DNA from: Eledone cirrhosa
Taxonomy: Eukaryota
DNA length: 64,000 nucleotides
Direction: 5' to 3'
Assembly (NCBI GenBank): GCA_964016885.1
Contig: OZ024740.1
Coordinates: forward strand, 145,266,001 to 145,330,000
Below, one piece after another: positions 1 to 64,000 of the stretch. Under the pieces are notes generated by a model, which was not told where the DNA came from, ran no database searches, and saw nothing but the letters and a program-made list of their open reading frames with translations. Positions within the stretch are counted from its first letter, which is position 1, and every line of letters begins with the position of its first letter. A program made the position numbers and the translations under genes.

Positions 1-175
1 ACCTAAAGGCAAAAGAATGGGGTTGGCAAATTGACAGAGGACAATGCTTTCCTATTCTGACCCAAAAAGAAATGGCTCTAAATGAACCTCCTGAGGTGGT
101 GACATGCAGTTGTAAGATTGATTGATCTATCAGAAAGTGCTCTTGTAGAAAACTAACAGAATGCTACAAATTTTT
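1..175 (+). pseudogene. Degenerate C-terminal Cys-rich (CXC/Cys8-like) region of a DNA-transposon protein, possibly Academ-like
   Basis: Manual translation from nt 3 gives LKAKEWGWQIDRGQCFPILTQKEMALNEPPEVVTCSCKID*SIRKCSCRKLTECYK, i.e. a GW..P..CxCK..C..CSCRK..C pattern with an in-frame stop at an expected Cys. Family assignment is from memory of the motif. Confidence 0.4.
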
Positions 176-293
176 GAAGCTTGAAAAATATTTGTTTTCC
201 TTTTTATAACATTTTTGAAAGTTACAATACTTTGGTTACACTGACGTAAGTGGTAGATAGATTTAAAGCAAAAAGCAACATTACTACAAAAAT

Positions 294-620
294 ATCTATA
301 TATAAAACCGAGGATGTGTGTGTGTGTGTGTGTGTGAGTTTGAATCCCTAAAACTCGAGAAGTACCCAACCGATTCTTTTTCAAACTTTACATGTGTATT
401 ACTTATGTTTCAGGGAGTGTTATGCACATAAAAGATTTTTGATCCCCTAGGGCCCACATTAGGTGAAAAACTGCGTTTTTTCAGCTTTTTAGGGGTTTTT
501 TGAGGCGTTACGTCAGACCGATTTCCTTGAAATTTTAACTATGTATTAGTCAGTATCTTCTTCATACCGTGAGCAAAGAAAATCCAACTTTAAAAATATA
601 GGTTCTTAGTAGTATAAATG
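294..620 (+). mobile_element. 5' part of a non-autonomous Helitron-like element; right end not defined
   Basis: A|TCTATATATAAAAC start, then (TG)n and CCCTAAAACTCGAGAAGTACCCAACCGATT, shared with the complete copy at 23866-24754. Confidence 0.55.
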
Positions 621-2249
621 TTCATATTGAAATGATCGAAACGTTATAGTCATATTTGATAATGTTGTGCAATAGTTTGTTTTTCTCGTTAAGCTATCGT
701 GTTTTGAGTCTTTAGAATATTTCATTCTTCAATATATGTAAAAAAGAGTTCCCAAATTAAAAGTTTAGTATAAAGAGAAGTCATGAGATTAACAATCGCA
801 GTATCATGGCTTTGTCTTTTATTTATTTATTTGTTGTTGTTTTGTTTTTGGGTAGATCAACACTTGGGGGTTCTCATTTTTGAATAAAAATAGAAACTTG
901 CTTACAGAGAAATCTAGCGTTAAAGAGAAGTCAATATTGATGCAATCTTGTTAAATAGTCTTTAAAGAAAATAACAGAAGTTACATTACAGCATATCAAT
1001 TATTAACTACAATACATGGAAACAGTTTCGCTCTGGGGTTAAAATGTTAGCTTTTAGCTTTGTAGTTTTATGGTTTTTAGTGATATATTTAGCGAAACAT
1101 TTGTATGGACATTTTCTTTTACTGAGAAAAGACTTTAAAATTGTTGATTAATTCCCACTTTTTGGCTTGTAATTACAAATGTGTAAAGGAACAAATAAAA
1201 AAAAAGGCAATTTCAATCTTTCTGAAATTATAGCGATTTCGATGGTTTTAAACAAAAATTTGTTGTAGATAAAAAAAAACATCGACATTACTTTATATAT
1301 ATTTTACTATTATCAATGCTCCAACTACTCTTCAACTATCCATTAGTTAGGCAGCTTTTATGATAACTCCTAACGCCCTGTAACATATGAAACCGCATTA
1401 GCAAAACATTCTTGGAAAGTATAAAGGAGTACTGCATCACATTAACGATTAGTCTTCATTCTAATACTGAAAATCTTCATAAAGATCTGGTCGTTAGTAA
1501 ATATACTATAAACATTTGAATTAACAAACCGCTTGGAATCACATTAGCAAGACATTCTTGAAAAATACAAAACAGAACTATAAACGCATCATATTTAAAA
1601 TTAAAGTTATTACCCCGATACTGCATAATTTTATAACAATATATTCGCTAGTGAAGATACTATAAACACTTTAATTACCTAACTCATTTTTAGATATTTC
1701 CTGCTAAATCATTACAGAATGTTAAGAGTTAAATAGTCTATATCATTTTCATAAGTTTGTATTTATATTCTTTATATATCTCCATGTTATATTTGTGGAA
1801 GGTTTTGTACGCAGAACTGTAAGCTAATGTAAAACACCTTACTTGTATCGCTTATAGCGGTAAACATTATTTTCCACCATACTATCTATCTATTAATAGC
1901 TATGTTAAATTGGACAGTGAAAGGTATTTTGGCTTAGATGTCAGCATAATGTAAGTAACAGGATAAAATCCATGGACATGTCGGTATGTTGGAACAGTGT
2001 CATAGATAGTGTTTGTACCGCTCGGGGATTCATTTAGTTCACCTGTTCGTTTACTGTCACCCACGCGAACACCACAACACAATCCACATTAAAAGTGACC
2101 AAACGTACTACGCAATGAAAAGTGCCGCCCAAGGCCGCATTCCACTTCGCTACTTGGCTGGATCAAATTATATCTGATCGGCCTACTGCGATTCTCAATG
2201 CTGGAACAAAATTAAAATGTATTAAACATAGATTTTCATACTCTTTGTG

Positions 2250-2570
2250 GATTAGTGGTTTGAGTGTTGGACCCACAATCGTATGGTTGTGAGTTCGAGT
2301 CCCAGACTAAGCGGAGCATTGTGTCTTTGAACAAGGCGTTTTATTTCAGGTTGCCTCAGTTCACTTAGCTGGCAAAAATGAGTTGTACTGGTAATTCAAG
2401 GGACCAACTCTATCACAAATGGTGTCACGCTGAAACTCCAAGAGAACTACGTTTAGGTGCACGTGTCTGTGGAATGATCAGCCCCTTACGTGTTAATTTC
2501 ACTAGTAAACAGTTCCGTTGATTGAATCAACTGGAGCACTCGTCGTCGGAACCGACGGAGGGCCAAAACA
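2250..2570 (+). mobile_element. tRNA-derived SINE, family 2
   Basis: A-box-like TAGTGGTT and B-box GTTCGAGTCC; the body recurs at 22245-22500 (+) and 25030-25310 (-). Confidence 0.7.
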
Positions 2571-4491
2571 CAAGATTATTCAATACAAGTTTATATAATA
2601 AAATATATTGCAATACTATTTTATTTACCTTTAAATGAATATTTCATCCCTTGTTTTTTCTAATTCATTTTAATTGAGATTTTTTTTCTTTTTTTCCTCG
2701 ATTAACATGTTTGTTAAAATCTCGTTGCTAAAATCGTCTTGAAATAAAAATAATTTCGTACAAATAGGAAAAGCAAATACATTACATTGTCTGGAATGTA
2801 TGAGTGCGTCACTGCCAAAGAAGAGGGTGAGGATAAGAAGAGATTCTCTTATAAACGTTGCATGATATGGCAATGGTATAGAAATACATGTATTGAGCAG
2901 AGAAGAAAGCCTCAACGTAGTCGCTCGACTTGCTGGAAATAAAGCCAAATCACGTTTATATTACACATAAAGGACTCGTTCTATAGTGTAGTCCTTGCTG
3001 CACTATGACTGACCCCCCCACACACACACTTCAGATAAGATGGTCACGGCTGGAATGCTTTTGATCATACGTCTACTTGATTAACAATACGCACCTATTT
3101 TTGACAGACGTACAAACATAACCACATCAAAGACTAGGATTATGGTACACTGCCAAAAGTCAGTTATAAATCCAGAATTGTGAACGACAAGAGGCTGGTT
3201 ACTCGTATTAAGAGATAAGGTTTCTATTCTACTTCTGCACTTATTTTGTTGTAAAGTTTCTATATTTCACATTGGGCGAATAAAGCAACATTTTCTGCTT
3301 AGATTGCCAATTACTGGTTGGAATTCGAGACTTACTAAAGAGAAATAAAAAATGAAAGTCAAATGTAGTAACTACTTTCATATATTTAAAAAAAATTGTT
3401 TCTTCCTCAGGAAACCAAACTACTTAAAAGACTAAGGGTGCCATGCTGGAATGTATTTATTTTAGGTTAATGTCTAATATTTACAGTGACACTTATTGAA
3501 ATATATCTAGTAATGTGTTAGGGCTGCTATACACACACGTAATCACCCATTTATACAAACCTTTCTCTTTTTTTTTTTACTGGTTTAGTCAAAGGAGAAG
3601 GGGCAGCAACCATTACCACCCTCTGGGGCTTTGTGACTGGCTGTACGAAGGGGAAAGATACTTACAGCTTGGAAACTTGGCTCAAATGTCTGCAACATAA
3701 TTTTTTCGGTGCCTTCTAGAAGGTGCTTTTGGTACACTAGGAGCATACTGAGTTAAATCGTCAAAGCTAAGAACACTATACTGAGTTGCCTAATATAGCC
3801 AAATAAACTAGCTAACTATATAGCAAAGTCTATTTATATAAAATGTGAATCTGCTCTAGTCATTAAAGCTGAAGCAGTAATAGCTAGTTAATCAGATGCA
3901 ATGAATTATCATTTTACTATCAACACTGGAATTCAACTTAATTTGCTTTTCCTCACTTTAGAGCTAATATGATATATACCAGTTATGTACCACGATCAAT
4001 CAAATTTATTTTATTTTACTGCTTAATCAGATAGCAATGGGCAGTGTCGACGACAGTTTTCAGGGCCTCCGAGACAGCTGGAAAGGAGGGAAGAGTTATT
4101 CTCAAACAAGAAACATGATCCGGATATTTACAACAGAGTGGACTGCGCTAAAAACACCCAAGAGCCACGTCGTGGTGTTAAACTGGATGACAGATTAAAT
4201 ATATCAACAAAGCAGATCATAGCAGGATTTGAACTAAAAAACACAGAGCGAGAAGATATACCACAAGACATCTCATGTGACGCTCTAAAATTCTGTCAAT
4301 TCTCCTCCGTGGATCGATACTTTATTTTATCAATTCCGAACGGATGAAAGAAGACGTTGAACGGTATTTGAACTCAGAGCGTAGAGAGCCGGAACAAATA
4401 CAGCTAGACATTTTGTTATATGCTCAATCGGCTCTGCCTATTCGCCGCCTTATACAAAATTGCCCGTGCGTTACAAAACCGATGAAATGTA

Positions 4492-4883
4492 TCTATATAT
4501 ATATAAAACTGATGTTGTCTGTGTGTCCTCATTTTTGCAAAGTATATACAAATCCACATTTCTACTCTGACTTCAAACTTCCATTTATATATTCCTTGCG
4601 GTCTAAAGATACTAACTGCCGCTTTTATTTTTCAATTTTCTGCTGTTAAAGGGGTGTTAGGCGCCGGTTATCAATCGCCGTCGAGCCCTTATAATATTTG
4701 TCTGTATGTCTGGCTGTCTGCATAACGACATTCTGACGAACACGTCATTGCTGACGTATTATCTTCGCTACATTCACACACACACGCACACACACACACA
4801 TATATATACATATACACACATATAGATATACACATATAGATATACACATATATAAATATACGCATAATAATATATGTATATAT

Positions 4884-4918
<35 letters not shown>

Positions 4919-4961
4919 CATACACATATATATATGCATACACACACATATATATATGCAT

Positions 4962-5025
<64 letters not shown>

Positions 5026-5029
5026 GTAT

Positions 5030-5072
<43 letters not shown>

Positions 5073-5354
5073 ATTATATATATATATATACAGATACATT
5101 GTAGGTTGCTTTAACCCGTCTTTTATTATTCAAAAAACTTCTTGCCAATAAACATTAACCCTTTGTGCGCCATTCATCTAACTGTAGACCAAGAAATACC
5201 AAAAAACGGAGCGTTGACAAGAACGATGGCGAATGAATGTTCGAGATAAGCACTTTCCTCCCGAGCTGTTAGTTCACGCGGGATTCTCTGCTACACCTTT
5301 TCGTAATAATACCGGACAACATACTGCTGGTCACTCCTCCAAAAGCCGTACAAA

Positions 5355-5446
<92 letters not shown>

Positions 5447-6476
5447 ATACTTGGGGAGGGTCATATTTGCGTAATATTGCCAGAATTAATAACAGAACAC
5501 ACTCACTGTTTGGTGATATATATATATATATTTGTTATAAGAACAGATTAAAGTTTAAGCAAAAAAAATCGCTGCTTTCAACATTAACGGGATCTTCTGA
5601 AACTAAAAAATTTAATCTGTGAACGCAGAAGTAATTATTTCAAGAAACGTTGCAACCGAAGGAAAACAGGAAGACGATATTTTGGTTCGTGAAGACGTTC
5701 CCTGGCAATGAACGAAAAAAAAAGCGAGGATAATACGTCGTTATGTGGACTGAGAAGAACAATTTCATGCAAAGACAAGACCAAGTTTATGGTATAAATG
5801 GAGTCGTTAAACTAATATTCTATTTAAAATAACAGAATGATTTCCAGCCCCGGAGTTTAAGAATGATGTAAATAAAATTGAAAACGAAAATGACAGGTTA
5901 TTAAAATGGTAAAAGTAAATAGTGAAGATTTAGACCAGTACATACGTATGCGCCGACGGACATACACATACATATACATATGCACACACAAATACATACA
6001 CGCACACAAACACACACACACACGCACGCACGTGCGCGTGTGTGTAAGCCTTATGCATTTCTACAGTATTTTCACCAAACTTAAGACATAGGTTACTTAT
6101 GTACTTCGGATGGTCATGGGCACTTTTATTTTTCCAGATATTGATTATAGGACCTCCCGGCAGATAACCCCCTTCAACCACTTCCTTGGAGTCGACTGAA
6201 GCACTGCAGTGCAATGCAACAAAACGTCATAACTTCTGGAGTTCGCAATCGATTTTCACAAAGCTTGACACATGGGCTACATTTGTTCTACAAATGAATG
6301 TGAACTCTCAGAATTGGCACATATTGAGTAGGGGACCCCTAGGGGCAGGAACCCCCTTTTAGAAAAAGCCAATGATTTTGTAAAAGTATAGTTTTCGAAG
6401 CAGCACTGAAGTATTGACATAAATGGTATACATAACTGCTATTTAATACCCGAGCAACGTCAGGTACCTCTGCTAG
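4492..6476 (+). mobile_element. Non-autonomous Helitron-like element, first unit of a tandem pair, internally rearranged
   Basis: A|TC start; 3' GC-rich subterminal motif CCCGAGCAACGTCAGG followed by CTAG|T; 4505-4770 and 5145-5350 are homologous to the following unit. Confidence 0.6.
4776..5092. repeat. Compound (CA)n/(TA)n microsatellite
   Basis: Direct reading; explains the YI/CV/TH low-complexity ORFs. Confidence 0.95.
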
Positions 6477-6478
6477 TA

Positions 6479-7614
6479 CATATATATAAAACTGTAGTTG
6501 TCTGTGTGTGTCCTCATTTTTGAAAAGTCTATACAAATCCACATTTCTACTCCGATTGACTTCAAACTTGCATTTATATATTCCTTGCGGTCTAAAGATA
6601 TTAACTGCAGCTTTTATTTTTTCAATTTTCTGTTGTTAAAGGGGTGTTAGGCGCCGGTTATCGATCTCCCTCGCGCCCTTATAATATCTGTCTGTATGCC
6701 TGGCTGTCTGCATTACGACGTTATGACAAACATTGATGACGTATTATGTTCGCTATTTTCCGTTCGTTGCCAGGGAACGTATTCACGAGCCAAAGTATCG
6801 TCTCCCTGTTTTCCTTCGGTTGCAACGTTTTTCAAAATATTTACTTCTGAGTTCACAGATTGATTTTTTTAGTTTCAGAAGATCCTGTTAAGGGTGAAAG
6901 CAGCGATTCTTTGCTTAAACTTTAATCTATTATTTTAATATATAATATAAGCGAGGCAAGCCAGCCCAGTTGCCACTTCTTGTCAATAAACATTAACCCT
7001 TTGTGCGCCATTCATCTAACTAGACCAACAAATACCAACTAAACGGAGTGTTGACAAGAACGATGGCGAATGACTCCTCCCGTGTTGTTAGTTCACGCGG
7101 GATTCTCTACTACATCTTTTCGTAATAATACCGAACAACGTACTGCTGGTCACTCCTTCCTCCAAAAGTCGTACAAAGCGGACATGTGCATCGGGCAGAT
7201 GGATCGGGTACAAATCTACACCAGGCCTACGCGAGAAATTCGCAAGGGACTGCACCGAGAGGGATAGAGAGAAAGAGTAACTCAGTGGAAAGAGTGCGAA
7301 TGAACTTTTGAGGTAAGTAGCCTACGCCTTACTGCTATGACACTGGAACCTTCTGCCAACTTAACCTGTGACTTTCTCTTTCACATTTACTCCAAAAGAC
7401 CAAAACAGAGGAGTACGAAAAGAAGGGCCTCAACAATATTTCTATGAACAATGCACGTAGACGTACTTTCAACTTCTTAATTTTCTCCAAATAAAACAAG
7501 TTTCCTGTCGGTATATTTTCGTGAGTTTTTAACAGGCACTCACAAATAAACGTTTCTTATTGGGGGTGCTATTACCAATGTTCTTACCCGTGCAACGCCG
7601 GGATACACTGCTAG
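6479..7614 (+). mobile_element. Non-autonomous Helitron-like element, second tandem unit
   Basis: Begins directly after the CTAG of the first unit with the same leader; ends CCCGTGCAACGCCGGG-N7-GCTAG|T. Confidence 0.65.
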
Positions 7615-9294
7615 TGCATTAATAAAATTAGCACAGCAAATTACTTCACAAAAAAGAACTTCAATTCAGCTTTCCATTGAACTGTACACATTTGCTTTTA
7701 ATTTTACTTTCTTAATGCCATTGATTTTTTTGTTCGGTGTCATAAACACTGTTCCCTCTAAAGCGATATAACTTATCATTGGAACTTTTTAAGTACATCG
7801 TGTAAAACAACACATTTGAACAGAATAGGTTATTTCCACTGGGACGTGTATAAACAAAACGGAAATTGTTAATCCTTCATAGACTCTTATTCACCTGCCA
7901 AAATCTGCTTAAGTCAGAAATTCTTCTGTTTCTCACTTATCATTATCAGCATTTTAATAAATATATATTTATTTCATCTATATTCTTAATGTCTTCTTGG
8001 AAATGATGTGGTTGCTTGTTCTGGACAATATTTATTTATACACGATCTGAAAATTTTCTGTTTCTTTATCTTTTTGTTATTTGATAAATGTTACATTGTT
8101 CTTTCTAACGTTTTAGGTATTATTGTTTTTATGTTGTAGTCTAATGTCAACGCTGATTGAACAACGATTACAAACGTTTCACTCATGACTACCATTACTT
8201 TTTTTTTTCAGAAATAATGTATCCAAGAGTACACACTATATAATGTGCAAATCCTTTTTAAAGGCAGGGAGATTTATTGATATTTCTTGCAAGTCGAGCA
8301 ATCACATAAAGGCTTTCTTGTTGGTTCACTGTTTTTAAGTTTATGAGATCAGTAGATGGCACACCCCTCCTTCTAAACTTCCAACCTTGCCCCCAAAATT
8401 TTGCCTTTTGTTTTTCATACATTTAAGTAATGCTTAGTAATAAATATCATGGAACCATGTCGTCTGTTAGAACTTCCGAAGGTTTGTTAAGCTCAAAAAT
8501 TGGTTTACTTAATACAACTCTCGCAAGAATTCTTTATTTTTAGCCTTGGCACGCTCTCTTCAGTAAGCTTAAAACTATTTTAAGATGCGATAGAATCGGT
8601 ATTTCTTTCTTTCACTTTTTTCTCTCCTTAAAGCCTTCTTTATATTCTCCTAGTAAGTTTTATGTATGATTAATCTTGCATTAATTTTGCATGTTGACAG
8701 CTATGGCTGACACACTTCAAAACAATAATTTATCTTGTTTTCTTTTATTCACTTCGTTAAACCCCTTACATGCCACAAGCGCTCATGAGACAATAACGAT
8801 AACATTCCTTTCATTTATATATTACTTCGGAATTTCTCCGGAATGTAGACATAAAGTGTGATTATAAACACGTATATTCACTATGCGGCGGCCGTGTTTC
8901 CGTTAGTTAATTGCAATGATTTACTCTTAAAATCCAGATATACATCTCTTATGCCTCTTTTCTTTTTTCCTCTTTCCTTGTTGATTTCATCCTTTAAAAT
9001 TTTTTTCCTTTCTAGACATTACTCTCACAATTATTCTAATATATTTTATTAGTATAAATAAACATACTTTTTCTAAGCGTGACAATTTATCACATACATT
9101 CTTGTTCACTCGGTACTTCGTTTATCGTCAGAGATTTTTGGTGATCTGAAGAGAACGGTCTTTACTCATATAATATTTATGGCAGGTTGGAAACGATGTA
9201 TAAGATTAGAATAATATATAATTTGAAGTTGAAAATTACTAACGCTTGCAAAGAAGATCTCTTCTATTCACATCCAGAATGTTTTACAGTGATG

Positions 9295-9450
9295 TTAAAT
9301 AGACCCCAGTGCTTGACTGATACTATATTTGATCAACTCCGGAAGAATGGATGGCAAAGTTGATCCTAACTTTGATTTGAATTCAAAATGTAAAAGGCTG
9401 TAACCAAATACCTCAGGCATTTTATCTGACATTCTAACGATTCTGCCAAT
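9295..9450 (-). mobile_element. Diverged SINE, family 1
   Basis: Reverse complement of the GAGTTCAAAT..CTTTGCC..CATCCTTCCGGAGT..GATAAAATA..GTACCAGT core. Confidence 0.6.
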
Positions 9451-10513
9451 ACGACACATCAGGACCTTGGATTCCAGACGGTTGGTTTTCTTGTAGATAG
9501 GCAAGTCAAAAGAATGTCGAACGACAGCCTAGGAGTAGACACTACGACGTATTAAAATAATATAATTGGTAAAAATACATTTGCAAAAATAAATTTGCAA
9601 GCGTAATGTATTGATAGGAGGTGGCAATTTGATGAACAGTGAGGTCTGAACACTGGACTTTAAGTCAGAGGATAGAAAATATAACTCATTCTAGATATAA
9701 GGATTATTAACAATGAATCCTAATAGTAGGCTCAGGCTATAAGAAGTGGGCTGGAATATATCTAAGACTGTATTAATATACAATCTATTCATGGTGAGAC
9801 TGCTTGAGAAATTAATGTAGAATCGTTATGAATGAACTTTCACTTCGTCTCTCTAAATAATTGCCAAACAAATATAGATATGTAATTTACTAATTTATCA
9901 ATCATCGATATATTATTCATTAGATTATAAACAAAATGATATATCCTGTTAATAAACTCCTGGTGAACGAGCCTTAGGCTATGATTCTTGGTTTGCCGCT
10001 AATTAAAATTTTAAAAGAATGTGTTCCAAATATCTCCTATCGAAACCAAAGTTCATGTACAAATTAAGATATACGGCTGAAATAATAATCGATTAGTTTG
10101 ATGCTATATAGTGATTCGCTCGCCTAATTATTGACAGCAATAGCAGCTGATATGACAACAGCGGTACCAGTTACCATTCACCTAACAGACGATTAGCTCA
10201 ACAGAGACATAGACAGCTCCCACAACTGTGCCGTGGAAAAATAACAGCAACAGATGTCAATTTGCAGCTAGCAGCTTTTACAGTCGAAAGGTGCAACAAC
10301 TTACAGCTTATTGTCTTTGTAGCCAAACAGCTTATCACAGTTTTATACTCTTTGGAAACCATTACGGAAATATACCACTATAGAACTTTTTAGAATAAGA
10401 AAAATATTACATTACATTCTGACTTGCTTTTATTGAAAACACCTATTAACATGTGTGCACATTTTATACACATACGTTTAGTGTAAACTCACTTGCATGC
10501 ACACACTCGCGCA

Positions 10514-10628
<115 letters not shown>

Positions 10629-10778
10629 ACGAAGACCCAGATCCGAAGAGGGCTCGATAAGGATTGTAAATATATATATATATAAATCCGTAATAGGGTG
10701 AAAGCAGAAATCCTTTGCTTAAACTTTAATCTGCACCACTACTACTAATAATAATAATAATTATATTATATATATATT

Positions 10779-10901
10779 ATATAGAAATGGCTTCTACAGG
10801 ACTAGAACTGTTTCATTCGAAGGAAATCATCAGGAAAGCCCTGATGATTTCATTCGAATGAAACAGTTCCAGTTCTAGTCCTGTAGAAGCCATTTCTATA
10901 T
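10779..10901. repeat. Inverted repeat with ~55-bp arms containing a hammerhead-core-like motif; probable Penelope-like terminus
   Basis: Left arm TATAGAAATGGCTTCTACAGGACTAGAACTGTTTCATTCGAAGGAAATCATCAGG mirrors the right arm, which has a 6-nt duplication; right arm reads CTGATGA..GAAAC..GTC. Confidence 0.75.
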
Positions 10902-11285
10902 TAAATATTTATACTCTGCTATGTATTGAGTACCTGACTTACTGTGGTTTCCCCCCGATTGATTGCATAAGTTTATTTTAAAAACTACCCGGTTGAGAGC
11001 TTATTCGATTTGTGCTATTTATGAAATTTTTTGCATGGATTTACACATACTGAATTCATTTGCCAAGATCTGAGGTTTTTCCACTGTGAGTTACACATGT
11101 ACTTTTACTAAACACTGTGTCATCCACAACATTGGCGCAGAACAAAATACCTGTTGATAACGTGATATTCCTCGTTCGATCATTATACCAAAAGCTTATT
11201 GTTTTAAGCAGACAGTATTATTGATTTAGGTGTCACAGAAACCCTGTACTGGATTTTACCATCAATTCCAAGGGTCCAGGTTTGT

Positions 11286-11375
<90 letters not shown>

Positions 11376-11595
11376 TATGTCATTTATTTTGCCTGACCTG
11401 TTTAGCTTGACTTGGTTTTTGGCTTAGGTGGTTAATGGCTTCTTGACCGCCTTCTCGGTTTGTATGGCCTTTATAACCTATGTTTATTGCTCTGGTCTTT
11501 TTTAGCCCATGGAACGCTTGCCAGCATGACTCGGAATTTGCGTTACGTTTCGCTTTTTCTACCCGCCGAAATGCGATTCTCGCCGAATTTATATT

Positions 11596-11646
<51 letters not shown>

Positions 11647-11949
11647 CACACAAATGTATATAATCCCATTAAACTCCTTTCAGAACGTTGCGTTCGTTTT
11701 TAGTAAGCTTTTACCGTTTCTGTGTAACATTTCCTGACACCGAAATTAAAACCCATTAACATTAATTTTATCTTGTCAATCAAATATATTACAGCCAAAT
11801 TAACTTATCAGCAAGTAAGGAATATATTTTCAATTCTTTTGTTATAATTTAATAAGGCCATCTTTATCAATTTATGCTATAGTTTGTCTTTTAGTTAAAT
11901 TTGTGTTTTTCTACAAATTAAATGTTGATGATCAATGTTATTGCTTATG

Positions 11950-12170
11950 ACGGCAGTAGATTCGCAGAATTGAGAGAGTGTTGAAGTAAAGGCTTTGTGA
12001 TATTTAGTTACGACTTTTTTCATTTTGAGTTCAAATCCTACCGAGATTAACTTTGCTTTTTATTTTTCCGGAGTCGATAAAATAAAGTACCAGCCAAGTA
12101 CTGGAGTTGATTTAATCAACTTTGCCCTTCTCCAAAATGTGCTGGCCTGGTGCCTAAATTAGAAATCAAT
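11950..12170 (+). mobile_element. tRNA-derived SINE, family 1
   Basis: GGCAGTAGATTCGCAGAATTG head, GAGTTCAAATCC B-box, conserved core and GGCCTGGTGCCTAAATTAGAAA tail; more than 15 related copies in the window. Confidence 0.85.
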
Positions 12171-13769
12171 GTTAGAACATACAGAACAGAGGGAAGATAT
12201 TGAAACACCTTCACCCATATCACTACTGTTTCACGGTTAGAGAATAACCAAGAAACAGCAGCATCTGTTTGTAATTATTTATCTCTCTATTGCATCAAGC
12301 ACATCTTGAGAACACACTTATGATGCCATATTGACAGAAAGAAGTTAAAGCAAAGTTGTAACTAGACCTGGCAGCCATAACAAAACAAACAAATGTCTTG
12401 GTATTTTTTGTTTGTTTGTTTTTGACGATTGACTTATGAACGGTATAATATCAGGCTCTCTTGCCAGTCGAGCCACAGAATACTTTATACAACCAGCTGT
12501 TAGCGTAAACAACAAAACAAGCATAAAATTTAAAGTAAGCAAATATTAGCAGCAAGACATATGCTACTGAGCGTATGTCAAATAATATTGGTGCTTTTGG
12601 ATAAAGGTGGACGACTGAAAGTATTTATAAGCCTTGAGCAAGGTAAAGTAATAATTTCCATTGGATTATATTCAATGTATATTAAAAAATTGTATAGGTT
12701 TATATGTTTTGATGGAATAAACATATGACCACATTTGATCTTCTAAGAAAATATTTTATTCAAATCATTATGTTCGTCTATTTAAATCCAGTGTGATATA
12801 AGGTAAAAAGCTTTTGGAGAGGGCTGCTGTCGATTAAATCAATTCCAGTATTTGACTGGAACTTATTTTATAGAACCGCGGAAGTACAAAAATCAAAGTC
12901 CACCGGACTTGTACTAACAATAACATAACTATTATTTGTTTCTACAGTTTTAAATAAAATAATGATTTCTGACATATTTTACTGGTTGGTATTCCTGCTA
13001 GATATATATTTCTTTTGTAGAACCTGTAGTTTCTTGATGTAGTTGGCCATAGTCTTCTCAAGTGTATTCCGTGACTTCTTGCGAGTTGGAATATATAGTC
13101 AACCGTGCATCATGCATTGTTACTATGTTTTTGATTCAATCTCATATGTTCACTATTGATTTTGATCATTGGTGTTCTGACGAGTGGTGTTGGTTTATAC
13201 GCTCTCTTAGAAACGAACGGTTGGCTTGCTCTTCGATGATTTTAACTTTTCTACCATTCATTGATATATTGATTTGCAAGTCATTAGGAGTTATTTCCTT
13301 GTCCTAGCACCGATATAGGAAGATAAGATGGTTTGATGTTTCCTTCAGCTTTTTGTACTCATTGTCTCAGTGTCTGCGCATTTTGGACCAATATTAGTAG
13401 ATAATGGTTAATACGAATACAGTGTTTCGGACTTGTAATATATGTAATGACGGTGCCCCAGCATGGCCCTAGCCAGTCGGCTGGAACACATAAAAGAGTA
13501 AAAGGGCACAAATCTTTAGAGTTGAAACATGTTTTAATATTTACATGTTCGTTACATTTCCATGGATTTTATCTCCGTTTGTCAGGGGCGTTTTATTCCT
13601 GAATGAGGAATAGATTCGAACTAGGAATTTGTATTTCTAAACTTAGCAAAATCAAAGAAACTGTACGTAAAGAGTTCGCTGAACACCCAATCAATAATCC
13701 CAGCGCTAATCAGTTCAATATGGCTGCTTTTACCGAAAGTTGACTTTAAATAATCTAAAAATAAAACAT

Positions 13770-14600
13770 TAACTACACATTAACATTAACTAGGTCTGGA
13801 AGAAGAAGCAGTGTCAATGGTCTTCTCAGGCCTTCCGAAATTGAGATTGATGCCGTTAACAAACTATTACCAGTGGACACCCACAGGAAGCTCAGGAACA
13901 AGGAGGAAATTCCAAAGGGCCGACGTTCTGAGTAGGAAGGACTTGGCGTCGTAGTTATCGTGAAGGCCTGGGATGGAATACAACATAAACGACGAGAGGG
14001 GGAAAAACGAGTGGATTGAAGTGTCTGAATGTAGTCGTCACGAGATCAGTCAGCTCCGAAGAGAAGAGGCCATTTTAGTAACGGTAGAGGAGGAAGAGTG
14101 AGGACATATTACATATGTGAGCCAGAAGCTAGAGCGTGTCTGTGAGTGGCTTTATGCTAATCAATTGAGTGACCTTTCTCTGGATGTGTGTATATGCAGC
14201 AACACTTCTCTAAATGTATGATCTCGCCTGAGCTTTGTAAATGTATAAGTAATTATCGGATGTTTGGCTATTCTCATTAGAACAAGAAAATACTCCGTCT
14301 TTGAGATGCGGTCCTAGCTACACTAAGTATGTACGTTAATTATGAGACATACTCGGTGATGATGAGGCCCAACATTTGGAGCGATCCTGACGCCTCTTGT
14401 TGCGAGGTATGATGTTGCTTTCTCGATAAGAGCAGTTCTTGTATTTTTTGGCTGTTGAAAGAGAGAAATTGGCATGTCTCCATTGGATAATGCTTCTGCT
14501 GAGGATGATGCTTGGTTGGGAAGTTTAGGGAAGAAGGAATTTAGTATCACCTGCTTAAGAGTTGGTTTCGTTATACCAGACGAAAATAGATCATTAATGC
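13770..14600 (-). mobile_element. Degenerate 3' fragment of a CR1/Jockey-group LINE ORF2
   Basis: Minus-strand peptides IYKAQAR, LAHICNMSSLFLLYRY and SFLLRTSALWNFL resemble the conserved post-RT motifs LYKAQIR, LSHRRNVASLSLFYRY and SFFPRTxxLWNxLP. Confidence 0.6.
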
Positions 14601-14658
14601 AAAGAAAGAACTGTGGCAGACAAAATCGAATTCTAGGGCAGACCAGAGTTGACAGATG

Positions 14659-14662
<4 letters not shown>

Positions 14663-14736
<74 letters not shown>
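14663..14736. repeat. (GA)n microsatellite
   Basis: Direct reading. Confidence 0.95.
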
Positions 14737-14739
<3 letters not shown>

Positions 14740-14907
14740 GAAGAGATTCAAGGTGTTGGCAAATGTTGGTAAATGGTGTGCGTCAGTAATCTAATGGATG
14801 AAAGCGGTACTGCCCTTTGTTTAGAAATAAAACCAGGAAAATGATCTTATCTACTTTTAGAAAGTTTGTTGTAAAAACGGTTATATTACGCAGTTAATTC
14901 AAAACAA

Positions 14908-15250
14908 CGGCGGCACATTGGCAGAGACGTTAGAAAATCGAATAGAATGTTTTGCATTATTCGCTCCAGTTCTCTGTGCTCTGAGTTCAAATCTCACCGA
15001 GATAAACTTTGCTTTTCTTCCTTCCGAGATCGATAAAAAAAAGTAGCAATCTAGTACTGGGGTCGATTCTTCCTTTATATCCCATTTCTCAACTCGTCTC
15101 TATCACTCCCTTTCCTTACTCTGGAAGAAATTGACCATATTCAGATCTGGAGAAGGGATGGGCTTCACCAGGTTCAAACAAAATGCCCAAGAAAGGCCGT
15201 ATGTCACTACAGTGCCCCTAAGATTCTGTCAGGAGTTATGGTTAAATCCA
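14908..15250 (+). mobile_element. SINE family 1, long-tail variant
   Basis: Family 1 core plus an extended tail (GAAAGAAAT..ATGGGCT..CCAAG) also seen at 22908-23190 and 27320-27560. Confidence 0.75.
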
Positions 15251-15320
15251 TTCATCTATCTATCCATTCAATCCCATCCTATCCTATTCAAAGCAAGTTA
15301 TAAATGCAAAGACTGGTACA

Positions 15321-16086
<766 letters not shown>

Positions 16087-16109
16087 TTCATATATGCATA
16101 AATACATAA

Positions 16110-16770
16110 TATGAAAGACATACACACATATAATATGAAAGAGTACTGGTGGAATGTTCCAGTAAAAACCCAAATAAAATGCTGGGATAGTAGACCAGAC
16201 ATAATGATATGGAACAGGGAAAAGAAGGCATGCACAGTAGTGGAAGTTAGCTGCCAACAGATGCCAATATAATATTAAAGATTAGCGAGAAGGAGAATAT
16301 CTATGCAGAACTAGTGAGAAATCTACAGATACTCCACCCTGACTATACCTTCAGATTTATACCTGTGATTATTGGGGCACTGGGATATGTTAGTAACTGC
16401 CTCAATACAAATGTTGAGAAGTTGGGCTTCACAGAAACAGAAAGAACACAACTAGTTAGGAAATTACAAGTACAATCCATTAATGGAACAGTAAAAATAT
16501 GTAAAACATTCCCAAAATTCTGCATTTAATAACTCCATGTACAGATACAAAGCATATGCACATGCACACATACAACTCAAAACATCCACATCCACACATA
16601 CAATAACATCCATACCTGCACACAGATGCATGCATGCAGACATGCAGACATATCTACCTAGTTGATGTGTTAATTCCAATGAGAGAGTCTGGTGTCTATG
16701 TTAGAAACCGACTGTCTCTATTGGAAAAAATGTGTAAAATTATAAAACCAGAAGAGCATACATACATATA
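16110..16770 (+). mobile_element. 5'-truncated RLE-type non-LTR retrotransposon 3' end (copy 2)
   Basis: Encodes WWNVPVKT..RPDIMIWNREKKACTVVEVSC..EKENIY..FIPVIIGALG, a PD-(D/E)xK restriction-like endonuclease region, with a frameshift; ends in (CATA)n. Confidence 0.8.
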
Positions 16771-16817
16771 ATTCAAAGCAAGTTATAAATGCAAAGACTG
16801 GTACATATGATATAAAA

Positions 16818-16861
<44 letters not shown>

Positions 16862-17079
16862 GGAGAGAGAGAGAGAGAGAGAGAGGCAGTTAGTTGACTA
16901 ATCATTGCAATGTATTGATACTTTCATAGGGGGAAGACGGTATTTTCTTTGGTATGATTAGAATGCTCAATCTAAACAAAATACCAAAGAGAATACTATC
17001 TGCCAGGTATAAAAGCATCCACACATTATCTCCTGTACTTGCTGAAATGATAAAATAGCATAATTCATTGACTAATATT

Positions 17080-17262
17080 TGGCAGTATCGGTAGAGGGTT
17101 GGACGCCATGCTTTCTAGCATAGTTACGTCCCTTTACGGTCTGAGTTCAAATCCCGTCGAGGTTAACTTTGCATTTTTTTTCTTTACGGGGTCGATAAAA
17201 TAAAGTACCGGTAATGTACTGGGTGATTGCTGGCCTTGTGCCAAAAGTAGAAACAATTATTT
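17080..17262 (+). mobile_element. SINE family 1
   Basis: Family core and tail. Confidence 0.85.
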
Positions 17263-17322
17263 TCCCTCAACCCTATAAACATTTCTTAACAGCCTTTTAA
17301 TGCTCCGTACATTAAATGTATT

Positions 17323-17527
17323 GATTTCTAATTTATGCACAAGACCAGCAATTTTGAGGAAGGGCAAAGTTGATTAAATCAACCCCAGTAATTAACTGGT
17401 ACTGAATTTTAGCAATCCCAGAAGGATGAAAGGCAAAGTTGACCTCGGTGGGATTTGAACACAGAATGTAAAGAACCAGAACAAATAGCACATTGGCAAT
17501 TCGACCAATACTGCCAATCTACCGCAC
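17323..17527 (-). mobile_element. SINE family 1, tail-to-tail with the previous copy
   Basis: Reverse complement of the family core. Confidence 0.85.
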
Positions 17528-17542
17528 GTCAGGTATTAAATA

Positions 17543-17617
17543 CAGAGTGTCCCCAAAAAGTATACACACTTCATCTGCATTCTAATAAACATGTGTATAC
17601 ATTTTTGGGACACCCTG
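17543..17617. mobile_element. 75-bp Tc1/mariner-type MITE
   Basis: TA|CAGAGTGTCCCCAAAAAGTATACACA...TGTGTATACATTTTTGGGACACCCTG|TA: ~26-bp imperfect TIRs and a TA TSD. Confidence 0.85.
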
Positions 17618-18199
17618 TACATTAACGATAGTCGCAACTCTATCGGATAATTACGAACGTCATACCAGCTAACTAATGCTGCGTTATGCTAATAAAGAAA
17701 ACGGTAGAGCTAATTGTAAATAGTACCATGAATGATTTTACTCATGGTTAACTGTAACAGCGTATAATTGCTTCTTTAGCCTACATTGACAAGCTGCAAC
17801 AGGCAGACATCTTATCCAAGGGAAAGGTATTCAAACATTTCCGATAAAAATAAAATAAAATAAAAATATAATCCCTAGCAAAAAACATGGAACATAAAAT
17901 AAGGCTACAAGATTGAAATCTTTTCGTCCACTTGGACAACAGTTAATGATGAAAGATTGCAAATGAAAGTATGTGAAATACAAACATGATTTGTAAAATC
18001 ATTTCTACAACGATATTCTATTTTTAATTAATCTTATATATATATTATGGATGTGTTCTTTGAATTTCTTCATCAGAATGAACCATTAAGTTAATGTTTT
18101 ATTTTTCTTCTCACTGTGAATATAATTTTCAATGAAGTTTCTTGGCTCACGACAGAATGTTAGTGATCACTTTAATACGTTATGTTTTAGTTATATATG

Positions 18200-18415
18200 A
18201 AGGCAGTGGATTAGCAGAGTGGTTAGAGCGTCGGACAAATGCCTGGCAGTATTTGTGCCGAGTCTTTACTTTCTGAAGTCAAATCCCGCCGAGGTTAACT
18301 TTACCTTTCATCCTTCCGAAGTCGATAAAATAAAGTACCAGTTAAGTACTGGGTCGATATAATCGACATTCCTCTCCTCAAAATACCTGACCTAGTGCTT
18401 ATGTTAGAAATTATT
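18200..18415 (+). mobile_element. SINE family 1
   Basis: Full head, core and tail; flanked by similar TTTTAGTTA(T/G)ATATG sequences. Confidence 0.85.
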
Positions 18416-18623
18416 TTAGTTAGATATGTACCCCTATAATCTACTCCTTTCACAGATCACTCGTACGCACACACGCACACACAGACACACACACACATAT
18501 ATATATATTAATAAAAGGAATTCCAACTTTGTCTGATTTACTCGTTTTATTTACAATCCTTTAAAATGTATAATGGTATTAGAATGAAATAGTATGGTAG
18601 AATATTAAATGTTAAGTGTTAAT

Positions 18624-18662
18624 TGAACAAGTACTTTCATGCTTTCGCAATCTTCAGGTTCA
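18624..18662 (-). ncRNA. Mirror-image minimal type I hammerhead ribozyme
   Basis: Exact reverse complement of 18736-18774 in the left palindrome arm. Confidence 0.7.
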
Positions 18663-18735
18663 TATTCTGTGGTGACAGTCAAGTTTGCAATTTTCAACAG
18701 TTGAAAATTGCAAACTTGACTGTCACCACAGAATA

Positions 18736-18774
18736 TGAACCTGAAGATTGCGAAAGCATGAAAGTACTTGTTCA
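18736..18774 (+). ncRNA. Minimal type I hammerhead ribozyme
   Basis: TGAAC-CTGAAGA-T-TGC-GAAA-GCA-T-GAAA-GTAC-T-T-GTTCA: stem I TGAAC/GTTCA, CUGANGA core, stem II with GNRA loop, GAAA, palindromic stem III AGTACT, CUU cleavage triplet. Confidence 0.7.
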
Positions 18775-18930
18775 ATTAACACTTAACATTTAATATTCTA
18801 CCATACTATTTCATTCTAATACCATTATACATTTTAAAGGATTGTAAATAAAACGTGTAAATCAGACAAAGTTGGAATTCCTTTTATTAATATAATCTTC
18901 TATACACAATCATACACAGCCGTGTATATT

Positions 18931-18965
<35 letters not shown>

Positions 18966-20386
18966 GGAGAGGGGGGTGAGAGGGAATATATATAGAGAGA
19001 GTGTAAAGGGGAGAGACAAAAATAGAAAGAGAAATAGAGAGAACAATCTCCGTCAGATTCAATGTTTAAGGTACATGTTTTTTAAAGAGGCGAGGTTTTG
19101 CGATTTGTAGCAGATATGATGCAAACTTAGACAAAATATTTAACTAATCACGCATACATCAAATTGCTGTTTGGCTTCCTGTTCAGCCCTGATCAAATAG
19201 ATGGATGATCAAAAGCGTTCCTGTCATCATTGTCTTGTCTTTTTCAGTCATAGTACATCGAAGACTACACCATCTGAAGTGTCTTTCCTCATTTAAAGTG
19301 GGGTTTAAGGTAGATTTGAAGAGGTTCGCTTCGTAACTACGTAGTACTGGGTTCGATTCCACTGCGTGGCATGCTGAGCAAGTGTCTTTTACCATACTCA
19401 TACCATGTGAGGGAAATTTGGTAGACACAAACTGTGTGAAAGCTCATTAGAGAGATTATTCCAGCTTTTGGATGGTAGACTTAGTTCGTCACCTAATTTA
19501 ACATCAACACCTGAAGATTTGCGAACTTTTAGCAAAATCTATACTTTTGCAACTAATTTGAACAAGGTCCTGAATTTCTGTTCACCAGGCTTTATAGGCA
19601 GTCTTCCCCCTTCTATGTCTAAGCCATTTATAGGGGAGAAGATCACGTACAGGCGCTTTTGTTTGCTTATGTTTCATAAACGTAATGATTATTGATAGTC
19701 AAGGTTAAAATAAGTGAAACTAACTGGAAAAGGTAGATTTGTACGTGTGCCTTAGCATACTGTCGCTGCAAAATCCATGACAGAGTTTGCAAGGTCGAAT
19801 GCCTAAGAACTTAGCTTCGCAATTACGAGGTCTTGGGTTCGACTACTATTCATGGAATCTTTACCAAAGCGTTAGATCCACCCAAGTAAAATTTGGTAGA
19901 CGGAAACTGTGTGGAAGCCGGTCGGATGGATTGTACTTATAATCCCAAAATCCAGCCTTGTCACACTGGAGATTCCGTTAAGGGTACACGCTAATTCAAT
20001 GAGTAGATATTACAGTTGATTGAAAAACTGAATACTCATCATTGAAATCCATGGAGATCCATTTATTTCATTTTTTTAATGTCATTGCAGCGTTGTATTA
20101 ATTTAGATTGAAGAGAACACTGGATTCTAATTTAGACATTAGGCCAGCAATTTAAGTGGAAGGGAAAGTCGATAAAATCGGCTCAGTACTTGACTGGTAC
20201 TTAGACCTCGGCGGTCAATAGCCAGAACAAATTCTGCTAAGGGTTTGTCTGTCACAAGGAGAATATTGATAATAAAATTGAATCGTATGTGTCATTTAAC
20301 GCCCTTCTGACGATTATCAATTAAAAAGACAAAACAAGTACCACAATTAAACCAAATCATTTCCTTTTAGTACATGTTTTGTATGT

Positions 20387-20900
20387 TTCTTCATCTTCGC
20401 CCACTTATTCTTGAGAGGGTCGTGGGAGAAGAGTCCTCGAACACTTCTTCCAGTGGGTCCTATCAGAAGCAACCGTCTCCAACTGATCTGGCTGGATCCC
20501 CAAGCCAAACCAGCCAAGCTCATGGATGCTATCCAACCATCTTGCTAGGTGTCTACCACTAGGTCTCCTGCTAGTTCGTTTGCCCGTAAAATCTGTCCAG
20601 CGATTCTTTCCTGAGGCATTCTAGCCACATGCCCATAGTATCGGAGCTGTGATCTCTCAATTGGAGAAGTAGCGGCTCTACCTGGAGTGACTCTCTGATC
20701 TCCGAACCACGAACTCTATCGAGTAACGTTACTCTAAAGACCCTTTGGAGGAACCCCATTTCGACCGCTTATATTCACGATCGTATTCTTTCGGTCATTA
20801 CCAATATTCATGACCACAGATAAGGGTTGACACGAATACCGAATTAAAGATAGCGAGTTTGGCTTTTACGCCTACCTCCCTTCTTCTGATTACTGAATGT
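20387..20900 (-). mobile_element. RTE-clade LINE 3' fragment
   Basis: Minus-strand peptide EMGFLQRVFRVTLLDRVRGSEIRESLQVEPLLL..YGHVARMP, typical of the RTE C-terminus; frameshifted. Confidence 0.8.
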
Positions 20901-22158
20901 TTATATGTTTACATAATAAAATTAAAGTAAAAGAAAGATAAGGAAACCTGCAACAATACTTTACGTGGACAGTACGTTACACATAATGTTTGTAAATCTT
21001 ATATTGCCTTGATCTTTAAAAACTAAACAGATTAACACATGGCAGACAAGAAACACTTGCAATAAAACAGAATGCTTCGTTGCTTTCCATTTCCGAATAT
21101 TTACATCTTATATCTATTTGAGTTAAGTAGTTTTTTTGTTATTGTTTTTGTTGTTTTTTGTGTTACTTTGTTTTTTCTGTATGTATAACGATTCATCCTG
21201 TTTATTCCACTACATATTCAACATATTCAGACAAGTCACTGACAGAATTAGATTTCTAATGTTCAGGTGTTTCTCTTTCAACCATCCGATAAATAAACCA
21301 CCACCACCACCACCGCAACAACAACAACAACAACAACAGCCCCAACAACAACAACTAACAACCAACAAAACCAACAACAGCATCAACAATACTGGATCCA
21401 TGCATTTCGTGTTAGTGTATGTCTAGGAGGAAAGGTATGTTGTATTTTGTGTGTAGAATAGCTGTGTGTTTATGTGTGTATATATGTTTGTGTATGTTTG
21501 TTTGTGTATGTATATATATGCACGTATGTGTATATGGATGTCTCTCCTGGTATGTTTTCATGTCTGTCGATACGTTCATATATATTTTTTGACAGTTGGC
21601 AAAAAGGGAAAAAGTTATCCCCAGACAGGAAGCCTCAATGCAGCAGAGTGAACTCATTCCCTGTTTTTTCTCTCTCTGTCTCTCTCTTGTTTTTTTGTTT
21701 CTTAATTATAAGGGATACTTAGTCCGTCACAGCTTACTAGCTCGATACGTATGTTTAAACTGATTGCATAAATAAATAAATAAAGGCATCCAAAGTTGGG
21801 GTGGGGTTTGAAGTTAAACCAGGTGATAGATTAAGTCTACCATACAAAAAATAGGAATGGTCATTCTTTCACACTGTATTCACCTAATAAATTTCATTCA
21901 CAAAGATTTAGCCGACCAGAGGCTATGATAAAAAAACACTTGCTCAAGGTTTCGTGATGTTAGATGGAACCCGAAGCTACGTTGTTACGAAGCAACCTTC
22001 TTAACGATCCAACCATGCCTGCGCCTGTATGAGTAGGTGGGCGTGTACATACAAGTGGGCTACACTGTTAGGCGTTTGTTTATTTATGTGCACGAGTATG
22101 TGGAAAGTGTAGAGAAAAATTTGTGTACACGAATTTGTGGGAGGTGTGTGTGTGTGTA

Positions 22159-22221
<63 letters not shown>

Positions 22222-22244
22222 ATGTGTGTGCGTGTGTGTATGTG

Positions 22245-22500
22245 TGTATTAAGTAGCTTAGAGGTTATGGTATTCGGTTCACGCTTGCCCCGGTCCATTC
22301 AACTGGCAAAATGTGTTGTACTTTTAATCTAAAGGGGCGGGAGCAACCTTTTCAAAGACTGTGTTACATTGAATTTCCCCGAGAAGTTCGATATGGGTGA
22401 ACATGTCTGTGGAATGTTTAGGCACTTACACATTAATTTCACCAGCAGTCTATTCTGTTTTTCGAACAACTGGAGCACTCATCGTCGGAATGACTGAGGT
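22245..22500 (+). mobile_element. SINE family 2, diverged
   Basis: Similar to 2250-2570; preceded by (TG)n at 22145-22245. Confidence 0.6.
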
Positions 22501-22907
22501 CCAATGATTTAGTCAGAAAAGGCGGAGCAGCACCACATGAGATTTTCAGATCCTCAAAGATTGGGAGTAGAAAGACCTAATCCGATATTAAGCTAAAACA
22601 TACTTGTCCTCGTCATTGCGAAGCAAACTGCTCAAGCATTTGGCCAGGCAGCGTCTATAGGATTTTACAGTGACGGTATGTTAAGGCAGCCGCATCAGAA
22701 TGAGCTTCGTTAAACATACCAAATGATAAAGTAGAGATGTTAAACAAGGAGAACAAATATACTACATCTTTAGCTACAGTTACATAAAGAGTATATATTT
22801 CCACAAAAACTGTCTAACATAATGTCTAACATTACTTAATTTCGTGGTGAATCTCGTTAGGAGTCTAGTTTAGTGTATCTAGTTGATGAGAGATTAAGTG
22901 ACAATTT

Positions 22908-23190
22908 GGCAGAGCTGTTAGAATGTCTGAGATAATGTTCTACTGTATTCATTCCGGCTCTCTGTGCTCTGAGTTCAAATGCCGCCGAGGTCAACTTTGC
23001 CTTTCATCCTTTCGAGGTGGTTAAAAAATGTACCAGTCCAGTACTGAGGTTGATTCTTCCTCTACACCCCCTCTCTCTGAAAGAAATCGGCCGTGTTCAG
23101 ACATGTAGAGGAGATGGGCTCTGCCAAGTTTTTAAAATGCCAAAGAAACAACGAAAGTCACTATGACGCCCCTACGTCTCTACCAGTTAC
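22908..23190 (+). mobile_element. SINE family 1, long-tail variant
   Basis: Core plus tail shared with 14908-15250. Confidence 0.8.
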
Positions 23191-23334
23191 GGGTAAAAAC
23201 AGAAAAAAGGTTGAAGAGACATTATTGTCCACACCCTTCGAGGACTCACGTGGTGTGGTTGAGAGATAAATAAGATTAATGTGACCGATACGAAGATGAG
23301 AGAGCTGGAGATTAATAGTTCATAGAAAGATAAG

Positions 23335-23545
23335 GGCAGTATAAAGGTAGAGCGTCGGACTAAATATTTCGTAGTATTCAGTTAAGAATTTCTACGTTCT
23401 GAGTTCAAATTCCGCCGAGGTCAACTTTACCATTCATCCTTCTGAGGTTGATAAAATACAGTACCAGTTAAGTACTTGGGTCGATATAATCGACTATCTC
23501 TTTCCCGCAAATTGTTGTCATTATGCCAATGTTAGAAAGAATAAT
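23335..23545 (+). mobile_element. SINE family 1
   Basis: Family core. Confidence 0.85.
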
Positions 23546-23865
23546 TATAAGATACCCCAACAATAAGAGATTCTCAGAATGAAACACTTGTACATGATAA
23601 CTGGAGATAGAGATGAATCTACTGATAAAGACGGGAAATGGATAAGAAATAGAAAAGTATACGGCGGAGTGCAGTAAAGCGGAAATGTTCTAAAGAGCGA
23701 AGCATATTGCCGTAGTTTTAAAATAGGAGTTAAGGCTAAAAATAAAATTACTGGTTATTGTAGGATATCCGCATAAATAAAAAAAACATATATTCAAATA
23801 AAAAATATATTAAAATATAAAGTGTTCATCATGGCGGTGTATTTGAACACATATACGACATGTTT

Positions 23866-24754
23866 ATCTATATATCTAAAACAGAGAATGGCTGTCTGTT
23901 TGTCTGTCTGTCTGACTCCCTAAAACTCGAGAACCACCCAACCGATTTTTTTCAAACTTTAACTTTACACATGTAATACTTATGGTCGTGTGAGTGTTTT
24001 GAGCAAAAGATATTTCAAATTTTCAATGCCCTTGGGACCACATTAGGCGAAAAACCGCATATTTTAGGCTTTAAAGGCTTTTTTTTTTTTAGACATAACG
24101 GAACAATAATCCAGGCGATTTCTTCAAAATTTGCATTATTTATGTCGTTTAAAGTGTTTTGAGCAAAAACAATGTTCTCATTTTTTGCCCCAGGGACCGC
24201 ATTAGGCGAAAAATCGATTTTTTAAAGCATTTTGGTTGCGCTAGGGCCTATAACTCGAGAAGTACCCAACCGATTTTTTTTTTAAACTTTGCATATGCAT
24301 TACTTATGTTTCACAAATTTTTCTTGACTGAAAAAGATTTCAAATTTTTGTCCGGGGACCTCATTGTTTAGCATTTTGGTTGCGTTAGGGCCTGTAACCT
24401 TAAAAGTATCCAACTAAATTCCTTCATGCTCTCCACCACTGCAGTCCCACATGCTTACTGCTCTGTAACTATTGCTTTCATTGTACCATAGCACAACAAA
24501 TACATGTTCGGTTTGTCGAATGCCTTTTTACTTAACCCTATCGTCTTTGCTTTCGTGGGTTGAACACTTTACTCTCAGGCACCCAATTAAGTTAAACCCC
24601 TGTTAATCTACGACGATTTTGTTTTATAAGCACAAAATGTAGACACCATCCCTATGCCGAGGTATTCCATACTTCTCTGTACTGTTTCAGAAAGGAGGGA
24701 TAAACATGCCAATCTCTGTTTAGAATCCCGAGCAGCGCCGGGCCATTCTGCTAG
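23866..24754 (+). mobile_element. Complete non-autonomous Helitron-like element
   Basis: TC start after A, (TCTG)n near the 5' end, internal repeats of TAACTCGAGAAGTACCCAACCGA, 3' CCCGAGCAGCGCCGGG hairpin then CTAG|T; no TSD. Confidence 0.75.
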
Positions 24755-25029
24755 TGTATAATAAACTTACAAGAGTTTAGCTATGAATTTTTTTTAATTT
24801 GTGATCATGTCACATCTATCTCGGTAGCAGTGAGAATGCTAATGCTATGAATCATTTACATCCACACATCATTATCAGATAATTTCAAAACATGTTAAAC
24901 TTTACATTTAATAGTTATACACAATCAGATGAATTTAGGACATTGATTTTCAAATGGGTTATGTGACGTATGAATTTGAATACTTGTTGGATCTTCGTCA
25001 ATTCACACGATTTATTTTCCAATTGATTC

Positions 25030-25310
25030 AATCAACGGAACAGACTGCCCGGTGAAATTAACATGCAAGTGGTTGAGCACTCTACAAGCACATGCAGTCT
25101 CAACATAGTTCTCATAGAGATTAAGTTTAACAGTGTGTGACAAGACTGGCCCTTTGAATTACAGGTATGGCTCATTTTACCCAGCTGAGTGGACTGGAGC
25201 AACGTGAAATAAAGAGTCTTGCTCAAGAACTCAACGTGTCACTGGGAATCAAACTCACGATGTGAAGATCGTGAGCTGAACATCCTGACCATTAAGCCAT
25301 GTGCCTTCAC
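25030..25310 (-). mobile_element. SINE family 2
   Basis: Reverse complement of the family 2 body. Confidence 0.75.
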
Positions 25311-26099
25311 TATGTGACGCATACGTCATAAGCTTGTATCTGACATAAGCTTGTAGTCGAAAGATGATGATGAATCAGAAAAGAACTAAAATATACATTA
25401 GTTTCTACTGTTAGTATGATGATAGTTGCTTGGGTTATATTTTAAAATGTCTAATGAGTAGAAAGTATAGCAACTAAGGGGAGTAAGGTGTTGTTTCAAA
25501 GTTTCCAATCTTATCAATGTTTCAGCTGTCGGACCAGGAAAAATGAGAGCGTTTTTTGTTTCAGTACTTGGCTTTGCCAATCAGATGAATTGAGCTCTGG
25601 CAACTGAAATATACTTCCGTGTTGTTATCAAGTGTCGCTGCCAACATAGAAATAATCTCGAAATTGTATGTACAATATTGTGGGGCATGTTTCTGACACC
25701 GTGGGGTATATGATGAGAGATTCCTCGCTTTAATCATATAATAAAAAAGAACATATATAGCACTATTTTTTATGCTGTTAATTAGAGGTCATGGCTAAAA
25801 AATACTGCGAGCTCTCAGCGTATGCAACAGTATAGACACTTTACCCTTATGTGTTGCACCCCCGATTATTCCACTGAGAAATATACCAGTTGTTTGACCG
25901 ACGGAAGAACTTGTTCATGAAATTAACGTGCAAGTGGCTGAGCATTCCACTGACGCGTGTACTCTCAAAGTAGTCATCAGAACCGATCAGCATGAAACTG
26001 TGTGACAAAACTGGCCCTTTGAATTACAGTATTTACTTTCACTAAATCATAAATAAACCAAACATATTCGGTATGACAATGGATAAAGAAACATCTAAT

Positions 26100-26315
26100 A
26101 ATTGTTTCTACTTTAGGCACAAGGCCAGCAATTACCCAGTGCATTACTGGTACTTTATTTTATCGACCCCGGAAAGATGAAAGGCAAAGTCAACCTCGGC
26201 GGGATTTGAACTCAGATCGTAAAGGGACGTAACTACGCTGGAAAGCATGTTGTCCGACTCTCTACCGATACTGCTAATCCACCGCCATGGATTGGCAGTA
26301 CCGGTAGATGTTTCC
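26100..26315 (-). mobile_element. SINE family 1 with 18-bp TSD and an inverted duplicate of its 5' head
   Basis: AAAGAAACATCTAATAAT at 26085-26102 and 26316-26333. Confidence 0.9.
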
Positions 26316-26744
26316 AAAGAAACATCTAATAATGTGATCACATTAATAATAGATAAAGAATTAAATAATAAGTAAATAAATATAAAAATATGTAAATAAA
26401 GAAATCATTATTGAATAAAATAAATAAATAAATGATAAAGAAACCATTATTGAATCTTTCAGTCCATACACTGCCAGGTATAGGTTTACGTTACTTGCGT
26501 CTGGTGCCTCAGGGACATGACAACGTTTCTTAATATCCAAGCCATCATAATGAATAATCACAATACTTCAAGAAAATGTTCGATTTTTGTTCTATATGAA
26601 TTAATTAATTTGGTGCTTGAACAAGTTCAAAGGGAGTTTAGCTGCAGAATATCAACATCATAAATGTTTAGTATATCAGACCTGTCAACCCTCTCCGTCC
26701 GATGGGGAGATCTCCTACCCATTTGTGAAAATGAATATAGCTTG

Positions 26745-26870
26745 CATTACGATCTGAGTTCAAATCCCGCCGAGGTTGACTTTGCCTTTCATCCTTACGG
26801 GGTCGATAAAATAAAGTACCAGTAATGCACTGGGTAATTGCTGGCCTTGTGCCTAAAGTAGAAACAATTA
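26745..26870 (+). mobile_element. 5'-truncated SINE family 1
   Basis: Near-identical reverse complement of 26100-26222. Confidence 0.85.
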
Positions 26871-27319
26871 TGTAAAATCTCCTCATTTTGCCTCATTTCT
26901 CCCCGTTTTGGAGCACTTTTTTTCCATGGTACTCCCCGTTTGGGCTTTTAGAGGCTGGCAGGTCTGGCATAAACTAATATTAGTTTCTGAACAAATACCG
27001 CAATACTATTTTATTCGACGCTCTACCAATTCTGCCAATCCACCACTCTTGCGTGAATTAATGTCAAATATCAAATTGTTTCACAGATTGGTACTTATAA
27101 TATCATATATCAGCACACTGTTAAGTGTAATCATATTGAAATAAGATAGAATCTCAGCTTTATAACGAAAATAGAAATGTATAAAAGCAACTCCGAATAG
27201 GTTTGTTTTGTTTTTAGAATATAAATAAACGAAATGGGGGATTTGATTAATTTAATTAACACAAATGCTAGAAATATCACAAAATCAATTAAGACTGCGT
27301 ATTGAAAAAATCGATAGGG

Positions 27320-27560
27320 CGTCGGATTAATGGCCGAAATTTCTTTTTTTTCGCCTCCCTCTCTATGTCCCGAGTTCAAATCCGCTGAAGTCGATTTTCA
27401 TTCCTTCGAAGTCGACAAATAAAGTACCACTCCTGTACTGGGAATCGATTCTTCTCTATCTCCCTTTATCACTTTCTCTCATTCTCTGAGACAAAGAAAT
27501 CGGCTGGAATCAGGGCTTGAGGAAGATGGGCTCCGCCAAGTTTAAAATACCCACCAAGTG
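27320..27560 (+). mobile_element. SINE family 1, long-tail variant, diverged
   Basis: B-box, core and extended tail. Confidence 0.65.
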
Positions 27561-29768
27561 TTAATGCCATGAACCTTCCCAATGATACATATCTGCTCTT
27601 TTTTTTAATATATTCCTCAACTTAAAACTTTGTTTTAAGTCGAACTATGGTTAAGTTTTTAAGCCGGTGGAGAAGATGTAAGTTTAATTTCTTCTTATAA
27701 CAATGATTTTTCGTTTTAAATAAACACTTTATGTAGCTAAAGGTATACAATTGCCTGTAAATGAATCAAATTTATTAGGAATGACAGCAGACAGAAAGAA
27801 TTACAGCAATGATAACATGCATATATCTAATAACAGCAGGTATACTATTTAAGATGTCAGTGATAGCACATAAGTAGGAAATGTTCTAAGCAGCAGTTTA
27901 CTGTTTCCAAATTTCTATAAACTGTTAAATTATAATCATATTGGAGAAACTGTTGATTTGAATATATTTAAAATTTTCAGCTATATTTTAAGATAAGTAT
28001 ATGATGATGCTATCTAGGTATAATGAGATAAATATTATTTCAAATGAAGATCTTACCTGCTGAATGCAGAAACTTAGAGATGCAAGATGGAACTGTAAGA
28101 AGATAATCTTAATGTAGATTGCTGCGATGGTGCTCCGCGATGGAACTAAACATCAAGTTTCAGCGCCTTTTAGCTTTTGTACGACTATTTTTCGCGGCAA
28201 TCCGTGGGGGCTGGAATATACTCTGATTAGGTAGGAGGGGGGAGAAGTATTTGTGATTGATGCCGTATATCAGTTGATTTTACCATTGTATTTGCATAGG
28301 TCTTTTTTTTATCTATTTTTTATGGCTTTCATAAAAATATATATGGTAGGCGGGGGTGGGGTAAAAGGAAATAAAGAAAGATGAAAACATGCAAGAAGTA
28401 GGAGGGCGGGAAGAAACAGACATTTCTGTGGGTGAAATAAATGGGCTTGTGTTGATAGTTGTGTACGTGAGTCGATGTCTTAACATATAAGCAATTGTTT
28501 ATGCGTATTTATGTAAAGTTCTATATGTGTGTGTACACGTGTATGTATGTTTACATCTGTGTGAGTTGGTTTGGGCTGTTACATTGTAGATTACCATTTT
28601 TAGTGAAAGTGTGTGCTTATTTGCGATTTCGTCTCAACGGACAGATAAATGTGCTTGCGTAGGTTTACGTGCTTATTTAGTGCATCTATCTGTCTGTGTG
28701 TATAGCATGGCTTTATTGGATTCGGGTCGGAGTGGGGTAGCAAAACTATGGGTGGAGTGTTGAAATCGTTTACAGCCAATAGCAGGTAGAGAAGAACAAG
28801 GAAGGAAACTGATCACAAAAGAAGGTGGGTACACGCTGAAGATATCACTGTGGAAGAGCTAGGTTCTATAGGATTTGCCAACATTCTGTTTTTATTTATT
28901 TATTTATTTACATTCTCTAAACGGTTTGGCACCACTATCTTCTTAGTTCTATATCGGAATAAGTTTTCATCTCAATCGCACACGTTTCTCTACCTCCCTA
29001 ACCTCTCTGCCACCAACCGACTACACTTTTCTTCGCTGTCTTCATTTCCGACTTCCACAAAATTAAGCTTCAATTTGCACAGACGTTTTCTTGTTTTCTT
29101 TTACCTTCTTTTTCTACATCTGTTTTTCTTTTTTCCTTTCTTTTTCTTTAGCTTTATTTCCTTTTATTTTTATTTATTTATTCATTTCTTTTCCTTCGTT
29201 AATTTTTTCTTTCTTTCTATAGTTTTTATTTATTTATTTCTATGTTATCACTCATTTGCACCACGCCAGACTATATTCTTTTTCTTTGTTTTACTTCAAA
29301 TATATTTCCGTTTTCTTCATATTTATAACTTTTTATTTGAAGTCTTATTCTAGGATTGAAAAAATGTTTTCTTTACTTCTCTGCCGTCAGTTAATAGCTC
29401 TAAATTTAATTTAAAGGCGTTTTCTAAATACATTCAGTAGAAGTGAGCACAGATTATAGAAATAATAATAATAATAAAAACTCAAACTGCAAATATATTT
29501 GTACATTTTGGCACACTTCTTAGTGATTATAAACATTTCGTATAAAACTATGTTATTTGTAATTTCACACTAAAAGTGATGTGACGTTGTTATTTATTTA
29601 TATGATGTAATAACGTTGGCGAAGTATAACTAACTAGTCATTCTGATGTAATTTGTAGCAGTTATACGAAGTGGCAGTCATTTATTAGAACAAGTACATC
29701 ACCATATGTCAGTACCCAATTAAATATTCAATTTATTGAAATATCATCTTTTTAATAATGATGATAAT

Positions 29769-31520
29769 ATGGGATGGATAGACTAGAAAAAGGCATTTGA
29801 CATGGTACCTCATTCTTGGATCACCAAAAGCCTAGAGATCTTCAAGGTGGCAGATAACATCAGACAGTTGTTGAGCAAAAGTATGAAGTCCTGGAAAACA
29901 GAGTTAACATCGGCTGGAGAATCCTTGGGAGGCGTGAAGATCAAGAGAGGTATCTTCCAGGGAGATAGTCTGTCTCCTCTGTTGTTTGTCCTTGCCCTGA
30001 TGCCCCTGACCATTATACTGCGAAAAGTGAGAGCAGGATACAAGTTGGGAAAGGGAGAGCTTACCATCAATCACCTCCTCTTCATGGACGATATTAAGCT
30101 CTTCGGGAAAAGTGTGAAGGAGTTGGGTGTGCTTGTTGACACTGTCCGTATTTTCAGCAATGATATATGTATGCAATTTGGTATTAGTAAGTGTGGAGTC
30201 CTTGTGATGAAGAGGGGTAAATTGAGCAGAAGCAACGGAATCCAGGTACCAACAGGTGAGATGATAAAGGAAATTGACACTGAAGAAGGATACAAATATT
30301 TAGGTGTTCTGGAGGCTGATGACATCAAAAACAAAAAAATGAAGGAATTGATAAGATCTGAATACATTCGGAGAGTAAGGAGCATATTAAAATCACATCT
30401 GAAGAGTAGGAATGCCATGAGTGCAGTAAATTCCCGAGTTGTGTCTATAATTAGGGACAGTGCGGGAATTCTGAGATGGAATGTTGCTGAACAAAAAGAA
30501 ATGGATTGGAAGACTAGGAAGCTATTGACTATCTACAACATGTTCCACAAGAGGAGTGATGTCGATAGACTCTACTTAAGGAGATCTGAAGGTGGAAGAG
30601 GTCTTATCAGCATAGATGACTGTGTTCAGATGGAGAAAAACAACCTACACAAATACGTGACTGATAGTAGGGAGCCAATGCTCAGGATTGTACTGAAGGA
30701 GAGGACAATAGACCAGGGGATGTCCAAGGAGGAAATAACAACAAGGAGAAAGAGCAACCTTCATGAAAAATCCCTTCATAGTACCTTCTTTGAGAAAACT
30801 GAATTCAGAGATCCACAGACATGGAACTGGTTGAAAAGAGCAGACCTTAAAAAGGCTACAGAAGGAATGCTAATGGCTGCACAAGAGCAGGCCCTCAAAA
30901 CGAAGTGGCTGAAACACCATATTTACAAGGAGGAGGCTAGCCCACTGTGTAGGATCTGTGGAGAGAGAGAGGTGACTGTGGCTCACATTGTATCCGAGTG
31001 TAAACACCTAGCCCAGACTCACTATAAAGGCTGGAGACATGATGTGATGGGCAGGGTGATCCACTGGCACCTATGCAAAGTAAACAATTTACCACATTCT
31101 GAGAAGTGGTATGAGCATAAGCCAGAGTCGGTGATAGAAAATGATCAGGTGAAGGTGCTATGGGATTTTAGGATACAGACGGACAAGAAACTGGAACACA
31201 ATAGACCTGACCTGGTGGTTTTAGACAAAGAAAAAAGATCGTGCCTGATAGTGGATGTAGCCTGCCCATTCGACACAAGAGTGCAAGAGAAGGAGAGGGA
31301 GAAAATCAACCGATACCAGGACTTAAAGTGGGAGGTAAAAAGGATTTGGAACTGCCATGAAGTCAAAGTGGTCCCGATTGTCATAGGCGCACTAAGTACT
31401 ATCTCAAAGAGTTTCCAAGGATAGTTAAAGAAAATTGGTCCCGCCCCGCTTTTTGGAACACTTCAAAAGGCATGCTTGCTGAGAACAGCAAGAACCCTCC
31501 GATACGTCCTGAATATCTGA
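29769..31520 (+). pseudogene. RT-zinc knuckle-restriction-like endonuclease ORF (partial; two in-frame TAG stops)
   Basis: WID*KKAFD, GIFQGDSLSP, HLLFMDDIKLF, YKYLG, GGRGL, CRICxxxxxTVAHIVSEC, RHD, RPDLVVLD, EKINRY, IVIGAL; after TAG 31422-31424 the frame continues LKKIG..LQKACLLRTARTLRYVLNI*. Confidence 0.9.
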
Positions 31521-31603
31521 GGCTGCAGGTAGTGGCTTGATATTCATTTCAACAAACTTTCCAGTTAAATATCATCAATGATTGAGACTCAAAGAACAAC
31601 AAC
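29769..31603 (+). mobile_element. R4/Dong-like RLE non-LTR retrotransposon, 5'-truncated (copy R1)
   Basis: Starts after TAATAATGATGATAAT, encodes RT + CCHC + RLE, has a short 3' UTR and ends in (AAC)(AAT)n. Confidence 0.9.
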
Positions 31604-31627
31604 AATAATAATAATAATAATAATAAT
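31604..31627. repeat. (AAT)n spacer/target between R1 and Tx1-A
   Basis: Direct reading; equivalent tracts at 29753-29768, 34025-34031, 34671-34707, 40771-40794, 46836-46868 and 52632-52652, and (ATT)n at 57939-57992. Confidence 0.95.
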
Positions 31628-34024
31628 GATTTCATTTATTAGCCACAAGGGCCGACATGTAGGGGGACAATGCAAAGACAGGGACAGTGGGGGGTTACAA
31701 TAAGGTCGAGTAAAAGTGCACAATGGCAAGACTAATTTAACAATGAAGATGTAAAAAATATAAAATAAACTATACAACAAAATAAATTCCCCTATAGAGG
31801 GTGGACGACTCAGGGGTGACTCAAGTACCCCACCAATCCTGAACCACCCTGCGCTTCTAGGGCACCCAGGGAGAGCACCCCTCTCCTCAAGTTAGCTAGC
31901 CTATAGGCCATTCTCGCCACATTCATCCACCTTTTAGTAAATGTACTGGGGGGAAGCACTTCTCTCTCCACCCTCACCTTCCTTTCCAGGTAAAACTTGA
32001 AGAAGTTGATGAGGGATTGGCCGAAGAGAAAAGTGTCTGTCTTCAGTCCTTTTAATCTGGTCCACCATATAACCTCTTTCGCAACGGCCACCAGGCAGAG
32101 GAAAATTTCCTGCTCTTCCTGACCTAAGGAAGGCGGCGGGTCGATCTTCACTATGGATTCGGCCGATAGCCGGATTTGTTCCACACGCGACAGTAGCTGT
32201 TCGACATAACTCCACAAGTCAGTAATGCGCGGACATTGGACAAGTACGTGCAGAACGGTTTCGTCGTTCTGTGCGCATCTTGGGCAGGTCCGTCTGACAG
32301 CACTTCCGTGCCTGTAGAGTTTATCCCGAACCGGCAGTGCCCCCGGTAGCACTGCCAAGCGAGGGATTTCTGGATATTGTCCATCGTCCCCGGCTCGAAA
32401 GTCCTCCGGTACAGACAAGTCAGTTCGACTTCGTCGAGGCCCAAAGCTTCTCCGAGTACGTCATCGCACTTGCCCACCACTAATCCTCTATAGAACTCGA
32501 GAGTGGAAGTTCCACTGACACATTGTCCGCTTGGTAGAGGGCAGTGAGTGCCTGGCAACATTCCAGGTGCCAGTCACCCAGTCTTGGTCTTTTCTTGACC
32601 CAGGACTGCAGCTCAGTCAAAGAAACGAGCTGGGGAAAGGCCCATCTGATAAACGGCGACCACACCTGTTCACCGTTTAGGCAGAATATCTGGTGATGTC
32701 GCAGCCTCAACGCATGTCTGCGCATCATTAGCCACGGCATGCCCAGCCCTCCGCGTAGAGGGAGCTGGCAGCAGATGGACCACCTCACCAACCGAACTTG
32801 TCCCCTCCACAAGAATTTGAAGAGGAGCCGTTCCAGCTTGACGAGGCGCGGACGGAGGAAAGGTACGACGGTCAGGCGGTAGTAGATGACGGACGTGATG
32901 TACGCATTCGCCACCTCCGCGCGACCTTTCAGTGATAGCTTCCTCCCAGCCCATTTTTGGGTGAGACTGGCTACTCTGCTCGTTACCTCGTCCCAATTCT
33001 TTTCCACCTGGAGGTCTGGTCCGAACCAAACCCCGAGCAACTTTACCGGTCCGTCCGTCCAGCGCCCCACGACGCTGTTGGACGGCATAGGCTTTCCTCT
33101 CCAGGTTTTGAGATGCAAGCTCACCGACTTTTCCGGGTTAAGTTTGGCTCCTGTCAACCTTTCATATTCCTTCAATAAGGTGCCGACCACCTCGATTTCT
33201 GAGGTGTCCGACACCATCACGGTGATGTCGTCCGCATAAGCCGACACCGCCCTTCCACGTCCCGGTTCGAGCGGGATGACCTGCAACAGCTCCAGCTTCC
33301 GCAGTAAATGCTAGAGAGTCAATACGTACAGAAGGGAAGAGAGAGGGCAACCTTGACGGACCGATCGGGAGAGCCGAAATGGTTCCGAGAGGTGGCTATT
33401 AACCTTGACCACCGAGCGTGTGCTGCTGTGCATTGCAGCGATCCAGCTTCTGAAGACAGGGCCGAAGCCAGCCGCTTTGAGGACAAACTCCAGATACCGA
33501 TGGTTGACCCTATCGAATGCTTTCGATTGATCTAAATTGATCAGTGCCCCACCGAAGCCAGGTTTACACCCTACCCTCTCTATGATGTATCGGATGAGGT
33601 GGAGATTGTCGTGTATGGACCTGGATGGGATTGCGCAAGTTTGCGCCTCCCCAACCAAATCCTCGACGAAAAGCGCCAATCTCTTTGCTAACACCTTGGC
33701 CAAAATCTTAAACTCTCTGTTGAACAGAGTTATGGGCCTGAAGTTGTCTAATGTATCCCTCTTGTTCTCGTCTTTCCTTATCAGCGTCACCACGCCTCTG
33801 CTCACAGAACTGGGAATACTCCCATTCTGTTGCCAGTTGCAGTAGAGTGCTTCGAGGAGATCGGAGAACAAGTCTGGCATATTTACGTAAATCTCGTAGG
33901 GCAGGCCATCCAAACCGGGTGACTTGCGCCTCATGCAGCCGACAAGGGCGTCCTGAATTTCGGCTGAAGTAATTGGCCTTTCGCAGCGCTCAGCGTCGAC
34001 CGTCGAGATGCGCGGCAAGCCGTC
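31628..34024 (-). mobile_element. Tx1/L1-clade non-LTR retrotransposon copy A, 5'-truncated (subfamily 1)
   Basis: ORF2 fragments KSPGLDGL, NFRPITL, LDQSKAFDRV, VRQGCPLS, AYADD, CPRC..ETVLHVLVQC; 3' end CCCTTGTGGCTAATAAA then (ATT)n; TAATAAT at the 5' junction. Confidence 0.92.
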
Positions 34025-34056
34025 TAATAATCAGAACGAAGTGGGTGAAACACCAT

Positions 34057-34669
34057 CATTGTATCCGAGTGTAAACACCTATCCCAGACTCACTATAAAG
34101 GCTGGAGACATATGATAGGCAGGGTGATCCACTGGCATCTATGCAAAGTAATCAATTTACCACATTCTGAGAAGTGGTATGAGCATAAGCCAGAGTCGGT
34201 AATAGAAAACGATCAGGTGAAGGTGCTATGGGATTTTAGGATACAGACGGACAAGAAACTGGAACACAATAGACCTGACCTGGTGGTTTTGGACAAAGAA
34301 AAAAGATCGTGCCTGATAGTGGATGTGGCCTGCCCATTCGACACAAGAGTGCAAGAGAAGGAGAGGGAGAAAATCAACCGATACCAGGACTTAAAGTGGG
34401 AGGTAAAAAGGATTTGGAACTGCCATGAAGTCAAAGTGGTCCCGATTGTCATAGGCGCACTAAGTACTATCTCAAAGAGTTTCCAAGGATAGTTAAAGAA
34501 AATTGGTCCCGCCCCGCTTTTTGGAACACTTCAAAAGGCATGGTTGCTGGGAACAGCAAGAACCCTCCGATATGTCCTGAATATCTGAGGCTGCAGGTAG
34601 TGGCTTGATATTCATTTCAACAAACTTTCCAGTTAAATAACATCAATGATTGAGACTCAAAGAACAACA

Positions 34670-34670
<1 letters not shown>
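34057..34670 (+). mobile_element. R4/Dong-like element, heavily 5'-truncated (copy R2)
   Basis: Near-identical to 30986-31600 (RLE domain and 3' UTR); ends in (AAT)n. Confidence 0.92.
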
Positions 34671-34711
<41 letters not shown>

Positions 34712-34959
34712 TCTTTATTAACCACAAGGGTTTACATAAAGTAGACATTAAGGACAGTACAGGACAATACAGGTCGGTACAAATGGGTATTTCTGCGTGT
34801 AAAAAACAAAAACAGAGGATGTAACAAAAAAATAACAATGAAAAATTCCCCAATAGTGGGGAGACTTCCGAGGGACATTTGTGGAGAAAGCCCATTAAAA
34901 GGCCACAGTGACCCTGACCACCAGGGCAAGTGCCCTTCTCCCAGTTTTCCACCTTTAAT

Positions 34960-37900
34960 TTACAGACACATACTCAGAGTAGGCCCATTCACTCAGGCCA
35001 TTCTTGCTTCTCTCACCCATCTTTCAACAAAATGCTGGGAAGAGAGCACTTCCCTCTCTACCCTAATTTTCCTTTTCAAATGAAATTTGAAAAAGTTAAT
35101 CAGGGCATCACCGAAGAGGTAAGTGCTCGTCTTCAGCCCTTTCAAACGTGTCCACCATACTATCTCTTTCGCCATGGCCACCAGACAGATAAAAACTGCC
35201 TGCCCTTCCAGGCTAAAGGAAGAGGGCGGGGCAATCCTCACGATGGACTCAGCTGATAGCTGGATCCGTCCTACACGCAGGTGTTCGACATAAACCCACA
35301 AGTCAGCAATGCTCGGGCACTGGACGAGTGCGTGCAGGACGGTTTCGTCGCCCTGTGCGCATCTCGGACATGCCCGACTGACGGCACCTCCATGCCTGTA
35401 GAGTTTATCCCGAACTGGCAAACTCCTCGGTAGCACTGGCAGGCCAGGGATTTCTGGAAGTTGTCCATAGGCTACGGCACGAAAGTTCTTCCGAAGAGAT
35501 TGGTTAGTTGATTTTCGTCGACGCTTAGAGTTTCCCCAAGTACGTCGTCGCTCTTCCCCTCCACTAATCCTCTACAGAACGCCAAGGTGGAGTTTCCACC
35601 GATCACATTTCCCGATTGGTCGAGGGCTGTGAGCTCCTGAAGACATTCCAGTCTCCAAGCGCTCCCTCTCGGTCTTCGCTTGACCCAGGACTGCAGCTCC
35701 GTCAAGGGGACGAGCTGAGGAAAGACGCGTCTAGCAAACGGCAACCACACCTGATCACCGTCGAGGAAGAGGTGGAGATGTCGTAGCCTGAGCGCGTGTC
35801 TGCGCATCATCAGCCACGGCATGCCCAGCCCTCCACGTAGCGGGTGTTGACAGCAGATGGACCGCCTGACCATCGGACCGCGTCTCTTCCACAAAAAGCG
35901 AAAGAGCAAACGCTCCAGCGCAGTCAGGCGGGGCTTAGGACAAGGTACGACGGTCAGGCGGTAGTAGATGACGGACACGATGTACACGTTAGCCCCTCCG
36001 CTCGACCTTTCAGGGATAGCTTCCTCTTCGCCCATTTCTGGGTGAGAGAAGCCACCCTGCTCGTCACCTCGTCCCAGTTTATGTCCGTCTGGAGGTCCGA
36101 ACCAAACCAGACCCCTAGCAATTTAACCGGTCCGTCCGTCCAGCGCCCGACGACGCTGTTGGACGGCATGGACCTGCCTCTCCAGGTGCCGAGCTGCAGG
36201 CCCACTGACTTTTTCTGGTTGATCATTGCTCCTGTCACCGCTTCGTATTCTCTTGTAGTGCCGATCGCCTCGATGTGTTTGGCGTTCGACACCACTACGG
36301 TGACATCGTTCGCATATGCTGCCACGGATCTTCCGCATCCTAGTTCGCGCGGGACGCCCCTCAACGTCTCCAGTTTGTGCAGTAATGGCTCGAGAGTCAA
36401 TACGTACAAGAAGGACGAGAGGGGACATCCTTGGCGGACCGAGCGCATGATGTTGAACGGTTCCGATAGGTGACCGTTCACTCTCACCACAGAACAGATG
36501 CCGCTGTGCATGGCAGCGATCCAGCCTCTGAAGACGGGCTCAACGCCAGCCGCCTTCAGGACTGCCGCTAGGTAACGATGGTCTACCCTATCGAAAGCTT
36601 TCGACTGATCTAAATTGATCAAGGACCCACCCGTGCCAGGTTCCCTAGCTACCCTCTCTACGATGTATCGCATGAGGTGGAGGTTGTCGTGGATGGATCT
36701 GTCGGGAATGGCGCATATCTGCGCCTCTCCCACCAGACCACCAACGACAAGCGCCAACCTCTTTGCTAGCACCTTGGCCAAAATCTTGAACTCTATGTTT
36801 AGCAGAGTTATGGGCCTGAAATTATCTGTTATCCCCCTTGTTGGATCCTTTCTCAGCAGCACCACCGCTCCTCGGCTCACAGAGCTGGGAATTCTCCCGT
36901 TCTGTTGCCAGTTGCAGTAGACGTCCGCCAAGAGGCCTCCGAACAAGTCTGGCATCTGTACGTAAAGTTCATAGGGCAGACCATCCAAACCAGGCGATTT
37001 ACCCATTGTGCAGCCAATCATTGCCTCCCGTACTTCAGCGACTGTTATCGGATTTTCGCAAACTCCGCCTCAGTGACCGAGAGCCGCGGCAGTCCGTCGA
37101 GGTAGACACTAAAGTCCATCCCTCGATCCGGCCCGCCGCTGCCCCCGAACAGCTGTGTGAAGTGTCGTTGAAAAGCTTCACACATTTGCCCGGGATCGAG
37201 TAGCATACGCCCGTCGTGGTCCACCAAAGACCGGATCGTGGCTTTGTTGCCACGACGCGCTCCGCCACTCGGGCCCATTGAACGGTTTTCGTCCCCTCGT
37301 GTCTGAGAGCACGCACCATAGCTCTGACAACGCAGCCTTCGTGCTTTGCATTGAAGAATTGGTCAAGGGCCAATTTCGCCGCAAGTACGTCGGTCACGAT
37401 GCCTTTGCTAAGCGCCTCGTCTAATTTTCTAACTAGTTGTCCCTCTGCTCTATTTTTCTCTATTGCTAAAGCCTTACTAAACCCAATGGACTCTATTCTA
37501 ATCGCTCTTTTCAGAGCAAACCACCACTTGTTGTTGACGATGACCCCGTCAACGCTCGCTTAACTAGTTCGCTAATCCGGTCTCTGTAGGCCTTGCGCGC
37601 TGGTAAGGACGCGTTTAGCTTCCAGTAGCCGGGTCCTCGTCTATGAAGCCTATCTAAGTCAAGCACACAGATCACGAATTTGTGGTCCATGTAGCTGACT
37701 ATCTTGAATTTTGGACAGCCTATGCTAGACCTATCTATTTCCCTACAAAATACTCTATCTAGATATGATCTGGATTAAACGATGCGGTTTGTCCATGTCC
37801 ACATTGGCACATTCGGGAAATCCAATCGGTACCTGTCAGACAGTTCAAAACGCCTGAGCAGGTTGGTGAGGCTCTTGCACCCTCCTCCACTATCCGTTAA

Positions 37901-38362
37901 TCCCACACAGTCCCAGCGTGCATCTAAGATCCCGTTCCTGTCGCCCACTAACACTAAAGAGCGGGACGTTCCTAGAAAGGTCTCTAGACGCCGGAAGAAA
38001 TCAGGCCGCCCTGCTCCTGTCGGGGCATAGACGGCCACTAGCCTGAAAGCTTGCTCGTCTCCGCTGGTCACGCCCAGCACCACCAACTTACCTTCTGGGT
38101 CCAGGAAGATGGCCCGTATGGCGAGATCCAAACCTCTCCGAAAAAGCACAGCAACTCCTCCCCCAGATCCAGGACGGCTGGGAGATGCGTACACATCGTA
38201 GCCGCCGAAGATCGGTGCGAAGGCCCGTGCTTCGGAGATTCTGGTCTCGCTGATGGCCACTACATCTATGTTTAGTGACCTGAGGTCGTTGAGCAGGTGG
38301 CCCTGCTTCCATGACGACCCCAAGCCACGCGCATTTATGCTGCCTATTCTGAGTGAGGTCAT
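34960..38362 (-). pseudogene. ORF2 of copy B: APE endonuclease-RT-C-terminal zinc finger, frameshifted
   Basis: SINARGL, ISET, LVGDxN (APE); KSPGLDG, DQSKAFD, QGCPLS, YAND (RT, mutated from YADD); CPRC..H..C. Confidence 0.92.
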
Positions 38363-38396
38363 GTTGAAATGGAGTGGAAAAGATGGGAAAGACCAC

Positions 38397-40364
38397 TTAC
38401 CTTACTTCTCCTAGAGGAAGGATGGTTTCTCCATCCCTTTTCACATGATCGTCTGGTTGAATCGTCCCTTCGGCTGGTCGTCGGCTCTTCTGTGAGTATA
38501 TTCGAATATACCCTCCGGTTGAGTGTCCCTCCTAGGTCTCTGAAATCACCAACTGCATTGGGGAATTTCGTTTTAATGTTTGTGTATTGTTTCTGTGCTA
38601 TTCTTACCAGTCTTATGTTCGTTGGTGTTTTGATTGGTGCTGGTATTATGTAGTCGTGCTGTGAAATGTATGTGTTCAATTATGTAAGTGATTAGTTTCT
38701 TGTGTGTATTTATTGCTGTGCATTTGTTTTTCTGGGGGTGGGGTGTGGTTCTGCTATTTTCTTGTCGTTGTTGCTGGGTGTGTGTGTTTTGTTGTTGTGT
38801 TTGCGATGTTGGTGCTTGTGGTGGTGGTGTTGAAGGTGTTGTTGTTGTTGCGGTGGAGTTGCCGCCGGTGGTGATGGTGGTGCTAGTGTGGGTGGTGATG
38901 GTGTTGGTGGTGTTGCTGCTGTAAATCTCTTTGCAGTAGCCTTTACCCTTTTTTCATTTCTTTCCTCCCTTTTCGAATGCAACGATGCGCTGTTTCTGCG
39001 TTTGTGCCTTCTTGCGACCTTTTGCCATCTCTCTCCCACCTCCCACTCGATGTCCGATTCTGTGATGTCGGGGAGGAGTCCCAGCTCCACTCTTTCACTT
39101 GTTGTTGTTGGTGATGTTTGCAATGGAGTCTCTGTTGCAGCTGCAGTTGGTATTACTGTTGTTGTTGTTAATACTTCCACTGCTGCTGCTGTTCTTGATT
39201 TCCGTGGCGTGGGTATGGGTGCCACGGACCTATCCTTCCTGCTTGCCGCCTGTCCTGTTGCTGGTAGCAGTGGAGCCGGTTTCGGAAGGAGGGGGTTTTC
39301 TCCTTTCTCAGGGTCTTCTCATTGCAGAAGGCCCTGAGGTGAGTCTTCGATCCACAGCGAAAGCATTTCGGGCGTTTGCCCTCAACACTTATGGGCAGTT
39401 GAGTGCCGTTATCGAAGTCTATCACATCCGGGATAGCTTCGATGCACTCCTGGTTGGTTTGGATTAACATCTCAATGGAGGTGCCGACCCAATCTTCTCG
39501 TACCTTTTTCTGTACTTGCAGTACAGTTGTTTTGTCCTCGATTCCGACGAGGACAGACGCGGCCAGCCAAGAAGAGGCCATCCCGGGGTGGGGGGGGTGT
39601 TTCAGTTTGACTCTCACAATTTTTTGCCCGCAGTAGGAGGGCACCAACACCATTTCCTCGCTCCTTAGGGTCACTAAGGATTGAGCCTTTGCCTCCTTGG
39701 GTGTGGCAAAAAGCACGTCCACGGTGGCATATTTCTTGCCTCGGGTGATATGCGTTTTCCGCTGCCACACAGACTCTAAGGATTTTTCTATTTGAGCCTC
39801 TGTGGCTCTTTCAACCCTACGTGATTTTGTGCTTACTGTACGGTACGTGACCGTACAATGCTGTTGGGTTTCGAAAAATGTTTCGGCTGCCTTGCAGATT
39901 GCTCGGTGTCCGGTTTTCGTCACCATCTTCCTTGCTTCCTGTAATTCCTCATTTGTTATAAGGATGGTTTCCAGGTTCTTTGCGATACCTGCAAACGAGA
40001 TTGGTTTTTCTTTCTTGTTGTTGTTGTTGTTGTCGACAGAGCTGCTGTTACTTTTGTTGTTGCTGCTAGTACTACGACCGCCGCCGCTGTTGCTGTAGTT
40101 GTTGTTGTTGCTGCTGCTGCTGTTGTTGTTGCTGTTGCTGCTGCTGCTGTTGTTATTTATGCTGCTGCTGCTGTTGTTATTTATGCTGCTGCTGATATTG
40201 TTGCGGCTGCTACTAGTGTTTTCCTTGTCACTGTTGCTGCTGCTGCTGTTATTACGGCTGCTACTGCTATTCTTCATGACGTCAGACGAATGAAATGGCT
40301 TTCCGTATTTACCGCACACATTTTTCGTCGTTGTCGTCGAGGAGAAATGTTCCACGGTATGCAA
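38397..40364 (-). pseudogene. ORF1 of copy B: gag-like nucleic-acid-binding protein, frameshifted
   Basis: Asn/Ser low-complexity N-terminus, SFAGIAK motif, central domain conserved across copies, CFRCGSKTHLRAFC knuckle, Pro/Thr-rich linker, KFPxxVGDFR C-terminal motif. Confidence 0.85.
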
Positions 40365-41074
40365 TGCTCTTGGTGAAAGCTATCAGAAACTATATTTTTT
40401 CTTTTTCTTTAATGGCGTCGCTTGCGAAAGAGGCGACACCACATTTAGAGAAGGGAGGGAGAGAGACAATCTTTTCTCTGATGTAATGACGATTGAGGAA
40501 GAAGAAGACGGAATGAGTGGGAGTGACTTGTGAAAATTCTTTTTTGTAGCTATGTTTTTTTTTTTTTGTTTAAAATGAATATTGGGCACAAAACCCCAAT
40601 AAGCGGTTATTTAACCCTGAAGGGCCAAATAACAGGCAGAAAGACCCCTCTCACGAGGAGGAGGGTGTTTTTATCTACAATTTGGTTAAAGTTTTAAACA
40701 GTTTACAATTGTTATAGCATTAAAAATGACTATACCTTACAGAGCCGAGCCTCCGTCAACCATGGCATTCAATAATAATAATAATAATAATAATAGTGAT
40801 TTATTTATTGGCCACAAGGGCTGACATCAAGAAAAACATTACAGACGGCACAGGACGGTACGAAGTGGGTTTTGTTCGTGTAAAGATTTTTATTATTTAT
40901 ATAAGAAAAGAAAAAGAAAAAGACAGAAACATATATATATAAACAATAAAAATGAAAATTGAAACAAAGAAAAATTTCCCAATAGGGGGGAAATCTCCGC
41001 GGGTTACTCGTGGCGAAAACCACACAAAAGACCACCAGGGCAAGCGCCCTCTCTCAATTTTTCCATTTCTCAAA

Positions 41075-44000
41075 CTACAAGCGTATACTCAGAGCGGCCC
41101 CGTTCACTCGGACCATTCTCGCTACATTCACCCACCTTTCAACAAACTTGCTAGAAGGCAGCACTTGCCTCTCCACCCTGATTTTCCTCTTCAAGTGAAA
41201 CTTGAAAAAGTTAATTAGGGATTCGCCGAAGAGGAAAGTATCTGTCTTTAACCCTTTCAACCTTGTCCACCACACAATCTCTTTCGCCATGGCCACCAGG
41301 CAGATGAAAACCGCCTGCCCTTCCTCCTCGAAGGAAGACGGCGAGACCATCTGCATATGGACTCAGTCGATAACCGGATCAGTCCTACACGCGACAGCAA
41401 CTGTTCGACATAGCTCCACAAGTCAGTAATGCTCGGACACTGAACGAGTGCGTGCATGACGGTTTCGTCGCTCTGCGCGCATCTCGGACAGGCTCGGCTG
41501 ACGGCACTTCCGTGCCTGTAGAGCTTATCTCGAACCGGCAACGCTCCCCAGTAGCACTGCCAGGCCAGGGATTTTTGGAAGTTATCCATAGGCCCTGGGC
41601 TGAAAGTTCTCCGGAAGAGAGCAAACAGCTGATCTTCTTCGACGCCCAGGATCTCACCGAGAACGTCGTCTCTCTTCCCCTCCACTAGTCCTCTATAGAA
41701 CGCCGAGGTGGATGTTCTACCGATACTGGTGCCAAGCTGGCAGAAGGCAGTGAGCGCCTGGAGTCATTCTAGTTTCCAAGCGCTATCCCTCGGTCTTTTC
41801 CTGACCCAGGACTGCAGCTCCGTCAAGGAGACGAGCTGTGGGAAAACGTGCCTGGCGAACGGCGACCGCACCTGTTCACCGTCAAGGACGCACCAGAGAT
41901 GTCGCAGCCTCAGCGCATGTTTGGGCATCATCAGCCATGTCATGCCCAGTCCTCCACGCAACGGGTGTTGACAGCAGATGGATCGTCAAACCATGGAAGC
42001 GCGTCCCTTCCACAAAAAGCGGAAGAGGAGGCGCTCCATTTTGGTGAGAGTTGGGCCGGGGCAAGGGACGACGGTGAGGCGGTAGCAGATGACGGATGCG
42101 ATGTACGCATTCGCCACCTCCGCCCGGCCTTTCATGGACAGCTTCCTCTCGGTCCATTCCTGGGTGAGGGAGGCCACCTTGCTCGTCACCTCGCTCCAGT
42201 TTTTCTCCATCTGGAGGTCCGGTCCGAATCAGACCCCGAGCAATTTAACCGGTCCGTCCGTCCAACGCCCCACAACGCTGTCGGACGGCATGGACTTGCC
42301 TTTCCAGGTGCCGAGCTGCAAGCCCACCGACTTTTCCTGGTTTATCTTTTCTCCTGTCACCGCTTCGTATTCCTTGAGAGCAGTGGCGAGCATCTGGACG
42401 TGTCTGGTGCTCGACACCACCACGGTGACGTCGTCGGCGTAAGCCGATTCGGATTTCCCGCATCCTAATTCGCGTGGGACGCCCCTCATCGCCCCCAGTT
42501 TGTGCAGTAACGGCTCGAGAGGGGACAACCCTGGCGGACCGAGTGCATGATGCTGAGCGGCTGCAGCAGGTGACCGTTCACCTTCACAACTGAGCAGATG
42601 CCGCTGTACATCGCAGCGATCCAACCCCTGAAAACGGGCTCGAAACCGGCTGCCTTGAGGACCGCCGCCAGGTACCGATGGTCGACCCTATCGAATGCTT
42701 TGGATTGATCCAAGTTGATCAGGGCCCCACCCGTGCCAGGTTCCTTAACCACCCTCTCTATGATGGATCGCATGAGGTAGAGGTTGTCGTGTATGGATCT
42801 CTCCGGAATGGCGCATGTCTGCGCCTCTCCTACCAGACCCTTGACGACAAGCGCCAACCTCGTTGCTAACACCTTGGCCAAAATCTTGAACTCCGCGTTT
42901 AGCAGGGTTATGGGCCTGAAGTTATCGATAACATCCCCCTTGTTCGGGACTTTTCTCAGCAGCGCCACCGCTCCCCGGCTCACAGAGCTAGGAATGCTCC
43001 CGTTCTGCTGCCAGTTGCAGTAGACGTCTGCCAAGAGGTCATCGAATAAGTCTGGCATAAATGCATAAAGCTCGTAGGGCAGACCATCCAAACCTGGCGA
43101 TTTACCCCTCGTGCAGTTAGCCATCGCTTCCCGTATTTCACCGGCTGTTATTGGCTTTTCGCAACATTGTGCTGCGGTCGTCGAGAGCCGAGGCAGTCCG
43201 TCGAGGTACGCACTGAAGTCCATACCCCGATCCGGCCCGCCGCTGCTCCCGAACAGTTCAGCAAAGTGCTGCTGAAAAGCTTCACACATCTGCTCGGGTT
43301 AGAGCAACACCCGCCCGTTTTGGTCAGATAAAGACCGAATTGTGGCTTTGTTGCCACGTCGCGCCTCTGCCACCCGGGCCCATTGGACGGCTTTTGTCCC
43401 CTCGTGTTTCAGAGCACGCGCTCTAGCTCTGACAACGCAGCCTTCGTGTTTTGCGTTGAAGAATTGGTCGAGTGCCAATCTCGCCGCAAACACGTCGGTT
43501 GCGATGCCTGTCCGAGACGCCTCTTCTAGCTTTATGACTAGCTCTCCCTCTGCTCTATTTTCCTCTATCACTAGTCCTTTGCTAAACCTAATCGACTCTA
43601 CTTTAATTGCCCTTTTCAGGGCGAACCACCACCTGTTGTTGACGACCTCTCCCGTCAACGCCCGCTTAACTAATACGCTAATCCGGTCTCTGTAGGCTTT
43701 GTGCGCCGGGAAAGACGCGTTCAGCTTCTAGTAACCGGGTTCTTGTCTATGAAGTCTGTCTATGTCGATCTCACAGATCACAAATTTGTGGTCTGTGTAG
43801 TCGACTATTTTAAATTGTGGACAACTTATACTAGCCTTATCTAGTTCCCTGCAGAATACCCTATCGAGATACGATCTGGATGACCCGATGCGGTTTGTCC
43901 ATGTCCACATTGGCACATTCGGGTGACCCAGTCGATACCTGTCAGACAGTTCAAAACGTCTGAGCAGGTTGGTGAGGCTCTTGCACCCTCCTCCCATATC

Positions 44001-44468
44001 CACTAGCCCTACACAATCCCAGCGTGCATCCAAGATACCGTTCCAGTCGCCCACTAACACTAAAGAGCGGGATGTTCCAAGAAAGGTCTCTAGACGTCTA
44101 AAGAAATCTGGCCGTCCTGTCCCTGCCGGGGCATAGACGGCTACTAGCCTGAAAGCGTTGCCTTCGGTTCCGGTCACGTCCAGCACCACCGACTTACCTT
44201 CTGGGTCTAGGAAGATGGCCCGTATGGCAAGATCCAAGCCTCTCCGAAAAAGGACGGCAACCCCTCCCCCCGATCCTGGACGGCTGGGAGATGCGTATAC
44301 ATCGTAGCCGCCAAAGATCGGTACGAAGCCTCGTGCTTCGGAGATCCTGGTCTCGCTAATGGCCACCACATCTATGTTTAGTGACCTGAGGTCGTTGAGC
44401 AGGTGACCCTGCTTCCAAGATGACCCCAGGCCACGTGCATTTATACTGCCTATTCTGAGTACGGCCAT
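41075..44468 (-). pseudogene. ORF2 of copy C (APE-RT), with stops and indels
   Basis: APE motifs GDWN, YLDRVF, TDH; PGY* in place of PGYW; RT motifs DQSKAFD and AYADD. Confidence 0.92.
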
Positions 44469-44499
44469 GTTGGATGAGAAACGAGGCAAGTGAGAAAGG

Positions 44500-46565
44500 G
44501 TCCCTTACCTTGACCGTGTGGTGAAGGGACAGTAGAACCGTCCCTTTGGCTGGTCATGGTTGTTTCCAAGAGGATGTCAGTGTATATCCTCTTGGTAACC
44601 GATCCTCTGAAGTCTCCAACTGCGTTGGGGAATTTTTGTTTTAAAAGTGTGTACTGTTCTATTGAGATTTCAATGATGCTTATGTTTGTCGGGTGAGTTC
44701 TTGGGGTTGGTGGGGTGTAGTAGTTATTTTCTGTGATGTCTGTGTGCTGCTTTATATATTATATGAGTTCTTTTTTTGCCATGTTTATGGCTGTGTACTT
44801 TTTGTAGGGAGGGGTGATTTTGTTGCTGTTTTCTTCTTGTTGCTGTTTGGTGTGTGTGTTTTGTTTTGTTTGCGCTGTTAGTGTTTTTGGTGATGCTGGT
44901 GGTGGTGTGGTTGCTGTTGGCGGTGGTGCTTGTGGTGGTGATGGTGGTGGTGTTGCTGTAAGTTTCCTTGCTGCCTTTACCCCTCTTTGTATGCCTTCGC
45001 TTTTGGAGGGTGAAGCTAAGGGGTTTTTGTTTTTTTGTTTTTGTGGCAGACCGTTTGCCACTTCACTCCCGCCTCAAACTCCATGTCGGATTCCGTGGCG
45101 TCTGGGAGGGGTATGTGCTCCACGGCTGTTGGTGGTGGTAGTGGAGCCCTCTTCGGCGATTTTATTGCTGGTGCAGCTACTGAAAATGTAGCTATCGGTG
45201 TTGCCGCCACTGATGCTGCTGCTTGAGTCGTCCGTGGCCTTGGTACGGAAGCCACGGACGTTGCTCTCCTACTCACCGTGGAATGGGCTTCTGCATTTGT
45301 TGCCTGCCCTGCTCTTGGTAGCAGCGGACCAGGTATTGGAAGGAGACGGGCCTTCTTCTTCGCTGTCTTCTGCAGGCAAAATGCCCTGAGGTGACCTTTT
45401 GACCCACAGAGATAACATTTAGGCCGTCTTCCTTCTACGCTTATAGGAAGTTGGAGTCCTTCCTCAACGTCTATGATATCGGGGATAGCGTTGATACATT
45501 CCTGGTTAGTTTGTATAAGCATTTGCATGCCTATATCTGACCAGTTCTCTCTCCCTATGTTCTCTACTTGCAGCATGGTCGTCCTTCCTCGATTCCAGCA
45601 AGGACAGACGCGGCCAGCCAAGGTATGGGCACGTCGGGTGGGACCTGGGTCACTTTGACCCTCACAATTTTCTGCCCGCAATAGGAGGGCACCAAGACTT
45701 TAGGGTTTCCAAAGAGTGAGATTCGCTTCTTGGTGGGTGGCGAAAAGTACGTCCACTGTGGCGTACTTTCTGCCTCGGGTGATGTGGGTTTTGCGTGCCC
45801 AGACGCACCCCAAGGCCTTTTGGATTTGAGCCTCCGTGGCTCTCTCCACGCGATGTGAGATTTTGCTTACGGTGCAGTAAGTCACCGTCCGTAGCTGCTG
45901 GTCCTGAAAAAAATCATCGGGTGGAGGTTTCAGGGAGACTCTATTGGCGCTTCTTTCACCATGGCCCTTGCGACTGCCATCTCCTCCTCTGCGACTAACA
46001 CTGTCTCGATATTTCGGGCGACACCTGCAAAAGAAGTGGTCCCTTTTTCAGCAGCACCACTATTGCTGCCGTTACTGGTCTTACTGGTGGTGCTGAGACC
46101 GCTGTTACAGGTATCGGTGTCATTTTTGATGTTTTCGTTGGTACTGTTGTTGGTGTTGTTGTTGTTGTTTTCGTTGATACTGTTGCTGTTGTTACTGTTA
46201 TTGTGGCTGTTGTTATTATTGTTGTTTTTGTTGATACTGTTCCTACTATTATTGTTGTTGTGGCTGTTATTGTCATTGTTATTGTCGTTCTCGACCTTAC
46301 CGCTGTTATTTTTGTTATTGTCGTTCTCGACCTTACCGCTGTTATTTTTGTTATTGTCGTTCTCGACTTTACCGCTGTTATTTTTGTTGTTGCTATTGTT
46401 ATTGATGTTGTTGTTGGTGGTGTTATTGTTGGTGTTGTTTGTGTTAGAAATATTTGGTAAATCTGTAACAATATCATTAAAAATGATATTGTTCCTCTTT
46501 TCCTTTGTAATATTTTCGTTTATATTTACCTCCGCTGGAACGGTGTCTTGTTGACATGCTGACAA
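44500..46565 (-). pseudogene. ORF1 of copy C, frameshifted
   Basis: Asn-rich N-terminus, SFAGVAR, CYLCGSKGHLRAFC knuckle. Confidence 0.85.
46276..46388. repeat. Three 36-bp tandem repeats inside ORF1 of copy C (NNKNNSGKVEND x3)
   Basis: Unit TTGTTATTGTCGTTCTCGACCTTACCGCTGTTATTT. Confidence 0.9.
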
Positions 46566-46835
46566 AGTCTCCCTCTGTGTTGTCTGACAGCGCTCTCTCT
46601 CTTTCTTGTGTTATCCATGTTGACATTTTTTTTTTCTTTCAAAAAATATTTTTACACAAATACGACATCCCGTAAAGGGGTGCCGTATTATTTACGAGTG
46701 AACCCCTGTATTAGGTGGGTCACTTCTTCTAAACTTTTATCAAATTTTAAACTTGAATAAAAGGTTTAGAACGGTTGAAAACGAGGTAAAACGTTGAAAG
46801 AAACTGGAGGCGATAAGAAGCGTGGCTTCACCAAC

Positions 46836-46869
<34 letters not shown>

Positions 46870-47111
46870 TTTTCTTTATTAACCACAAGGGTTCACATAA
46901 AGTAGACATTAAGGACAGTACAGGACAATACAGGACGGTACAAATGGGCATTTCTGCGTGTAAAAAAACAGAGGTTGAAATAAAATAACAAAGAAAAATT
47001 CCACAATAGGGGGGAGACTTCCGAGGGACATATGTGGAGAAGGCCCATTAAAAGACCACAGTGGCCCTGACCACCAGGGCAGGTGCCCTCTCCCAGTTTT
47101 CCACCTTTAAT

Positions 47112-50100
47112 TTACAGACACATACTCAGAGAAGGCCCATTCATTCGGGCCATACTTGCTTCTCTCACCCATCTTTCAACAAAATGCTGGGAAGAGAGCA
47201 CTTCCCTCTCTACCCTGATTTTCCTTTTCAAATGAAATTTGAAAAAGTTAATCAGGGCATCACCGAAGAGGTAAGTGCTCGTCTTCAGCCCTTTCAAACG
47301 TGTCCACCATACTATCTCTTTCGCCATGGCCACCAGACAGATAAAAACTGCCTTCCCTTCCCGGCTAAAGGAAGGGGGCAGGGCAATCCTCACGATGGAC
47401 TCAGCTGATAGCTGGATCCGTCCTACACGTGACAGCAGGTGTTCGACATAAACCCACAAGTCAGCAATGCTCGGACACTGGACGAGTGCGTGCAGGACGG
47501 TTTCGTCGCCTGCGCGCATCTCGGACATGCCCAGTTGACGGCACCTCCATGCCTGTAGAGTTTATCCCGAACTGGCAAAGCTCCTCGGTAGCACTGCCAG
47601 GCCAGGGATTTCTGGAAGTTGTCCATAGGCCCCGGCCCGAAAGTCCTTCCGAAGAGATTGGCTAGTTGATTTTCGTCGACGCCTAGAGTTTCTCCAAGTA
47701 CGTCGTCGCTCTTCCCCTCCACTAATCCCCTATAGAACGCCAAGGTGGAGTTTCCACCGATCACATTGCCCGATTGGTCGAGGGCTGTGAGCGCCTGAAG
47801 ACATTCCAGTCTCCAAGCGCTCCCTCTCGGTCTTCGCTTGACCCAGGACTGCAGCTCCGTCAAGGAGACGAGCTGGGGAAAAACGTGTCTAGCAAACGGC
47901 GACCACACCTGATCACCGTCGAGGAAGAGGTGGAGATGTCGTAGCCTGAGCGCGTGTCTGCGCATCATCAGCCACGGCATGCCCAGCCCTCCACGTAGCG
48001 GGTGTTGACAGCAGATGGACCGCCTGACCATCGGAGCGCGTCCCTTCCACAAGAAGCGAAACAGCAAACGCTCCAGCGCAGTCAGGCGGGGCTTAGGACA
48101 AGGTACGACGGTCAGGCGGTAATAGATGACGGATGCGATGTACGCATTCGCCACCTCCGCTCAACCTTTCAGGGATAGCTTCCTCTCGGCCCATTTCTGG
48201 GTGAGAGAAGCCACCCTGCTCGTCACCTCGTCCCAGTTTTTGTCCGTCTGGAGGTCTGGACCGAACCAGACCCCTAGCAATTTAACCGGTCCGTCCGTCC
48301 AGCGCCCGACGACGCTGTTGGACGGCATGGACCTGCCTCTCCAGGTGCCGAGCTGCAGGCCCACTGACTTTTCCTGGTTGATCATTGCTCCTGTCACCGC
48401 TTCGTATTCTCTTAGTGTAGTGCCGATCGCCTCGATGTGTTTGGCGTTCGACACCACTACGGTGACATCGTCGGCATATGCTGACACGGATCTTCCGCAT
48501 CTTAGTTCGCGCGGGACCCCCCTCAACGTCTCCAGTTTGTGCAGTAATGGCTCGAGAGTCAATACGTACAATAGGGACGAGAGGGGACATCCTTGGCGGA
48601 CCGAGCGCATGATGTTGAACGGTTCCGAAAGGTGACCGTTCACTCTCACTACAGAGCAGATGTCGCTGTGCATGGCAGCAATCCAGCCTCTGAAGACGGG
48701 CCCAAAGCCAGCCGCCCTCAGGACTGCCGCTAGGTAACGATGGTCGACCCTATCGAAGGCGCATGTCTGTGCCTCTCCCACCAGACCACCAACGACAAGC
48801 GCCAACCTCTTTGCTAGCACCTTGGACAAAATCTTGAACTCTGTGTTTAGCAGAGTTATGGGCCTAAAATTATCTATGTTATCCCCCTTGTTCGGATCCT
48901 TTCTCAGCAGCGCCACCGCTCCTCGGCTCACAGAGCTGGGAATTCTCCCGTTCTGTTGCCAGTTGCAGTAGACGTCCGCCAAGAGGCCTCCGAACAAGTT
49001 TGGCATCTGTACGTAAAGTTCATAGGGCAGACCATCCAAACCAGGCGATTTACCCCTTGTGCAACTAGTCATTGCATCCCGTACTTCAGCGGTTGTTATC
49101 GGCTTTTCGCAACACTCCGCCTCAGTTGCCGAAAGCCGCGGCAGTCCGTCGAGGTAGACACTAAAGTCCATCCCTCGATCCGGCCCGCCACTGCCCCCGA
49201 ACAGTTGAGCGAAGGGTCGCTGAAAAGCTTCACACATTTGTCCGGGATCGAGTAGCATGCGCCCGTCGTGGTCCACCAAAGACCGGATCGTGGCTTTGTT
49301 GCCACGACGCGCCTCCGCCACTCGGGCCCATTGAACGGTTTTCGTCCCCTCGTGTCTGAGAGCACGCACCATAGCTCTGACAACGCAGCCTTCGTGCTTT
49401 GCATTGAAGAATTGGTCAAGGGCCAATTTCGCCGCAAGTACGTCGGTCGCGATGCCTTTGCTAAGCGCCTCATCTAATTTTCTAACTAGTTCTCCCTCTG
49501 CTCTATTTTTCTCTATTGCTAAAGTCTTACTAAACCTAATGGACTCTATTCTAATTGCTCTTTTCAGAGCAAACCACCACTTGTTGTTGACGATGGCCCC
49601 CGTCAACGCCCTCATAACTAGTTCGCTAATCCGGTCTCTGTAGGCCTTGCGCGCTGGTAAGGACGCGTTTAGCTTCCAGTAGCCGGGTCCTCGCCTATGA
49701 AGCCTATCTAAGTCAAGCACACAGATCACAAATTTGTGGTCCGTGTAGCTGACTATCTTGAATTGTGGACAGCCAATGCTAGACCTATCTATTTCCCTAC
49801 AAAATACTCTATCTAGATATGATCTGGATGACCCTATGCGATTTGTCCAAGTCCACATTGGTACATTCGGGAAATCCATTCGGTACCTGTCAGACAGTTC
49901 AAAACGTCTGAGCAGGTTGGTGAGACTCTTGCACCCTCCTTCCCTATCCACTAATCCCACACAATCCCAGCGTGCATCTAAGATCCCGTTCCAGTCGCCC
50001 ACTAACACTAAAGAGCGGGACGTTCCAAGAAAGGTCTCCAGACGCCGGAAGAAATCAGGCCGCCCTGCTCCTGTCGGGGCATAGACGGCCACTAACCTGA

Positions 50101-50419
50101 AAGCTTGCCCGTCTCCGCTGGTCACGTCCAGCACCACCAACTTACCTTCTGGGTCCAGGAAGATGGCCCGTATGGCGAGATCCAAACCTCTCCGAAAAAG
50201 CACAGCAACTCCTCCCCCCGATCCCGGACGGCTGGGAGATGCGTACACATCGTAGCCGCCGAAGATCGGTGCGAAAGCCTGTGCTTCGGAGATTCTGGTC
50301 TCCTCGCTGATGGCCACTACATCTATGTTTAGTGACCTGAGGTCGTTGAGCAGGTGGCCCTGCTTCCATGACGACCCCAAGCCACGCGCATTTATGCTGC
50401 CTATTTTGAGTGAGATCAT
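47112..50419 (-). pseudogene. ORF2 of copy D (APE-RT); 752-aa open stretch with an in-frame RT deletion and later disruptions
   Basis: QTCA|FDRV lacks ~38 aa (IPDRSIHDN..LDQSK) present in A, B, C and E, including the first catalytic Asp. Confidence 0.92.
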
Positions 50420-50453
50420 GTTGAAAAGGAGTGGAAAAGATGGGAAAGACCAC

Positions 50454-52423
50454 TTACCTTACTTCTCGTAGGGGAAGGACGGTTTTTCCATCCTTTTCAC
50501 TGCTTGTGGCCTCCTCAGGAAGGATGTCCTTATAAATCCTCCTGGAGAGTGCTTGTCGGAAGTCTCCGATGTCTTTGGGGAATTTTTGTTTTAGTGTCAT
50601 GTACGTTTTCTGTGTGATGCGAGTGATTTGTATGTGTGGAGGTGGTGTGAATTTTGGGGTTGTTGTGTAGTCTTTTTCTGTGATGCTGGTGTTGTGTTGG
50701 ATGTAGTGTAATAATTGCTTGTTCAAATTTAATGCTGTGTAGTGTGTATCGTTTTGGTTGTTTTGTTTTGTTTGCGTTTGTTGTGGGTTTGTTTCTGTTT
50801 CGCATTTTGGTGACTTTTGTGGTGTAGGTGATGGTGGTGTTGGAGTTAATGATGGTGATGGTGTTGGTGTTTGGGTTGATGGGGTTGGTGATGCTGGTGT
50901 GGATTGTGGCATATCTGTCCTAACTTTTTTGTTTCTTAGTTTATTTGTTTCCCTCTGTATTTTGTTTTTGGAGGGGGAAGGAAGAGAATTTTTTCTTTTT
51001 TGGTTTCTTTTTTTTTTCCGGATATCGTTTCCCACTCCTCGTCGTCACAATCTGTCTCCAGTTGTGATAGGCGGGGGAGTGGAAAATCCTCCACAGCCGT
51101 TAGTTTTGGTTGTGGTGTGGTGGATGGTGTAGGCGCTGGTGCTAGTTCTGAAGCGTTGGGTGGTGGTGGTGTTGGTTTTGCTACTGTTGCTGGGGTTGTT
51201 GCTGTTATAGTTGCTTCTGTTGTTGCTGCTACAGTTGTTGCTGCCATCTCTGCTACTGGTGGTGTTGATGGTTGTGTCACTGGGGTGGGTAGGAGAGGTG
51301 GCCTCAACCTTTTAGCCTGAGGGCTGAAAGCCCTTAGGTGGGTTCCTTCACCACAAACGACACACCTAGGTCTTCTGCCCTCGACAATTACCGTGAGGTG
51401 GCTGCCGTCAGTGAGGTCTATTACCTCTGGGATCTCCTCAATGCTTTTTTGGTCCGCTTGGATCAGGAGCTCCATCCCAGATCCGGACCAGTTTTCCTGC
51501 TTTTCTTTTGCTATTGCTATTATTTTCGTGTTGGTTCGATGCCGGCGGGGACGGCCGCTATTAGCCAGGGAATTTCGATGGCCGGTGGAACGTGGGTCAC
51601 CCTGATCTTTACGAGTCTCTGGCCACAATAGCTTGGGACGAGTGTGAAGTCGTCACTTTTTAATGGGGCCATGGAGTGTTCTCTAGCCTCCTCTGGTGTT
51701 TCAAAGAACACGTCCACGGTTCCATACTTTTGCCCACGTCTGATGTGGGTTTTTCTTGCCCACACATGTCCCAAAGCTTTTTGGATTTGGGACTCGGATG
51801 CCCGTTCCACTCGGCGCGATTTTACATTTATTGTTCTATACGACACGGTGCATAGGCGCCGATGCTCCATTTTATTAGGTGGGGGGGGGGGGGGTGAGGC
51901 TGACCCTGTACCCATCTTTCTTTACCATTTGTTTGGCATTTTCTAAATCTTCCTGAGTTACTGTAAATGCTTCGAATTGTTTTGCTACTCTGGCGAAACT
52001 GAGGGGGGGGGGGTTTATAATGTCATTGTTGTTGTCGTTGCTATCGTTAATATTAATTTTAGTTTCAGTTGTGGTGGTGGTGACGTCAGTCGTCTTTGGT
52101 GGGGAAGAGTCCATTTTGCTTGATTTCATTTCGACATCACGAGTTAATTTATTTTTTTCTTCTTTTGTTTCTGTTGTCGCGGTGGTGGTGGTGGTGGTGG
52201 TTGTCGCGGTGGTGGTGGTGGTGGTGGTGGACGCTTTAACACCTGCAGTCATTGGTAATGGCGGGAAATGAATGTCTGCCTGAGACAAATTTAAAATATT
52301 GCTACTGCTTATATTTTTTTTTGTGTTGGCAAACGTAGTAACATTTACAATGGTGGTGTCGGTGTGAGGTGTTATTTTGTGAGGAAGGTTTTCAGCTGCT
52401 TCGTGCAGAGGTGAAGTAGCCAT
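50454..52423 (-). pseudogene. ORF1 of copy D, frameshifted partly at homopolymers
   Basis: Thr-rich N-terminus, SFARVAK, CVVCGEGTHLRAFS (degenerate knuckle), KFPKDIGDFR. Confidence 0.85.
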
Positions 52424-52652
52424 TTTTTTTCAAAGAAATTTTTTGATAATAATAAAAGTTAAAATTTTGGGCACAAGGCTCCAATCTTTTTGGGTGTCCT
52501 TTTCGGAAAACAATGTATGTGTGCTTATAAACAGTTAACAATAAAATTTTCCATAAATGGCAATTTTTAACAAACGGAAATAACAAACCTTTGCGGAGCT
52601 CACGATGATACGATTTACTACGTAGGTCGCCAATAATAATAATAATAATAAT

Positions 52653-55600
52653 GGTTTCTTTATTGGCCACAAGTGCTAACATGAAGAAAAACATTACAGA
52701 CGGCACAGAACGGTACAGGACGATACAAAGTGGGTTTTGGCCGTGTAAAAAAGGTTATAACAAGAAGATAGAAATATCAAAAAATTCAAACAACAAGGAT
52801 TCCCCAATAGGGGGAAACTTCCGAGGGTCACTCGTGGCGAAAACCACACAAAAGACCACGGGAGCAAGCGCCCTCTCTCAGTTTTCCACTCCTCAGTCTA
52901 CAGACGCATATTCAGAGCGGGCCCGTTCACTCGGACCAGACTCGCCACTTTCACCCACCTTTCAACAAACTTATTTGAAGACAGCACTTGTCTCTCCTCC
53001 CTGATTTTCCTCTTCAAGTGAAATTTGAAAAAGTCAATCAGGGATTCGCCGAAGAGGAAAGTGTCCGTCTTCAATCCTTTCAACCTTGTCCACCATACAA
53101 TCTCTTTTGCCATGGCCAACAGGCAGATGAAAATTGCCTGCCCTTCCTCCTCCTTAAAGGAGGACGGCGGGGCTATCTGCACAATCCACTCAGTCGATAA
53201 CCGGATCCGTCCTACACGTGACAGCAAATCTTCAACATAGCTCCACAAGTCAGCAATGTTCGGACACTGAATGAGTGCGTGCACAACGGTTTCGTTGCTC
53301 TGTGTGCATCTCGGACAGGTTCGGCTGACGGCACTTCCGTGCCTGTAGAGCTTATCTCGAACCGGCAACGCTCCCCGGTGGCACTGCCAGACCAGGGATT
53401 TCTGGAAGTTGTCCATAGGCCCCGGGCTGAAAGTTCTCTTGAAGAGAGCGAACAGCTGATCGTCTTCGATGCCTAGGGTCTCCCCAAGAATGTCGTCACT
53501 CTTCCCCTCCACTAGTCCTCTATAGAACGCCGAGGTGGATGTTCCACCGATACTAGTGACCAGCTGATAGAAGGTTGTGAGCGCTTGGAGACATTCTAGC
53601 TTCCAAGCATTATCCCTCGGCCTTTTCCTGATCCAGGACTGCAGCTCCGTTAATGAAACGAGCTGTGGGAAAAACATGCCTGGCAAACGGTGACCACACC
53701 TGTTCACCGTCAAGGAAGCACCAGGGATGTCGTAGCCTCAGCGTGTGTTTGCGCATCATCAGCCACGGCTACCCAGCCCTCCGCGCAACGGGTGTCCCTT
53801 CTATAAAAAGCGGAAGAGGATGCGCTCATTTTTATCAGAGTTGGGCCGGGGCAAGGGACGACGGTGAGGCGGTAGCAGATGACGGATGCGATGTACGCTT
53901 TCGCCACCTCCGGCCGGCCTTTCAGGGACAGCTTCCACTCGGCTCATTTCTGGACGAGGGAGGCCACCCTGTTCGTTACTTCGCTCCAGTTTTTCTCCAT
54001 CTGGAGGTCCGGACCGAACCAGACCCCGAGCAATTTGACCGGTCCTTCCGTCCAGCGCCCACAACGCTGTCGGGCGACATGGACTTGTCTCTCCAGGTGC
54101 CGAGCTGCAAACCCACCGACTTTTCCTGGTTAAACTTTGCTCCTGTCACTGCTTCATATTCCTTGAGAGCGCTGCCGAGCATCTGGACATGTCCGGTGTT
54201 TGACACCACCACGGTGACGTGGTCGGCGTAAGCCGATACGGATCTCTCACATCCCAGTTCGCGTGGGACGTCTCTCATCGCCTCCAATTTGTGCAGTAAC
54301 GACTCTAGGGCCAATACGTACAAGAGTGACGAGCGGGGACAACCCTGACGGACCAAGCGCATGATGCTGAACAGCTGTGACAGATGACCGTTCACCTTCA
54401 CAACTGAGCAGATATCGCTGTGCATCGCAGCGATCCAACCCTTGAAAATGGGCCCGAAACCAGCCGCCTCGAGGACCGCCGCCAGGTACCGATGGTCGAC
54501 CCTATTAATGCCTTAGATTGATCTAAGTTGATCAGGGCCCCACCCGTGCCAGGTTCCTTAACCACCCTCTCTATGATGTATCGCATGATGTGGAGGTTGT
54601 CGTGGATGGATCTGTCTGGAATGGGTCATGTCTGCGCCTCTCCTACCAAATTACCGACGTCGAGCGCCAATCTCGTTGCTAACACCTTTGCTAAAATCTT
54701 GAAGTTTGTGTTTAACAGAGTTATGGGCCTGAAGTTGTCTATAACGTCTCCTTTGTTCGGGTCTTTTCTCAACAGCGCCACCGCTCCCCGGCTCACAAAA
54801 CTGGGAATGCTCCCGTTCTGCTTCCCGTATTTCACCAGCTGTTATCGGCTTTTCCCAATACTGCACTGTGGACGTCGAGAGCTGCAGCAGTCCCTCGCGG
54901 TATGCACTGAAGTTCATACTCCGATCTGGCCCGCCGCCGCTCCCAAACAGTTGAGCAAAGTGCTGCTGAAAAGCCTCACACATCTGCTCGGGTTCGAGTA
55001 ACATGTGCCCGTTTTGGTCAGGAAAGGATTGAATTGTGTCTTTGTTGCCACGTCACGCCTCCACCACCCGGGCCCATTGGACAGCTTTTGTCCCCTCTTG
55101 TCTCAGAGAACGTGCTCTAGCTCTGACAACGCAGCCTTTGTGCTTTGCATTGAAGAATTGGTCGAGTGCCGATCTTGCCGCAAGCACGTCGGTTGCAATG
55201 CCTGTCCTAAACGCTCCTTCTAGCTTTCTAACTAGCTCTCCTTCTACTCTATTTTCCTCTATCTTTACTCCTTTGCTAAACCTTATTGATTCTACTCTAA
55301 TTGCCCTTTTCAGGGTAAACCACCACCTGTTGTTGACGATCGCACCCGTCAACGCACGCTTAACTAATTCGCTTATCCGGTTTCTGTAAGCTTTGTGCGC
55401 CTTATCTGTTTCTCCACACAATACCCTATCTAGATACGATCTGGATGACCCGTTGCGGTTTGCCCATGTCCACATTAGCACATTCGGATAATCCAGTCGA
55501 TACCTGTCAGACAGTTCAAAACGTCTGAGCAGGTTGTTGAGGCTTTTACATCCTCCTCCCTTATTTACTAGCCCCACATATTCCCAGCGTGTATCTAAGA

Positions 55601-57579
55601 TACCGTTCCAGTCACCCATTAACAGTAAAGAACGGAACTTTCCAAGAAAGGTCTCTAGACGTCTGAAGAAATCTGGCCGTCCTGCCCTGTTGGGGCATAG
55701 ACGGCTACTAATCTGAAAGCATTGCCTTCGCTGCCGGTCACGTTCAGCACCACCGACTTACCTTCTGTGTCCAAGAAGATGGCTCGTATCGCGAGATCCA
55801 AGCCTCTCCGAAAAAGCACAGCAACTGCACCCCCCGCTCCCGGACGGCTGGGAGATATGTATACATCGTAGCCGCCGAAGATCGGTGCGAAGGTTCGTGC
55901 TTCGGAGATTCTGGTCTCGCTAATGGCCACCACATCTATGTTTAGTGACCTGAGATCGTTAAGAAAGTGGCTCTGCTTCCAAGATGACCTCCAGGCCACG
56001 TACATTTATACTGCCTATTCTAAGTAAGGCCATGTTCGGTGAGGAATGGAGTAAGTGAAAAAGGATCACCTACCCTGATCGTGTGGGGAAGGGACAGTTG
56101 AACCGTCCCTTTGGCTGGTCAGGGGTGTTTCCAAGATGATGTCGGTGTATATCCTCTTGGTAAATGACCCTCTGAAGTCTCCAACTGCGCTGGGGAATTT
56201 TTCTTTTAAATGTTTGTAATGTTCTATTTTAATTTCAATAATGCTTATATTTTTCGGGAGAGTTCTTGGTGTTGGTGGGGTGTAGTAAATTTTGTCCGTA
56301 ATGTCTGTGTGCTGCTTTATATGTTCTAAGAGTTCTTTATTTGCCAAGTTTATGGCGGTGTAATGTTTTTGGGGTGGTTTGGTTTTGTTGCTGTCTTCTT
56401 GTTGCTGGTGTTGGGTATGTGTGTCTTGTGTTTGCGATGTTGATGTTTGTGGTGATTCCGGTGGTGGTGATGTGGTGGTTGTTGGTGGTGATGCTTGTGG
56501 TGGTGATGGTGGTGGCGTTGCTGCGAGTCGCCTTGCAGCCTTTACCCCTCTTTGTTTGCCTTCGCTTTTGGAGGGTGAAGCTAAGGGTTTTTTTATTTTT
56601 TGTGGCAGACCGTTTGCCACTTCACTCCCGCCTCAGACTCCTTGTCGGATTCCGTGGCATCTGGGAGGTATGTGCTCCATGGCTGTTGGTGGTGGTAGTA
56701 GAGCCCTCTCCGGCGATTTTGTTGCTGGTGCAGCTACTGCAAATGTAGCTACTGGTGTTGCCGCCACTGATACTGCTGCTTTAGTTGTCCGTGGCCTTGG
56801 TACGGGTGCCACGGACGTTGCTCTCCTACTCACCGTGGAAGGGGCTTCTGCGTATGTTGCCTGCCCTACTCTTGGTAGCAGCGGACCAGGCATTCGAAGG
56901 AGCCTGTCTTCGCTGTCTTCTGCGGGCAAAAGGCCTTGAGGTGACCCTTTGACCGACAGAGATAACATTTTGGCCGTCTTCCTTCCACGCTTATAGGGAG
57001 TTGGAGTCCTTCCTCGAGGTCGATGATATCGGGGATAGTGTCGATACACTCCTGGTCAGTTTGTATAAGCATTTGCATGGCTATACCTGACCAGTTCTCT
57101 CTCCCTATGTTCTCTACTTGCAGCATGGTCGCCCTGTCCTCGATTCCAGAAAGGACAGACGCGACTAGCCAAGGTATGGGCACGTCGGGTGGGACCTGGG
57201 TCACTTTGACCCTCAAAATTTTCTGCCCGCAGTAGGAGGGCACCAAGACTATCTCCTCACTCTTTAGGGTTTCCAAAGAGTGAGACTTCGCGTCTTGAGG
57301 GGTCGCGAAAAGTTCGTCCACTGTGGCATACTTTCTGCTTCGGGTGATGTGGGTTTTGTGCGCCCAGACGCACCCCAAGGCCTTTTGGATTTGAGCCTCC
57401 GTGGCTCTCTCCAGCCGATGTGACATTTTGCTTACGGTGCGGTAAGTTACCGTCCGTAGCTGCTGGTCCTTGAAAAAATCGGGTGGAGGTTTCAGGGAAA
57501 CTCTATTGGCGTTTCTTGTCACCATGGCCCTTGCGACTGCCATCTCCTCCTCTGTGGCTAACACTGTTTCGATATTTCG
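52653..57579 (-). mobile_element. Tx1/L1-clade copy E (subfamily 3), truncated within ORF1
   Basis: ORF2 remnant 52898-56033 with internal deletions; ORF1 remnant 56066-57579 with CYLCRSKGHLKAFC; closest to copy C. Confidence 0.93.
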
Positions 57580-57937
57580 TTTGAAAAGGAAAATCATGGT
57601 AGAGAGGGAAGTGCTCTCTTCCCAGCATTTTGTTGAAAGATGGGTGAGAGAAGCAAGAATGGCTCGAGTGAGTATGTGTCTGTAAATTAAATGTGGAAAA
57701 CTGGGAGAGGGCACTTGCCCTGGTGATCAGGGTCACTGTGGCTTTTTAATGGGCTTTCTCCACGAATGTCCCTCGAAAGTTTCCCCCCTACTGGGGAATT
57801 TTTCATTGTTATTTTTTTGTTACATCCTCTGTTTTTTTGTTTTTTACACGCAGAAATGCCCATATGTACCGTCCTGTATTGTCCTGTACTGTCCTTAATG
57901 TCTACTTTATGTAAACCCTTGTGTTTAATAAAGAAAG

Positions 57938-57938
<1 letters not shown>
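57580..57938 (+). mobile_element. Tx1 3'-end fragment, copy G (subfamily 2), inverted relative to the rest of the array
   Basis: LKRKIMVEREVLSSQHFVERWVREARMA plus a B/D-type 3' UTR, AATAAA, then (ATT)n. Confidence 0.92.
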
Positions 57939-57990
<52 letters not shown>

Positions 57991-57992
<2 letters not shown>

Positions 57993-59490
57993 TCTTTATT
58001 ACCCACAAGGGCCGAAACATGAAGGACAATACAAAAACAGGGCCAGTGGTGGTTTACATAAAATCGTGTAACAAAGGATAACAATAAATAATGCAATTAT
58101 AACAATAAAAATTCCCCAATAGGTAGGAGTACCACCCAGGAGTAAAATAGGAGCCCCTAAGATCCTAAACCACCCTAATCTCTAAGAACACCATAGAAGG
58201 GTGTCCATCTCCTCTCGAAATTTTCCAGCCTACAGACGTATGGTCAGAGTAGGCTCACTCCCTCGGTAATTCTCGCTACATTCACTCACCTTTTAACAAC
58301 TGTACTAGGGGGCAGCACCTCCCTATCCAGCCACACCTTCCTTTCCAAGTGGAACTTGAAAAGGTTGATGAAGTCTTGACCGAAGAGGAAAGTGTCTCTC
58401 TTCAGTCCTTTCAGCCACATCAACCACACGACCTCTTTTGCTACAGCCACCAGGCCGAGGAAAACTGCCTGCCCTCCCCGACCAAAAGAAGACAGCTGGG
58501 CGATCTTCACGGTGGACTCGGTCGATAGCCGGATCTATCCTACATTCGATAATAGCTGTTCGACAAAACACCACAAGTTAATGCACGGACATTGGACGGA
58601 TGCGTGCAGAATGGTTTCGTCGTTCCGCGCGTTTCTCGGACAGGTCCGTCTGATAGCACTTCCGTGCCTGTAGAGTTTTTTCTCGAATCAGCAGTACCCC
58701 CAGTAACACTGCAAAGTCAGGGATTTCTGGAAATTGTCCGTAATCGCCCACTCGAAGTTCTCCGAAACACGCAGGCCAATTCGATTTTGTTGACGCCCGA
58801 AATCGTTATCGCATCTGTCCTCTGTAGAACGCTAGAGTGGAATTTCCATTGACCGCATTACCCGATTGGTAAAGCGCAGTGAACGCCTGACAACATTCCA
58901 AAAGCCATGCGCCCAGTCGCCATCTCTTCTTGACCCAGGACAGCGGTTCAGTCAAAGAGACGAGCTTGTTCACAGTTTAAGAATATCTAGAGATGGCGTA
59001 GCCTCAGTTCTTATTCGCCTGGCCCAAACCAGACCCCGAGCAACTTCACCGGTACCTTCGTCCAGTGTCCGACGACGCTGTTGAATTGCATGGATTTGCT
59101 TCTCCAGATACCGACCTGCAAACCCGCCGACTTTCCGGGTTGATCTTTGGTTCCGTCAGCCTTTCATATTCCGCTAAGAAGTTACTGACCATCTCAATTT
59201 TCGAAGTGTTCAACACTATCACGGCGATGTCCTCCGCATAAGCCGACATAGCCCTTCTCCGTCCCCGTTTGAATGGGATACCATGCAACAGCTCCAGATT
59301 CCGCAAAACGGCTCCAGGGTCAGCACATATAGAAGGGAGGTGAGAAGGCATCTTTGACGGACCAAGCGCGTGATCTGAAACGGTTCCGATAAGTGGCCAT
59401 TTTCTCTGACCACCGAGCTGATGCCGCTGTGACCGAAAACGGCTGCCTTGAGGATAGACTCCATGTATCGATAGTTGACCCATCGAAAGC
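57991..59490 (-). mobile_element. Tx1/L1-clade copy F (subfamily 1), old, 5'-truncated, internally deleted
   Basis: 3' UTR resembles A; degenerate RT (AYAED) and C-terminal motifs; homology ends at AFD near 59490. Confidence 0.88.
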
Positions 59491-60142
59491 ATAAAATTCC
59501 CATAAATTCGCTTCTCCAAGTGTCGAAGTGTGTACTTATTTATTTCTATCTCATTTCAACTTCATAATCTTACAAATTGGTACGTACTACCTCGATATTG
59601 CTGTACTGGATTATATTATGGTATAGATGCTATTTGAGTCAGCAACTACCACCGCTTCTCATTTGCATGAATGCTACCCCAAATTCGCCCAAATTCTGAA
59701 GCAAAATCTCAAGAATCAACAAATGCAAGAACCTTGAGAGAAGCTAATTTGTCTAACAGAGTACCCAGTACTGACTTATGGAACAATGTGAAGACAAATC
59801 CTAAACAACCATTCCCATGATTATCTTTCAAATATCAACGTTCGGATACTGAGCAATACTTTCACCTATTCTAAACTGATCAGAACTCTACTGATGCTAT
59901 GGCTATATCCAACCTTTTCTACAGTTATCTCTTCCTTGACGCCAGAGATAAAGATTTAAAACAGGAAGCCCTCTGATAAAATGCCTACTTAAAGAAAACA
60001 ATAAGGGAAGAAGCCAGCAGTGAATACTGCCTGTGCGGTTAGACGCCTATTTTATCCAGTCTTAGTAAACTCCGAAGACATCAACAGACACAAGAACCGG
60101 AAAATTATGTGTGGAACTTTGTTAATATTAGACCTATCCCGG

Positions 60143-60350
60143 GTAGTGGATTGGCAGAATTGGTAGAGTGTCGAATAATATTTGTTCTGGCTCTTTACAT
60201 TCTGAGTTCAAATCTAGCCGAGGTCAACTTTGCCTTACATCATTCTGAGGTCGATAAAATAAAGTAGCAGTCGAATACTGGAGAAGATTTAATCCACCTT
60301 GCCCTATCCTCTACAAGTATGGCTTTGTGCCGAGATTAGAAATCAATGTT
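60143..60350 (+). mobile_element. SINE family 1
   Basis: Head, core and tail. Confidence 0.85.
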
Positions 60351-60504
60351 AGATGTCTTCAGATTAACACAGTGCTAATTTATAGACATGACAAAATATT
60401 TCCCTAAAAGGACTGAAGAATTCTTCTCTGTACAAAAACAAAATCAGATATATAGAAATATTGATTCTGCCATAAATGAGAACACAAATCCCAATAATGA
60501 TTTC

Positions 60505-60705
60505 TAATTCACGCTCAAGACCAGCAATTGGGAGGGAATCGATTATATCGATCCCGGTACTTGACTGGTACTTTATTTTATTGACTCCAGAAGGATGAAA
60601 AGGGAAGTTGACCTTGGTGGGATTTGAAATAGAAAGTAAAGGCCCGGAACAATTACTGCTATGTATTTGTCCAACTTTCAAACGATTCTATAAATCCACT
60701 ACCCT
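60505..60705 (-). mobile_element. SINE family 1
   Basis: Reverse complement of the core. Confidence 0.8.
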
Positions 60706-61293
60706 ACAAGTCCCATTAATAGAGGAAGCGATACAAAAAGAGCAAGATAAGAAAGATGGGGAAAGCAAGAATCTACGAACGTATATTAATTTTACAATTT
60801 CATGTTTTCAAATAAAAATGTAAACGTAACGATGGGTTTTAAAAATATTGGAGTCAGTGGCAATAAAGTTGTGCAGGCGCCTGTAACTAACTAGTAAATA
60901 ACATTAAAGTAAAGCATGTAGTCTCTCTAGTAGACAAAAGGAAACAATAATTACTCCTTTAATACAGGCAAAAAATAAGAGTGAATTAGAGGAAAGAAGA
61001 AAGTATATTTATACCGACAATAACAGCAGGCGTTAATAGATAAAGACAAGATCACTATATCTATTAACTCTACGCTCATAAAAGATTCGTTTGTTCCTTT
61101 TCTTGGTGCAATATGTTTGAAGATTAGCGCAGAATGTGTCCTTTGTTACTTCCTTAAATCATTTATCCAAGCAATATGAATGTTATTTTGAGCGAAGAAT
61201 GATTGTAATGTTACAAAAGTTTAATAAAAATCGCGACCTATGCTAGGAGTATCCTGACGCGTGAAGCTAAAGACGCCCTTGGTTTCACATGGA

Positions 61294-61363
<70 letters not shown>

Positions 61364-62289
61364 CCTTTGACCTTTTTTTTCATTCATGGGGGGGGGGGGG
61401 GCACGAACATGACCTTTTAGCCTTCCTTTCTGTATATGCTGCTGCGAAATAAAAAAGGAAAAGGTCATGCTCACGAAACACCCGTGAAAGCCGTTTGAAC
61501 CTAGTGATGCCTGTGCTTGAAGCTTTTTGAGTGAATACAAGCCTTGCACTGGACTAACCTCACTCTCTGAACAATGGCTGCCATCAAGTTACAGGCTTTA
61601 CATAAGAGTTTCCCCTCTCCTAGAATGATGTACAAACAAGGACTAAGGTTCTCTCACTCCCGATGGGTTAACCGCGCGCTCGGGCACCAAACCTAGTAAT
61701 TCTATCTCCACGCGCATACATACGTACATACATACATACATGGTGGCTGCCAACTAGTTTTCGAGTACGGCCACTACTTTATATCCATGTAGGAGAACCC
61801 CTACCGATGCGCTGAACGAGTGTGACATTTTAGTCCAGCCAGAGACTTGAAAACTCTGGTACAAACACTACACTTGTGACAGTTATTGACACATAGTGCT
61901 GGGTCCATGGTACCATGTGACGACAAGTGCAGAGAGATATCCAGATATAAAGCAATGCCTGTGCCGTGAAGCTTTTATAGTGAGCAAAGGCACTGCACAA
62001 AGCCAGTCCCACTCTCTTAACCAAGTTGATATTTACCAAAAAGAAGAACAGGTCAACATCATTGGATACCATCAGAGTTGCAGGTGTTATATCAGAGTTT
62101 TCCTTCTCCTAGAATTCTGCATTGACAAAGGCTAAGGGGTCATCTCTCCCGGTGATTTTGGATGGCCATTGACTCTTAAGAGCTCTTTTGCCCTTTGACA
62201 GGTTTTGTTTTTAGTCTTGCAGGATGTCCAAAGAAACCTTGGTGGGGCTGCCAGTTTAGTCGCCAACGACCCGACCATGAGGCAGGTTG

Positions 62290-62321
62290 TACATACATAC
62301 ATACATACATACATACATACA

Positions 62322-62354
<33 letters not shown>

Positions 62355-62478
62355 GTATGAGTTGAGCTGTGTAAACAGGAGAAATAAAACTCATAGGTAG
62401 AGATATGTATATTTTCTCATACTGAGAAGTTATACTAGTGACACGAGGACCAGAAATATGCTTAAATGCACTCGTTAA

Positions 62479-62556
<78 letters not shown>
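62290..62556. repeat. (CATA)n at 62290-62350 and (TG)n at 62482-62556
   Basis: Direct reading. Confidence 0.9.
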
Positions 62557-62557
<1 letters not shown>

Positions 62558-62799
62558 ACATGCAAATAGAGAGTCGTGTTTCGAATATGGAAAGTGGGAA
62601 AAATTTCTTTCGACTGAAACTATCCTCAGGTGATAAGAAATAAGTAAGAGAACTTATATAGACTAAGTTTAAACATTTAGAACAATTTTAAACAATTCAG
62701 TTTGAGCGGATCTTATCTATAAACCAACTAAGTGAAAGCAACGGATACGTTTCGATTTTATTAAATCTCTTCAGTGAAGCATATTAGCAAGTCTAGACA

Positions 62800-63130
62800 A
62801 GTTCCAGCTCTTTACGTATTGAGTTCAAATCCGACCGAAGTCAACTTCGCTATTCATCCTTCCGAGGTCGCTAAAATAAAGTACCGGTAAAGTACTAAGA
62901 TCGATTTTATCTACTTACCTCCCCCCAAAAATTATTCATGTATCTTGGTGGATTCGCAGTATCGGTAGAGGGTCTGACGCCATGCTTTGCAGCAAAGAGT
63001 TACGGCTCTTTATGATCTGAGTTCAAATCCCACCACTTTGCCTTTCATCCTTACGGGGGTCAATAAAATAAAACGCCAATAATACACTGGGATAAATGCT
63101 GGCCTTGTGCCAAATATAGAAATAATTATT
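62800..63130 (+). mobile_element. Two tandem SINE family 1 copies
   Basis: Two successive GAGTTCAAATCC..CATCCT..AAAATAAA cores. Confidence 0.8.
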
Positions 63131-63508
63131 CATGTAGCTTTTTATAGCTCTTGTCAGAGGTAACTTTCAAATTTGCGTGTAGTCTGTTCCAATCAAATAT
63201 AAACAGTACAATGCCATTGGGGCTAACTAGAATAAGAAATACTCTGAAATATAGATATGGTCTGTCTCGGTTACTCGATGTCAATAGAATAATATGAATG
63301 TGGAACAGATGAAAGGAATACAAGAATCAAGCAAATATTGTTCTTTGTACTTATTGACAGCGTTCACAAATAAATATGTAACATTTTACTAAACTGTATT
63401 ATATTAATGCACATAAAATATCTTTATATATTTATATGCATACAGCAGAAAACCTTCATAATCTAATGTGTGAGTATGCAGTGACGTTAATGATAGATTT
63501 CTATAAAC

Positions 63509-63561
<53 letters not shown>

Positions 63562-63611
63562 TATATATATACAGTATATATATATATTTTTTTTTTCACA
63601 TATATATATCT

Positions 63612-63759
63612 ACCACGCTACGAGTGGTAGATTGATGCAAATAAATATATCCAGAGAATTTGATATATCAAATTAATGTAGGTACGCATATATATATATA
63701 TATATATATATCAAATTCTCTGGATTTATTTGCAACAATCTATCACTCGTAGCGTTGGT
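63612..63759. repeat. Imperfect inverted repeat (~55-bp arms) around a (TA)n spacer
   Basis: CCACGCTACGAGTGGTAGATTGATGCAAATAAAT..CCAGAGAATTTGATATAT is mirrored at 63706-63759. Confidence 0.8.
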
Positions 63760-64000
63760 GTGATATTATTTATTGCTGAAACCTATTAGGTAATTATCTT
63801 TGAACTTTGACGAACATTTAAGAAATGCATAACTTTATAGAGTGTTTGCTAATGACTGAAAGTTATATTCCTTTCCTATTTTCAATATTTATTTATTTAT
63901 TTCACAATAAAAATGATCATGGCCTCTTTCAGATATACACGAACTTGAAAATCTCTAATCTCAACAGGAGCTGTTTTACATTGAATGATATGCTATTACA

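Follow-up and report, generated by a model that had tools for sequence, protein, structure and literature searches.

A chain of LINEs in AAT/ATT repeats of Eledone cirrhosa and a Tx1-like retrotransposon that probably targets them

This study was concerned with nine abutting non-LTR retrotransposon pieces in a 64,000-nt stretch of Eledone cirrhosa DNA (the window). The array is a chain of LINEs in AAT/ATT repeats, probably built by a Tx1-like lineage whose own endonuclease targets (AAT)n (probability about 0.7). The Tx1-like APE would nick (AAT)n DNA, the element would insert, and the repeat left on both sides would be the target for the next copy. A broader reading, to which we give even odds, is that octopods have a Tx1-like lineage, so far undescribed and still active, that would be the first APE retrotransposon specific for (ATT)n. 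By convergence it would share one duplex with the unrelated Dong nuclease, each with its own strand polarity, and it would likely carry a SINE passenger. The target would be renewed by every insertion, giving self-feeding polarised arrays of 15-60 kb at many interstitial sites, a mechanism for octopus retrotransposon hotspots and a natural AAT-specific integrase.

Layout and junctions of the array

As the initial annotation had described, positions 29769-59490 are filled by nine abutting non-LTR pieces almost without unique DNA. They comprise seven L1-group (Tx1-like) copies and two Dong/R4-like pieces, in the order R1 (+), A (-), R2 (+), B (-), C (-), D (-), E (-), G (+), F (-) (Table 1). The AAT-sense residents of the array are the Dong/R4-like pieces, a second and unrelated family. 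R1 matches a full-length 4.4-kb genomic copy at 96%, and A matches the young full-length H subfamily at 87%. D matches other genomic copies at 98-99% and has a deletion of ~110 nt near 48759, and F matches the A/H group at 77-79%. Rfam gave no matches in the window.

Table 1. Pieces and junction tracts of the array (window positions)
Feature	Description	Position	Strand
Left border	Degenerate AAT/GAT tract	29753..29768	+
R1	5'-truncated Dong/R4-like; RT, CCHC, putative PD-(D/E)xK-type C-terminus; 545-aa open frame	29769..31603	+
R1/A junction	(AAT)8 tract, tail-to-tail	31604..31627	+
A	Tx1-like, truncated within RT	31628..34024	-
A/R2 junction	TAATAAT only, remnant of two units	34025..34031	+
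R2	Dong-like element, 3' fragment	34032..34670	+
R2/B junction	AAT tract, 38 nt	34671..34708	+
B	Tx1-like, full-length, decayed; ORF1 with CCHC knuckle, ORF2 APE-RT-zf	34709..40770	-
B/C junction	AAT tract, 25 nt	40771..40795	+
C	Tx1-like, full-length, decayed	40796..46835	-
C/D junction	(AAT)11 tract	46836..46868	+
D	Tx1-like, full-length, young; 765-aa APE-RT frame	46869..52631	-
D/E junction	(AAT)7 tract	52632..52652	+
E	C-type copy, two internal deletions, break within ORF1	52653..57579	-
G	B/D-type 3' fragment, 376 nt, reversed, joined to E's ORF1 without tract	57563..57938	+
G tail	(ATT)18, directly meeting the 3' end of F	57939..57992	+
F	Old rearranged Tx1-like fragment, A/H group; 5' side without tract	57993..59490	-

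All junctions but E/G had been described as (AAT)n. This is correct for five of the eight internal junctions (R1/A, R2/B, B/C, C/D and D/E), where the + strand has a perfect AAT tract 21-38 nt long, and incorrect for A/R2. At G/F the + strand tract is the same duplex flipped. Thus, among the ten borders and junctions of the array, three (A/R2, E/G and the right edge) are without a real tract and G/F breaks the polarity. The annotation also held that no copy lies within the coding region of another, which is contradicted by G, joined inside ORF1 of E at short microhomology. E is missing ~820 nt of its 5' end. Twin priming was rejected for E/G, since the pieces come from different subfamilies and break at points that do not coincide. 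The E/G/F arrangement may be due to rare off-target joins together with rearrangements.

No read-derived contig listed for one sample spans the array interior, as could be the case if repeat copies had been joined at microsatellites during assembly. Such an artefact is scarcely credible, however, because every copy has its own decay, the window is without any N, and the same ordered polarity is seen again at dozens of loci. In addition, read-derived contigs of that one sample, from which the assembly itself may have been made, cross the two outer edges (29200-29816 and 59071-60170).

ATT tracts at element ends across the genome

The 5' ends of D-type and A/H-type copies were counted in the 3.0-Gb genome as exact matches. 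The sequence TTATTATT lies directly 5' of 2167 of the 2308 D-type ends (93.9%) and of 321 of the 325 A/H-type ends (98.8%). Genome-wide, therefore, the 5' flanks are not mostly non-AAT, and the proposed (AAT)n-specific lineage with target on both sides is supported. The "AAT target" of the Tx1-like copies is right as to the duplex, although in their own sense it reads (ATT)n. At fetched loci of four subfamilies, ATT was present at 157 of 159 5' ends and AAT at none. The background is low: among 4857 sampled positions, a perfect ATT run of at least 9 nt preceded none on one strand and 6 on the other (0-0.1%). Sampled Tx1-like 3' ends had ATT in 210 of 226 cases, AAT in one and neither in 15. 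Under the criterion of Kojima, a target-specific family has one sequence type in more than 20% of its flanks (as given in PMC4494074), a share exceeded by both genome-wide 5' counts and by the sampled 3' ends.

The phase of the junctions is also constrained. The 5' junction is ATT|G in 72/72 D, 33/33 H and 28/30 B copies, and the 3' junction is xCATTATT at 184 of 217 3' ends. Human L1 cuts at TTTT/AA. In the proposed mechanism the APE would cut a T/A step in the (AAT)n strand, the nicked end would prime reverse transcription from a conserved 3' motif that AUU repeats follow, and the second strand would be opened at ATT/ATT. Nicking and second-strand opening at these places may explain the fixed phases C|ATT and ATT|G. 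RNA-DNA pairing is an alternative source of the junction phase.

The ATT tracts could instead belong to the element, as a self-made tail and a head transcribed from upstream, with unspecific landing in AT-rich DNA and pile-up where it is tolerated. A carried head would give the single phase found at 5' ends, and neither an empty allele nor an empty orthologous site turned up among the fragmented contigs of one sample and RAD-seq of a second. However, truncated copies are unable to carry a head. From 87 loci with 5'-truncated copies, 32 were scored and 55 that extended beyond the fetched DNA were left out. The scored copies are broken at many positions, and at least 9 nt of ATT adjoined 14 of them. 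Since both the 5' ends and these truncated copies adjoin ATT, the tract appears to be the target and not merely a tail. In the other 18 there was no clean ATT run; where the 5' end is truncated, then, either specificity is lower or its traces have been lost. Further, an internally broken Dong before the 5' tract continued past the 3' tract in none of ten loci (eight, four of them hand-picked, and two more), which argues that the ATT tract predates the insertion. Lastly, the 5' tract had a median length of only 22.5 nt behind SINE tails (n=18), against 39 nt behind Tx1-like ends (n=35), a comparison confounded by family age. A tract carried by the element is thus very improbable.

Identity of the two families and comparison with known elements

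ORF2 of the Tx1-like element has the Pfam domains Exo_endo_phos, RVT_1 and zf-RVT, and its best PDB matches were human L1 ORF2p (1e-53) versus R2 (6e-21). With an N-terminal APE and an RT nearer to L1 than to R2, it falls in the L1 group of APE-type LINEs. A separate ORF1 is present (~500 aa in D, ~630 aa in H), with a CX2CX4HX4C knuckle in D, and no Pfam family exceeded the cut-off for it. The zf-RVT domain is taken as a Tx1 trait. The lineage is likely a member of Tx1, although the homologue and cluster searches gave no named Tx1 reference. In a tree without named clade members, the octopod copies and an Argonauta protein formed one clade (100/100). A medaka protein of 1314 aa with the same architecture, which carries no Tx1 label, was 38% identical over the RT and 31% over 901 aa. 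Among 73 distant metagenome loci (mostly 21-37%), an AAT run was present in only one and ATT tracts at element ends in none, and no relatives were found in the viral collection.

An intact ORF2 of the 1150-aa class was found at 4 of 20 D loci and in 4/9 and 6/10 H units, and the H copies are young, with 0-42 differences per ~5800 sites. Because young copies with intact ORFs exist, the reading of a trinucleotide repeat by an APE is directly testable. The catalytic positions of the APE align with human L1 EN. The APE hairpin loop, which affects target choice (PMC1950540), is identical in D and H and variable in the sister clade (at 40-55%).

Targeting by pairing is a different explanation. Here the APE would have no target preference, and the (AUU)n tail of the RNA would base-pair with (AAT)n DNA that something else had already nicked, such as the Dong-like nuclease or a break in the repeat. 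The tail is by its nature complementary to the target, the duplex is also cut by Dong-like elements, which adjoin many Tx1-like copies, and about half of the truncated copies are without a 5' tract. We nevertheless consider pairing unlikely for several reasons. First, every subfamily that was read retains an intact, conserved APE. Secondly, 94-99% specificity with a single fixed 5' phase would be hard to obtain from random breaks. Third, the endonuclease is said mainly to set the target choice of non-LTR elements (PMC4494074).

Targeting by the Tx1-like APE would place two unrelated nuclease types on one repeat. The Dong-like 1052-aa frame matched R2 (8e-32) better than L1 (8e-16) in PDB. It is a single ORF with an R2-group RT, a C-terminal CCHC and a nuclease motif, and without an APE; its homologues (~1150 aa) show RVT_1 only. 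The motif, read by eye, is presumably of the PD-(D/E)xK type. Dong-like 3' ends had AAT in 112 of 120 cases, ATT in none and neither in eight, and AAT was present at 11/11 full-length and, by eye, 9/16 truncated 5' ends. These elements lie on the same duplex as the Tx1-like copies in the opposite orientation. On sequence grounds, R1 and R2 fit R4/Dong by ORF, RT, nuclease motif and (TAA)n target.

Microsatellite-targeting LINEs and (TAA)n-specific Dong are already published. Dong (R4/Dong clade, restriction-like endonuclease) is (TAA)n-specific in insects, molluscs, cnidarians and ostracods (PMC7998251, PMC3812793). R1 and R2 share its single ORF, R2-group RT, C-terminal nuclease motif and (AAT)n on both sides, and nothing in the Dong part is new; the novelty is that an APE element occupies that duplex with opposite polarity. 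Microsatellite-specific LINEs of the Tx1 clade include Kibi at (TC)n, Koshi at (TTC)n and crocodilian families at (TTCC)n/(TTTC)n (PMC4494074; PMC3812793). The present elements resemble these in their two ORFs, APE, RT and zinc-binding C-terminus, in their L1-group position, and in having one microsatellite on both flanks in one orientation. Unlike these families, they have an (ATT)n/(AAT)n target that is not TC-rich and is neither (TC)n nor (TTC)n, thousands of copies, an octopod host, and a target in common with an RLE element. No Tx1 with an (ATT)n/(AAT)n target was found in published papers, a search that lay outside Repbase, Dfam, and Figure 3 and the supplements of PMC4494074. For the Tx1-like group, the ATT repeat thus seems to be a target not described before. 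The microsatellites known to serve APE retrotransposons are few, and this would be one more; it would also be a clear example of convergence, in which nucleases of two unrelated types have come to use one sequence with opposite polarity.

In Octopus vulgaris, Dong-R4 and L1-Tx1 are among the recently active elements (PMC13282606). TE hotspots are reported for octopus genomes with no cause given, and "target" and "insertion site" have no matches in the main text of that source. Repeat targeting is a candidate mechanism for these unexplained hotspots. It also calls for caution with AAT microsatellite markers, which in these animals are often within or next to mobile elements.

Chains elsewhere and the role of duplication

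The locus is not exceptional, and comparable chains are present at many places. For example, 35 of 117 sampled 5' ends come after another Tx1-like 3' end (samples partly ranked by similarity), and a longer array elsewhere has 10 units over 58 kb. Neighbour gaps of at most 13 kb numbered 13 of 99, against 1.5 expected, which bears out the clustering that the annotation anticipated. The 5' ends of several subfamilies are unrelated to one another, yet each of these subfamilies is found between (ATT)n tracts in a single orientation. The suggested likeness to telomeric retroelement arrays stands as a structural analogy, but a telomere-like function is without support and was rejected, as the array sits at 145 Mb of a 443-Mb contig. 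Telomeric arrays are formed by SART/TRAS and HeT-A. Waldo at (ACAY)n and Mino at (AC)n are APE elements of the R1 clade (PMC3812793). All of these resemble the present case in that an APE element enters a simple repeat, leaves target on both sides and forms head-to-tail chains. The present elements differ in belonging to another clade (the L1 group), and their arrays are interstitial and numerous, with no chromosome-end role seen.

Of the three subfamilies first proposed, B/D/G (93-96%) and C/E (84-88%) are each alike at the 3' end, but A and F only at 73-77%. B and D are 94-98% alike in ORF2 (400-nt windows), yet differ in 5'UTR/ORF1 (53-62%). It is very improbable that the array grew mainly from one or two founders duplicated in tandem or as segments. 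Adjacent Tx1-like copies are only 65-78% alike over their last 980 nt, their 5' ends are unrelated, and their closest relatives are on other contigs. A duplication origin is therefore refuted for A-F, as the annotation had maintained in excluding a simple tandem duplication. Duplication nonetheless contributes, and is valid for R1/R2 and some other arrays. R1 and R2 are mutual best genomic matches and have three private and two near-private substitutions in common, so R2 is likely, from these sequences, a local duplicate. A 640-nt target-site duplication made by A was considered as its source. Its geometry would be suitable; on the other hand, R2 is flanked by a TAATAAT of its own, and A seems older than the 2.2% divergence of R1 and R2.

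Elsewhere in the genome, near-identical neighbours show just 0-6 differences over 5800 sites and have common deletions, and the 10-unit array has mosaic haplotypes along its length. Unequal exchange or local re-copying between similar adjacent units would likely add units, as at R1/R2 and in the long homogeneous runs. The two members of one adjacent D-D pair show 57 differences, which is in line with the 48-123 differences between unlinked copies and indicates separate insertions.

The mixed array in the window

The window spans 145.27-145.33 Mb on a contig of 443 Mb; the whole genome is 3.0 Gb. As the initial annotation had described, nine non-LTR pieces, each abutting the next, form the array; they are Tx1-like LINE copies (A to G) and Dong/R4-like pieces (R1 and R2). 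Perfect AAT tracts of 21-38 nt occupy five of the eight internal junctions, and the G/F junction is (ATT)18 on the plus strand. The reported tract at every junction except E/G, which indeed has none, holds for these and fails at A/R2, where only TAATAAT is present. The statement that no copy lies inside a coding region is contradicted, as a short microhomology joins G within ORF1 of E. No copy in the window contains a whole ORF2, and the longest frame is 765 aa. Of the proposed subfamilies, B/D/G and C/E are true groups, and the similarity of A to F is only 73-77%. The earlier observation as a whole is mostly right, and its interpretation, an array of (AAT)n-targeted Tx1 elements built at one microsatellite, is supported, now with numbers.

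Contigs from three runs of one sample, possibly the source of the assembly, bridge both edges of the array; among these contigs no bridge of the interior and no empty allele was seen. About 6-9 kb to the right of the window (L426) is an old Tx1-like relative, 71% identical to D, without an adjoining AAT tract of at least four units. It may represent an older lineage whose target is different or lost.

Features of the array and of other loci (window positions, or positions within the named locus)
Feature	Position	Order in array	Strand	Type
Array	29769-59490			nine non-LTR pieces
R1		first	+	Dong-like
A		second, between R1 and R2	-	Tx1-like
R2		third, between A and B	+	Dong-like
B	34709-40770	fourth	-	Tx1-like
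C		fifth	-	Tx1-like
D	46869-52631	sixth	-	Tx1-like
E		seventh	-	Tx1-like
G		eighth, between E and F	+	Tx1-like
F		last	-	Tx1-like
Left edge	29200-29816			bridged
Right edge	59071-60170			bridged
SINE	15835-16036			
SINE	17079-17261			
SINE	26093-26286			
SINE	62947-63130			
Old relative	L426:5911-9265			Tx1-like
Tandem array	L156:5270-10000			similar to B ORF1 start
Second Dong-like family	L300:443-1440			Dong-like
Second Dong-like family	L309:38-1430			Dong-like
Inverted D pair	L301:1501-9009			Tx1-like
H row	423.36-423.42 Mb, same contig (L453-L459)			Tx1-like

Identity of the elements

Judged by sequence, copies A to G are L1-group LINEs. The ORF2 of an intact genomic D copy (1152 residues stop-to-stop) contains APE, RT and zf-RVT domains, and its best PDB match is human L1 ORF2p (1e-53; R2 at 6e-21); ORF1 of an intact genomic D copy carries a CCHC knuckle. 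Among named sequences, the main protein is closest to homologues from Argonauta hians (73% over RT), which makes an octopod the likely host. D, C, H and an Argonauta protein form one clade with 100/100 support. Membership in Tx1 is likely, from the architecture and the 38% RT identity to a medaka protein without a Tx1 label. Other proteins (P0003-P0027 and P0304-P0341) form a sister clade with about 50% RT identity and different endonuclease hairpin loops.

The full-length relative of A is H (87%), a very young genomic subfamily: across about 5800 sites its units show 0-42 differences, and many of their ORFs are still open. B and D have ORF2 in common and not the 5'UTR/ORF1: ORF2 and 3'UTR are 94-98% alike and the 5'UTR/ORF1 unrelated (53-62%), a pattern that reads as a 5' module swap. 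Such swaps are known for L1. Directly behind a D tail in L156, a long tandem array with several open frames (369-526 aa) is about 70% similar to the low-complexity sequence with which ORF1 of B begins. The element to which R1 and R2 belong is 4.4 kb long, has a single ORF and lies nearer the R2 retrotransposon than L1, which fits R4/Dong.

Target specificity and a proposed mechanism

The (ATT)n/(AAT)n 5' flanks that the initial annotation expected are found genome-wide. TTATTATT directly precedes 2167 of the 2308 exact 21-nt D 5' ends (93.9%) and 321 of 325 exact H 5' ends (98.8%); reversed-pattern controls gave 0. At fetched loci of four subfamilies, an ATT run (read in element sense) adjoins 157/159 5' ends and an AAT run none of the 159; 3' ends carry ATT in 210/226 and AAT in 1/226. 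The junction phase is ATT|G in D (72/72), H (33/33) and B (28/30), and xCATTATT in 184/217 3' ends. Copies broken at the 5' end were scored at 32 of 87 loci picked by 3' ends, those in which the break lay within the fetched DNA. A perfect ATT run of at least 9 nt adjoins 14/32 and is absent in 18/32, against a background of 0 and 6 of 4857 positions. Had the element brought a repeat head of its own to ordinary sites, a Dong interrupted on the 5' side would be expected to resume on the 3' side; this occurred in 0/10 cases (four hand-picked for the test).

Dong-like elements show the mirror pattern, of opposite polarity on the common repeat: AAT at 112/120 3' ends and 11/11 full 5' ends, with ATT at none of either, and AAT at 9/16 truncated 5' ends (by eye). 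AAT tracts also harbour a second Dong-like family, distinct and young (copies 97-100% alike), with AAT at 21/21 3' ends.

The APE catalytic positions align with L1 EN, for which the human nick site is TTTT/AA and the hairpin loop influences target choice (PMC1950540); this loop is identical in D and H and variable in the sister clade. In the proposed mechanism, target-primed reverse transcription would start from a nick in the (AAT)n strand, made at a T/A step; the second strand would be opened at ATT/ATT, and target would remain on both sides. The 3' motif is conserved between subfamilies though the 3'UTRs are otherwise 53-60% alike. The main rival explanation is that pairing of the RNA tail directs targeting, at nicks of other origin.

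Targets recorded for the Tx1 clade include the Tx1D transposon, U2, (TC)n, (TTC)n and (TTCC)n/(TTTC)n, as well as Mariner, Harbinger and LTR elements (PMC4494074). Dong targets (TAA)n (PMC3812793, PMC7998251), and microsatellites are the target of some HERO families (PMC4640811). The present lineage resembles Kibi/Koshi in its way of working but differs in repeat, and it has the repeat of Dong at opposite polarity. Passages on octopods describe L1-Tx1 and Dong-R4 as active or expanded and give no targets (PMC13282606, PMC8967140, PMC9115989). Neither an ATT/AAT-specific Tx1 nor mixed Tx1-Dong microsatellite arrays were found in the published literature searched, in the parts available; either may already have been catalogued.

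Arrays, growth routes and a SINE companion

Arrays are the rule for these elements. Upstream of 117 sampled full 5' ends were a Tx1-like 3' end (35), a SINE tail (18), antisense Dong (17), other repeats (6) or no match in the repeat library (41). The predicted clustering was observed: of the 99 gaps separating the first 100 D 5' ends along the contig, 13 were at most 13 kb (1.5 expected), 11 of them same-strand. Eight loci, extended since chains were already visible, each contain about 18-26 kb of such elements. Thus, the 30-kb block is not unique in structure: it is one array of this kind, long and mixed.

Two growth routes are indicated by sequence comparison, separate insertion and duplication or unequal exchange. 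Adjacent window copies differ in subfamily and age and therefore require separate insertions; the block is, as proposed, not a simple tandem duplication. A D-D neighbour pair elsewhere differs at 57 sites, as unlinked copies do. R1 and R2 are each other's best match, with three common substitutions absent from 66 other copies and two seen once. One H trio has a deletion in common and 3-6 differing sites. In a row of ten H units, two neighbours are identical, each inner tract has five units, and mosaic haplotypes run across neighbouring units; R1/R2, the trio and this row point to duplication or unequal exchange. The row runs head to tail over 58 kb, with a 1150-aa ORF2 open in six units. At L301, two D copies form an inverted pair, fused head-outward and flanked by ATT at one end and AAT at the other; like E/G, this is a rearrangement of inversion type.

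A SINE of about 190 nt, whose head looks tRNA-like by eye, is abundant and occurs in the window and at many loci (e.g. L159, L281). At its 3' end it has a motif similar to that of the Tx1-like elements and an ATT tail; of 107 3' ends, 63 carry ATT, 1 AAT and 43 neither. It is likely a passenger of the Tx1-like lineage, and its tails act as targets. Heads lie behind ATT in 14/24 cases. SINEs occupy one D position (about 1911-1926) in both L308 and L310, and D position 152-194 in L291/L292; an identical position may mean that the site is preferred or that a source copy already carried the SINE.
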